A stretch of DNA of 64,000 nucleotides, taken from positions 14,136,001-14,200,000 of the forward strand of contig OZ024765.1 of NCBI GenBank assembly GCA_964016885.1. The letters are read 5' to 3'. A program made the translations under genes and the position numbers. Below, piece by piece: positions 1 to 64,000 of the stretch (its first letter is position 1; each line of letters opens with the position of its first letter). The notes beneath the pieces are model-generated. The model saw only the letters and a program-made list of their open reading frames with translations, made no database searches and was not told the origin of the DNA. Origin of the DNA: Eledone cirrhosa. Its lineage: Eukaryota.

Positions 1-350
1 TAGATATATATAGATCCTCTTCCTTCCTTTTACACACACATACATCCATGAAGGCAGCAGATGTAAAGAGAGAGGAGTAGTATGAGGTAGTAAAACTACT
101 CTCTCTCTTTACATGTTGTGACAGAATCGCAGAAATTTATACATAGATGACTGTCATTCACAGTATTTGGCTGTTTTCACCTTTTCAGTGCCATAGACGA
201 GATAACTCGTTTCCAACAGTTCATAACTTCATTTTACTGGAAAAAACCCAGCACAGCAACTGTAGCTGTGTAAAATATACACAGCAGTTAACAGGTTACA
301 GGACTCCTACAACTGGCGTCCTGTCCAGTTTTGTACTCTCAGACACTTAA

Positions 351-537
351 CCCTTTAGTGTTCAAACCAACCAGAATTCTCTACCTCTTTCTGTTGAAAC
401 TGGTCACTCAAACTGATGTTAAGGTATTGTTCTCAAAATAAATACTTTCAAAATCTCATAGATTCGATATTATGTGAGATAAAGCCTTTATCATGAAAAT
501 ATAATAGTATATATAGAGTAATGTGAATGCTAAAGGG
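351..537. mobile_element. piggyBac-type non-autonomous element (MITE), 187 bp
   Basis: TTAA at 347-350 and 538-541 flank terminal inverted repeats CCCTTTAGTGTTC ... GAATGCTAAAGGG (11/13 match). CCC...GGG ends with a TTAA TSD are the piggyBac signature. No coding capacity. Confidence 0.85.
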
Positions 538-2887
538 TTAATGTCAAGGAAACCGGTGATAAGCTTAGAACAGACGTTATGTATTATACTAAATTCAAGT
601 TTAATCAACTCACATATTGATGAAGGAAATCATGGTCTTAGATGCTTATAATCAAAATCGATAATTGGTGACTGATACTAATTACTAAGATCGATGGTTT
701 GCATCTTTTTTTTTTTGTGTCTCTAACATAAATGTTACTATCTTTAAGTAATACTTATATATTGATTGTTCTGTATTAAATACTAGTAGTTTCTCAATTG
801 ATATATAGAAACGGAATGAAAGTGAGGTAACGGGCGTGAAAAAAAATTTTCTTTCTGAATATATTTCGGAGACGAAGTTTAATATTGATAATCATTTGGT
901 AGATATATATATATAATTTTTTTCAATGAATAAAATTTTACCTATAAGTATGACTAATTTACTTAGTAGAATGGCGCTGCGCTGCACTGCACGTAACGTT
1001 TCGGGCTTCGCTATTGTACTTATGTATGGCATTACCATTCTATATATCTGAAGATCGAATCGTTGCGAGGGCAGTCGGAGTATTTGCAGACTGGCTTTAT
1101 GTTGGCTTGTGTTCCGTCACAGATTTTTTTAAAATTTAAAATGTTTATTAGAGTTATCTCCCTTTTATCTGGAATTACCCCCACTTTAATGAAACTCTTC
1201 TCTTTTTATTCTGGATATTCATGGAAAAAGGTATGTAATGTTTTATTTGTTGCGTATACTTTAATTCGTTGCTAAACACTCCCAGATATTCTTGAGACAC
1301 GAAAATAAACTTTACTATCTTTTATACTGGAAGAAACCTTTTCGTTTTTAGAGATATATACACACACATAAAGCCACATTTATATATAATCGTTTTCACT
1401 AGACACACGCGCTCGTCTATATACAGCCATAACTAAGTCCCCTTTTCGTCTAAGAAATAAAACAAAACTCTCTATTTATACACATGTACTAACATACCAG
1501 TTCTCACAAACAAAACATATCCATACACACATTTTATTATCTTCTCTATACCTTTCACACCCAATGAAGCATGTTAGTTTCTTTCTCTCCTACCATCGGA
1601 CCTAGGCGTCCTTTTGTACGTAAATAAACCTTCTTGTCAACAGTGGGTGTAGCTCTCAACCACTTTTATTATCCTTGTGCACACAGTCTTTCCATTACAT
1701 CGCATAGAGTTTATGCCTTATCCGTTACATATTAAGCAGGATCCTATCCTATCCTTCCTGACTCTGAGCCCCTTTTGATTCCGTAGTCGGAACTTATATT
1801 TTGCATAGAGATGCTACCACATTTATATAAAGCTACCTCTTCTAAGTGACAAAACTAAATCTTCTTTCTAACAAACTAAGCCTTCTCTCTTTTCAATAAA
1901 ATATAACCAAACCTTCCCCCTATACACACACAGCTACATTCTATAACTTTATTCTCTAGACACTGTATCATCTTTCTTACATCAAGTTGTTTCATCTCTG
2001 AGATCACCACTGATATGACTGAACCAACTGTCTTCTCTCTTGCACACTTCAGATCCTTTCTTTGCTTGGGCTGCATTTCTGGAATGAAAATTTGCTTGCA
2101 CCTCACCTAATTTTATGTGAGATACAATCTAGTTTTTGATGAGTAATCTCCTCTATATTATTTGGCCCAATTTGAGATAAACAAAGAAGCTTTCCCCTCT
2201 TTTGGGACTCATACATGCAATCCATAATATTTGAAACTGTTTCTAAATCCCTGATTCTTTCAATCATTCCGTCTCACTGGCCTAAGCTATCATTATTTTT
2301 ATTTGTACTGCTATGTCAGCCACATAGTGCCTACCCCAACCTCACAAGCAGACGTAAAATGATGTCAGTTACATCTTCACACAGGAAACTACTACTTCCA
2401 TCTTTGAAAAAGGTAAATAAATAAAAAAACCAAACGTTTTCTTCATTATTTCTTTTGTGTATATATACATAGAATGTAGTGACACATACAGCTACATTCA
2501 TATATATATTCTTCACTAAACACATATGTAATTATATACCTCTTCTAAGAAACTAAATTTTCTATATATATATATAGCTATATTCTTTTTCATTCTATAG
2601 GTGAGGTATGTACATATACACCTGATGTAATAAACTACTTTATTCTAGCTGTGTATATCTACTATACAGTAAGAAACTTTTCCCTTATATAAAGCCATTC
2701 TCTCTCTATATATAACTTTACATACATATATCTTGTGTGTATATACATACTTGCCTCTTCTTTTATTATATATGTATACATACTTATCTCTTCATTACAC
2801 AGGAAAGTACTACTTGGGACGAAAATGAGAAATAAAACACTTTTTTGTTGTTGATTTTTTTTATTTCTTCAAACTATGTATGTACAC

Positions 2888-2947
2888 ACAACGGTAGGCT
2901 GACCAAGATATTCTCATGGAATGACCAGATCAGGTTTATTTTTCCAA
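2888..2947 (-). mobile_element. mariner right-end remnant
   Basis: ggtaggctgaccaagatattctcatggaatgaccagatcaggtttattttt is the reverse complement of the right end of the mini-mariner at 8553-8683. Confidence 0.6.
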
Positions 2948-3338
2948 ATCCCTGGAAAGAGACAGTTATCAATAAAAAGTAAGGAGTTGAAATTAATGCA
3001 TGCAAGATCTAGAGAGAGAAGCTAAACCTCTAGAGACATATCGAGTGAGATAACCCAGCCTTCTATACATAATACAGACAAACTTCCTTCATCTATACAG
3101 TAACAAATAAACAAAACTATATCTCTACACAAGAAAATACTTTGTTTGTTTTGACGTATATGTCACATAAAAGGATCAAATAGACCGAAACAAAGAGCTA
3201 TACATATATATTAATCCACAAATTATGTGTATATAGGTCTGCAAGAGATGTAGTGTAACACTTACTATGTGAAATAAAAGTAATTAACTAAAAATAAAAC
3301 ACTTGTTGATCTTTTTTATTTCTTCAAACTGTATATAT

Positions 3339-3399
3339 ACACAGTGGTAGGCTGACCAAGATACTCACGGAATGAGCAGATCAGGTTTATTTTTCAACA
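3339..3399 (-). mobile_element. mariner right-end remnant (second copy; mirrored at ~7533-7592)
   Basis: ggtaggctgaccaagatactcacggaatgagcagatcaggtttatttttcaaca. It is part of a local duplication (~2820-3300 versus ~3290-3620). Confidence 0.6.
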
Positions 3400-4578
3400 T
3401 CCTTGGAAAGTAACAAAACAGTTATTAATACATATAAACCTTCATTTTTTTCTTCTAATAACTAAATCTTCTCTATACAAAAAAATACTACTTTGTTTGT
3501 TTTGACAAATATGTGACATAAAAGGATCAGTTCAACTGTGTGTATACACACAAACAAAGAGCGATACATATATATATATATGGGTACGCAAGAGATGTAA
3601 TAGGACACTTACTAACGAGTCCGTCTTCTACCTTCATGATGAGTTAGCCAAAGGTACCAGAATTAAATAGAAGCCTACTTCTAATCATTAAAGAGGATCT
3701 GAAGTGTGCAAGAGAGAAGACTGAGTTGGTACAGACATATGGGTGAAGAAATGCCAGGAAGCCACAGTAAAGGTGGATCTGGAGGAGGTGGTCTCAAATT
3801 GCTAAGGTTCCTAGAGATGAAGCAACTCGAGGTAAGATCGATCATGATAAAATGTAGCTACTGTGTGTATGGGGAAAAGGTTTGGTTATATTTGATAGAA
3901 GGTATGTATATATAGTGTCGAGAGAAGGCTTAGTTTGTTAGAAGAGGTAGCTATGTACTTCTATGAATATATAGAGGGAAGATTTAGTTTTAATTCTTAG
4001 AAGGAAAGGTGTATATGAGTACATGTGTCTAGAGGGGTAGGCTTTATGAAGAGAAGATTTGTTTTGAGGAGAAAAAAAGAAAAGGTATTTACTTATGTAT
4101 AAAAAAGTTTTAGGTATGATTCTTAGAAGAAAGAACGTTTATATATGTCTAAAGTAGGTAAGAAATATAGGACCCTGCTTAATATATAAAGGAGGAGGCA
4201 TAAACTCTATACGATGTAATGGAAAGACTGTGTGCACAGGGATAATAAAAGTGGTTGAGACACTCACTGTTGACAAAAAGGGGTTTATTTACTTACAAAA
4301 GGACGCCTGTGTCCGATGATAGGAGAGACATGAAGCTAACATGCTTCGTTGTGTGAATGTGAAAGATATAAAGATCATAAAATGTATATGTAGGTTTAGT
4401 TTAGAAGTATGTATATAATGTCGAGAGAATATTTAGTTTTGATTTTCAGAACTGCTATGTTAGTACATATATATAGTGTGTGTGTAGAGAGAAAGAAAAA
4501 AAAAAGATGTATGGATTTAGAGAAGGTTTAGTTATGGCAATATATATACATAAGTGTATGTGTCTTGTGAAAAACGTA

Positions 4579-4613
<35 letters not shown>

Positions 4614-4619
4614 TAGTTT

Positions 4620-4910
4620 TGCAAGGTTTTTGATATGAAATCGTGTCGAAACAAATATTGTTATACTTGAGGAGGGTCATATTTGTGTAATATTGCCAGA
4701 ATTAATAACAGATGTGCAACGAAAGAACTTTGATAGACTATATATATGTGTTTGTGTCTATATTTTTGACCGTTGGTCAGTCAATGGCAACATTGAGGAC
4801 CGAATAAATTAACCGATATAAAAGACACAGAAGCGAAAACCAACCAAACAGTGAGGGTGGTCTGTTATTAATTCTGGCAATATTACACAAATATGACCCA
4901 AGTATAACAA
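4620..4910. repeat. ~290-bp segment present only in the left palindrome arm, with its own ~50-bp inverted repeat
   Basis: ttgttatacttg..gggtcatatttgtgtaatattgccagaattaataacaga (~4658-4710) is inverted at 4861-4910. The segment has no counterpart in the right arm near 6240. Confidence 0.7.
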
Positions 4911-4912
4911 AA

Positions 4913-6237
4913 TATATATATATCTAAAAATGAAAGGTTTCTTCCAGTATAGACAAGATAGTAAAGTGTATTTTCGTGTCTCAAGAATATCTGCGAGTGT
5001 TTAGCAATGAACTGAAGTATACACGGTAAATAAAACATTACAAACCTCTTTCCCCGAACACAATATCCAGAACGATGTTACCGGCTCAATTCAGTAATGA
5101 AGATTAACAAGAAAACAGAAGAGTTCCAATAAGGGGGAAGTAATTCTAATAAACTTATTGTTTCAGACGATCCCGTAACCAGTTGAAAGCAGAGATTCTT
5201 TACTTAAACTTTATACTATTTGTACTATTAATAAATAAATAAACATATATATTTATGTATGTATACATATATACATACATAATGTTACTTTGACTGCTAT
5301 TTCTAGTGTATTTATTGTTGTTTTTTATGAAAAATACAAAAACCGGAAGTGAAAAAATTGAAAATACTTTGGTCAAAATCAGGCAAACTTTTTTAAACAA
5401 AAGGATTTTTTTTGTAAACAAACTTGAAATTTTTGCCAAGAAAGATAACTCTTGCCTGACTTAAACGCAAAAATTGATGCAAAAATTTTGTGTGTGTGCA
5501 AATTATAGATACTAGCATGCCCTTCTTATTTTGTCTTGTTTTGCGGCTTTGGGCTACTATTTCTAGCACGTATGTATCGTCACTTTAGAAAGAGCAGCCA
5601 AAAGCCGCAAAACAAGATAAAATAAGGACTAGCTAGTATCTATAAATTGCACACACGCAAAATTTTTGCATCAATGTTTGCGTTTAAGTCAGGCAAGAGT
5701 TATCTTTCTTGGCAAAAATTTCAAGTTTGTTTACAAAAAAAATCCTTTTGTTTAAAAAAGTTTGCCTGATTTTGACCAAAGTTTTTTCAATTTTTTCACT
5801 TCCGGTTTCTGTATTTTTCATAAAAAAAACAACAATAAATACACTAGAAATAGCAGTCAACGTAACACTTATGTATGTATATATGCATACATACATAAAT
5901 ATATATGTTTATTTATTTATTAATAGTACAAATAGTATAAAGTTTAAGTAAAGAATCTCTGCTTTCAACTTGTTACGGGATCGTCTGAAACAATAAGTTT
6001 ATTAGAATTACTTCCCCCTTATTGGAACTCTTGTGTTTTCTTGTTAATCTTCATCACTGAATTGAGCCGGTAACATCGTTCTGGATATTGTGTTCGGGGA
6101 AAGAGGTTTGTAATGTTTTATTTACCGTGTATACTTCAGTTCATTGCTAAACACTCGCAGATATTCTTGAGACACGAAAATACACTTTACTATCTTGTCT
6201 ATACTGGAAGAAACCTTTCATTTTTAGATATATATAT
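4913..6237. repeat. Near-perfect inner palindrome (~650-bp arms, ~20-bp spacer)
   Basis: tatctaaaaatgaaagg at 4921 is the reverse complement of cctttcatttttagata ending at 6230. ttttgcggcttt / aaagccgcaaaa flank the centre. The mirror-image ORFs 5200-5439(-) and 5709-5951(+) show the same symmetry. Confidence 0.95.
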
Positions 6238-7939
6238 ACACACGCACACACATATGTTCTTCACTACACTTATATATATATTGCCATAACTAAACCTTCT
6301 CTAAATCCATACATCTCTTTTTTCTTCTTCTCTCTCTCTATACACACACACACTATATATACATGTATTAACATAGCAGTTCTGAGAATCAAAACTAAAT
6401 ATTCTCTCGACATTATATACATACCTCCTCTAAGAAACTAAACCTTTTATGATCTTCACTATATCTTTCACATTAACACCCAACGAAGCATCTTAGCTTC
6501 ATTTCTCTCCTACCATCGGACACAGGCGTCCTTTTGTAAGTAAATATCTTTATCAACAGTGGGTGTAGCTCTCAACCACTTTTATTATTCCTGTGCACAC
6601 AGTCTTTTCATTACATCGTATACAGTTTATGCCTGCTCCTTTATATATTAAGCAAGGTCCTATCTTTCTTTCTTACTTTAGACATATATAAACGTTTTTC
6701 TAAGAATCATACCTAAAACATTTTTATACATAGGAAAATAAAGCCTACCCCTCTAGACACATTTACTCATATACACCTTTTCTTCTAAGAATTAAAACTA
6801 AATCTTCCCTCTATATATTCATAGAGGTACATAGCTACCTCTTCTAACAAACTAAGCCTTCTCTCGACACTATATATACATACCTTCTATGAAATATAAC
6901 CAAACCTTTTCCCCATACACACAGTAGCTACATTTTATTATTTTTAGATATTGTATCATCATCATCGATCTTATGTCGAGTTGCTTCATCTCTAGGAACA
7001 TCAGCAATTTGAGATCACCTCCTCCAGATCTACCTTTACTGTGGCTTCCTGGCATTTCTTCACCAATATGTCTGTACCAACTCAGATCCTCTTAAATGAT
7101 TAGAAGTAGGCTTCTATTTAATACTGCTACATTTGGCTAATTCATCATGAAGGTAGAAGACGGACTCGTTAGTAAGTGTTTCACTACATCTCTTGGGTAC
7201 CTATATATAGACTTATAATTTGTTATATATATATATATAGCTCTCTCTGTCTGTTCATATACACACAGTTAGCCGTTTTGTTTCGGTATATTTGATCCTT
7301 TTATGTCACATATACGTCAACACAAACAAGGTACTATTTTCTTGTGTAGAGATTTAGTTTTGTTTATTTATTACTGTATAGTTGAAGAAAGTTTATGTCT
7401 GTATTATGTATAGAAGGCTTGGTTATCTAACTCGATGTGTCTCTAGAGGTTTAGCTTCTTTTCTCACTAGATCTTGCATACATTAATTTATACTTCTCTT
7501 ACTTTTTATTAATAACTGTTTCTTTCCAAGGATGTTGAAAAATAAACCTGATCTGGTCATTCCATGAGAGTATCTTGGTCAGCCTGCAGTTGTGTGTATA
7601 CACATACACACACACACACACAGTTTGAAGAAATAAAAAAGACCTACAAAAAAGTGTTTAATTTATTTAATTTCACATTTTCGTCCCTATGTAATGAAGA
7701 AGTATGTATTTCTTCCTGTATAGAGAAGGTATACATCTATATAAAACTGTAGTTGTCCACATTTCTACTCCGATTGACTTCAAACTTGCATTTATGTATT
7801 TCTTGCCGTCTGAAGATATTAACTGCAGCTTTTAATTTTCAATTTTCTGTTGTTAAAGGGGTGTTAGGCGCCAGTTATCGATCTCCGTCACGCCCTTATA
7901 ATATCTGTCTGTATGTCTGGCTGTCTGCATAACGATATT

Positions 7940-8635
7940 TATTTTTCAACATGCAAGATTTCACAGCCCTAGCATCACTCCTTCATAGTGAGCCTATGAA
8001 CTTTTAAGCCTACCTTCGTATATGTAAACAATGTATTTATTTAATATACAAAAAATACTTTAAATTCAGTTTTTAATTCATGCAGTAAATAAACTGTTAA
8101 AGAAATTCGAAATCATTTTTGAACCCATTTTCGCGATTTCGGCTCGGAGAAATTCGAGGAACTGATGTCGCTAAATCGCCAAATCATTTACCTGCCCCGT
8201 TGCACCATGGGAGGGTAATGGCTGCCTTTTATTTTTTAAAGATTCTTTAGTTTCTTTCGCAGCATCTTCTTCCTCGTTTCATATAAGTAAATAATTAAAA
8301 CATTTTGTCGAGAAAGAAACTAAAAAGTTTTCCGTGGTATGAAAAAAAAAAATAAAAGCAGCCATTACCCTCCCATGGTGCAACGGGGCAGGTAAATGAT
8401 TTGGCGATTTAGCGACATCAGTTCCTTAAATTTCTCCGAGCCGAAATCTCAAGAACGATAATTCCGTCTTTACTTAATCGCAAAAATGGGTTAAAAAATT
8501 ATTTCGAATTTCTTAGTAATTATGTATATTAAATAAATACATTGTTTACATATACGAAGGTAGGCTTAAAAGTTCATAGGCTCGCTATGAAGGAGTGATG
8601 CGAGGGCTGTGAAATCTTGCATGTTGAAAAATAAA
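7940..8635. repeat. ~290-bp inverted repeat inside the Helitron
   Basis: tttatttttcaacatgcaagatttcacagccct...ggctgcctttt (7940-8235) is the reverse complement of aaaagcagcc...agggctgtgaaatcttgcatgttgaaaaataaa (~8355-8635). Confidence 0.9.
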
Positions 8636-8683
8636 CCTCATTTGGTCATTCCATGAGAGTATCTTGGTCAGCCTACCCTTGTA
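8553..8683 (+). mobile_element. Internally deleted mini-mariner (Tc1/mariner) element
   Basis: TA-CGAAGGTAGGCTTAAAAGTTCATAGGCT ... GTCAGCCTACCCTTG-TA. These are TA-flanked mariner-like TIRs, the right one partly deleted. It retains GTTGAAAAATAA (V-E-K-stop), like the C-terminus of mariner transposases. A truncated inverted copy lies at 7940-8021. Confidence 0.7.
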
Positions 8684-9769
8684 TATTATATATATCATTG
8701 AATTTAGGGATATTTAGTCGCCATTTCTAGTATTTTTAACCGCTGAAGAGGGTTTTAATTAGTTTAGCGAGATATTCTAGGTTAAACTGTTGAATATGGC
8801 CATATTTGAGGGTTGTTTGACCAGTAAAACTATCATTATTAATAATATTTCAGTGGCTGCCATTTCTAGCATTCAGTAGACTCTTCGTTTTACTGTCTTT
8901 CATCTAAGGGAAACAACTCATTCAACTTACTATTTTGTAAAATCTTTACCTTTCACTTTACTAAGTTGCTTTCTTGATAACTTTCACAATTATACAGATT
9001 ACTAATTGAGATTTTGTAGGGATACTTTAAGGTCAAAGGTAGAAAGGGTCGCAGAAGTTGATTTTTCTGAAATCAGTGTCAGTCGTTTAGTTTACATATT
9101 GAGACCCACATATATATATATTATATACATACACACGCAACAAATACCAACTAAACGGAGCACTGGCAAATGAATCTTCGAGGTAAGCTGTTAGTTCAGA
9201 GGGAATCTCTGCTACACCTTTTCGTAATACCGAACAACGTACTGCTGGTCACTCCTTCATCCAAAAGACGTACAAGTTTCCTGTCGGTATATTTACCTGA
9301 GTTTTTAACAGGCACTCACAAATAAACGTTTCTCATTGGAGGTGCTATTACCAATGTTCTTCTTACCCGTGCAACGCCGGGATACACTGCTAGTATATAA
9401 TAAAAGAAGAGGTATGTATTTATACACAAGATATATGTATGTAAAGTTATATATAGAAAACGGGTTTATATAAGGGAAAAGTTTCTTACTATATAGGAGT
9501 ATATATACACACAGAAGGTAGTTTGTTACATCAGGTGTATATGTATGAACAGCTACATTTAAATGTACCTCGTCTATAGAGCAAAGAAGAATGTAGCTAT
9601 ATATAGATAAAGTTTCCTTACTGTTATAGAGAAAGAGATTTAATTACTCAGAAGAAGATGTATATAATTACATGTCTGTGTTTAGTGAAGAACATATTGT
9701 ATATATAAATGTAGCTGTATATATGTGTCTACATTCTATGTATATATATATATATGCAAAAGAAATAAT

Positions 9770-9938
9770 TGTTTCTACTTTTTGGCACAAGGCCAGCAAT
9801 TACTCAGTGCATTACTGGTACTTTATTTTATCGACCCCGTAAGGATGAAAGGCAAAGTTAACCTCGGCGGGATTTGAACTCAGAATGGCAAGGGCCGTAA
9901 CTCTATACATCAAAGCATGGCGTCCGACCCTCTACCGA
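9770..9938 (-). mobile_element. tRNA-derived SINE, slightly 5'-truncated (resembles octopus SINEs)
   Basis: The minus strand has B box GAGTTCAAATCCC and body TTTGCCTTTCATCC..GGGGTCGATAAAAT..AAGTACCAGT..GGCCTTGTGCCAAAA. A perfect 14-bp TSD GCAAAAGAAATAAT lies at 9756-9769 and 9939-9952. It is absent from the mirror arm (~2440-2460). Confidence 0.88.
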
Positions 9939-11618
9939 GCAAAAGAAATAATGAAGCAACAAAGAAAACGTTTGGTTTATTCTTTTTTACTTCACAATTC
10001 GTTTACCTGCTTCAAAGATGGAAGTAGTAGTCTCCTGTGTGGAGAAGATGTAGCTGTCATCATTTTATGTCTGCTTACAAGGGTGGGACAGGTCCTCTTC
10101 AGCACATCATCTCTCCTGAGCTTAAACGATCTAAGACGATTTACTTTCATTTATTTGAATAATGTATATAGTATCTAATGAAGTTGATTCGTGTGTGTGT
10201 ATCTCTAGATAGTATATGGCTGACATAGCCGTACGAATGCTCTAGAATAGCTTAGGCCAGTGGTTCCCAAACAGTGAGGTGGAATGATTGAAGGACAACC
10301 AAGGATTCATAAAGAGGAAAATGCTTCTTTGTGTTGATGGTTTGTTTATCTCAAATTGGCCCAATTAATATGGAGGAGATTACTCGTCAAAAACAAAATC
10401 GTACCTTTCATTAAATTTATGTATTTTTATCATAAAAATTTGGTGAGGCGCGTGTAAATTTTCACTCTTAAAATGCGACGTATGGCAAACAAAGGATCTG
10501 AAATGTGCAAGAGAAAAGACCGAGTTGGTACAGAAATATCGGTGAAGGAATGCCAGGAAGCAACTTTAGTAAGAAAGATGATACAGTATCTAGAGAAAAA
10601 AAGTTATAGAGCAGATAATAAAGTGTGTGTGTGCGCGTGCGTGCGTGTTATATTTAATTAAAACTGTATATATATATTAGTTTGTTAGGAGAGGTAAATA
10701 TGGACATATAGAGAATATTTAGTTTGGTTTCTTAGAAAAGTTTGGTACATGCGGCTGCATAATATAACTTCCGACTACAGAAACAAAAGGGGCTCAGAAC
10801 TAGGATGGGTAGGACCCTGCTTAAGATGTAAAAGAGGAGGCTTAAACTGCAGACGATGTAATGGAAAGACTGTTTGCACAGGGATAATACAAGTGGTCGA
10901 GAGCTACACCCACTGTTGACAAGAATGGGTGTCTTTACGTACAAAACGACGCCTGTGTCCGATGGTAGGAGAGAAATGAAGCTAGAAATGCTTCGTTGTG
11001 TGTTAATGTGAAAGATATGGAGATCATAATGTGTGTGTATATGTTTTGCTTCTGAGAACTGGTGTGTTAGTACATATATATATATACATAGAGAGAGAGA
11101 GAGAGCAAAGTTTTGTTTCTTAAAAAAAAGGATTTATGGATTTAGAGAAGGTTTAGTTATGGCAATATATATATAGATAAGTGTATCTATCTAATGAAAA
11201 ACGTTTATATATAAATGTAGCTTTATGTGTGTATATATCTCTAATAAGGAAAGGTTTCTTCCAGTATAGACAAGATAGAAAAGCGTATTTTCGTGTCTCA
11301 AGAATATCCGCGAGAGTTTAGCAATGAATTGAAGTATACACGTCAAGTAAAACATTACAAACCTCTTTCCACGAACATAATATCCAGAACGATTTTACCG
11401 GCTCAATTCATAAAGAAAATCTAGGCTTCATTTGAACCTATGACGCCGTCTGCAATAGTGTCATACGTCATTCCAGCTTAGTAAGTTGTACTCGTAAATT
11501 GTTAAAAGTTTCTCATCAGAAGCTCGTTTTTTTGCTCAACATTCGATACCAAAATATGGTTCCTTTTTATAACTTCGTTGTACGAATATAATAATTACGA
11601 ATATATAATACAAGCCAC

Positions 11619-11619
<1 letters not shown>

Positions 11620-11663
<44 letters not shown>
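11620..11663. repeat. (TA)n microsatellite at the left edge of the macrosatellite
   Basis: About 22 uninterrupted TA repeats immediately before the homology to the repeat unit begins. Confidence 0.95.
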
Positions 11664-11664
<1 letters not shown>

Positions 11665-12774
11665 CTGCTTATTAACTCTTTCCCGAAACATTTATTTCTT
11701 CAAAATAAGGTAAGACATCTCGAAAAATATTATAAGGTGTTTCAATAATTATTCCGTTTCAGTCAATTTCTCATTTCAGCTTTCTTTAGAAATGTCATGG
11801 CGTTGAAGATACATATATTTGTTCTTCTCATAGTAATTAGTTTGTTTCAAAATTGTTCGTATTGTTTCCATGTTTAGTGTCACAAACTATCTATCGTTAA
11901 TTCAAGATTTTGCTCTAATGTAATAAATGTTACTTTTAAAAGACTGAAGCTCTCAATTTTTTCTTTTTCTTGTATATTGATATCTAAAGAATGGCAACTG
12001 TGTGTGTTATGTGATAGGAGAAAAAAAACAACGGCCTTCTTCCATCGCTATAGAAGGCTAACTGACAATGTCGTTCGTAGGAATGACAAGTACTCGGCAA
12101 CAGTGAGCATCACATATTTAGTGATGGTCACCTCTTACTGCCTTTTATATACCATGTTAACTGGAAAGACTTGCCAAGTATGGATACACTCTCTCCTTAT
12201 CAATATTGCCCGAGTCCGAGGACATTTTCTCCCTGGTTAAGGAATGAGATAAAATATTAGGGATCAATCTCTAGCAATAATTAAATTAAATTATATTTAA
12301 CCAAAACTGTTATGTCGTGGTTGTTGCTATATTTTATAGTCGTGGTTTCAATGTTTAACAGGGGTTGTAGAATTAGATTTATCTAATTATTATAAAACAA
12401 AACAGATTTATATATTGTCGCCGTTGTACGTTAAAATCGCATATATATTTATATACACACCAAGGATGGAGGGACGACGGAATTGAAAACCATTATTGCT
12501 GAGTACATCACGGCAAGATCTAATACACACACACACACTCTCCCGTATATATTTAATAATCAGCTATGACCATAAAGAAGGTCGTTGTAGGATCTAATGA
12601 ACCCGAAAGAAAGTGAAAATATATTTTATGAAAGCCCCAGAAGAATAAATGTAAACATTGACCCGATTATAGTAGAAATAAGAATGAGAAAGCCATGAAC
12701 GCCAGCACATCTATTTTGCTTTGAAATTGAAAGTAGGTTTATAAATATTAATTTTTTCTTATGTCCTTGTATCT

Positions 12775-12847
12775 GTTTCGTTGGCCTAATGGTAGGTGTT
12801 AGAGACTATGTAGACACTGATGTGGTGTTCAATCTCAGTCCGAATCT
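12775..12847 (+). pseudogene. tRNA-like cassette 1 (degenerate tRNA / SINE-head-like Pol III promoter)
   Basis: A box TGGCCTAATGG, B-box-like TGTTCAATCTC, tRNA length, upstream TTTATAAATA, downstream T5. Stems pair poorly. The four-cassette cluster recurs at 17364-18062, 21928-22626, 26505-27202, 31061-31759, 35633-36331, 40224-40922, 44801-45499, 49384-50082, 53962-54660, 58540-59238 and 63113-63811. Confidence 0.6.
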
Positions 12848-12910
12848 GTACTATATATTTTTAAATTTAAATTTTTCTCTAGCAAAGTAAAAAATGAAAT
12901 TATTATCTAT

Positions 12911-12983
12911 AGACTTTGACTGAGATCGAAACCCCGAGCAGGTTCTCCACCGTCTCTAATACCTACCATTAGGCCACGGAGAC
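12911..12983 (-). pseudogene. tRNA-like cassette 2
   Basis: Minus strand GTCTCCGTGGCCTAATGGTAGGTATTAGAGACGGTGGAGAACCTGCTCGGGGTTTCGATCTCAGTCAAAGTCT. It has an A box and a B-like box but no canonical cloverleaf, and is convergent with cassette 1. Confidence 0.6.
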
Positions 12984-13064
12984 AGATATAAAAACAGTGT
13001 GAAAATTAATATTTATAAAGTTACTTTTTTATTTTTGTTTTATACTATAAAAAAATATAATACG

Positions 13065-13137
13065 ACACACTGCCAGTGATTGAACCCCGGACCTGGACCT
13101 CCACCGGCTCTTATACTTACCACTAGGCTAAAGTGAC
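13065..13137 (-). pseudogene. tRNA-like cassette 3
   Basis: Minus strand GTCACTTTAGCCTAGTGGTAAGTATAAGAGCCGGTGGAGGTCCAGGTCCGGGGTTCAATCACTGGCAGTGTGT. A box TAGCCTAGTGG, B box GGTTCAATC, followed by T6. Confidence 0.65.
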
Positions 13138-13186
13138 GGTTACAGACACTTACTGAAAATTGATATTTATAAACCTACTTTTTCAT

Positions 13187-13361
13187 TACTAGAAAAAACC
13201 GGAAGTGGAGATAATTGAAAAACATCTTCTTTTTCTTCCTCTGATTTTTTTTTATCCAAAATTTGGATTTAAGTCAGAGACGAGTTATCGTTCGTGGCAA
13301 AAATCAGAGGAAGAAAAAGAAAAAGTTTTTCAATTTTCTCCACTTCCGGTTTTTTCTAGTA
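13187..13361. repeat. Hairpin with ~63-bp arms, each carrying ACCGGAAGTG (present in every unit)
   Basis: tactagaaaaaaccggaagtggagataattgaaaaac...ctctgattttt / aaaaatcagagg...ttctccacttccggttttttctagta with a ~48-nt loop. Confidence 0.92.
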
Positions 13362-13401
13362 TAGGTAAGTAAATATTAATTTTCAAAAAATTTTTCTAAC
13401 C

Positions 13402-13474
13402 GTCCCTGTGGCCTAATGGTAAGTACTAGAGACGGTGGAGATACTGATTTAGGGTTCGATTTCCGTTAGGTTCT
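13402..13474 (+). pseudogene. tRNA-like cassette 4
   Basis: GTCCCTGTGGCCTAATGGTAAGTACTAGAGACGGTGGAGATACTGATTTAGGGTTCGATTTCCGTTAGGTTCT. A box TGGCCTAATGG (as in tRNA-Arg), B box GGTTCGATTTC, acceptor stem only 5/7 paired, anticodon stem unpaired, T6 downstream. Confidence 0.7.
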
Positions 13475-13636
13475 ATACTAATAACTGCGTATTTTTTGCT
13501 TTTATTAAGTAAGATTTGAACTAATAATGCTGTACTTTGTAGTAATGTCCCATATTATATTCAAGATATTTTAATTAAAATTTGTTTTTTTTATAAAAGA
13601 AAGAACAAAAAACCTTATTGAAATTAAGAAATGAAT

Positions 13637-13825
13637 TTTATTCAGTAAAGTTGTTTTTATTTTGTATTCACTTCATTAACTGCTGAATACGTCTTTTGTT
13701 TTTGATTCCTTCTAACCATCGTTTACTGCAAATGGTGGCTGCAACGAACCTGGATTATTACCAAGTTTCACTGGATGATTGTATTATTTTGTTGTCAGTG
13801 GACATCTGGACATCTATCTAAATAC
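13637..13825 (-). other. Putative terminal exon, paralog A (repeated in each unit)
   Basis: Minus-strand acceptor cttgtgtttattccAG|GTATTTAGATAGATGTCCAGATGTCCACTGA (YLDRCPDVH*). AATAAA at 13637-13642 and 13656-13661. Homologous to 15601-15766. Confidence 0.4.
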
Positions 13826-14312
13826 CTGGAATAAACACAAGGTGTGTGTTTTACGTAACATTTCATTTTAATGTCTGATGTTCCTGTATATCACATTTAA
13901 AATGTAACCAATAAACAAGACAGGGACGTTACATCAAAAGAAACCACACAGACGAGGTATGAATAATGTAAAATTCATTTTAACAAACTATAAACGATGT
14001 TTAAAGAGAGACAAACATTAAAAAAAAGGATTTCAAACAAACACGTAAACACAAAGACAATTACAGCCATAATCTAATATCTGAAGATCAACATTTTTCA
14101 CGATAGAAATAAAACTAAATATGTAAAGCTTAGTGGCCCCTGATTTACTTGCTTTTAATTTCATTTTGATAAACTGTATTCTGTAGACATATATTTATGA
14201 TTTTAATGATGAAATTTCCTCTTGTCTTTAAAAGATTATTACTTATAAAAAATTATAATAGTTACCTCCTCCTCTGGATTAATATATAGCATCATTCGAG
14301 GTAGCTTACCCC

Positions 14313-14630
14313 CAGGGGTTCCTCAACTGGGCGATTTCAGCTGTTGGGTAGGCGATGAGCAGCTGAACAGAAAATTGAGGGCCATTGGAAACTTTGGTGG
14401 CCGATGTAGAATTTTGAGATTTAAGAAGGTATGCTACCCGAAAACCTATTCAAGGAATATATGCAAAGAACCCGAATAAAAATCAGGAAGCTAATTGGGA
14501 AAATTGAACCAGGAACAAACATTTACGAAACATATTTGGTATACTTTGGAATATTTACTATACAGGTGGCTGGTGGAACATTTTTTCACGTGAATGTGGG
14601 TAATGACGCCAAAATATTTGGCAACCCTTG
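14313..14630. mobile_element. hAT (Buster/Charlie-type) MITE, ~318 bp, one per repeat unit
   Basis: The ends CAGGGGTTCCTCAA ... TTTGGCAACCCTTG are imperfect hAT-type TIRs. The flanks GCTTACCC / GCTTACAC form a 7/8 TSD with central TA; the boundary is uncertain by 1 nt. There is an internal hairpin at 14321-14380. Confidence 0.72.
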
Positions 14631-15457
14631 GCTTACACCTTACTAAATGTTCTGGAGACAAGCCTCATAGTTATATATCATAGTTCTTCAATCCTTCATC
14701 TTCCACCATTGGTGAAGTATTTCGATTTGATATGGCGATCGCAGAGTTAGATTTAGGACGTGGTGGCGTTCATGGGTTTCTTAGTGTTGTTACTAGAAAG
14801 GGTCGACTCTGTCTTTCACACTTCAGGTTTTTTCATGAATTAAATATCCATTTTCTTTCTGATCGGTCTAACAATGATTTCAACCTACAATGACTCCGTC
14901 TGTAATAATGTTCTCTTATTTGAAATATGTCATACCTAACTCCCGTGTCTGTGTGTGTTAAAAATATTCCAACTTAGAGCGACGTTCCCGTAAATTGTTT
15001 AGCCTGAGTCCTATATATAGATAATGTGTAATATTTGAACCTTCATTGAGGGTCTTTGCCGTAATTTCCCGTAACTCCGACTAGAAGTCATTATGTAGTT
15101 TTTTCGTCCGTTAAAAATAATGATTAAAACAATTCTATATCCACAGTTATATACACCTCTTCATCACATATTATATTATTTACACCAATAACTACATTAT
15201 ATCCTTAAATATGACACGAAGATATATAATTTGTAAATAAAAGATAAAATATTAAAACCTCAATTTTTAAATAATTTTACCCCACATTTATGTTCTCAGT
15301 GTTTAGATAAATCCATAATTTTATGATTTTGGAGCAGATAACATAGTACCAGTCATGTACTGGGATCAATTTAACGGATTGGTTCCTCCCCGCAAATTAC
15401 TTGACTTTTGCCTAAGTAAGACATACTCACAGAATGTAACGATGTATATGTATGAAT

Positions 15458-15477
15458 CTATATATATAATAATATAT

Positions 15478-15510
<33 letters not shown>
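15458..15510. repeat. (AT)n microsatellite, length-variable among units
   Basis: The tract length differs between copies (short near 29187, long near 24611), which shifts the spurious 61-71 aa ORFs. Confidence 0.9.
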
Positions 15511-15512
<2 letters not shown>

Positions 15513-15600
15513 TATGTATATATTTTATGTTTACAATAAAAATAGACAAACAATTTAATGATAATATGAAATGAAATTATTATTATTTATTAATAATATT

Positions 15601-15766
15601 TTTATTGTTTTCACTGCATTAACTTCTGAGTGTGACTTTATTTTTCTTACTATTTTCTACTGTAAATGGCGGCTTAATTGGTTTATTACTAACGTTTACT
15701 GGATTGTGGTGTTTCTTTATTGTTTTATATTTCAATCAGTGGACATCAGGATAGCTTTCTATATAC
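15601..15766 (-). other. Putative terminal exon, paralog B (repeated in each unit)
   Basis: Minus-strand acceptor ctctttacatttatcccAG|GTATATAGAAAGCTATCCTGATGTCCACTGA (YIESYPDVH*). AATAAA at 15601-15606. Confidence 0.4.
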
Positions 15767-15984
15767 CTGGGATAAATGTAAAGAGTACTGACTTTCATCT
15801 GCAGTTGAATGGTGATGTCTTCTTATATTTTCATTTACTTCTGCAATACTGTATATTGTAGTCTTTTCATTATTTTAAATATTTCTATCATGTCACTCGT
15901 TTGATATATCTCCCCGAAAGATGTAGTTATTCAGGGCTTTACATTGGAATAGTGTACTACTATTTAAATATTAGTCCTTTACAT

Positions 15985-16285
15985 ATATATTTCTATCATG
16001 TCCCCCCACCCTCTTAGATTTATCTCCTCTAAATTTGCAATCCCTAAAGTTTAACATCTTTCTTCAGAAGACATATTTCTTAATAATTCTGGTGTTTTCT
16101 GTTTTGTTCTTCTCTGGATTCCTTCAATAGCTTCTCCGTGCCCCAAAACAATATTCTAGGTCGTATCACACATATCATTCAACTAGTATTTTAGACCTCT
16201 CGACATTTAGCTAGGCAAAGGAATGTTTTATTATTCCTATCATCTGAATTCCTTTTTTTTCTTCAACATGTTTAGCCATCTTTAA
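15985..16285 (-). mobile_element. Decayed CR1-clade LINE ORF2 3' fragment (one per unit)
   Basis: The minus strand, read through stops and frameshifts, gives KMAKHVEEKKGIQMIGIIKHSF...DLEYC...IEGIQRRTKQKTPELLRNMSSEERC*TLGIANLEEINLRGWGDMIEIY. This matches the CR1 post-RT motif series LG.IKR.F / LEYC / E..QRRATK..P.L...SYEER...LG...LE..R.RGDMIE.YK. Confidence 0.8.
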
Positions 16286-16726
16286 AATCATATTCATACA
16301 TATTCCCAATTCCTCGTGGAGGGGTATAAGAGACATGTATAAATATAGCTGCATATTACTACAAAATAACTTGAACCATATGGCGAAACATTTTGTAAAG
16401 TATCTCTGTAACTATTCTCATTTCGATTTTCTGTAGAATGTATTGACGTTTAAGATAGAGACAATTGCCCTTCTTCTAATAATCTCTTTGTCCATTCCAT
16501 GTTTAGTATCACAAAATATTGTTAATGCAAGATTTTGCTCTAATGTAATAAATGTTACTTTTAAAAGACCGAAGTTCTCAATTTTCTTCTTTCTCTTGTA
16601 TATTGATATCTAAAGGATGACAAATGTATGAATTATGTGATAGGGAGGAAAAAAGCCACGACCTTTTTCTCTCGTTACAGAGGGCTAACTGAGAACGTCT
16701 TTCGCAGGAGTGACTAGTACTACTGC

Positions 16727-16736
16727 CTTTTATATA
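16727..16736 (-). promoter_or_regulatory. Candidate TATA box (TATATAAAAG), also at 12142-12151
   Basis: A consensus TATA conserved between the diverged flank copy and all units, pointing toward the putative exon B. No transcript evidence. Confidence 0.3.
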
Positions 16737-19700
16737 CCGTGACAACTGGAAAGACGTGACAAATAAGGATACACTCTGCTCTCCTTATCAACATTGTCCG
16801 AGTCTGAGGACCTTTCCTCCCTGGTTAAGGAGTGAGATAAAATATTAAGGATCAATCTCTAGCAATAATTTCATTAAATCATATTTAACCAGAGACTGTT
16901 ATGTCGTGGTTGTTGTTATATTTTATAGTCGTGGTTTCAATGTTTAACAGGGGTTGTAGAATTAGATTTATCTAATTATTATAAAACAAAACAGATTTAT
17001 ATATTGTCGCCGTTGTACGTTAAAATCGCATATATATTTATATACACACCAAGGATGGAGGGACGACGGAATTGAAAACCATTATTGCTGAGTACATCAC
17101 GGCAAGATCTAATATACACACACACACTCTCCCGTATATATTTAATAATCAGCTATGACCATAAAGAAGGTCGTTGTAGGATCTAATGAACCCGAAAGAA
17201 AGTGAAAATATATTTTATGAAAGCCCCAGAAGAATAAATGTAAACATTGACCCGATTATAGTAGAAATAAGAATGAGAAAGCCATGAACGCCAGCACATC
17301 TATTTTGCTTTGAAATTGAAAGTAGGTTTATAAATATTAATTTTTTCTTATGTTCTTGTATCTGTTTCGTTGGCCTAATGGTAGGTGTTAGAGACTATGT
17401 AGACACTGATGTGGTGTTCAATCTCAGTCCGAATCTGTACTATATATTTTTAAATTTAAATTTTTCTCTAGCAAAGTAAAAAATGAAATTATTATCTATA
17501 GACTTTGACTGAGATCGAAACCCCGAGCAGGTTCTCCACCGTCTCTAATACCTACCATTAGGCCACGGAGACAGATATAAAAACAGTGTGAAAATTAATA
17601 TTTATAAAGTTACTTTTTTATTTTTGTTTTATACTATAAAAAATATAATACGACACATTGCCAGTGATTGAACCCCGGACCTGGACCTCCATCGGCTCTT
17701 ATACTTACCACTAGGCTGAAGGGACGGTTACAGAAACTTACTGAAAATTGATATTTATAAACCTACTTTTTCATTACTAGAAAAAACCGGAAGTGGAGAT
17801 AATTGAAAAACATCTTCTTTTTCTTCCTCTGATTTTTTTTTATCCAAAATTTGGATTTAAGTCAGAGACGAGTTATCGTTCGTGGCAAAAATCAGAGGAA
17901 GAAAAAGAAAAAGTTTTTCAATTTTCTCCACTTCCGGTTTTTTCTAGTATAGGTAAGTAAATATTAATTTTCAAAAAATTTTTCTAACCGTCCCTGTGGC
18001 CTAATGGTAAGTACTAGAGACGGTGGAGATCCTGATTTAGGGTTCGATTTCCGTTAGGTTCTATACTAATAACTGCGTATTTTTTGCTTTTATTAAGTAA
18101 GATTTGAACTAATAATGCTGTACTTTGTAGTAATGTCCCATATTATATTCAAGATATTTTAATTAAAATTTGTTTTTTTTATAAAAGAAAGAACAAAAAA
18201 CCTTATTGAAATTAAGAAATGAATTTTATTCAGTAAAGTTGTTTTTATTTTGTATTCACTTCATTAACTGCTGAATACGTCTTTTGTTTTTGATTCCTTC
18301 TAACCATCGTTTACTGCACATGGTGGCTGCAACGAACCTGGATTATTACCAAGTTTCACTGGATGATTGTATTATTTTGTTGTCAGTGGACATCTGGACA
18401 TCTATCTAAATACCTGGAATAAACACAAGGTGTGTGTTTTACGTAACATTTCATTTTAATGTCTGATGTTCCTGTATATCACATTTAAAATGTAACCAAT
18501 AAACAAGACAGGGACGCTACATCAAAAGAAACCACACAGACGAGGTATGAATAATGTAAAATTCATTTTAACAAACTATAAACGATGTTTAAAGAGAGAC
18601 AAACATTAAAAAAAAGGATTTCAAACAAACACGTAAACACAAAGACAATTACAGCCATAATCTAATATCTGAAGATCAACATTTTTCACGATAGAAATAA
18701 AACTAAATATGTAAAGCTTAGTGGCCCCTGATTTACTTGCTTTTAATTTCATTTTGATAAACTGTATTCTGTAGACATATATTTATGATTTTAATGATGA
18801 AATTTCCTCTTGTCTTTAAAAGATTATTACTTATAAAAAATTATAATAGTTACCTCCTCCTCTGGATTAATAAATAGCATCATTCGAGGTAGCTTACCCC
18901 TAGGGGTTCCTCAACTGGGCGATTTCAGCTGTTGGGTAGGCGATGAGCAGCTGAACAGAAAATTGAGGGCCATTGGAAACTTTGGTGGCCGATGTAGAAT
19001 TTTGAGATTTAAGAAGGTATGCTACCCGAAAACCTATTCAAGGAATATATGCAAAGAACCCGAATAAAAATCAGGAAGCTAATTGGGAAAATTGAACCAG
19101 GAACAAACATTTACGAAACATATTTGGTATACTTTGGAATATTTACTATACAGGTGGCTGGTGGAACATTTTTTCACGTGAATGTGGGTAATGACGCCAA
19201 AATATTTGGCAACCCTTGGCTTACACCTTACTAAATGTTCTGGAGACAAGCCTCATAGTTATATATCATAGTTCTTCAATCCTTCATCTTCCACCATTGG
19301 TGAAGTATTTCGATTTGATATGACGATCGCAGAGTTAGATTTAGGACGTGGTGGCGTTCATGGGTTTCTTAGTGTTGTTACTAGAAAGGGTCGACTCTGT
19401 CTTTCACACTTCAGGTTTTTTCATGAATTAAATATCCATTTTCTTTCTGATCGGTCTAACAATGATTTCAACCTACTCCGTCTGTAATAATGTTCTCTTA
19501 TTTGAAATATGTCATACCTAACTCCCGTGTCTGTGTGTGTGAAAAATATTCCAACTTAGAGCGACGTTCCCGTAAATTGTTTAGCCTGAGTCCTATATAT
19601 AGATAATGTGTAATATTTGAACCTTCATTGAGGGTCTTTGCCGTAATTTCCCGTAACTCCGACTAGAAGTCATTATGTAGTTTTTTCGTCCGTTAAAAAT

Positions 19701-20042
19701 AATGATTAAAACAATTCTATATCCACAGTTATATACACCGCTTCATCACATATTATATTATTTACACCAATAACTACATTATATCCTTAAATATGACACC
19801 AAGATATATAATTTGTAAATAAAAGATAAAATATTAAAACCTCAATTTTTAAATAATTTTACCCCACATTTATGTTCTCAGATAAATCCATAATTTTATG
19901 ATTTTGGAGCAGATAACATAGTACCAGTCATGTACTGGGATCAATTTAACGGATTGGTTCCTCCCCGCAAATTACTTGACTTTTGCCTAAGTAAGACATA
20001 CTCACAGAATGTAACGATGTATATGTATGAATCTATATATAT

Positions 20043-20078
<36 letters not shown>

Positions 20079-23000
20079 GTATATATTTTATGTTTACAAT
20101 AAAAATAGACAAACAATTTAATGATAATATGAAATGAAATTATTATTATTTATTAATAATATTTTTATTGTTTTCACTGCATTAACTTCTGAGTGTGACT
20201 TTGTTTTTCTTACTATTTTCTACTGTAAATGGCGGCTTAATTGGTTTATTACTAACGTTTACTGGATTGTGGTGTTTCTTTATTGTTTTATATTTCAATC
20301 AGTGGACATCAGGATAGCTTTCTATATACCTGGGATAAATGTAAAGAGTACTGACTTTCATCTGCAGTTGAATGGTGATGTCTTCTTATATTTTCATTTA
20401 CTTCTGCAATACTGTATATTGTAGTCTTTTCATTATTTTAAATATTTCTATCATGTCACTCGTTTGATATATCTCCCCGAATGATGTAGTTATTCAGGGC
20501 TTTACATTGGAATAGTGTACTACTATTTAAATATTAGTCCTTTAAATATATATTTCTATCATGTCCCCCCCCCCCTCTTAGATTTGTCTCCTCTAAATTT
20601 GCAATCCCTAAAGTTTAACATCTTTCTTCAGAAGACATATTTCTTAATAATTCTGGTGTTTTCTGTTTTGTTCTTCTCTGGATTCCTTCAATAGCTTCTC
20701 CGTGCCCCAAAACAATATTCTAGGTCGTATCACACATATCATTCAACTAGTGTTTTAGACCTCTCGACATTTAGCTAGGCAAAGGAATGTTTTATTATTC
20801 CTATCATCTGAATTCCTTTTTCTTCTTCAACATGTTTAGCCATCTTTAAAATCATATTCATACATATTCCCAATTCCTCGTGGAGGGTTATAAGAGACAT
20901 GTATAAATATAGCTGCATATTACTACAAAATAACTTGAACCATATGGCGAAACATTTTGTAAAGTATCTCTGTAATTATTCTCATTTCGATTTTCTGTAG
21001 AATATATTGACGTTTAAGATAGAGACAATTGCCCTTCTTCTAATAATCTCTTTGTCCATTCCATGTTTAGTATCACAAAATATTGTTAATGCAAGATTTT
21101 GCTCTAATGTAATAAATGTTACTTTTAAAAGACCGAAGTTCTCAATTTTCTTCTTTCTCTTGTATATTGATATCTAAAGGATGACAAATGTATGAATTAT
21201 GTGACAGGGAGGAAAAAAGCCACGACCTTTTTCTCTCGTTACAGAAGGCTAACTGAGAACGTCTTTCGCAGGAGTGACTAGTACTACTGCCTTTTATATA
21301 CCGTGACAACTGGAAAGACGTGACAAATAAGGATACACTCTGCTCTCCTTATCAACATTGTCCGAGTCTGAGGACCTTTCCTCCCTGGTTAAGGAGTGAG
21401 ATAAAATATTAGGGATCAATCTCTAGCAATAATTTCATTAAATCATATTTAACCAGAGACTGTTATGTCGTGGTTGTTGTTATATTTTATAGTCGTGGTT
21501 TCAATGTTTAACAGGGGTTGTAGAATTAGATTTATCTAATTATTATAAAACAAAACAGATTTATATATTGTCGCCGTTGTACGTTAAAATCGCATATATA
21601 TTTATATACACACCAAGGATGGAGGGACGACGGAATTGAAAACCATTATTGCTGAGTACATCACGGCAAGATCTAATACACACACACACACTCTCCCGTA
21701 TATATTTAATAATCAGCTATGACCATAAAGAAGGTCGTTGTAGGATCTAATGAACCCGAAAGAAAGTGAAAATATATTTTATGAAAGCCCCAGAAGAATA
21801 AATGTAAACATTGACCCGATTATAGTAGAAATAAGAATGAGAAGACCATGAACGCCAGCACATCTATTTTGCTTTGAAATTGAAAGTAGGTTTATAAATA
21901 TTAATTTTTTCTTATGTTCTTGTATCTGTTTCGTTGGCCTAATGGTAGGTGTTAGAGACTATGTAGACACTGATGTGGTGTTCAATCTCAGTCCGAATCT
22001 GTACTATATATTTTTAAATTTAAATTTTTCTCTAGCAAAGTAAAAAATGAAATTATTATCTATAGACTTTGACTGAGATCGAAACCCCGAGCAGGTTCTC
22101 CACCGTCTCTAATACCTACCATTAGGCCACGGAGACAGATATAAAAACAGTGTGAAAATTAATATTTATAAAGTTACTTTTTTATTTTTGTTTTATACTA
22201 TAAAAAATATAATACGACACACTGCCAGTGATTGAACCCCGGACCTGGACCTCCACCGGCTCTTATACTTACCACTAGGCTAAAGTGACGGTTACAGACA
22301 CTTACTGAAAATTGATATTTATAAACCTACTTTTTCATTACTAGAAAAAACCGGAAGTGGAGATAATTGAAAAACATCTTCTTTTTCTTCCTCTGATTTT
22401 TTTTTATCCAAAATTTGGATTTAAGTCAGAGACGAGTTATCGTTCGTGGCAAAAATCAGAGGAAGAAAAAGAAAAAGTTTTTCAATTTTCTCCACTTCCG
22501 GTTTTTTCTAGTATAGGTAAGTAAATATTAATTTTCAAACATTTTTTCTAACCGTCCCTGTGGCCTAATGGTAAGCACTAGAGACGGTGGAGATCCTGAT
22601 TTAGGGTTCGATTTCCGTTAGGTTCTATACTAATAACTGCGTATTTTTTGCTTTTATTAAGTAAGATTTGAACTAATAATGCTGTACTTTGTAGTAATGT
22701 CCCATATTATATTCAAGATATTTTAATTAAAATTTGTTTTTTTTATAAAAGAAAGAACAAAAAACCTTATTGAAATTAAGAAATGAATTTTATTCAGTAA
22801 AGTTGTTTTTATTTTGTATTCACTTCATTAACTGCTGAATACGTCTTTTGTTTTTAATTCCTTCTAACCATCGTTTACTGCAAATGGTGGCTGCAACGAA
22901 CCTGGATTATTACCAAGTTTCACTGGATGATTGTATTATTTTATTGTCAGTGGACATCTGGACATCTATCTAAATACCTGGAATAAACACAAGGTGTGTG

Positions 23001-24610
23001 TTTTACGTAACATTTCATTTTAATGTCTGATGTTCCTGTATATCACATTTAAAATGTAACCAATAAACAAGACAGGGACGCTACATCAAAAGAAACCACA
23101 CAGACGAGGTATGAATAATGTAAAATTCATTTTAACAAACTATAAACGATGTTTAAAGAGAGACAAACATTAAAAAAAAGGATTTCAAACAAACACGTAA
23201 ACACAAAGACAATTACAGCCATAATCTAATATCTGAAGATCAACATTTTTCACGATAGAAATAAAACTAAATATGTAAAGCTTAGTGGCCCCTGATTTAC
23301 TTGCTTTTAATTTCATTTTGATAAACTGTATTCTGTAGACATATATTTATGATTTTAATGATGAAATTTCCTCTTGTCTTTAAAAGATTATTACTTATAA
23401 AAAATTATAATAGTTACCTCCTCCTCTGGATTAATATATAGCATCATTCGAGGTAGCTTACCCCCAGGGGTTCCTCAACTGGGCGATTTCAGCTGTTGGG
23501 TAGGCGATGAGCAGCTGAACAGAAAATTGAGGGCCATTGGAAACTTTGGTGGCCGATGTAGAATTTTGAGATTTAAGAAGGTATGCTACCCGAAAACCTA
23601 TTCAAGGAATATATGCAAAGAACCCGAATAAAAATCAGGAAGCTAATTGGGAAAATTGAACCAGGAACAAACATTTACGAAACATATTTGGTATACTTTG
23701 GAATATTTACTATACAGGTGGCTGGTGGAACATTTTTTCACGTGAATGTGGGTAATGACGCCAAAATATTTGGCAACCCTTGGCTTACACCTTACTAAAT
23801 GTTCTGGAGACAAGCCTCATAGTTATATATCATAGTTCTTCAATCCTTCATCTTCCACCATTGGTGAAGTATTTCGATTTGATATGGCGATCGCAGAGTT
23901 AGATTTAGGACGTGGTGGCGTTCATGGGTTTCTTAGTGTTGTTACTAGAAAGGGTCGACTCTGTCTTTCACACTTCAGGTTTTTTCATGAATTAAATATC
24001 CATTTTCTTTCTGATCGGTCTAACAATGATTTCAACCTACAATGACTCCGTCTGTAATAATGTTCTCTTATTTGAAATATGTCATACCTAACTCCCGTGT
24101 CTGTGTGTGTGAAAAATATTCCAACTTAGAGCGACGTTCCCGTAAATTGTTTAGCCTGAGTCCTATATATAGATAATGTGTAATATTTGAACCTTCATTG
24201 AGGGTCTTTGCCGTAATTTCCCGTAACTCCGACTAGAAGTCATTATGTAGTTTTTTCGTCCGTTAAAAATAATGATTAAAACAATTCTATATCCACAGTT
24301 ATATACACCTCTTCATCACATATTATATTATTTACACCAATAACTACATTATATCCTTAAATATGACACCAAGATATATAATTTGTAAATAAAAGATAAA
24401 ATATTAAAACCTCAATTTTTAAATAATTTTACCCCACATTTATGTTCTCAGTGTTTAGATAAATCCATAATTTTATGATTTTGGAGCAGATAACATAGTA
24501 CCAGTCATGTACTGGGATCAATTTAACGGATTGGTTCCTCCCCGCAAATTACTTGACTTTTGCCTAAGTAAGACATACTCACAGAATGTAACGATGTATA
24601 TGTATGAATC

Positions 24611-24667
<57 letters not shown>

Positions 24668-27600
24668 ATGTTTACAATAAAAATAGACAAACAATTTAAT
24701 GATAATATGAAATGAAATTATTATTATTTATTAATAATATTTTTATTGTTTTCACTGCATTAACTTCTGAGTGTGACTTTGTTTTTCTTACTATTTTCTA
24801 CTGTAAATGGCGGCTTAATTGGATTATTACTAAGGTTTACTGGATTGTGGTGTTTCTTTATTGTTTTATATTTCAATCAGTGGACATCAGGATAGCTTTC
24901 TATATACCTGGGATAAATGTAAAGAGTACTGACTTTCATCTGCAGTTCAATGGTGATGTCTTCTTATATTTTCATTTACTTCTGCAATACTGTATATTGT
25001 AGTCTTTTTATTATTTTAAATATTTCTATCATGTCACTCGTTTGATATATCTCCCCGAAAGATGTAGTTATTCAGGGCTTTACATTGGAATAGTGTACTA
25101 CTATTTAAATATTAGTCCTTTACATATATATTGCTATCATGTCCCCCCACCCTTCTAGAATTATCTCCTCTAAATTTGCAATCCCTAAAGTTTAACATCT
25201 TTCTTCAGAAGACATATTTCTTAATAATTCTGGTGTTTTCTGTTTTGTTCTTCTCTGGATTCCTTCAATAGCTTCTCCGTGCCCCAAAACAATATTCTAG
25301 GTCGTATCACACATATCATTCAACTAGTGTTTTAGACCTCTCGACATTTAGCTAGGCAAAGGAATGTTTTATTATTCCTATCATCTGAATTCCTTTTTTT
25401 TCTTCAACATGTTTAGCCATCTTTAAAATCATATTCATACATATTCACAATTCCTCGTGGAGGGGTATAAGAGACATGTATAAATATAGCTGCATATTAC
25501 TACAAAATAACTTGAACCATATGGCGAAACATTTTGTAAAGTATCTCTGTAATTATTCTCATTTCGATTTTCTGTAGAATGTATTGACGTTTAAGATAGA
25601 GACAATTGCCCTTCTTCTAATAATCTCTTTGTCCATTCCATGTTTAGCATCACAAAATATTGTTAATGCAAGATTTTGCTCTAATGTAATAAATGTTACT
25701 TTTAAAAGACCGAAGTTCTCAATTTTCTTCTTTCTCTTGTATATTGATATCTAAAGGATGACAAATGTATGAATTATGTGATAGGGAGGAAAAAAGCCAC
25801 GACCTTCTTCTCTCGTTACAGAAGGCTAACTGAGAACGTCTTTCGCAGGAGTAACTAGTACTACTGCCTTTTATATACCGTGACAACTGGAAAGACGTGA
25901 CAAATAAGGATACACTCTGCTCTCCTTATCAACATTGTCCGAGTCTGAGGACCTTTCCTCCCTGGTTAAGGAGTGAGATAAAATATTAGGGATCAATCTC
26001 TAGCAATAATTTCATTAAATCATATTTAACCAGAGACTGTTATGTCGTGGTTGTTGTTATATTTTATAGTCGTGGTTTCAATGTTTAACAGGGGTTGTAG
26101 AATTAGATTTATCTAATTATTATAAAACAAAACAGATTTATATATTGTCGCCGTTGTACGTTAAAATCGCATATATATTTATATACACACCAAGGATGGA
26201 GGGACGACGGAATTGAAAACCATTATTGCTGAGTACATCACGGCAAGATCTAATACACACACACACACTCTCCCGTATATATTTAATAATCAGCTATGAC
26301 CATAAAGAAGGTCGTTGTAGGATCTAATGAACCCGAAAGAAAGTGAAAATATATTTTATGAAAGCCCCAGAAGAATAAATGTAAACATTGACCCGTTTAT
26401 AGTAGAAATAAGAATGAGAAAGCCATGAACGCCAGCACATCTATATTGCTTTGAAATTGAAAGTAGGTTTATAAATATTAATTTTTTCTTATGTTCTTGT
26501 ATCTGTTTCGTTGGCCTAATGGTAGGTGTTAGAGACTATGTAGACACTGATGTGGTGTTCAATCTCAGTCCGAATCTGTACTATATATTTTTAAATTTAA
26601 ATTTTTCTCTAGCAAAGTAAAAAATGAAATTATTATCTATAGACTTTGACTGAGATCGAAACCCTATCAGGTTCTCCACCGTCTCTAATACCTACCATTA
26701 GGCCACGGAGACAGATATAAAAACAAGGTGAAAATTAATATTTATAAAGTTACTTTTTTATTTTTGTTTTATACTATAAAAAATATAATACGACACACTG
26801 CCAGTGATTGAACCCCGGACCTGGACCTCCACCGGCTCTTATACTTACCACTAGGCTAAAGGGACGGTTACAGAAACTTACTGAAAATTGATATTTATAA
26901 ACCTACTTTTTCATTACTAGAAAAAACCGGAAGTGGAGATAATTGAAAAACATCTTCTTTTTCTTCCTCTGATTTTTTTTTAACCAAAATTTGGATTTAA
27001 GTCAGAGACGAGTTATCGTTCGTGGCAAAAATCAGAGGAAGAAAAAGAAAAAGTTTTTCAATTTTCTCCACTTCCGGTTTTTTCTAGTATAGGTAAGTAA
27101 ATATTAATTTTCAAAAAATTTTTCTAACCGTCCCTGTGGCCTAATGGTAAGTACTAGAGACGGTGGAGATCCTGATTTAGGGTTCGATTTCCGTTAGGTT
27201 CTATACTAATAACTGCGTATTTTTTGCTTTTATTAAGTAAGATTTGAACTAATAATGCTGTACTTTGTAGTAATGTCCCATATTATATTCAAGATATTTT
27301 AATTAAAATTTGTTTTTTTTATAAAAGAAAGAACAAAAAACCTTATTGAAATTAAGAAATGAATTTTATTCAGTAAAGTTGTTTTTATTTTGTATTCACT
27401 TCATTAACTGCTGAATACGTCTTTTGTTTTTGATTCCTTCTAACCATCGTTTACTGCAAATGGTGGCTGCAACGAACCTGGATTATTACCAAGTTTCACT
27501 GGATGATTGTATTATTTTGTTGTCAGTGGACATCTGGACATCTATCTAAATACCTGGAATAAACACAAGGTGTGTGTTTTACGTAACATTTCATTTTAAT

Positions 27601-30600
27601 GTCTGATGTTCCTGTATATCACATTTAAAATGTAACCAATAAACAAGACAGGGACGCTACATCAAAAGAAACCACACAGACGAGGTATGAATAATGTAAA
27701 ATTCATTTTAACAAACTATAAACGATGTTTAAAGAAAGACAAACATAAAAAAAAAGGATTTCAAACAAACACGTAAACACAAAGACAATTACAGCCATAA
27801 TCTAATATCTGAAGATCAACATTTTTCACGATAGAAATAAAACTAAATATGTAAAGCTTAGTGGCCCCTGATTTACTTGCTTTTAATTTCATTTTGATAA
27901 ACTGTATTCTGTAGACATATATTTATGATTTTAATGATGAAATTTCCTCTTGTCTTTAAAAGATTATTACTTATAAAAAATTATAATAGTTACCTCCTCC
28001 TCTGGATTAATATATAGCATCATTCGAGGTAGCTTACCCCCAGGGGTTCCTCAACTGGGCGATTTCAGCTGTTGGGTAGGCGATGAGCAGCTGAACAGAA
28101 AATTGAGGGCCATTGGAAACTTTGGTGGCCGATGTAGAATTTTGAGATTTAAGAAGGTATGCTACCCGAAAACCTATTCAAGGAATATATGCAAAGAACC
28201 CGAATAAAAATCAGGAAGCTAATTGGGAAAATTGAACCAGGAACAAACATTTACGAAACATATTTGGTATACTTTGGAATATTTACTATACAGGTGGCTG
28301 GTGGAACATCTTTTCACGTGAATGTGGGTAATGACGCCAAAATATTTGGCAACCCTTGGCTTACACCTTACTAAATGTTCTGGAGACAAGCCTCATAGTT
28401 ATATATCATAGTTCTTCAATCCTTCATCTTCCACCATTGGTGAAGTATTTCGATTTGATATGACGATCGCAGAGTTAGATTTAGGACGTGGTGGCGTTCA
28501 TGGGTTTCTTAGTGTTGTTACTAGAAAGGGTCGACTCTGTCTTTCACACTTCAGGTTTTTTCATGAATTAAATATCCATTTTCTTTCTGATCGGTCTAAC
28601 AATGATTTCAACCTACAATGACTCCGTCTGTAATAATGTTCTCTTATTTGAAATATGTCATACCTAACTGCCGTGTCTGTGTGTGTGAAAAATATTCCAA
28701 CTTAGAGCGACGTTCCCGTAAATTGTTTAGCCTGAGTCCTATATATAGATAATGTGTAATATTTGAACCTTCATTGAGGGTCTTTGCCGTAATTTCCCGT
28801 AACTCCGACTAGAAGTCATTATGTAGTTTTTTCGTCCGTTAAAAATAATGATTAAAACAATTCTATATCCACAGTTATATACACTTCTTCATCACATATT
28901 ATATTATTTACACCAATAACTACATTATATCCTTAAATATGACACCAAGATATATAATTTGTAAATAAAAGATAAAATATTAAAACCTCAATTTTTAAAT
29001 AATTTTACCCCACATTTATGTTCTCAGTGTTTAGATAAATCCATAATTTTATGATTTTGGAGCAGATAACATAGTACCAGTCATGTACTGGGATCAATTT
29101 AACGGATTGGTTCCTCCCCGCAAATTACTTGACTTTTGCCTAAGTAAGACATACTCACAGAATGTAACGATGTATATGTATGAATCTATATATATATATA
29201 TATATATATATTTATGTATATATTTTATGTTTACAATAAAAATAGACAAACAATTTAATGATAATATGAAATGAAATTATTATTATTTATTAATAATATT
29301 TTTATTGTTTTCACTGCATTAACTTCTGAGTGTGACTTTGTTTTTCTTACTATTTTCTACTGTAAATGGCGGCTTAATTGGTTTATTACTAACGTTTACT
29401 GGATTGTGGTGTTTCTTTATTGTTTTATATTTCAATCAGTGGACATCAGGATAGCTTTCTATATACCTGGGATAAATGTAAAGAGTACTGACTTTCATCT
29501 GCAGTTCAATGGTGATGTCTTCTTATATTTTCATTTACTTCTGCAATACTGTATATTGTAGTCTTTTTATTATTTTAAATATTTCTATCATGTCACTCGT
29601 TTGATATATCTCCCCGAAAGATGTAATTATTCAGGGCTTTACATTGGAATAGTGTACTACTATTTAAATATTAGTCCTTTAAATATATATTTCTATCATG
29701 TCCCCCCCTCTTAGATTTGTCTCCTCTAAATTTGCAATCCCTAAAGTTTAACATCTTTCTTCAGAAGACATATTTCTTAATAATTCTGGTGTTTTCTGTT
29801 TTGTTCTTCTCTGGATTCCTTCAATAGCTTCTCCGTGCCCCAAAACAATATTCTAGGTCGTATCACACATATCATTCAACTAGTGTTTTAGACCTCTCGA
29901 CATTTAGCTAGGCAAAGGAATGTTTTATTATTCCTATCATCTGAATTCCTTTTTTTTCTTCAACATGTTTAGCCATCTTTAAAATCATATTCATACATAT
30001 TCACAATTCCTCGTGGAGGGGTATAAGAGACATGTATAAATATAGCTGCATATTACTACAAAATAACTTGAACCATATGGCGAAACATTTTGTAAAGTAT
30101 CTCTGTAATTATTCTCATTTCGATTTTCTGTAGAATGTATTGACGTTTAAGATAGAGACAATTGCCCTTCTTCTAATAATCTCTTTGTCCATTCCATGTT
30201 TAGCATCACAAAATATTGTTAATGCAAGATTTTGCTCTAATGTAATAAATGTTACTTTTAAAAGACCGAAGTTCTCAATTTTCTTCTTTCTCTTGTATAT
30301 TGATATCTAAAGGATGACAGATGTATGAATTATGTGATAGGGAGGAAAAAAGCCACGACCTTCTTCTCTCGTTACAGAAGGCTAACTGAGAACGTCTTTC
30401 GCAGGAGTGACTAGTACTACTGCCTTTTATATACCGTGACAACTGGAAAGACGTGACAAATAAGGATACACTCTGCTCTCCTTATCAACATTGTCCGAGT
30501 CTGAGGACCTTTCCTCCCTGGTTAAGGAGTGAGATAAAATATTAGGGATCAATCTCTAGCAATAATTTCATTAAATCATATTTAACCAGAGACTGTTATG

Positions 30601-33600
30601 TCGTGGTTGTTGTTATATTTTATAGTCGTGGTTTCAATGTTTAACAGGGGTTGTAGAATTAGATTTATCTAATTATTATAAAACAAAACAGATTTATATA
30701 TTGTCGCCGTTGTACGTTAAAATCGCATATATATTTATATACACACCAAGGATGGAGGGACGACGGAATTGAAAACCATTATTGCTGAGTACATCACGGC
30801 AAGATCTAATACACACACACACACTCTCCCGTATATATTTAATAATCAGCTATGACCATAAAGAAGGTCGTTGTAGGATCTAATGAACCCGAAAGAAAGT
30901 GAAAATATATTTTATGAAAGCCCCAGAAGAATAAATGTAAACATTGACCCGATTATAGTAGAAATAAGAACGAGAAAGCCATGAACGCCAGCACATCTAT
31001 TTTGCTTTGAAATTGAAAGTAGGTTTATAAATATTAATTTTTTCTTATGTTCTTGTATCTGTTTCGTTGGCCTAATGGTAGGTGTTAGAGACTATGTTGA
31101 CACTGATGTGGTGTTCAATCTCAGTCCGAATCTGTACTATATATTTTTAAACTTAAATTTTTCTCTAGCAAAGTAAAAAATGAAATTATTACCTATAGAC
31201 TTTGACTGAGATCGAAACCCCGAGCAGGTTCTCCACCGTCTCTAATACCTACCATTAGGCCACGGAGACAGATATAAAAACAGTGTGAAAATTAATATTT
31301 ATAAAGTTACTTTTTTATTTTTGTTTTATACTATAAAAAATATAATACGACACACTGCCAGTGATTGAACCCCGGACCTGGACCTCCACCGGCTCTTATA
31401 CTTACCACTAGGCTAAAGGGACGGTTACAGAAACTTACTGAAAATTGATATTTATAAACCTACTTTTTCATTACTAGAAAAAACCGGAAGTGGAGATAAT
31501 TGAAAAACATCTTCTTTTTCTTCCTCTGATTTTTTTTTATCCAAAATTTGGATTTAAGTCAGAGACGAGTTATCGTTCGTGGCAAAAATCAGAGGAAGAA
31601 AAAGAAAAAGTTTTTCAATTTTCTCCACTTCCGGTTTTTTCTAGTATAGGTAAGTAAATATTAATTTTCAAAAAATTTTTCTAACCGTCCCTGTGGCCTA
31701 ATGGTAAGCACTAGAGACGGTGGAGATCCTGATTTAGGGTTCGATTTCCGTTAGGTTCTATACTAATAACTGCGTATTTTTTGCTTTTATTAAGTAAGAT
31801 TTGAACTAATAATGCAGTACTTTGTAGTAATGTCCCATATTATATTCAACATATTTTAATTAAAATTTGTTTTTTTTATAAAAGAAAGAACAAAAAACCT
31901 TATTGAAATTAAGAAATGAATTTTATTCAGTAAAGTTGTTTTTATTTTGTATTCACTTCATTAGCTGCTGAATACGTCTTTTGTTTTTGTTTCCTTCTAA
32001 CCATTGTTTACTGCACATGGTGGCTGCAACGAACCTGGATTATTACCAAGTTTCACTGGATGATTGTATTATTTTGTTGTCAGTGGACATCTGGACATCT
32101 ATCTAAATACCTGGAATAAACACAAGGTGTGTGTTTTACGTAACATTTCATTTTAATGTCTGATGTTCCTGTATATCACATTTAAAATGTAACCAATAAA
32201 CAAGACAGGGACGCTACATCAAAAGAAACCACACAGACGAGGTATGAATAATGTAAAATTCATTTTAACAAACTATAAACGATGTTTAAAGAGAGACAAA
32301 CATTAAAAAAAAGGATTTCAAACAAACACGTAAACACAAAGACAATTACAGCCATAATCTAATATCTGAAGATCAACATTTTTCACGATTGAAATAAAAC
32401 TAAATATGTAAAGCTTAGTGGCCCCTGATTTACTTGCTTTTAATTTCATTTTGATAAACTGTATTCTGTAGACATATATTTATGATTTTAATGATGAAAT
32501 TTCCTCTTGTCTTTAAAAGATTATTACTTATAAAAAATTATAATAGTTACCTCCTCCTCTGGATTAATATATAGCATCATTCGAGGTAGCTTACCCCCAG
32601 GGGTTCCTCAACTGGGCGATTTCAGCTGTTGGGTGGGCGATGAGCAGCTGAACAGAAAATTGAGGGCCATTGGAAACTTTGGTGGCCGATGTAGAATTTT
32701 GAGATTTAAGAAGGTATGCTACCCGAAAACCTATTCAAGGAATATATGCAAAGAACCCGAATAAAAATCAGGAAGCTAATTGGGAAAATTGAACCAGGAA
32801 CAAACATTTACGAAACATATTTGGTATACTTTGGAATATTTACTATACAGGTGGCTGGTGGAACATTTTTTCACGTGAATGTGGGTAATGACGCCAAAAT
32901 TTTTGGCAACCCTTGGCTTACACCTTACTAAATGTTCTGGAGACAAGCCTCTTAGTTATATATCATAGTTCTTCAATCCTTCATCTTCCACCATTGGTGA
33001 AGTATTTCGATTTGATATGACGATCGCAGAGTTAGATTTAGGACGTGGTGGCGTTCATGGGTTTCTTAGTGTTGTTACTAGAAAGGGTCGACTCTGTCTT
33101 TCACACTTCAGGTTTTTTCATGAATTAAATATCCATTTTCTTTCTGATCGGTCTAACAATGATTTCAACCTACAATGACTCCGTCTGTAATAATGTTCTC
33201 TTATTTGAAATATGTCATACCTAACTCCCGTGTCTGTGTGTGTGAAAAATATTCCAACTTAGAGCGACGTTCCCGTAAATTGTTTAGCCTGAGTCCTATA
33301 TATAGATAATGTGTAATATTTGAACCTCCATTGAGGGTCTTTGCCGTAATTTCCCGTAACTCCGACTAGAAGTCAATATGTAGTTTTTTCGTCCGTTAAA
33401 AATAATGATTAAAACAATTCTATATCCACAGTTATATACACCTCTTCATCACATATTATATTATTTACACCAATAACTACATTATATCCTTAAATATGAC
33501 ACCAAGATATATAATTTGTAAATAAAAGATAAAATATTAAAACCTCAATTTTTAAATAATTTTACCCCACATTTATGTTCTCAGTGTTTAGATAAATCCA

Positions 33601-33746
33601 TAATTTTATGATTTTGGAGCAGATAACATAGTACCAGTCATGTACAATTTAACGGATTGGTTCCTCCCCGCAAATTACTTGACTTTTGCCTAAGTAAGAC
33701 ATACTCACAGAATGTAACGATGTATATGTATGAATCTATATATATA

Positions 33747-33778
<32 letters not shown>

Positions 33779-36700
33779 ATTTATGTATATATTTTATGTT
33801 TACAATAAAAATAGACAAACAATTTAATGATAATATGAAATGAAATTATTATTATTTATTAATAATATTTTTATTGTTTTCACTGCATTAACTTCTGAGT
33901 GTGACTTTATTTTTCTTACTATTTTCTACTGTAAATGGCGGCTTAATTGGTTTATTACTAACGTTTACTGGATTGTGGTGTTTCTTTATTGTTTTATATT
34001 TCAATCAGTGGACATCAGGATAGCTTTCTATATACCTGGGATAAATGTAATGAGTACTGACTTTCATCTGCAGTTCAATGGTGATGTCTTCTTATATTTT
34101 CATTTACATCTGCAATACTGTATATTGTAGTCTTTTCATTATTTTAAATATTTCTATCATGTCACTCGTTTGATATATCTCCCCGAAAGATGTAGTTATT
34201 CAGGGCTTTACATTGGAATAGTGTACTACTATTTAAATATTAGTCCTTTACATATATATTTCTATCTTGTCCCCCCACCCTCTTAGATTTATCTCCTCTA
34301 AATTTGCAATCCCTAAAGTTTAACATCTTTCTTCAGAAGACATATTTCTTAATAATTCTGGTGTTTTCTGTTTTGTTCTTCTCTGGATTCCTTCAATAGC
34401 TTCTCCGTGCCCCAAAACAATATTCTAGGTCGTATCACACATATCATTCAACTAGTGTTTTAGACCTCTCGACATTTAGCTAGGCAAAGGAATGTTTTAT
34501 TATTCCTATCATCTGAATTCCTTTTTTTTCTTTAACATGTTTAGCCATCTTTAAAATCATATTCATACATATTCACAATTCCTTGTGGAGGGAGATAAGA
34601 GACATGTATAAATATAGCTGCATATTACTACAAAATAACTTGAACCATATGGCGAAATATTTTGTAAAGTATCTCTGTAATTATTCTCATTTCGATTTTC
34701 TGTAGAATGTATTGACGTTTAAGATAGAGACAATTGCCCTTCTTCTAATAATCTCTTTGTCCATTCCATGTTTAGCATCACAAAATATTGTTAATGCAAG
34801 ATTTTGCTCTAATGTAATAAATGTTACTTTTAAAAGACCGAAGTTCTCAATTTTCTTCTTTCTCTTGTATATTGATATCTAAAGGATGACAAATGTATGA
34901 ATTATGTGATAGGGAGGAAAAAAGCCACGACCTTCTTCTCTCTTTACAGAAGGCTAACTGACAACGTCTTTCGCAGGAGTGACTAGTACTACTGCCTTTT
35001 ATATACCGTGACAACTGGAAAGACGTGACAAATAAGGATACACTCTGCTCTCCTTATCAACATTGTCCGAGTCTGAGGACCTTTCCTCCCTGGTTAAGGA
35101 GTGAGATAAAATATTAGGGATCAATCTCTAGCAATAATTTCATTAAATCATATTTAACCAGAGACTGTTATGTCGTGGTTGTTGATATATTTTATAGTCG
35201 TGGTTTCAATGTTTAACAGGCGTTGTAGAATTAGATTTATCTAATTATTATAAAACAAAACAGATTTATATATTGTCGCCGTTGTACGTTAAAATCGCAT
35301 ATATATTTATATACACACCAAGGATGGAGGGACGACGGAATTGAAAACCATTATTGCTGAGTACATCACGGCAAGATCTAATACACACACACACACTCTC
35401 CCGTATATATTTAATAATCAGCTATGACCATAAAGAAGGTCGTTGTAGGATCTAATGAACCCGAAAGAAAGTGAAAATATATTTTATGAAAGCCCCAGAA
35501 GAATAAATGTAAACATTGACCCGATTATAGTAGAAATAAGAATGAGAAAGCCATGAACGCCAGCACATCTATTTTGCTTTGAAATTGAAAGTAGGTTTAT
35601 AAATATTAATTTTTTCTTATGTTCTTGTATCTGTTTCGTTGGCCTAATGGTAGGTGTTAGAGACTATGTAGACACTGATGTGGTGTTCAATCTCAGTCCG
35701 AATCTGTACTATATATTTTTAAATTTAAATTTTTCTCTAGCAAAGTAAAAAATGAAATTATTATCTATAGACTTTGACTGAGATCGAAACCCCGAGCAGG
35801 TTCTCCACCGTCTCTAATACCTACCATTAGGCCACGGAGACAGATATAAAAACAGTGTGAAAATTAATATTTATAAAGTTACTTTTTTATTTTTGTTTTA
35901 TACTATAAAAAATATAATACGACACATTGCCAGTGATTGAACCCCGGACCTGGACCTCCACCGGCTCTTATACTTACCACTAGGCTAAAGGGACGGTTAC
36001 AGACACTTACTGAAAATTGATATTTATAAACCTACTTTTTCATTACTAGAAAAAACCGGAAGTGGAGATAATTGAAAAACATCTTCTTTTTCTTCCTCTG
36101 ATTTTTTTTTATCCAAAATTGGGATTTAAGTCAGAGACGAGTTATCGTTCGTGGCAAAAATCAGAGGAAGAAAAAGAAAACGTTTTTCAATTTTCTCCAC
36201 TTCCGGTTTTTTCTAGTATAGGTAAGTAAATATTAATTTTCAAACATTTTTTCTAACCGTCCCTGTGGCCTAATGGTAAGCACTAGAGACGGTGGAGATC
36301 CTGATTTAGGGTTCGATTTCCGTTAGGTTCTATACTAATAACTGTGTATTTTTTGCTTTTATTAAGTAAGATTTGAACTAATAATGCTGTACTTTGTAGT
36401 AATGTCCCATATTATATTCAACATATTTTAATTAAAATTTGTTTTTTTTATAAAAGAAAGAACAAAAAACCTTATTGAAATTAAGAAATGAATTTTATTC
36501 AGTAAAGTTGTTTTTATTTTGTATTCACTTCATTAACTGCTGAATACGTCTTTTGTTTTTGTTTTTGTTTCCTTCTAACCATTGTTTACTGCACATGGTG
36601 GCTGCAACGAACCTGGATTATTACCAAGTTTCACTGGATGATTGTATTATTTTGTTGTCAGTGGACATCTGGACATCTATCTAAATACCTGGAATAAACA

Positions 36701-38329
36701 CAAGGTGTGTGTTTTACGTAACATTTCATTTTAATGTCTGATGTTCCTGTATATCACATTTAAAATGTAACCAATAAACAAGACAGGGACGCTACATCAA
36801 AAGAAACCACACAGACGAGGTATGAATAATGTAAAATTCATTTTAACAAACTATAAACGATGTTTAAAGAGAGACAAACATTAAAAAAAAGGATTTCAAA
36901 CAAACACGTAAACACAAAGACAATTACAGCCATAATCTAATATCTGAAGATCAACATTTTTCACGATTGAAATAAAACTAAATATGTAAAGCTTAGTGGC
37001 CCCTGATTTACTTGCTTTTAATTTCATTTTGATAAACTGTATTCTGTAGACATATATTTATGATTTTAATGATGAAATTTCCTCTTGTCTTTAAAAGATT
37101 ATTACTTATAAAAAATTATAATAGTTACCTCCTCCTCTGGATCAATATATAGCATCATTCGAGGTAGCTTACCCCCAGGGGTTCCTCAACTGGGCGATTT
37201 CAGCTGTTGGGTGGGCGATGAGCAGCTGAACAGAAAATTGAGGGCCATTGGAAACTTTGGTGGCCGATGTAGAATTTTGAGATTTAAGAAGGTATGCTAC
37301 CCGAAAACCTATTCAAGGAATATATGCAAAGAACCCGAATAAAAATCAGGAAGCTAATTGGGAAAATTGAACCAGGAACAAACATTTACGAAACATATTT
37401 GGTATACTTTGGAATATTTACTATACAGGTGGCTGGTGGAACATTTTTCACGTGAATGTGGGTAATGACGCCAAAATATTTGGCAACCCTTGGCTTACAC
37501 CTTACTAAATGTTCTGGAGACAAGCCTCTTAGTTATATATCATAGTTCTTCAATTCTTCATCTTCCACCATTGATGAAGTATTTCGATTTGATATGACGA
37601 TCGCAGAGTTAGATTTAGGACGTGGTGGCGTTCATGGGTTTCTTAGTGTTGTTACTAGAAAGGGTCGACTCTGTCTTTCACACTTCAGGTTTTTTCATGA
37701 ATTAAATATCCATTTTCTTTCTGATCGGTCTAACAATGATTTCAACCTACAATGACTCCGTCTGTAATAATGTTCTCTTATTTGAAATATGTCATACCTA
37801 ACTCCCGTGTCTGTGTGTGTGAAAAATATTCCAACTTAGAGCGACGTTCCCGTAAATTGTTTAGCCTGAGTCCTATATATAGATAATGTGTAATATTTGA
37901 ACCTTCATTGAGGGTCTTTGCCGTAATTTCCCGAAACTCCGACTAGAAGTCATTATGTAGTTTTTTCGTCCGTTAAAAATAATGATTAAAACAATTCTAT
38001 ATACACAGTTATATACACCTCTTCATCACATATTATATTATTTACACCAATAACTACATTATATCCTTAAATATGACACGAAGATATATAATTTGTAAAT
38101 AAAAGATAAAATATTAAAACCTCAATTTTTAAATAATTTTACCCCACATTTATGTTCTCAGTGTTTAGATAAATCCATAATTTTATGATTTTGGAGCAGA
38201 TAACATAGTACCAGTCATGTACTGGGATCAATTTAACGGATTGGTTCCTCCCCGCAAATTACTTGACTTTTGCCTAAGTAAGACATACTCACAGAATGTA
38301 ACGATGTATATGTATGAATCTATATATAT

Positions 38330-38373
<44 letters not shown>

Positions 38374-41300
38374 GTATATATTTTATGTTTACAATAAAAA
38401 TAGACAAACAATTTAATGATAATATGAAATGAAATTATTATTATTTATTAATAATATTTTTATTGTTTTCACTGCATTAACTTCTGAGTGTGACTTTGTT
38501 TTTCTTACTATTTTCTACTGTAAATGGCGGCTTAATTGGTTTATTACTAACGTTTACTGGATTGCGGTGTTTCTTTATTGTTTTATATTTCAATCAGTGG
38601 ACATCAGGATAGCTTTCTATATACCTGGGGTAAATGTAAAGAGTACTGACTTTCATCTGCAGTTCAATGGTGATGTCTTCTTATATTTTCATTTACATCT
38701 GCAATTCTGTATATTGTAGTCTTTTCATTATTTTAAATATTTCTATCATGTCACTCGTTTGATATATCTCCCCGAAAGATGTAGTTATTCAGGGCTTTAC
38801 ATTGGAATAGTGTACTACTATTTAAATATTAGTCCTTTACATATATATTTCTATCATGTCCCCCCACCCTCTTAGAATTATCTCCTCTAAATTTGCAATC
38901 CCTAAAGTTTAACATCTTTCTTCAGAAGACATATTTCTTAATAATTCTGGTGTTTTCTGTTTTGTTCTTCTCTGGATTCCTTCAATAGCTTCTCCGTGCC
39001 CCAAAACAATATTCTAGGTCGTATCACACATATCATTCAACTAGTGTTTTAGACCTCTCGACATTTAGCTAGGCAAAGGAATGTTTTATTATTCCTATCA
39101 TCTGAATTCCTTTTTTTTCTTCAACATGTCTAGCCATCTTTAAAATCATATTCATACATATTCACAATTCCTCGTGGAGGGAGATAAGAGACATGTATAT
39201 ATATAGCTGCATATTACTACAAAATAACTTGAACCATATGGCGAAACATTTTGTAAAGTATCTCTGTAATTATTCTCATTTCGATTATCTGTAGAATGTA
39301 TTGACGTTTAAGATAGAGACAATTGCCCTTCTTCTAATAATCTCTTTGTCCATTCCATGTTTAGCATCACAAAATATTGTTAATGCAAGATTTTGCTCTA
39401 ATGTAATAAATGTTACTTTTAAAAGACCGAAGTTCTCAATTTTCTTCTTTCTCTTGTATATTGATATCTAAAGGATGACAAATGTATGAATTATGTGATA
39501 GGGAGGAAAAAAGCCACGACCTTCTTCTCTCGTTAGAGAAGGCTAACTGAGAACGTCTTTCGCAGGAGTGACTAGTACTACTGCCTTTTATATACCGTGA
39601 CAACTGGAAAGACGTGACAAATAAGGATACACTCTGCTCTCCTTATCAACATTGTCCGAGTCTGAGGACCTTTCCTCCCTGGTTAAGGAGTGAGATAAAA
39701 TATTAGGGATCAATCTCTAGCAATAATTTCATTAAATCATATTTAACCAGAGACTGTTATGTCGTGGTTGTTGTTATATTTTATAGTCGTGGTTTCAATG
39801 TTTAACAGGGGTTGTAGAATTAGATTTATCTAATTATTATAAAACAAAACAGATTTATATATTGTCGCCGTTGTACGTTAAAATCGCATATATATTTATA
39901 TACACACCAAGGATGGAGGGACGACGGAATTGAAAACCATTATTGCTGAGTACATCACGGCAAGATCTAATACACACACACACACACTCTCCCGTATATA
40001 TTTAATAATCAGCTATGACCATAAAGAAGGTCGTTGTAGGATCTAATGAACCCGAAAGAAAGTGAAAATATATTTTATGAAAGCCCCAGAAGAATAAATG
40101 TAAACATTGACCCGATTATAGTAGAAATAAGAATGAGAAAGCCATGAACGCCAGCACATCTATTTTGCTTTGAAATTGAAAGTAGGTTTATAAATATTAA
40201 TTTTTTCTTATGTTCTTGTATCTGTTTCGTTGGCCTAATGGTAGGTGTTAGAGACTATGTAGACACTGATGTGGTGTTCAATCTCAGTCCGAATCTGTAC
40301 TATATATTTTTAAATTTAAATTTTTCTCTAGCAAAGTAAAAAATGAAATTATTATCTATAGACTTTGACTGAGATCGAAACTCCGAGCAGGTTCTCCACC
40401 GTCTCTAATACCTACCATTAGGCCACGGAGACAGATATAAAAACAGTGTGAAAATTAATATTTATAAAGTTACTTTTTTATTTTTGTTTTATACTATAAA
40501 AAATATAATACGACACATTGCCAGTGATTGAACCCCGGACCTGGACCTCCACCGGCTCTTATACTTACCACTAGGCTAAAGGGACGGTTACAGAAACTTA
40601 CTGAAAATTGATATTTATAAACCTACTTTTTCATTACTAGAAAAAACCGGAAGTGGAGATAATTGAAAAACATCTTCTTTTTCTTCCTCTGATTTTTTTT
40701 TATCCAAAATTTGGATTTAAGTCAGAGACGAGTTATCGTTCGTGGCAAAAATCAGAGGAAGAAAAAGAAAAAGTTTTTCAATTTTCTCCACTTCCGGTTT
40801 TTTCTAGTATAGGTAAGTAAATATTAATTTTCAAACATTTTTTCTAACCGTCCCTGTGGCCTAATGGTAAGCACTAGAGACGGTGGAGATCCTGATTTAG
40901 GGTTCGATTTCCGTTAGGTTCTATACTAATAACTGCGTATTTTTTGCTTTTATTAAGTAAGATTTGAACTAATAATGCTGTACTTTGTAGTAATGTCCCA
41001 TATTATATTCAACATATTTTAATTAAAATTTGTTTTTTTTATAAAAGAAAGAACAAAAAACCTTATTGAAATTAAGAAATGAATTTTATTCAGTAAAGTT
41101 GTTTTTATTTTGTATTCACTTCATTAACTGCTGAATACGTCTTTTGTTTTTGTTTTTGTTTCCTTCTAACCATTGTTTACTGCACATGGTGGCTGCAACG
41201 AACCTGGATTATTACCAAGTTTCACTGGATGATTGTATTATTTTGTTGTCAGTGGACATCTGGACATCTATCTAAATACCTGGAATAAACACAAGGTGTG

Positions 41301-44300
41301 TGTTTTACGTAACATTTCATTTTAATGTCTGATGTTCCTGTATATCACATTTAAAATGTAACCAATAAACAAGACAGGGACGCTACATCAAAAGAAACCA
41401 CACAGACGAGGTATGAATAATGTAAAATTCATTTTAACAAACTATAAACGATGTTTAAAGAGAGACAAACATTAAAAAAAAGGATTTCAAACAAACACGT
41501 AAACACAAAGACAATTACAGCCATAATCTAATATCTGAAGATCAACATTTTTCACGATAGAAATAAAACTAAATATGTAAAGCTTAGTGGCCCCTGATTT
41601 ACTTGCTTTTAATTTCATTTTGATAAACTGTATTCTGTAGACATATATTTATGATTTTAATGATGAAATTTCCTCTTGTCTTTAAAAGATTATTACTTAT
41701 AAAAAATTATAATAGTTACCTCCTCCTCTGGATTAATATATAGCATCATTCGAGGTAGCTTACCCCCAGGGGTTCCTCAACTGGGCGATTTCAGCTGTTG
41801 GGTAGGCGATGAGCAGCTGAACAGAAAATTGAGGGCCATTGGAAACTTTGGTGGCCGATGTAGAATTTTGAGATTTAAGAAGGTATGCTACCCGAAAACC
41901 TATTCAAGGAATATATGCAAAGAACCCGAATAAAAATCAGGAAGCTAATTGGGAAAATTGAACCAGGAACAAACATTTACGAAACATATTTGGTATACTT
42001 TGGAATATTTACTATACAGGTGGCTGGTGGAACATCTTTTCACGTGAATGTGGGTAATGACGCCAAAATATTTGGCAACCCTTGGCTTACACCTTACTAA
42101 ATGTTCTGGAGACAAGCCTCATAGTTATATATCATAGTTCTTCAATCCTTCATCTTCCACCATTGGTGAAGTATTTCGATTTGATATGACGATCGCAGAG
42201 TTAGATTTAGGACGTGGTGGCGTTCATGGGCTTCTTAGTGTTGTTACTAGAAAGGGTCGACTCTGTCTTTCACACTTCAGGTTTTTTCATGAATTAAATA
42301 TCCATTTTCTTTCTGATCGGTCTAACAATGATTTCAACCTACAATGACTCCGTCTGTAATAATGTTCTCTTATTTGAAATATGTCATACCTAACTGCCGT
42401 GTCTGTGTGTGTTAAAAATATTCCAACTTAGAGCGACGTTCCCATAAATTGTTTAGCCTGAGTCCTATATATAGATAATGTGTAATATTTGAACCTTCAT
42501 TGAGGGTCTTTGCCGTAATTTCCCGTAACTCCGACTAGAAGTCATTATGTAGTTTTTCGTCCGTTAAAAATAATGATTAAAACAATTCTATATCCACAGT
42601 TATATACACCTCTTCATCACATATTATATTATTTACACCAATAACTACATTATATCCTTAAATATGACACGAAGATATATAATTTGTAAATAAAAGATAA
42701 AATATTAAAACCTCAATTTTTAAATAATTTTAACCCACATTTATGTTCTCAGTGTTTAGATAAATCCATAATTTTATGATTTTGGAGCAGATAACATAGT
42801 ACCAGTCATGTACTGGGATCAATTTAACGGATTGGTTCCTCCCCGCAAATTACTTGACTTTTGCCTAAGTAAGACATACTCACAGAATGTAACGATGTAT
42901 ATGTATGAATCTATATATATAATAATATATATATATATATATATATTTATGTATATATTTTATGTTTACAATAAAAATAGACAAACAATTTAATGATAAT
43001 ATGAAATGAAATTATTATTATTTATTAATAATATTTTTATTGTTTTCACTGCATTAACTTCTGAGTGTGACTTTATTTTTCTTACTATTTTCTACTGTAA
43101 ATGGCGGCTTAATTGGTTTATTACTAACGTTTACTGGATTGTGGTGTTTCTTTATTGTTTTATATTTCAATCAGTGGACATCAGGATAGCTTTCTATATA
43201 CCTGGGATAAATGTAAAGAGTACTGACTTTCATCTGCAGTTCAATGGTGATGTCTTCTTATATTTTCATTTACTTCTGCAATACTGTATATTGTAGTCTT
43301 TTCATTATTTTAAATATTTCTATCATGTCACTCGTTTGATATATCTCCCTGAAAGATGTAGTTATTCAGGGCTTTACATTGGAATAGTGTACTACTATTT
43401 AAATATTAGTCCTTTAAATATATATTTCTATCATGTCCCCCCCCCCCTCTTAGATTTGTCTCCTCTAAATTTGCAATCCCTAAAGTTTAACATCTTTCTT
43501 CAGAAGACATATTTCTTAATAATTCTGGTGTTTTCTGTTTTGTTCTTCTCTGGATTCCTTCAATAGCTTCTCCGTGCCCCAAAACAATATTCTAGGTCGT
43601 ATCACACATATCATTCAACTAGTGTTTTAGACCTCTCGACATTTAGCTAGGCAAAGGAATGTTTTATTATTCCTATCATCTGAATTCCTTTTTCTTCTTC
43701 AACATGTTTAGCCATCTTTAAAATCATATTCATACATATTCCCAATTCCTCGTGGAGGGGTATAAGAGACATGTATAAATATAGCTGCATATTACTACAA
43801 AATAACTTGAACCATATGGCGAAACATTTTGTAAAGTATCTCTGTAATTATTCTCATTTCGATTTTCTGTAGAATGTATTGACGTTTAAGATAGAGACAA
43901 TTGCCCTTCTTCTAATAATCTCTTTGTCCATTCCATGTTTAGTATCACAAAATATTGTTAATGCAAGATTTTGCTCTAATGTAATAAATGTTACTTTTAA
44001 AAGACCGAAGTTCTCAATTTTCTTCTTTCTCTTGTATATTGATATCTAAAGGATGACAAATGTATGAATTATGTGATAGGGAGGAAAAAAAGCCACGACC
44101 TTTTTCTCTCGTTACAGAAGGCTAACTGAGAACGTCTTTCGCAGGAGTGACTAGTACTACTGCCTTTTATATACCGTGACAACTGGAAAGACGTGACAAA
44201 TAAGGATAGACTCTGCTCTCCTTATCAACATTGTCCGAGTCTGAGGACCTTTCCTCCCTGGTTAAGGAGTGAGATAAAATATTAGGGATCAATCTCTAGC

Positions 44301-47300
44301 AATAATTTCATTAAATCATATTTAACCAGAGACTGTTATGTCGTGGTTGTTGTTATATTTTATAGTCGTGGTTTCAATGTTTAACAGGGGTTGTAGAATT
44401 AGATTTATCTAATTATTATAAAACAAAACAGATTTATATATTGTCGCCGTTGTACGTTAAAATCGCATATATATTTATATACACACCAAGGATGGAGGGA
44501 CGACGGAATTGAAAACCATTATTGCTGAGTACATCACGGCAAGATCTAATACACACACACACACTCTCCCGTATATATTTAATAATCAGCTATGACCATA
44601 AAGAAGGTCGTTGTAGGATCTAATGAACCCGAAAGAAAGTGAAAATATATTTTATGAAAGCCCCAGAAGAATAAATGTAAACATTGACCCGATTATAGTA
44701 GAAATAAGAATGAGAAAGCCATGAACGCCAGCACATCTATTTTGCTTTGAAATTGAAAGTAGGTTTATAAATATTAATTTTTTCTTATGTCCTTGTATTT
44801 GTTTCGTTGGCCTAATGGTAGGTGTTAGAGACTATGTAGACACTGATGTGGTGTTCAATCTCAGTCCGAATCTGTACTATATATTTTTAAATTTAAATTT
44901 TTCTCTAGCAAAGTAAAAAATGAAATTATTATCTATAGACTTTGACTGAGATCGAAACCCCGAGCAGGTTCTCCACCGTCTCTAATACCTACCATTAGGC
45001 CACGGAGACAGATATAAAAACAGTGTGAAAATTAATATTTATAAAGTTACTTTTTTATTTTTGTTTTATACTATAAAAAATATAATACGACACACTGCAA
45101 GTGATTGAACCCCGGACCTGGACCTCCACCGGCTCTTATACTTACCACTAGGCTAAAGTGACGGTTACAGACACTTACTGAAAATTGATATTTATAAACC
45201 TACTTTTTCATTACTAGAAAAAACCGGAAGTGGAGATAATTGAAAAACATCTTCTTTTTCTTCCTCTGATTTTTTTTTATCCAAAATTTGGATTTAAGTC
45301 AGAGACGAGTTATCGTTCGTGGCAAAAATCAGAAGAAGAAAAAGAAAAAGTTTTTCAATTTTCTCCACTTCCGGTTTTTTCTAGTATAGGTAAGTAAATA
45401 TTAATTTTCAAAAAATTTTTCTAACCGTCCCTGTGGCCTAATGGTAAGTACTAGAGACGGTGGAGATCCTGATTTAGGGTTCGATTTCCGTTAGGTTCTA
45501 TACTAATAACTGCGTATTTTTTGCTTTTATTAAGTAAGATTTGAACTAATAATGCTGTACTTTGTAGTAATGTCCCATATTATATTCAAGATATTTTAAT
45601 TAAAATTTGTTTTTTTTATAAAAGAAAGAACAAAAAACCTTATTGAAATTAAGAAATGAATTTTATTCAGTAAAGTTGTTTTTATTTTGTATTCACTTCA
45701 TTAACTGCTGAATACGTCTTTTGTTTTTGATTCCTTCTAACCATCGTTTACTGCAAATGGTGGCTGCAACGAACCTGGATTATTACCAAGTTTCACTGGA
45801 TGATTGTATTATTTTGTTGTCAGTGGACATCTGGACATCTATCTAAATACCTGGAATAAACACAAGGTGTGTGTTTTACGTAACATTTCATTTTAATGTC
45901 TGATGTTCCTGTATATCACATTTAAAATGTAACCAATAAACAAGACAGGGACGCTACATCAAAAGAAACCACACAGACGAGGTATGAATAATGTAAAATT
46001 CATTTTAACAAACTATAAACGATGTTTAAAGAGAGACAAACATTAAAAAAAAGGATTTCAAACAAACACGTAAACACAAAGACAATTACAGCCATAATCT
46101 AATATCTGAAGATCAACATTTTTCACGATTGAAATAAAACTAAATATGTAAAGCTTAGTGGCCCCTGATTTACTTGCTTTTAATTTCATTTTGATAAACT
46201 GTATTCTGTAGACATATATTTATGATTTTAATGATGAAATTTCCTCTTGTCTTTAAAAGATTATTACTTATAAAAAATTATAATAGTTACCTCCTCCTCT
46301 GGATCAATATATAGCATCATTCGAGGTAGCTTACCCCCAGGGGTTCCTCAACTGGGCGATTTCAGCTGTTGGGTGGGCGATGAGCAGCTGAACAGAAAAT
46401 TGAGGGCCATTGGAAACTTTGGTGGCCGATGTAGAATTTTGAGATTTAAGAAGGTATGCTACCCGAAAACCTATTCAAGGAATATATGCAAAGAACCCGA
46501 ATAAAAATCAGGAAGCTAATTGGGAAAATTGAACCAGGAACAAACATTTACGAAACATATTTGGTATACTTTGGAATATTTACTATACAGGTGGCTGGTG
46601 GAACATTTTTCACGTGAATGTGGGTAATGACGCCAAAATATTTGGCAACCCTTGGCTTACACCTTACTAAATGTTCTGGAGACAAGCCTCTTAGTTATAT
46701 ATCATAGTTCTTCAATTCTTCATCTTCCACCATTGATGAAGTATTTCGATTTGATATGACGATCGCAGAGTTAGATTTAGGACGTGGTGGCGTTCATGGG
46801 TTTCTTAGTGTTGTTACTAGAAAGGGTCGACTCTGTCTTTCACACTTCAGGTTTTTTCATGAATTAAATATCCATTTTCTTTCTGATCGGTCTAACAATG
46901 ATTTCAACCTACAATGACTCCGTCTGTAATAATGTTCTCTTATTTGAAATATGTCATACCTAACTCCCGTGTCTGTGTGTGTGAAAAATATTCCAACTTA
47001 GAGCGACGTTCCCGTAAATTGTTTAGCCTGAGTCCTATATATAGATAATGTGTAATATTTGAACCTTCATTGAGGGTCTTTGCCGTAATTTCCCGAAACT
47101 CCGACTAGAAGTCATTATGTAGTTTTTTCGTCCGTTAAAAATAATGATTAAAACAATTCTATATACACAGTTATATACACCTCTTCATCACATATTATAT
47201 TATTTACACCAATAACTACATTATATCCTTAAATATGACACGAAGATATATAATTTGTAAATAAAAGATAAAATATTAAAACCTCAATTTTTAAATAATT

Positions 47301-47491
47301 TTACCCCACATTTATGTTCTCAGTGTTTAGATAAATCCATAATTTTATGATTTTGGAGCAGATAACATAGTACCAGTCATGTACTGGGATCAATTTAACG
47401 GATTGGTTCCTCCCCGCAAATTACTTGACTTTTGCCTAAGTAAGACATACTCACAGAATGTAACGATGTATATGTATGAATCTATATATAT

Positions 47492-47535
<44 letters not shown>

Positions 47536-50500
47536 GTATATATTTTATGTTTACAATAAAAATAGACAAACAATTTAATGATAATATGAAATGAAATTAT
47601 TATTATTTATTAATAATATTTTTATTGTTTTCACTGCATTAACTTCTGAGTGTGACTTTGTTTTTCTTACTATTTTCTACTGTAAATGGCGGCTTAATTG
47701 GTTTATTACTAACGTTTACTGGATTGCGGTGTTTCTTTATTGTTTTATATTTCAATCAGTGGACATCAGGATAGCTTTCTATATACCTGGGGTAAATGTA
47801 AAGAGTACTGACTTTCATCTGCAGTTCAATGGTGATGTCTTCTTATATTTTCATTTACATCTGCAATTCTGTATATTGTAGTCTTTTCATTATTTTAAAT
47901 ATTTCTATCATGTCACTCGTTTGATATATCTCCCCGAAAGATGTAGTTATTCAGGGCTTTACATTGGAATAGTGTACTACTATTTAAATATTAGTCCTTT
48001 ACATATATATTTCTATCATGTCCCCCCACCCTCTTAGAATTATCTCCTCTAAATTTGCAATCCCTAAAGTTTAACATCTTTCTTCAGAAGACATATTTCT
48101 TAATAATTCTGGTGTTTTCTGTTTTGTTCTTCTCTGGATTCCTTCAATAGCTTCTCCGTGCCCCAAAACAATATTCTAGGTCGTATCACACATATCATTC
48201 AACTAGTGTTTTAGACCTCTCGACATTTAGCTAGGCAAAGGAATGTTTTATTATTCCTATCATCTGAATTCCTTTTTTTTCTTCAACATGTTTAGCCATC
48301 TTTAAAATCATATTCATACATATTCACAATTCCTCGTGGAGGGAGATAAGAGACATGTATATATATAGCTGCATATTACTACAAAATAACTTGAACCATA
48401 TGGCGAAACATTTTGTAAAGTATCTCTGTAATTATTCTCATTTCGATTATCTGTAGAATGTATTGACGTTTAAGATAGAGACAATTGCCCTTCTTCTAAT
48501 AATCTCTTTGTCCATTCCATGTTTAGCATCACAAAATATTGTTAATGCAAGATTTTGCTCTAATGTAATAAATGTTACTTTTAAAAGACCGAAGTTCTCA
48601 ATTTTCTTCTTTCTCTTGTATATTGATATCTAAAGGATGACAAATGTATGAATTATGTGATAGGGAGGAAAAAAGCCACGACCTTCTTCTCTCGTTAGAG
48701 AAGGCTAACTGAGAACGTCTTTCGCAGGAGTGACTAGTACTACTGCCTTTTATATACCGTGACAACTGGAAAGACGTGACAAATAAGGATACACTCTGCT
48801 CTCCTTATCAACATTGTCCGAGTCTGAGGACCTTTCCTCCCTGGTTAAGGAGTGAGATAAAATATTAGGGATCAATCTCTAGCAATAATTTCATTAAATC
48901 ATATTTAACCAGAGACTGTTATGTCGTGGTTGTTGTTATATTTTATAGTCGTGGTTTCAATGTTTAACAGGGGTTGTAGAATTAGATTTATCTAATTATT
49001 ATAAAACAAAACAGATTTATATATTGTCGCCGTTGTACGTTAAAATCGCATATATATTTATATACACACCAAGGATGGAGGGACGACGGAATTGAAAACC
49101 ATTATTGCTGAGTACATCACGGCAAGATCTAATACACACACACACACTCTCCCGTATATATTTAATAATCAGCTATGACCATAAAGAAGGTCGTTGTAGG
49201 ATCTAATGAACCCGAAAGAAAGTGAAAATATATTTTATGAAAGCCCCAGAAGAATAAATGTAAACATTGACCCGATTATAGTAGAAATAAGAATGAGAAA
49301 GCCATGAACGCCAGCACATCTATTTTGCTTTGAAATTGAAAGTAGGTTTATAAATATTAATTTTTTCTTATGTTCTTGTATCTGTTTCGTTGGCCTAATG
49401 GTAGGTGTTAGAGACTATGTAGACACTGATGTGGTGTTCAATCTCAGTCCGAATCTGTACTATATATTTTTAAATTTAAATTTTTCTCTAGCAAAGTAAA
49501 AAATGAAATTATTATCTATAGACTTTGACTGAGATCGAAACCTCGAGCAGGTTCTCCACCGTCTCTAATACCTACCATTAGGCCACGGAGACAGATATAA
49601 AAACAGTGTGAAAATTAATATTTATAAAGTTACTTTTTTATTTTTGTTTTATACTATAAAAAATATAATACGACACATTGCCAGTGATTGAACCCCGGAC
49701 CTGGACCTCCACCGGCTCTTATACTTACCACTAGGCTAAAGGGACGGTTACAGAAACTTACTGAAAATTGATATTTATAAACCTACTTTTTCATTACTAG
49801 AAAAAACCGGAAGTGGAGATAATTGAAAAACATCTTCTTTTTCTTCCTCTGATTTTTTTTTATCCAAAATTTGGATTTAAGTCAGAGACGAGTTATCGTT
49901 CGTGGCAAAAATCAGAGGAAGAAAAAGAAAAAGTTTTTCAATTTTCTCCACTTCCGGTTTTTTCTAGTATAGGTAAGTAAATATTAATTTTCAAACATTT
50001 TTTCTAACCGTCCCTGTGGCCTAATGGTAAGCACTAGAGACGGTGGAGATCCTGATTTAGGGTTCGATTTCCGTTAGGTTCTATACTAATAACTGCGTAT
50101 TTTTTGCTTTTATTAAGTAAGATTTGAACTAATAATGCTGTACTTTGTAGTAATGTCCCATATTATATTCAACATATTTTAATTAAAATTTGTTTTTTTT
50201 ATAAAAGAAAGAACAAAAAACCTTATTGAAATTAAGAAATGAATTTTATTCAGTAAAGTTGTTTTTATTTTGTATTCACTTCATTAACTGCTGAATACGT
50301 CTTTTGTTTTTGTTTTTGTTTCCTTCTAACCATTGTTTACTGCACATGGTGGCTGCAACGAACCTGGATTATTACCAAGTTTCACTGGATGATTGTATTA
50401 TTTTGTTGTCAGTGGACATCTGGACATCTATCTAAATACCTGGAATAAACACAAGGTGTGTGTTTTACGTAACATTTCATTTTAATGTCTGATGTTCCTG

Positions 50501-53500
50501 TATATCACATTTAAAATGTAACCAATAAACAAGACAGGGACGCTACATCAAAAGAAACCACACAGACGAGGTATGAATAATGTAAAATTCATTTTAACAA
50601 ACTATAAACGATGTTTAAAGAGAGACAAACATTAAAAAAAAGGATTTCAAACAAACACGTAAACACAAAGACAATTACAGCCATAATCTAATATCTGAAG
50701 ATCAACATTTTTCACGATAGAAATAAAACTAAATATGTAAAGCTTAGTGGCCCCTGATTTACTTGCTTTTAATTTCATTTTGATAAACTGTATTCTGTAG
50801 ACATATATTTATGATTTTAATGATGAAATTTCCTCTTGTCTTTAAAAGATTATTACTTATAAAAAATTATAATAGTTACCTCCTCCTCTGGATTAATATA
50901 TAGCATCATTCGAGGTAGCTTACCCCCAGGGGTTCCTCAACTGGGCGATTTCAGCTGTTGGGTAGGCGATGAGCAGCTGAACAGAAAATTGAGGGCCATT
51001 GGAAACTTTGGTGGCCGATGTAGAATTTTGAGATTTAAGAAGGTATGCTACCCGAAAACCTATTCAAGGAATATATGCAAAGAACCCGAATAAAAATCAG
51101 GAAGCTAATTGGGAAAATTGAACCAGGAACAAACATTTACGAAACATATTTGGTATACTTTGGAATATTTACTATACAGGTGGCTGGTGGAACATTTTTT
51201 CACGTGAATGTGGGTAATGACGCCAAAATATTTGGCAACCCTTGGCTTACACCTTACTAAATGTTCTGGAGACAAGCCTCATAGTTATATATCATAGTTC
51301 TTCAATCCTTCATCTTCCACCATTGGTGAAGTATTTCGATTTGATATGGCGATCGCCGAGTTAGATTTAGGACGTGGTGGCGTTCATGGGTTTCTTAGTG
51401 TTGTTACTAGAAAGGGTCGACTCTGTCTTTCACACTTCAGGTTTTTTTATGAATTAAATATCCATTTTCTTTCTGATCGGTCTAACAATGATTTCAACCT
51501 ACAATGACTCCGTCTGTAATAATGTTCTCTTATTTGAAATATGTCATACCTAACTGCCGTGTCTGTGTGTGTGAAAAATATTCCAACTTAGAGCGACGTT
51601 CCCGTAAATTGTTTAGCCTGAGTCCTATATATAGATAATGTGTAATATTTGAACCTTCATTGAGGGTCTTTGCCGTAATTTCCCGTAACTCCGACTAGAA
51701 GTCATTATGTAGTTTTTTCGTCCGTTAAAAATAATGATTAAAACAATTCTATATCCACAGTTATATACACCTCTTCATCACATATTATATTATTTACACC
51801 AATAACTACATTATATCCTTAAATATGACACCAAGATATATAATTTGTAAATAAAAGATAAAATATTAAAACCTCAATTTTTAAATAATTTTACCCCACA
51901 TTTATGTTCTCAGTGTTTAGATAAATCCATAATTTTATGATTTTGGAGCAGATAACATAGTACCAGTCATGTACTGGGATCAATTTAACGGATTGGTTCC
52001 TCCCCGCAAATTACTTGACTTTTGCCTAAGTAAGACATACTCACAGAATGTAACGATGTATATGTATGAATCTATATATATAATAATATATATATATATA
52101 TATATATTTATGTATATATTTTATGTTTACAATAAAAATAGACAAACAATTTAATGATAATATGAAATGAAATTATTATTATTTATTAATAATATTTTTA
52201 TTGTTTTCACTGCATTAACTTCTGAGTGTGACTTTGTTTTTCTTACTATTTTCTACTGTAAATGGCGGCTTAATTGGTTTATTACTAACGTTTACTGGAT
52301 TGTGGTGTTTCTTTATTGTTTTATATTTCAATCAGTGGACATCAGGATAGCTTTCTATATACCTGGGATAAATGTAAAGAGTACTGACTTTCATCTGCAG
52401 TTCAATGGTGATGTCTTCTTATATTTTCATTTACTTCTGCAATACTGTATATTGTAGTCTTTTCATTATTTTAAATATTTCTATCATGTCACTCGTTTGA
52501 TATATCTCCCTGAAAGATGTAGTTATTCAGGGCTTTACATTGGAATAGTGTACTACTATTTAAATATTAGTCCTTTAAATATATATTTCTATCATGTCCC
52601 CCCCCCCCCTCTTAGATTTGTCTCCTCTAAATTTGCAATCCCTAAAGTTTAACATCTTTCTTCAGAAGACATATTTCTTAATAATTCTGGTGTTTTCTGT
52701 TTTGTTCTTCTCTGGATTCCTTCAATAGCTTCTCCGTGCCCCAAAACAATATTCTAGGTCGTATCACACATATCATTCAACTAGTGTTTTAGACCTCTCG
52801 ACATTTAGCTAGGCAAAGGAATGTTTTATTATTCCTATCATCTGAATTCCTTTTTTTTCTTCAACATGTTTAGCCATCTTTAAAATCATATTCATACATA
52901 TTCACAATTCCTCGTGGAGGGAGATAAGAGACATGTATATATATAGCTGCATATTACTACAAAATAACTTGAACCATATGGCGAAACATTTTGTAAAGTA
53001 TCTCTGTAATTATTCTCATTTCGATTATCTGTAGAATGTATTGACGTTTAAGATAGAGACAATTGCCCTTCTTCTAATAATCTCTTTGTCCATTCCATGT
53101 TTAGCATCACAAAATATTGTTAATGCAAGATTTTGCTCTAATGTAATAAATGTTACTTTTAAAAGACCGAAGTTCTCAATTTTCTTCTTTCTCTTGTATA
53201 TTGATATCTAAAGGATGACAAATGTATGAATTATGTGATAGGGAGGAAAAAAGCCACGACCTTCTTCTCTCGTTAGAGAAGGCTAACTGAGAACGTCTTT
53301 CGCAGGAGTGACTAGTACTACTGCCTTTTATATACCGTGACAACTGGAAAGACGTGACAAATAAGGATACACTCTGCTCTCCTTATCAACATTGTCCGAG
53401 TCTGAGGACCTTTCCTCCCTGGTTAAGGAGTGAGATAAAATATTAGGGATCAATCTCTAGCAATAATTTCATTAAATCATATTTAACCAGAGACTGTTAT

Positions 53501-56500
53501 GTCGTGGTTGTTGTTATATTTTATAGTCGTGGTTTCAATGTTTAACAGGGGTTGTAGAATTAGATTTATCTAATTATTATAAAACAAAACAGATTTATAT
53601 ATTGTCGCCGTTGTACGTTAAAATCGCATATATATTTATATACACACCAAGGATGGAGGGACGACGGAATTGAAAACCATTATTGCTGAGTACATCACGG
53701 CAAGATCTAATACACACACACACACTCTCCCGTATATATTTAATAATCAGCTATGACCATAAAGAAGGTCGTTGTAGGATCTAATGAACCCGAAAGAAAG
53801 TGAAAATATATTTTATGAAAGCCCCAGAAGAATAAATGTAAACATTGACCCGATTATAGTAGAAATAAGAATGAGAAAGCCATGAACGCCAGCACATCTA
53901 TTTTGCTTTGAAATTGAAAGTAGGTTTATAAATATTAATTTTTTCTTATGTTCTTGTATCTGTTTCGTTGGCCTAATGGTAGGTGTTAGAGACTATGTAG
54001 ACACTGATGTGGTGTTCAATCTCAGTCCGAATCTGTACTATATATTTTTAAATTTAAATTTTTCTCTAGCAAAGTAAAAAATGAAATTATTATCTATAGA
54101 CTTTGACTGAGATCGAAACCCCGAGCAGGTTCTCCACCGTCTCTAATACCTACCATTAGGCCACGGAGACAGATATAAAAACAGTGTGAAAATTAATATT
54201 TATAAAGTTACTTTTTTATTTTTGTTTTATACTATAAAAAATATAATACGACACATTGCCAGTGATTGAACCCCGGACCTGGACCTCCACCGGCTCTTAT
54301 ACTTACCACTAGGCTAAAGGGACGGTTACAGAAACTTACTGAAAATTGATATTTATAAACCTACTTTTTCATTACTAGAAAAAACCGGAAGTGGAGATAA
54401 TTGAAAAACATCTTCTTTTTCTTCCTCTGATTTTTTTTTATCCAAAATTTGGATTTAAGTCAGAGACGAGTTATCGTTCGTGGCAAAAATCAGAGGAAGA
54501 AAAAGAAAAAGTTTTTCAATTTTCTCCACTTCCGGTTTTTTCTAGTATAGGTAAGTAAATATTAATTTTCAAACATTTTTTCTAACCGTCCCTGTGGCCT
54601 AATGGTAAGCACTAGAGACGGTGGAGATCCTGATTTAGGGTTCGATTTCCGTTAGGTTCTATACTAATAACTGCGTATTTTTTGCTTTTATTAAGTAAGA
54701 TTTGAACTAATAATGCTGTACTTTGTAGTAATGTCCCATATTATATTCAACATATTTTAATTAAAATTTGTTTTTTTTATAAAAGAAAGAACAAAAAACC
54801 TTATTGAAATTAAGAAATGAATTTTATTCAGTAAAGTTGTTTTTATTTTGTATTCACTTCATTAACTGCTGAATACGTCTTTTGTTTTTGTTTTTGTTTC
54901 CTTCTAACCATTGTTTACTGCACATGGTGGCTGCAACGAACCTGGATTATTACCAAGTTTCACTGGATGATTGTATTATTTTGTTGTCAGTGGACATCTG
55001 GACATCTATCTAAATACCTGGAATAAACACAAGGTGTGTGTTTTACGTAACATTTCATTTTAATGTCTGATGTTCCTGTATATCACATTTAAAATGTAAC
55101 CAATAAACAAGACAGGGACGCTACATCAAAAGAAACCACACAGACGAGGTATGAATAATGTAAAATTCATTTTAACAAACTATAAACGATGTTTAAAGAG
55201 AGACAAACATTAAAAAAAAGGATTTCAAACAAACACGTAAACACAAAGACAATTACAGCCATAATCTAATATCTGAAGATCAACATTTTTCACGATAGAA
55301 ATAAAACTAAATATGTAAAGCTTAGTGGCCCCTGATTTACTTGCTTTTAATTTCATTTTGATAAACTGTATTCTGTAGACATATATTTATGATTTTAATG
55401 ATGAAATTTCCTCTTGTCTTTAAAAGATTATTACTTATAAAAAATTATAATAGTTACCTCCTCCTCTGGATTAATATATAGCATCATTCGAGGTAGCTTA
55501 CCCCCAGGGGTTCCTCAACTGGGCGATTTCAGCTGTTGGGTAGGCGATGAGCAGCTGAACAGAAAATTGAGGGCCATTGGAAACTTTGGTGGCCGATGTA
55601 GAATTTTGAGATTTAAGAAGGTATGCTACCCGAAAACCTATTCAAGGAATATATGCAAAGAACCCGAATAAAAATCAGGAAGCTAATTGGGAAAATTGAA
55701 CCAGGAACAAACATTTACGAAACATATTTGGTATACTTTGGAATATTTACTATACAGGTGGCTGGTGGAACATTTTTTCACGTGAATGTGGGTAATGACG
55801 CCAAAATATTTGGCAACCCTTGGCTTACACCTTACTAAATGTTCTGGAGACAAGCCTCATAGTTATATATCATAGTTCTTCAATCCTTCATCTTCCACCA
55901 TTGGTGAAGTATTTCGATTTGATATGGCGATCGCCGAGTTAGATTTAGGACGTGGTGGCGTTCATGGGTTTCTTAGTGTTGTTACTAGAAAGGGTCGACT
56001 CTGTCTTTCACATTTCAGGTTTTTTCATGAATTAAATATCCATTTTCTTTCTGATCGGTCTAACAATGATTTCAACCTACAATGACTCCGTCTGTAATAA
56101 TGTTCTCTTATTTGAAATATGTCATACCTAACTGCCGTGTCTGTGTGTGTGAAAAATATTCCAACTTAGAGCGACGTTCCCGTAAATTGTTTAGCCTGAG
56201 TCCTATATATAGATAATGTGTAATATTTGAACCTTCATTGAGGGTCTTTGCCGTAATTTCCCGTAACTCCGACTAGAAGTCATTATGTAGTTTTTTCGTC
56301 CGTTAAAAATAATGATTAAAACAATTCTATATCCACAGTTATATACACCTCTTCATCACATATTATATTATTTACACCAATAACTACATTATATCCTTAA
56401 ATATGACACCAAGATATATAATTTGTAAATAAAAGATAAAATATTAAAACCTCAATTTTTAAATAATTTTACCCCACATTTATGTTCTCAGTGTTTAGAT

Positions 56501-59500
56501 AAATCCATAATTTTATGATTTTGGAGCAGATAACATAGTACCAGTCATGTACTGGGATCAATTTAACGGATTGGTTCCTCCCCGCAAATTACTTGACTTT
56601 TGCCTAAGTAAGACATACTCACAGAATGTAACGATGTATATGTATGAATCTATATATATAATAATATATATATATATATATATATTTATGTATATATTTT
56701 ATGTTTACAATAAAAATAGACAAACAATTTAATGATAATATGAAATGAAATTATTATTATTTATTAATAATATTTTTATTGTTTCCACTGCATTAACTTC
56801 TGAGTGTGACTTTGTTTTTCTTACTATTTTCTACTGTAAATGGCGGCTTAATTGGTTTATTACTAACGTTTACTGGATTGTGGTGTTTCTTTATTGTTTT
56901 ATATTTCAATCAGTGGACATCAGGATAGCTTTCTATATACCTGGGATAAATGTAAAGAGTACTGACTTTCATCTGCAGTTCAATGGTGATGTCTTCTTAT
57001 ATTTTCATTTACTTCTGCAATACTGTATATTGTAGTCTTTTCATTATCTTAAATATTTCTATCATGTCACTCGTTTGATATATCTCCCCGAAAGATGTAG
57101 TTATTCAGGGCTTTACATTGGAATAGTGTACTACTATTTAAATATTAGTTCTTTAAATATATATTTCTATCATGTCCCCCCCCCCCCTCTTAGATTTGTC
57201 TCCTCTAAATTTGCAATCCCTAAAGTTTAACATCTTTCTTCAGAAGACATATTTCTTAATAATTCTGGTGTTTTCTGTTTTGTTCTTCTCTGGATTCCTT
57301 CAATAGCTTCTCCGTGCCCCAAAACAATATTCTAGGTCGTATCACACATATCATTCAACTAGTGTTTTAGACCTCTCGACATTTAGCTAGGCAAAGGAAT
57401 GTTTTATTATTCCTATCATCTGAATTCCTTTTTTTTCTTCAACATGTTTAGCCATCTTTAAAATCATATTCATACATATTCACAATTCCTCGTGGAGGGG
57501 TATAAGAGACATGTATAAATATAGCTGCATATTACTACAAAATAACTTGAACCATATGGCGAAACATTTTGTAAAGTATCTCTGTAATTATTCTCATTTC
57601 GATTTTCTGTAGAATGTATTGACGTTTAAGATAGAGACAATTGCCCTTCTTCTAATAATCTCTTTGTCCATTCCATGTTTAGCATCACAAAATATTGTTA
57701 ATGCAAGATTTTGCTCTAATGTAATAAATGTTACTTTTAAAAGACCGAAGTTCTCAATTTTCTTCTTTCTCTTGTATATTGATATCTAAAGGATGACAAA
57801 TGTATGAATTATGTGATAGGGAGGAAAAAAGCCACGACCTTCTTCTCTCGTTACAGAAGGCTAACTGAGAACGTCTTTCGCAGGAGTGACTAGTACTACT
57901 GCCTTTTATATACCGTGACAACTGGAAAGACGTGACAAATAAGGATACACTCTGCTCTCCTTATCAACATTGTCCGAGTCTGAGGACCTTTCCTCCCTGG
58001 TTAAGGAGTGAGATAAAATATTAGGGATCAATCTCTAGCAATAATTTCATTAAATCATATTTAACCAGAGACTGTTATGTCGTGGTTGTTGTTATATTTT
58101 ATAGTCGTGGTTTCAATGTTTAACAGGGGTTGTAGAATTAGATTTATCTAATTATTATAAAACAAAACAGATTTATATATTGTCGCCGTTGTACGTTAAA
58201 ATCGCATATATATTTATATACACACCAAGGATGGAGGGACGACGGAATTGAAAACCATTATTGCTGAGTACATCACGGCAAGATCTAATACACACACACA
58301 CACTCTCCCGTATATATTTAATAATCAGCTATGACCATAAAGAAGGTCGTTGTAGGATCTAATGAACCCGAAAGAAAGTGAAAATATATTTTATGAAAGC
58401 CCCAGAAGAATAAATGTAAACATTGACCCGATTATAGTAGAAATAAGAATGAGAAAGCCATGAACGCCAGCACATCTATTTTGCTTTGAAATTGAAAGTA
58501 GGTTTATAAATATTAATTTTTTCTTATGTTCTTGTATCTGTTTCGTTGGCCTAATGGTAGGTGTTAGAGACTATGTAGACACTGATGTGGTGTTCAATCT
58601 CAGTCCGAATCTGTACTATATATTTTTAAATTTAAATTTTTCTCTAGCAAAGTAAAAAATGAAATTATTATCTATAGACTTTGACTGAGATCGAAACCCC
58701 GAGCAGGTTCTCCACCGTCTCTAATACCTACCATTAGGCCACGGAGACAGATATAAAAACAGTGTGAAAATTAATATTTATAAAGTTACTTTTTTATTTT
58801 TGTTTTATACTATAAAAAATATAATACGACACACTGCAAGTGATTGAACCCCGGACCTGGACCTCCACCGGCTCTTATACTTACCACTAGGCTAAAGTGA
58901 CGGTTACAGACACTTACTGAAAATTGATATTTATAAACCTACTTTTTCATTACTAGAAAAAACAGGAAGTGGAGATAATTGAAAAACATCTTCTTTTTCT
59001 TCCTCTGATTTTTTTTTATCCAAAATTTGGATTTAAGTCAGAGACGAGTTATCGTTCGTGGCAAAAATCAGAAGAAGAAAAAGAAAAAGTTTTTCAATTT
59101 TCTCCACTTCCGGTTTTTTCTAGTATAGGTAAGTAAATATTAATTTTCAAAAAATTTTTCTAACCGTCCCTGTGGCCTAATGGTAAGTACTAGAGACGGT
59201 GGAGATCCTGATTTAGGGTTCGATTTCCGTTAGGTTCTATACTAATAACTGCGTATTTTTTGCTTTTATTAAGTAAGATTTGAACTAATAATGCTGTACT
59301 TTGTAGTAATGTCCCATATTATATTCAAGATATTTTAATTAAAATTTGTTTTTTTTATAAAAGAAAGAACAAAAAACCTTATTGAAATTAAGAAATGAAT
59401 TTTATTCAGTAAAGTTGTTTTTATTTTGTATTCACTTCATTAACTGCTGAATACGTCTTTTGTTTTTGATTCCTTCTAACCATCGTTTACTGCAAATGGT

Positions 59501-62500
59501 GGCTGCAACGAACCTGGATTATTACCAAGTTTCACTGGATGATTGTATTATTTTGTTGTCAGTGGACATCTGGACATCTATCTAAATACCTGGAATAAAC
59601 ACAAGGTGTGTGTTTTACGTAACATTTCATTTTAATGTCTGATGTTCCTGTATATCACATTTAAAATGTAACCAATAAACAAGACAGGGACGCTACATCA
59701 AAAGAAACCACACAGACGAGGTATGAATAATGTAAAATTCATTTTAACAAACTATAAACGATGTTTAAAGAGAGACAAACATTAAAAAAAAGGATTTCAA
59801 ACAAACACGTAAACACAAAGACAATTACAGCCATAATCTAATATCTGAAGATCAACATTTTTCACGATTGAAATAAAACTAAATATGTAAAGCTTAGTGG
59901 CCCCTGATTTACTTGCTTTTAATTTCATTTTGATAAACTGTATTCTGTAGACATATATTTATGATTTTAATGATGAAATTTCCTCTTGTCTTTAAAAGAT
60001 TATTACTTATAAAAAATTATAATAGTTACCTCCTCCTCTGGATTAATATATAGCATCATTCGAGGTAGCTTACCCCCAGGGGTTCCTCAACTGGGCGATT
60101 TCAGCTGTTGGGTGGGCGATGAGCAGCTGAACAGAAAATTGAGGGCCATTGGAAACTTTGGTGGCCGATGTAGAATTTTGAGATTTAAGAAGGTATGCTA
60201 CCCGAAAACCTATTCAAGGAATATATGCAAAGAACCCGAATAAAAATCAGGAAGCTAATTGGGAAAATTGAACCAGGAACAAACATTTACGAAACATATT
60301 TGGTATACTTTGGAATATTTACTATACAGGTGGCTGGTGGAACATTTTTCACGTGAATGTGGGTAATGACGCCAAAATATTTGGCAACCCTTGGCTTACA
60401 CCTTACTAAATGTTCTGGAGACAAGCCTCTTAGTTATATATCATAGTTCTTCAATTCTTCATCTTCCACCATTGATGAAGTATTTCGATTTGATATGACG
60501 ATCGCAGAGTTAGATTTAGGACGTGGTGGCGTTCATGGGTTTCTTAGTGTTGTTACTAGAAAGGGTCGACTCTGTCTTTCACACTTCAGGTTTTTTCATG
60601 AATTAAATATCCATTTTCTTTCTGATCGGTCTAACAATGATTTCAACCTACAATGACTCCGTCTGTAATAATGTTCTCTTATTTGAAATATGTCATACCT
60701 AACTCCCGTGTCTGTGTGTGTGAAAAATATTCCAACTTAGAGCGACGTTCCCGTAAATTGTTTAGCCTGAGTCCTATATATAGATAATGTGTAATATTTG
60801 AACCTTCATTGAGGGTCTTTGCCGTAATTTCCCGAAACTCCGACTAGAAGTCATTATGTAGTTTTTTCGTCCGTTAAAAATAATGATTAAAACAATTCTA
60901 TATACACAGTTATATACACCTCTTCATCACATATTATATTATTTACACCAATAACTACATTATATCCTTAAATATGACACGAAGATATATAATTTGTAAA
61001 TAAAAGATAAAATATTAAAACCTCAATTTTTAAATAATTTTACCCCACATTTATGTTCTCAGTGTTTAGATAAATCCATAATTTTATGATTTTGGAGCAG
61101 ATAACATAGTACCAGTCATGTACTGGGATCAATTTAACGGATTGGTTCCTCCCCGCAAATTACTTGACTTTTGCCTAAGTAAGACATACTCACAGAATGT
61201 AACGATGTATATGTATGAATCTATATATATAATAATATATATATATATATATATATATATTTATGTATATATTTTATGTTTACAATAAAAATAGACAAAC
61301 AATTTAATGATAATATGAAATGAAATTATTATTATTTATTAATAATATTTTTATTGTTTTCACTGCATTAACTTCTGAGTGTGACTTTGTTTTTCTTACT
61401 ATTTTCTACTGTAAATGGCGGCTTAATTGGTTTATTACTAACGTTTACTGGATTGCGGTGTTTCTTTATTGTTTTATATTTCAATCAGTGGACATCAGGA
61501 TAGCTTTCTATATACCTGGGGTAAATGTAAAGAGTACTGACTTTCATCTGCAGTTCAATGGTGATGTCTTCTTATATTTTCATTTACATCTGCAATTCTG
61601 TATATTGTAGTCTTTTCATTATTTTAAATATTTCTATCATGTCACTCGTTTGATATATCTCCCCGAAAGATGTAGTTATTCAGGGCTTTACATTGGAATA
61701 GTGTACTACTATTTAAATATTAGTCCTTTACATATATATTTCTATCATGTCCCCCCACCCTCTTAGAATTATCTCCTCTAAATTTGCAATCCCTAAAGTT
61801 TAACATCTTTCTTCAGAAGACATATTTCTTAATAATTCTGGTGTTTTCTGTTTTGTTCTTCTCTGGATTCCTTCAATAGCTTCTCCGTGCCCCAAAACAA
61901 TATTCTAGGTCGTATCACACATATCATTCAACTAGTGTTTTAGACCTCTCGACATTTAGCTAGGCAAAGGAATGTTTTATTATTCCTATCATCTGAATTC
62001 CTTTTTTTTCTTCAACATGTTTAGCCATCTTTAAAATCATATTCATACATATTCACAATTCCTCGTGGAGGGAGATAAGAGACATGTATATATATAGCTG
62101 CATATTACTACAAAATAACTTGAACCATATGGCGAAACATTTTGTAAAGTATCTCTGTAATTATTCTCATTTCGATTATCTGTAGAATGTATTGACGTTT
62201 AAGATAGAGACAATTGCCCTTCTTCTAATAATCTCTTTGTCCATTCCATGTTTAGCATCACAAAATATTGTTAATGCAAGATTTTGCTCTAATGTAATAA
62301 ATGTTACTTTTAAAAGACCGAAGTTCTCAATTTTCTTCTTTCTCTTGTATATTGATATCTAAAGGATGACAAATGTATGAATTATGTGATAGGGAGGAAA
62401 AAAGCCACGACCTTCTTCTCTCGTTAGAGAAGGCTAACTGAGAACGTCTTTCGCAGGAGTGACTAGTACTACTGCCTTTTATATACCGTGACAACTGGAA

Positions 62501-64000
62501 AGACGTGACAAATAAGGATACACTCTGCTCTCCTTATCAACATTGTCCGAGTCTGAGGACCTTTCCTCCCTGGTTAAGGAGTGAGATAAAATATTAGGGA
62601 TCAATCTCTAGCAATAATTTCATTAAATCATATTTAACCAGAGACTGTTATGTCGTGGTTGTTGTTATATTTTATAGTCGTGGTTTCAATGTTTAACAGG
62701 GGTTGTAGAATTAGATTTATCTAATTATTATAAAACAAAACAGATTTATATATTGTCGCCGTTGTACGTTAAAATCGCATATATATTTATATACACACCA
62801 AGGATGGAGGGACGACGGAATTGAAAACCATTATTGCTGAGTACATCACGGCAAGATCTAATACACACACACACACTCTCCCGTATATATTTAATAATCA
62901 GCTATGACCATAAAGAAGGTCGTTGTAGGATCTAATGAACCCGAAAGAAAGTGAAAATATATTTTATGAAAGCCCCAGAAGAATAAATGTAAACATTGAC
63001 CCGATTATAGTAGAAATAAGAATGAGAAAGCCATGAACGCCAGCACATCTATTTTGCTTTGAAATTGAAAGTAGGTTTATAAATATTAATTTTTTCTTAT
63101 GTTCTTGTATCTGTTTCGTTGGCCTAATGGTAGGTGTTAGAGACTATGTAGACACTGATGTGGTGTTCAATCTCAGTCCGAATCTGTACTATATATTTTT
63201 AAATTTAAATTTTTCTCTAGCAAAGTAAAAAATGAAATTATTATCTATAGACTTTGACTGAGATCGAAACCCCGAGCAGGTTCTCCACCGTCTCTAATAC
63301 CTACCATTAGGCCACGGAGACAGATATAAAAACAGTGTGAAAATTAATATTTATAAAGTTACTTTTTTATTTTTGTTTTATACTATAAAAAATATAATAC
63401 GACACATTGCCAGTGATTGAACCCCGGACCTGGACCTCCACCGGCTCTTATACTTACCACTAGGCTAAAGGGACGGTTACAGAAACTTACTGAAAATTGA
63501 TATTTATAAACCTACTTTTTCATTACTAGAAAAAACCGGAAGTGGAGATAATTGAAAAACATCTTCTTTTTCTTCCTCTGATTTTTTTTTATCCAAAATT
63601 TGGATTTAAGTCAGAGACGAGTTATCGTTCGTGGCAAAAATCAGAGGAAGAAAAAGAAAAAGTTTTTCAATTTTCTCCACTTCCGGTTTTTTCTAGTATA
63701 GGTAAGTAAATATTAATTTTCAAACATTTTTTCTAACCGTCCCTGTGGCCTAATGGTAAGCACTAGAGACGGTGGAGATCCTGATTTAGGGTTCGATTTC
63801 CGTTAGGTTCTATACTAATAACTGCGTATTTTTTGCTTTTATTAAGTAAGATTTGAACTAATAATGCTGTACTTTGTAGTAATGTCCCATATTATATTCA
63901 ACATATTTTAATTAAAATTTGTTTTTTTTATAAAAGAAAGAACAAAAAACCTTATTGAAATTAAGAAATGAATTTTATTCAGTAAAGTTGTTTTTATTTT

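Follow-up and report, generated by a model that had tools for sequence, protein, structure and literature searches.

A homogeneous 4.6-kb tandem array of Eledone cirrhosa whose units each contain four cassettes, probably relics of small RNAs of Pol III type

The analysed window, i.e. the whole stretch of 64,000 nucleotides of Eledone cirrhosa contig OZ024765.1 (positions 14,136,001 to 14,200,000, forward strand), possesses a tandem array of multi-kilobase units, and raises the question whether these units carry a functional cargo or turn over as satellite DNA. The array is arranged head to tail, has a GC content of 32% and comprises 11 full units of 4,556-4,589 bp (mean 4,576 bp). Its overall features are:

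11620..11663, no strand: (TA)22 run, marking the left limit of clear homology
11664..12330, no strand: diverged edge copy of the unit-closing segment, ~85% like its counterpart in other units
11664..64000, + strand: tandem array of 11 full ~4,576-bp units plus partial ends, extending beyond the window
21758..21864, + strand: old inverted duplicate (68%) of 23,909-24,011
24611..24664, no strand: (TA)n microsatellite common to all units, variable in length

The array anchor occurs 12 times between 12,340 and 62,678, and the twelfth unit is partial, a 1,323-bp tail ended by the window end. A preliminary description had counted more than 11 near-identical units of ~4.575 kb, which agrees with the 11 full units and the partial twelfth at ~99% identity. 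Pairs of full units (55 pairs) differ by 4-50 substitutions with a mean of 36 (0.79%); 4 sites separate unit 8 from unit 11, and the partial unit 12 equals unit 10 across all ~1,290 columns. Substitutions among units comprise 64 transitions and 59 transversions, with 7-18 private substitutions in each of units 1-5 and 1-5 in each of units 6-11. Exchange between units is indicated by the four-gamete test, which shows 463 incompatible pairs among 1,035 informative pairs of sites. The array is homogeneous; its earlier designation as young holds for the latest homogenisation and is not established for the age of the array as such. In a search of sequencing runs, sampled words of the unit are present with shares of 0.24-0.51 in runs under three organism labels from two studies, one of these labels possibly being the source sample. 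Further runs, left out of account here, reach shares of 0.06-0.11 (three runs) or 0.00 (one run), and no RNA run is among the sequencing runs listed as sharing unit words.

The left edge of the array is graded. Its start had been placed at 11,655, but the homogeneous part starts only near 12,330, where identity to the other units rises from 85% in the edge copy to 98-100%. To the left of the (TA)22 run a weak 30-nt match persists, equalled by 4 of 300 shuffles. Inside the edge copy, 38 of 150 aligned sites differ between 11,664 and 11,870, as compared with 48 of 424 between 11,871 and 12,340 (Fisher p = 9e-5). These two divergence levels (25% and 11%) would be expected from an array of some age whose edge is decaying just as much as from a single crossover. 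The 85% edge copy is likely to reflect the seeding homology, fitting a crossover between old direct copies: the array would probably have been seeded when a LINE-like segment, present in two old copies of the same orientation, underwent unequal crossing-over, and unequal exchange and gene conversion would homogenise its units, more slowly at the edge than inside.

Standard cargo is absent from the array according to our searches. ARAGORN detects no tRNA genes. In the Rfam scan proposed in the preliminary description, run on the whole window, none of 4,227 families reaches its gathering score. With E-values up to 10, Rfam gives only AT-rich hairpin noise far under the gathering scores. Pfam yields nothing significant for 12 read-through frames (six from one unit, six from the edge), with two matches at E 0.14-0.19, and in both databases 5S, snRNA and histone genes are missing from the unit. 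The earlier statement that rRNA, histone and snRNA genes are lacking is supported by these searches, as is the broader view of a homogeneous multi-kb array assembled from old decayed parts. No published account of the array or of its RNA was found in a literature search of partial coverage.

Among the decayed parts, LINE-like sequence and a fold-back element are present in the following positions (given for unit 3, except for the tract and the ORF):

22339..22513, no strand: fold-back MITE-like element with 63-nt arms, 95% complementary
22742..22987, - strand: exA, likely the truncated 3' end of a LINE and paralog of exB
24671..24917, - strand: exB, likely the 3' end of the LINE-like tract
24918..26069, - strand: LINE-like tract (CR1 ORF2-like by its translations), decayed and interrupted by stops and frameshifts
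24712..25002, + strand: hydrophobic ORF of 96 codons, running antisense to exB and open in all 11 units

The fold-back element and the core of the flank palindrome are related. The element had been labelled a hAT MITE; its terminal inverted repeats stand, and the hAT label does not, as none of the 9 end positions examined shows an 8-bp target duplication. The closest, an inner position, agrees in 6 of 8. A flanking repeat of TA or CTAG fits exactly. Old insertions may lose their target duplication.

The LINE-like tract resembles, by eye and in two frames, motifs of CR1 ORF2, most clearly between 24,950 and 25,480 and weakly in the portion common to the edge copy. Protein searches return 3 candidates of which none scored (LINE-like frame), no phmmer match among 1.84 billion proteins for a read-through frame of 353 residues, and 72 candidates without a score (edge segment, longer-protein search); 11 pieces give no significant Pfam match, PDB yields none, and a 34-aa piece has no match in the atlas. 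Of the CR1 fragment noted earlier the resemblance to these motifs remains, while all database searches are blank. exA and exB are 68-76% alike, so the pair of segments formerly described as duplicated and exon-like is real, but it is better read as LINE 3' ends; from their sequence they are most likely two CR1-like LINE 3' ends. By-eye readings of a LINE ORF1, a GPCR remnant at 23,400-24,100 and a signal-peptide exon at the edge found no support and were dropped.

Cassettes resembling tRNA genes, already recognised in the preliminary description, are present four times per unit in the orientation +, -, -, + and are 58-74% alike. In unit 1 they are located as follows:

12732..12862, + strand: cassette t1, its A box at 12,782 preceded by an AT box; B box variant, with a predicted hairpin and a T5 run
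12889..13026, - strand: cassette t2, in tail-to-tail arrangement with t1; A box at 12,976 and a T6 run
13050..13180, - strand: cassette t3, A box at 13,130, T6-7 run, directly neighbouring t2
13359..13497, + strand: cassette t4, in head-to-head arrangement with t3 and separated from it by the fold-back element; A box at 13,409 and a T6 run

The A box, compared with its consensus, is exact in 47 of 48 cassettes and has one change in the remaining one. Across t1-t4 it is invariant in 9 of 11 columns, with both changes at purine positions; the A-to-B spacing is identical, and the common upstream AT box is invariant in 13 of 15 columns. All four B boxes are variant, with a TTCRA core at the same offset and the last C one base late, and two of them have one further change. 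The first T-run after the B box is a T5-6, located 75-83 nt past the A box in all four cassettes, with none earlier in the sequences examined; such a run follows 4% of background start points, a figure to be read in view of the relatedness of the cassettes, which are not independent. Just 5 of 45 columns are invariant in the downstream sequence. About 50 nt of upstream flank are common to the cassettes, which argues for their spread by duplication at the DNA level, since retroposition would not copy this flank; such duplication would be their mode of origin. A model built from the four cassettes recovers these and no others in 1-17,300, where its next match has E 0.44, and the cassette patterns occur neither in metagenome contigs nor in viral contigs (0 in each).

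The cassettes do not form a cloverleaf: the T arm has no more than 3 of 5 pairs, the anticodon arm no more than 4 of 5 and these not at one position, and Rfam at E up to 10 gives no tRNA or Vault match for stretches of 116-471 nt. A cloverleaf placed by hand, in rough register, scores at shuffle level. RNAalifold predicts a consensus hairpin of 13 pairs, four of them compensatory, on the A-box strand, picked from four sequences only; the opposite strand does not form it. In this hairpin 48 of 52 cells are paired and 4 of 13 pairs have double changes, which neutral decay from a perfect hairpin would produce with P 0.0001-0.005 (paired cells) and 0.0006-0.0009 (double changes). Its consensus energy is matched by 1 of 1,000 column shuffles on a 45-nt window that was selected afterwards and by 5-11 of 1,000 on 73 nt, where the count of compensatory pairs is equalled by 36-70 of 1,000 shuffles. 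The control of the tool itself gives 13 of 500, a type of value which according to the tool is not a probability. Folded singly, three of the four cassettes favour a competing 5' hairpin.

Among units, 11 columns of the cassettes vary and t2 of unit 4 has in addition a lesion that includes a 1-nt deletion, versus 7.9 expected, and 4 of 5 variants at paired sites break the pair. They show no sign of constraint within the array today. With at least 48 redundant copies, weak selection per copy could mask a live function. The suggestion of a non-coding RNA cargo gains support from the Pol III-type geometry of promoter and terminator and from the covarying hairpin, but not from any constraint between units. 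Judged from their sequence, the cassettes look tRNA-derived and are likely relics of an unnamed Pol III-type small-RNA family. Selection may have kept the hairpin during the divergence of the four cassettes, which could then have been RNA genes of the host or have supplied the RNA of a selfish element; today the cassettes would be carried along passively. The array as a whole is read as a long-period satellite with exchanging units, in which four likely relic Pol III-type cassettes per unit ride passively. Neutral turnover is the likeliest reading because the cassettes lack constraint among units, and we give it an even chance of being right.

Several other readings bear on the same features. 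An array of active Pol III genes for small RNAs, with predicted hairpin RNAs of 85-100 nt and the array as dosage amplifier in the manner of the hominid snaR genes or the human 1q23.3 tRNA repeat, would account for the conservation of A box, A-to-B spacing, AT box and T-run in all four cassettes, for the covariation on the A-box strand and for the unit words under three organism labels; it is a doubtful possibility in view of undepleted variation in the cassettes, pair-breaking variants at paired sites and a variant B box in every cassette. Rather unlikely, and put forward tentatively, is the related proposal that ~90-nt tRNA-derived Pol III RNAs, with the 3' half refolded into a B-box hairpin, form an undescribed family of four paralogs and the real cargo of the macrosatellite in related, probably octopus, species. 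The length and homogeneity of the array would also suit a structural or silencing function (centromeric, heterochromatic, or as piRNA/endo-siRNA source), and the 95% fold-back together with the convergent cassettes (73% complementary) could yield double-stranded RNA; we regard this as decidedly unlikely, since no tested sequence feature points that way and the array adjoins ordinary repeat-rich DNA.

A concatemer of transposons, be it the product of a Helitron by rolling circle or tandem copies of a TRIM whose LTRs are tRNA-like (Helenus, for instance), would explain the mosaic nature of the unit, and tRNA-like sequences inside elements are known (PMC10886601). It is very unlikely: homology at the left boundary is graded and lacks a sharp terminus, and the cassettes, given their orientations and their similarity of 58-74%, are not paired direct LTRs. 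A scan for Helitron termini, insensitive as it is, returned nothing, including for a flank candidate chosen by eye. That the 96-residue hydrophobic peptide of the + strand is the cargo is more improbable still. Its frame is open in 11 of 11 units, and mismatches between exA and exB are distributed 14/6/22 over its codon positions (p 0.01), with a pN/pS of 0.43; however, a minus-strand frame, which continues the LINE-like tract, gives the same pN/pS (0.46), and in each of the 10 variable codons the encoded amino acid differs. Each unit has 3-4 ORFs of at least 50 aa versus a shuffle mean of 2.9, the longest (96) lying near the shuffle 95th percentile (99). A protein search with the 96 residues gave 8 candidates, none scored, and Pfam and homolog searches are blank; the atlas returns three unnamed matches at 0.79-0.81. 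The ORF is likely not a gene, and the proposed short-peptide cargo is unlikely, as every variable codon of the only long ORF is non-synonymous. Least probable of all is an over-expansion of the assembly: some units are nearly identical (4 differences, and 0 across part of a unit), but all 11 full units are distinct in their private substitutions, their 64:59 ratio of transitions to transversions and their mosaics.

Taken by itself, the array belongs to ordinary satellite biology. Its cassettes, if expressed, would represent a lineage-specific family of structured small RNAs missed by Rfam and tRNA finders and amplified in a snaR-like manner, and their at least 48 copies would give a strong signal. 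If silent, they would record a tRNA-derived Pol III unit that gained a new fold before its decay.

DXZ4, D4Z4 and NBL2 are long-period or transposon-derived satellites. These macrosatellites share with the array multi-kb units, ~99% identity, a decayed mosaic and turnover by exchange; unlike them, the array is not GC-rich (32% GC), and it has no DUX4-like ORF under constraint. Heads of tRNA-derived SINEs and Helenus TRIMs keep A and B boxes and lose the cloverleaf (PMC4758252, PMC10886601), but the cassettes lack a SINE body, tail, target duplication and LTR pair, and share their upstream flank. Vault RNAs, as defined in PMC8824774, are 80-150 nt long and clustered, with an A box, a weak B box with GTTC core and a T-run, all of which the cassettes resemble; the panhandle, however, is absent in the cassette consensus and in 7 of 8 single folds, the post-A-box motif is matched in 2-3 of 8 letters, and Rfam RF00006 gives no match. 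The human tRNA VNTR at 1q23.3 (PMC4041453) contains true tRNA genes in a tandem unit of 4-8 kb. As here, several Pol III-type cassettes lie in otherwise unconserved tandem DNA, whereas the cloverleaf of the present cassettes is broken and neither ARAGORN nor Rfam finds any. The snaR arrays of hominids encode small structured RNAs with A/B-box-like promoters, duplicated tandemly at the DNA level (PMC3045588). They are Alu-derived and expressed, whereas the cassettes have a tRNA-derived look, comprise four types in inverted pairs and are predicted only; both have in common a small-RNA-type ancestor, internal rearrangement and tandem spread.

Self-comparison of the window yields a single period from ~11.7 kb to the window end, and the anchor is found 12 times, delimiting 11 full head-to-tail units, each 4,556-4,589 bp long, with a tail of 1,323 bp after the last. 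Pairs of units differ by 4-50 substitutions (mean 36, i.e. 0.79%), and the 123 substitution columns (64 transitions, 59 transversions) are scattered over the whole unit. The array of more than 11 near-identical ~4.575-kb units in the preliminary description is thus real. Its proposed start at 11655 holds in part: homology is present from 11,664, but the first 0.67 kb (the edge copy, 11,664-12,330) is a diverged version of the unit-closing segment with just 85% overall identity, against 98-100% past 12,330. Divergence within the edge copy is higher in the outer (38 of 150 sites) than in the inner part (48 of 424; p 9e-5). CpG observed/expected is mostly 0.7-0.9 across the window, CpG-type variants comprise 8 of 122 unit variants versus 4% of bases in CpG, and methylation-driven decay is little.

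All four gametes occur at 463 of 1,035 informative site pairs, hence the units are mosaics. Private changes number 7-18 each in units 1-5 and 1-5 each in units 6-11; 4 sites distinguish unit 8 from unit 11, and the partial unit 12 is identical to unit 10 across ~1,290 columns. Exchange among units is ongoing, faster in the interior than at the edge. Mosaicism and private changes count against assembler duplication, and an artefact is the least credible explanation of the array. Word shares of the unit in sequencing runs, one of them possibly from the source sample, are 0.43-0.51 for organism A (four runs, two samples, one study) and, in a second study, 0.43 for organism B and 0.24 for organism C, which suggests that the unit also exists outside this assembly. 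Should the sizes given for these runs (88-1,428 million letters) be those of the raw data, its assembly from so little depth would imply many copies. The supposed youth of the array consequently applies to its homogeneity, which is recent, while the unit itself may be of older origin.

The unit, described here from unit 3, contains besides four tRNA-like cassettes:
~26,070 to 24,680, minus strand: LINE-like tract, translated across frameshifts, clearest at 24,950-25,480
22,742-22,987 and 24,671-24,917, both minus strand: duplicated segments exA and exB
22,339-22,513: fold-back element, 175 bp, flanked by TA or CTAG, kin to the core of a 1.3-kb flank palindrome
remainder, ~2 kb: origin not assignable

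Translation of the LINE-like tract resembles the end of a CR1-type ORF2; none of the databases searched confirms this identity, and the CR1 label is plausible. The upstream part of this tract occurs a second time as the edge copy, which would provide direct homology for a seeding crossover. The pair described as exon-like exists, and its mismatches by codon phase (14, 6, 22; p 0.01) retain a trace of past coding constraint, with two frames equally good (pN/pS 0.43 in the plus, 0.46 in the minus frame). As exB runs straight on from the LINE-like tract and AT-rich tails close both segments, the simplest reading is two LINE 3' ends instead of exons. The putative hAT MITE is MITE-like, but its flanks are without an 8-bp repeat and hAT is not demonstrable.

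Left of the array, a large palindrome (4913-6238, reaching ~3460-7359) has a 1.3-kb core 95.5% self-complementary, sharing motifs with the unit fold-back element, and outer arms 93-95% alike in aligned columns with many indels. A dispersed repeat family (1209-2185, 4168-4611, 6058-6662, 10341-11420; both orientations, 73-91%) fills the flank with nested inverted copies. A second fold-back (7938-8635) is 77% self-complementary and weakly matches the same MITE core at 8450-8498. The GC-rich hairpin at 9365-9395, by eye followed by CTAGT, resembles a Helitron 3' end; a Helitron terminus scan gave no match there. The tRNA-headed SINE-like repeat at ~9780-9940 (minus strand) is presumably an octopus-genome repeat.

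Standard cargo is absent by ARAGORN, Rfam and Pfam, as the preliminary description had proposed. A 96-codon ORF, the plus frame of exB, is open in all 11 units; all 10 variable codons alter the residue, its length is close to the shuffle 95th percentile, protein searches found no relatives, and a peptide cargo is very improbable. In a GC-richer tract (23400-24100, 38-41%) several frames are largely free of stops and two ORFs start with ATG (53-71 codons), with no Pfam match.

The tRNA-like cassettes are confirmed, four per unit (t1-t4, orientation +,-,-,+), 58-74% alike across 106 nt. Each possesses an A box, an indel-free B-box-like core 44-45 nt on, and a first T-run (T5-6) at 75-83 nt, predicting an RNA of ~85-100 nt. 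An AT-rich box ~26-45 nt upstream is common to all four (13 of 15 columns invariant), and this shared flank points to spread by DNA-level duplication rather than retroposition. ARAGORN, Rfam and arm-pairing checks rule out tRNAs, and the vault RNA definition in the available part of PMC8824774 does not apply. Further copies occur neither in the 11.6-kb flank nor in metagenome or viral collections.

From these four sequences only, RNAalifold folds the 3' half into a predicted hairpin of 13 pairs, with the B box inside and four pairs changed on both sides; the two departures from the B-box consensus in t1 and t2 are each offset by a change across the predicted stem. The covariation tool's own control gives 13 of 500 shuffles. 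Consensus energy is matched by 1 of 1,000 column shuffles in a 45-nt window picked afterwards and by 5-11 over 73 nt, the compensatory-pair count by 7-8 and 36-70 per 1,000, respectively. The hairpin strand reaches -10 to -11.5 kcal/mol versus -1 to -3 for the opposite strand. If a perfect hairpin had decayed neutrally, a total of 48 paired cells out of 52 would have P 0.005 or less, a value biased because structure and ancestor both derive from the data. Single-sequence folds of three cassettes favour a competing 5' hairpin; in t1, t2 and t4 a GAGAC(GG) segment pairs with either the 5' or the 3' end, in mutually exclusive folds. Past selection on the hairpin fold is probable. The 12 array copies, compared with one another, give no indication that constraint acts now: variable columns number 11, to which a lesion in t2 of unit 4 with a 1-nt deletion is added, against 7.9 expected, after dropping those of the 28 columns originally counted that the deletion had shifted; 4 of 5 variants at paired sites break the pair, and one A box is altered.

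The likeliest origin, to which we give about even chances, is that two old direct copies of the LINE-like segment underwent unequal crossing-over, duplicating the intervening 4.58 kb; the array would then have been enlarged and homogenised by unequal exchange and conversion, with the cassettes, descended from an older Pol III-type family, as passengers. The data are also compatible with an old array whose edge is decaying, a reading that departs from this crossover origin in age alone. Applying 0.09 per 25 My, as given in the accessible portion of PMC13282606, the units would be ~1 My old, the edge copy 17-43 My and the cassette split at least 45-84 My, if the SINE-like repeat at ~9,780-9,940 is indeed an octopus repeat.

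A live small-RNA array is possible but doubtful, and cassette RNAs that are expressed and conserved are marginally more doubtful. A structural or silencing role is unlikely, and a transposon concatemer more so. Crossover seeding with passenger cassettes has precedent for its debris component: in the portions available, PMC10886601, PMC4758252 and PMC4824008 describe tRNA-like promoters without cloverleaf as common in mobile elements (Helenus TRIMs, mollusc SINE heads), and PMC11121367 a limpet satellite derived from a SINE.

The literature, as partially covered, yielded no description of the array or a cassette RNA. Invertebrate satellites are mostly much shorter, according to the accessible text of PMC13130569. 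In layout the Eledone array is similar to snaR arrays (PMC3045588) and the human 1q23.3 tRNA repeat (PMC4041453), as far as the available parts of these sources describe them, and is a member of neither. It behaves like macrosatellites in both features testable here. As a satellite the array is ordinary, and the predicted four-cassette hairpin family is the aspect deserving follow-up.

Follow-up and report, generated by a model that had tools for sequence, protein, structure and literature searches.

The rodent 4.5SI and 4.5SH RNAs are Pol III RNAs of 94-98 nt whose genes contain A and B boxes together with a TATA-like box at -31/-24, and the available part of the source describes 4.5SI as tRNA-derived and 4.5SH as lying in hundreds of 4-5-kb tandem repeats (PMC10137851). 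The amphibian PolIII/TAN, OAX and Rana/polIII are presented, in the accessible text, as tRNA-like sequences in tandem repeats without a matching SINE, and PolIII/TAN was transcribed in vitro (PMC10702118). A Pol III promoter derived from a small-RNA gene is carried by the non-autonomous Helenus and Cassandra TRIMs, as far as the available excerpt goes (PMC10886601), and A/B boxes with a T run have been reported in a non-tRNA family at the mir-1829 loci of C. elegans (10.1101/2025.04.11.648421, in the portion available).

In this study, a 64-kb window (the whole stretch of DNA analyzed, C26:14136001-14200000 of the 3.0-Gb Eledone cirrhosa genome) was found to hold, from position 11768 onward, a tandem array with a unit of 4.56-4.59 kb, of which 12 units lie in the window and 16 exist in all. 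The 12 units begin at 12717, 17306 and so on to 63055, and an A-box search recovered four short cassettes in each, in the order +,-,-,+, which confirms the 48 cassettes (4 x 12) of the first-pass annotation. The 11 complete units are 98.9-99.9% identical to one another, and the four cassettes of a unit are about 70-77% alike. The features of the first unit and its surroundings are as follows.

11768..64000 (+): tandem array, 12 units in the window
12575..12729 (+): upstream flank of ~150-200 nt, common to many paralogous cassettes and showing DNA-level duplication
12717..17305 (+): single tandem unit of 4.59 kb that is a dimer of an older module, without a long ORF
12730..12862 (+): cassette 1, leader with TATAAATA 12740-12747, A box 12782-12792, B box 12826-12835, T5 12858-12862, predicted RNA ~87 nt
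12889..13027 (-): cassette 2, TATA 13017-13010, A box 12976-12966, B box 12932-12923, T run ~12894-12889, predicted RNA ~93 nt
13049..13181 (-): cassette 3, TATA 13171-13164, A box 13130-13120, B box 13086-13077, T7 13055-13049, predicted RNA ~86 nt
13187..13361 (no strand): hairpin, an internally shortened foldback (TA/CTAG...CTAG/TA) at the TATA box of cassette 4
13362..13497 (+): cassette 4, damaged TATA AGTAAATA 13368-13375, A box 13409-13419, B box 13453-13462, T6 13492-13497, predicted RNA ~94 nt
14757..14859 (-): orphan copy of the upstream flank, where the paralogous module L024 has a cassette pair

The cassette anatomy is as first described except in cassette 4, with its damaged TATA box. 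The longest stop-to-stop frames in the 4.59-kb unit reach only about 100-120 aa. Low tRNA and Infernal scores had been anticipated, and in the window ARAGORN found 0 genes and Rfam gave 0 matches at the gathering cut-off; at E<=10 no Rfam match covered any cassette body, and the matches were mostly generic hairpin models on the hairpin. Contigs from public runs covered 30/30 bins of the window in three of four runs, which may be the assembly's own sample.

A total of 189 cassettes were reduced to 56 non-redundant ones, of which 45 were aligned and 11 (truncated, leaderless or near-duplicate) were dropped; 5 further cassettes with large indels were left out of alignment A3. In 5'-to-3' order, a leader containing TATAAATA is followed by a variable spacer and tGTA, then by a body of tRNA length that includes both boxes (A and B), and finally by a variable trailer and the T run. 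The TATA box lies 30 nt from the conserved GTA in 40/45 non-redundant cassettes, and the start site is likely to be near this GTA; in the U6 locus L066 the TATA box starts at -30 (counted by eye). The interval from A box to B box is 43-44 nt in 37/45 cassettes, which is tRNA spacing. Trailers are short (only ~5-40 nt), and the predicted RNA is 75-115 nt long in 40/45 cassettes and 86-94 nt in the four of the window. The first run past +72 consists of T in 36/45 cassettes and of A in 6/45, T5 is present in 34/45 against 13% of background windows, and T4 in 40/45. A5 runs also occur downstream in 20/45 cassettes, which counts against the Pol III reading favored below and is attributed to the convergent partner cassettes. 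The arrangement is that of a type-2 Pol III gene, with A/B boxes at tRNA spacing, a TATA box about 30 nt upstream and oligo-T. None of the 16 loci found with a tRNA model had the 27-bp leader.

Membership in known classes was then considered. A tRNA gene was rejected, since the cloverleaf pairs 49% of cells in 40 cassettes (299/500 shuffles were as high), in agreement with the D-, anticodon- and T-stem pairing reported missing at the outset, and ARAGORN called 0/56 cassettes at default and 1 at the 90% threshold. A tRNA-derived SINE was rejected because leader and upstream flank are common to paralogues and, as originally noted, neither a SINE body nor a tail is present. As to the parent isotype, the likeness to tRNA-Glu is confined to the surroundings of the A box, and there were 0 matches to a tRNA-Arg-like pattern, whose gap was probably set too long. 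The heads of a SINE-like family with dispersed members show a weak likeness to the cassettes (best E=0.003). The U6-type (type 3) promoter does not apply either, since the octamer-like motif of five U6 upstream regions is absent from the cassettes and the two agree only in TATA position (both by eye). Vault RNA (RF00006) was excluded because the cassette profiles do not match a separate vault cluster on C3, and among the RF00006 matches listed over the cut-off none lay in cassette arrays. That cluster (C3:221.18-221.25 Mb; L109-L113, L116, L117) holds vault RNA candidates of two types, 87 and 93 nt, each with a TATA box and a T run, and 14/49 scored over the RF00006 cut-off; no literature on cephalopod vault RNA was found, and a broader search returned no relevant match.

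The cassettes belong to a family of tRNA-derived mini-genes that has a few thousand members. The 27-bp leader has 3,721 matches in the genome at <=2 mismatches (control 0) and the leader-plus-A-box pattern 540 (control 0), and diverged copies lie on many contigs, so the dispersed copies that the first-pass annotation had suggested looking for do exist. In 17 loci fetched by leader alone, 85/86 leader matches (<=4 mismatches) are followed by a tRNA-like body. Other arrays of the window-type unit lie on C26, C20 and C18, and a count of a cassette-3 31-mer gives at least 189 such units in the assembly; the 48 cassettes, correct for the window, are therefore a small part of the total. Carriers include a 2-3-kb module, doubled in the window unit, that holds clusters of cassettes on C15, C18, C20 and C26; a dispersed element of ~1.1 kb whose ends are of the CAGTGGCGG type (L041, L055, L057, L060, L062); and 10-22-kb repeats near the contig ends of C8, C9, C10 and C13. 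Paralogous cassettes have 150-200 nt of upstream flank in common, which argues that they spread as DNA and not as SINEs. Leader patterns had 0 matches in metagenome and viral contigs, so a viral origin is without support. Searches of the octopus, cephalopod and general literature gave no description of the family, nor did passages of an O. vulgaris repeat paper; in Repbase/Dfam or the repeat library of that paper it may already be filed as a repeat of unknown type or a 'SINE'.

Several observations were made beside this survey. One cassette subfamily has its B-box segment doubled or tripled, with longer predicted RNAs, often near contig ends (L051, L092, L095-L098, L108 and the ends of C8, C9, C10 and C13). 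C2H2 zinc-finger ORFs adjoin cassette arrays at L021:8232-9257, just left of the window, and at L037:4965-5963, and long ORFs near other clusters resemble LINE, Penelope or Helitron fragments (all by eye). SINE insertions at or beside the TATA boxes of U6 genes and cassettes (L072, L075, L050:4850-5010, L058:9900-9940) suggest an insertion hotspot. Dispersed tRNA-scoring copies (L078, L080-L088) have anticodons that vary (mainly Ala-GGC), are preceded by an almost identical flank of 100 nt, and probably represent a tRNA-like gene carried by a DNA element.

When diverged copies are compared, the flanking DNA has changed far more than the leader and the B box. Relative site rates in the 45-cassette alignment are 0.3-0.5 for the leader, 0.53 for the A box and 0.59 for the B box, compared with 1.5 for the spacer and 1.9 for the trailer. 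Because the earlier search patterns demanded the leader, a body-only profile search was added, and among the 30 cassettes that it found outside these patterns 21 keep the leader at <=4/27 mismatches and 3 have 5-9, so that leader conservation is more than ascertainment; the other 6/30 have no leader in register, which counts against selection on it. Divergence in eight colinear modules is 0.19 for the flank; leaders (0.03-0.05) and B boxes (0.04-0.13) lie below this value, and spacers (0.35-0.41) and the A-B interval (0.29-0.35) above it. The A box, at 0.18-0.21, is close to the flank in these modules, and the best of 702 flank windows (0.057) is as conserved as the leader of cassette 1; both count against promoter selection, and the flanks may be a mosaic.

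Compared with the systems described above, the cassettes resemble 4.5SI and 4.5SH in size, promoter and tandem setting, and no homology is claimed; as those genes are described in the available text, there is one per repeat, whereas the cassettes number 1-5 diverged copies per cluster and thousands in total, and have a 27-bp conserved leader and a fast-evolving body. With the amphibian repeats they have in common a tRNA-like sequence in tandem repeats without a matching SINE, but the amphibian units given in the accessible text are mostly 200-360 nt long, and the cassettes are old, 70-75%-alike paralogues in convergent clusters and several carrier repeats. Like Helenus and Cassandra, as the excerpt presents them, they would combine a small-RNA-gene-derived Pol III promoter with a non-autonomous repeat and are copied with their flank; an LTR pair, PBS and PPT were not seen around them (by eye, L062). 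They have A/B boxes and a T run as the mir-1829 loci do in the portion of that report available, and differ in having no pre-miRNA hairpin between B box and terminator. By analogy, the cassettes would work like rodent 4.5S genes and amphibian tRNA-derived repeats, yet belong to neither, and are distinguished by the size and conservation of the leader, the free body, the number of copies and the variety of carriers. As with tDNA barriers and extra-TFIIIC sites, function would rest on Pol III factor binding and not on an RNA. Compared with such sites, the cassettes keep the full set of TATA, A box, B box and terminator, and barrier activity would be hypothetical.

Variability among young units was analyzed in 46 units that are >=90% identical. 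Variable sites are in excess in the spacer, 16-17 nt 5' of the body (20/66 versus 140/1085 in flanks, p=3e-4), and in the body outside the boxes (45/204 versus 140/1085, p=1e-3), and the excess is unchanged when CpG is excluded. By cassette, spacer and body together have 7/68, 17/67, 20/67 and 21/68 variable sites in cassettes 1 to 4 (flank maximum 0.24). Counted in 100-bp windows across 30 units, the excess is modest: the two highest-ranking windows are cassette windows, and a third cassette window is level with windows outside the cassettes. Hypervariability of the inner 5' flank is a mark of active human tRNA genes, according to PMC6130373. The same genome provided controls, namely a tRNA-Glu tandem array with a 1.34-kb unit (C3:277.24-277.38 Mb) and a U6 tandem array with a 1.8-kb unit (C19:31.78-31.84 Mb). 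Inner 5' flank variability was 9/20 versus 184/1091 in the former (31 copies, p=0.0035), and 5' flank variability was 3/20 versus 23/650 for U6 (7 of 18 copies, p=0.04); the difference did not reach significance in a smaller U6 control (2/20 versus 6/205), and four vault RNA copies gave 5/20 versus 6/205. The hypervariable spacer and body are an indirect sign that points to Pol III transcription. Against this, cassette 1 has an intact promoter without excess while cassette 4 has a damaged TATA box with it, leader and boxes are not below flank variability in young units (11/102, 8/48, 7/40), and a strand bias of C over G is absent (13 alleles at 37 C sites versus 22 at 64 G sites); a bias appears for A over T alone (20 alleles at 63 sites versus 11 at 88, p=0.013). 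Derived alleles match a sister cassette in 25/86 cases versus 20.7 expected, without clear excess, so conversion among sister cassettes does not explain the variability, and sites at which all four cassettes agree are still variable (26/112). The body exceeds the flank 1.5-2x in long-term divergence and 1.7x in short-term variability, and from this agreement the body appears close to unconstrained.

The explanation that we favor, at about even odds, is that the cassettes are Pol III units with a hybrid TATA plus A/B promoter, in which the promoter is selected while transcription mutates the rest. The start signals are conserved and the rest is fast-changing, so the units are likely kept for being read and not for their RNA. 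TFIIIC would bind the A/B boxes and TFIIIB the TATA leader, transcription would begin near the conserved GTA and end at the T run to give a 75-115-nt RNA, and germline transcription would raise the local mutation rate. Selection would keep occupancy or transcription itself, which could provide large tandem and subtelomeric repeats with a chromatin landmark or barrier, favor their further duplication, or both. The array of non-tRNA small Pol III genes proposed by the first-pass annotation is thus supported in promoter anatomy, leader and B-box conservation and the hypervariable spacer, expression being predicted, and its periodic insulator would fit a promoter, and not an RNA sequence, being conserved. 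The favored reading predicts RNAs of 86-94 nt from the window unit and greater activity in cassettes 2-4 than in cassette 1, and it points to a class of unannotated Pol III units, thousands strong, in an animal genome. Such a family would separate promoter selection from RNA selection and provide a within-repeat test of transcription-associated mutagenesis. A bolder version, which we regard as unlikely, holds that thousands of lineage-specific Pol III mini-genes with a dedicated 27-bp promoter use transcription-associated mutation to generate a variable repertoire of ~90-nt RNAs, or chromatin landmarks, on small chromosomes and chromosome ends.

Alternatively, and with clearly lower probability, the RNA itself may be selected, as a lineage-specific, abundant small Pol III RNA of the 4.5SI/4.5SH kind that folds loosely into two hairpins, or as a diversified repertoire in which the variable parts matter. 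A two-hairpin model pairs 71% of cells, with only 1-2/500 shuffles as high in pairing and covariation score, but it was drawn from the same sequences, related unstructured sequences can reach such scores, and pairs with two-sided change are at chance (249/500). The 5' helix GTCTC/GAGAC has a probability >0.5 in 22/45 cassettes; however, RNAalifold predicted no structure for the cassettes, and the mean folding z is -0.55 with 2/45 below -2. Overall no fold has good support, although the weak two-hairpin signal allows for a selected RNA and so counts against the favored reading. T4 falls inside the first 72 nt in only 1/45 cassettes, in favor of an RNA-centered reading, but A4 is equally rare there (1/45). 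The 4.5SH genes, in their hundreds of 4-5-kb tandem repeats, have a reported function according to the accessible text (PMC10137851). Against this reading, the cassette body diverges faster than the flanks in the eight colinear modules. Under this reading and the favored one taken together, the units are probably transcribed.

We consider it rather improbable that the cassettes are cargo of non-autonomous DNA elements, the leader being a transposase or recombinase site, or homogenized by gene conversion, and not a promoter. Convergent pairs, present at 16 loci in the +- arrangement, do make inverted repeats with the leader at their ends, and one subfamily lies within the dispersed element with CAGTGGCGG-type ends (L041, L055, L057, L060, L062). 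However, the homology running 150-200 nt past the leader means that the leader is not a terminus, cassettes occur single, tandem or divergent in several vehicles, and this reading leaves the B box, the constant spacing and the T run unexplained; the sister-allele and all-four-agreeing counts above also speak against homogenization. Least probable of all are inert, decayed tRNA or SINE heads amplified passively in a megasatellite, with an AT-rich leader conserved only seemingly through mutation bias: the cassettes have no ORF or Rfam match and the weak SINE-head likeness noted above, but at A/T columns alone the leader differs by 5% against 33% in the adjacent spacer (20 bystanders), and by 0-4% against 17% in flanks of the eight colinear modules.

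The hairpin arms (13187-13249 and 13299-13361) are 63 nt long, as first reported, and they are 95% complementary. The hairpin is TA-flanked, another version is 41 nt longer, and it resembles an inverted repeat at window 5321-5827. A longer parent lies on C22 without a cassette (one 3-kb stretch of the C22 arrays was read). The earlier proposal that the cassettes are internal repeats of a foldback transposon is not supported, since the hairpin family is separate and occurs without cassettes, most cassette clusters have no hairpin, geometries differ, and the C18 block is inverted. TIRs with a target duplication were not found around the window-unit cassettes, and CAGTG-type ends bound one other subfamily without clear target duplication. 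The +,-,-,+ order occurs only in the 4.5-4.6-kb family; elsewhere cassettes are single or arranged +-, -+, ++-, +++- or ++++-. In the C18 array the block of cassette 4 plus hairpin is inverted to give +,-,-,-, which is also the layout of diverged clusters, and the more diverged L050 has the same junction, so the window layout is likely derived; it would have arisen by foldback insertion plus inversion. The +,-,-,+ geometry is incidental.

Other features were noted in and around the window unit. Tandem arrays on C22 with 6.3- and 7.1-kb units carry the foldback element at 15.1-15.2, 18.2 and 27.0-27.2 Mb, and a large imperfect palindrome (window 3568-7216) is centered on the hairpin-related inverted repeat 5321-5827. 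A Pol II-like TATA box lies at window 16723-16738 (-), and a duplicated block resembling a splice acceptor and last exon lies at 13566-13835 and 15506-15776 (-); the two possibly represent a non-coding Pol II transcript in the module, and the exon-like duplicate has indels in paralogues. The segment at window ~16000-16130 (-) resembles, in translation, the decayed 3' end of a LINE that we take to be of the CR1/L2 type.
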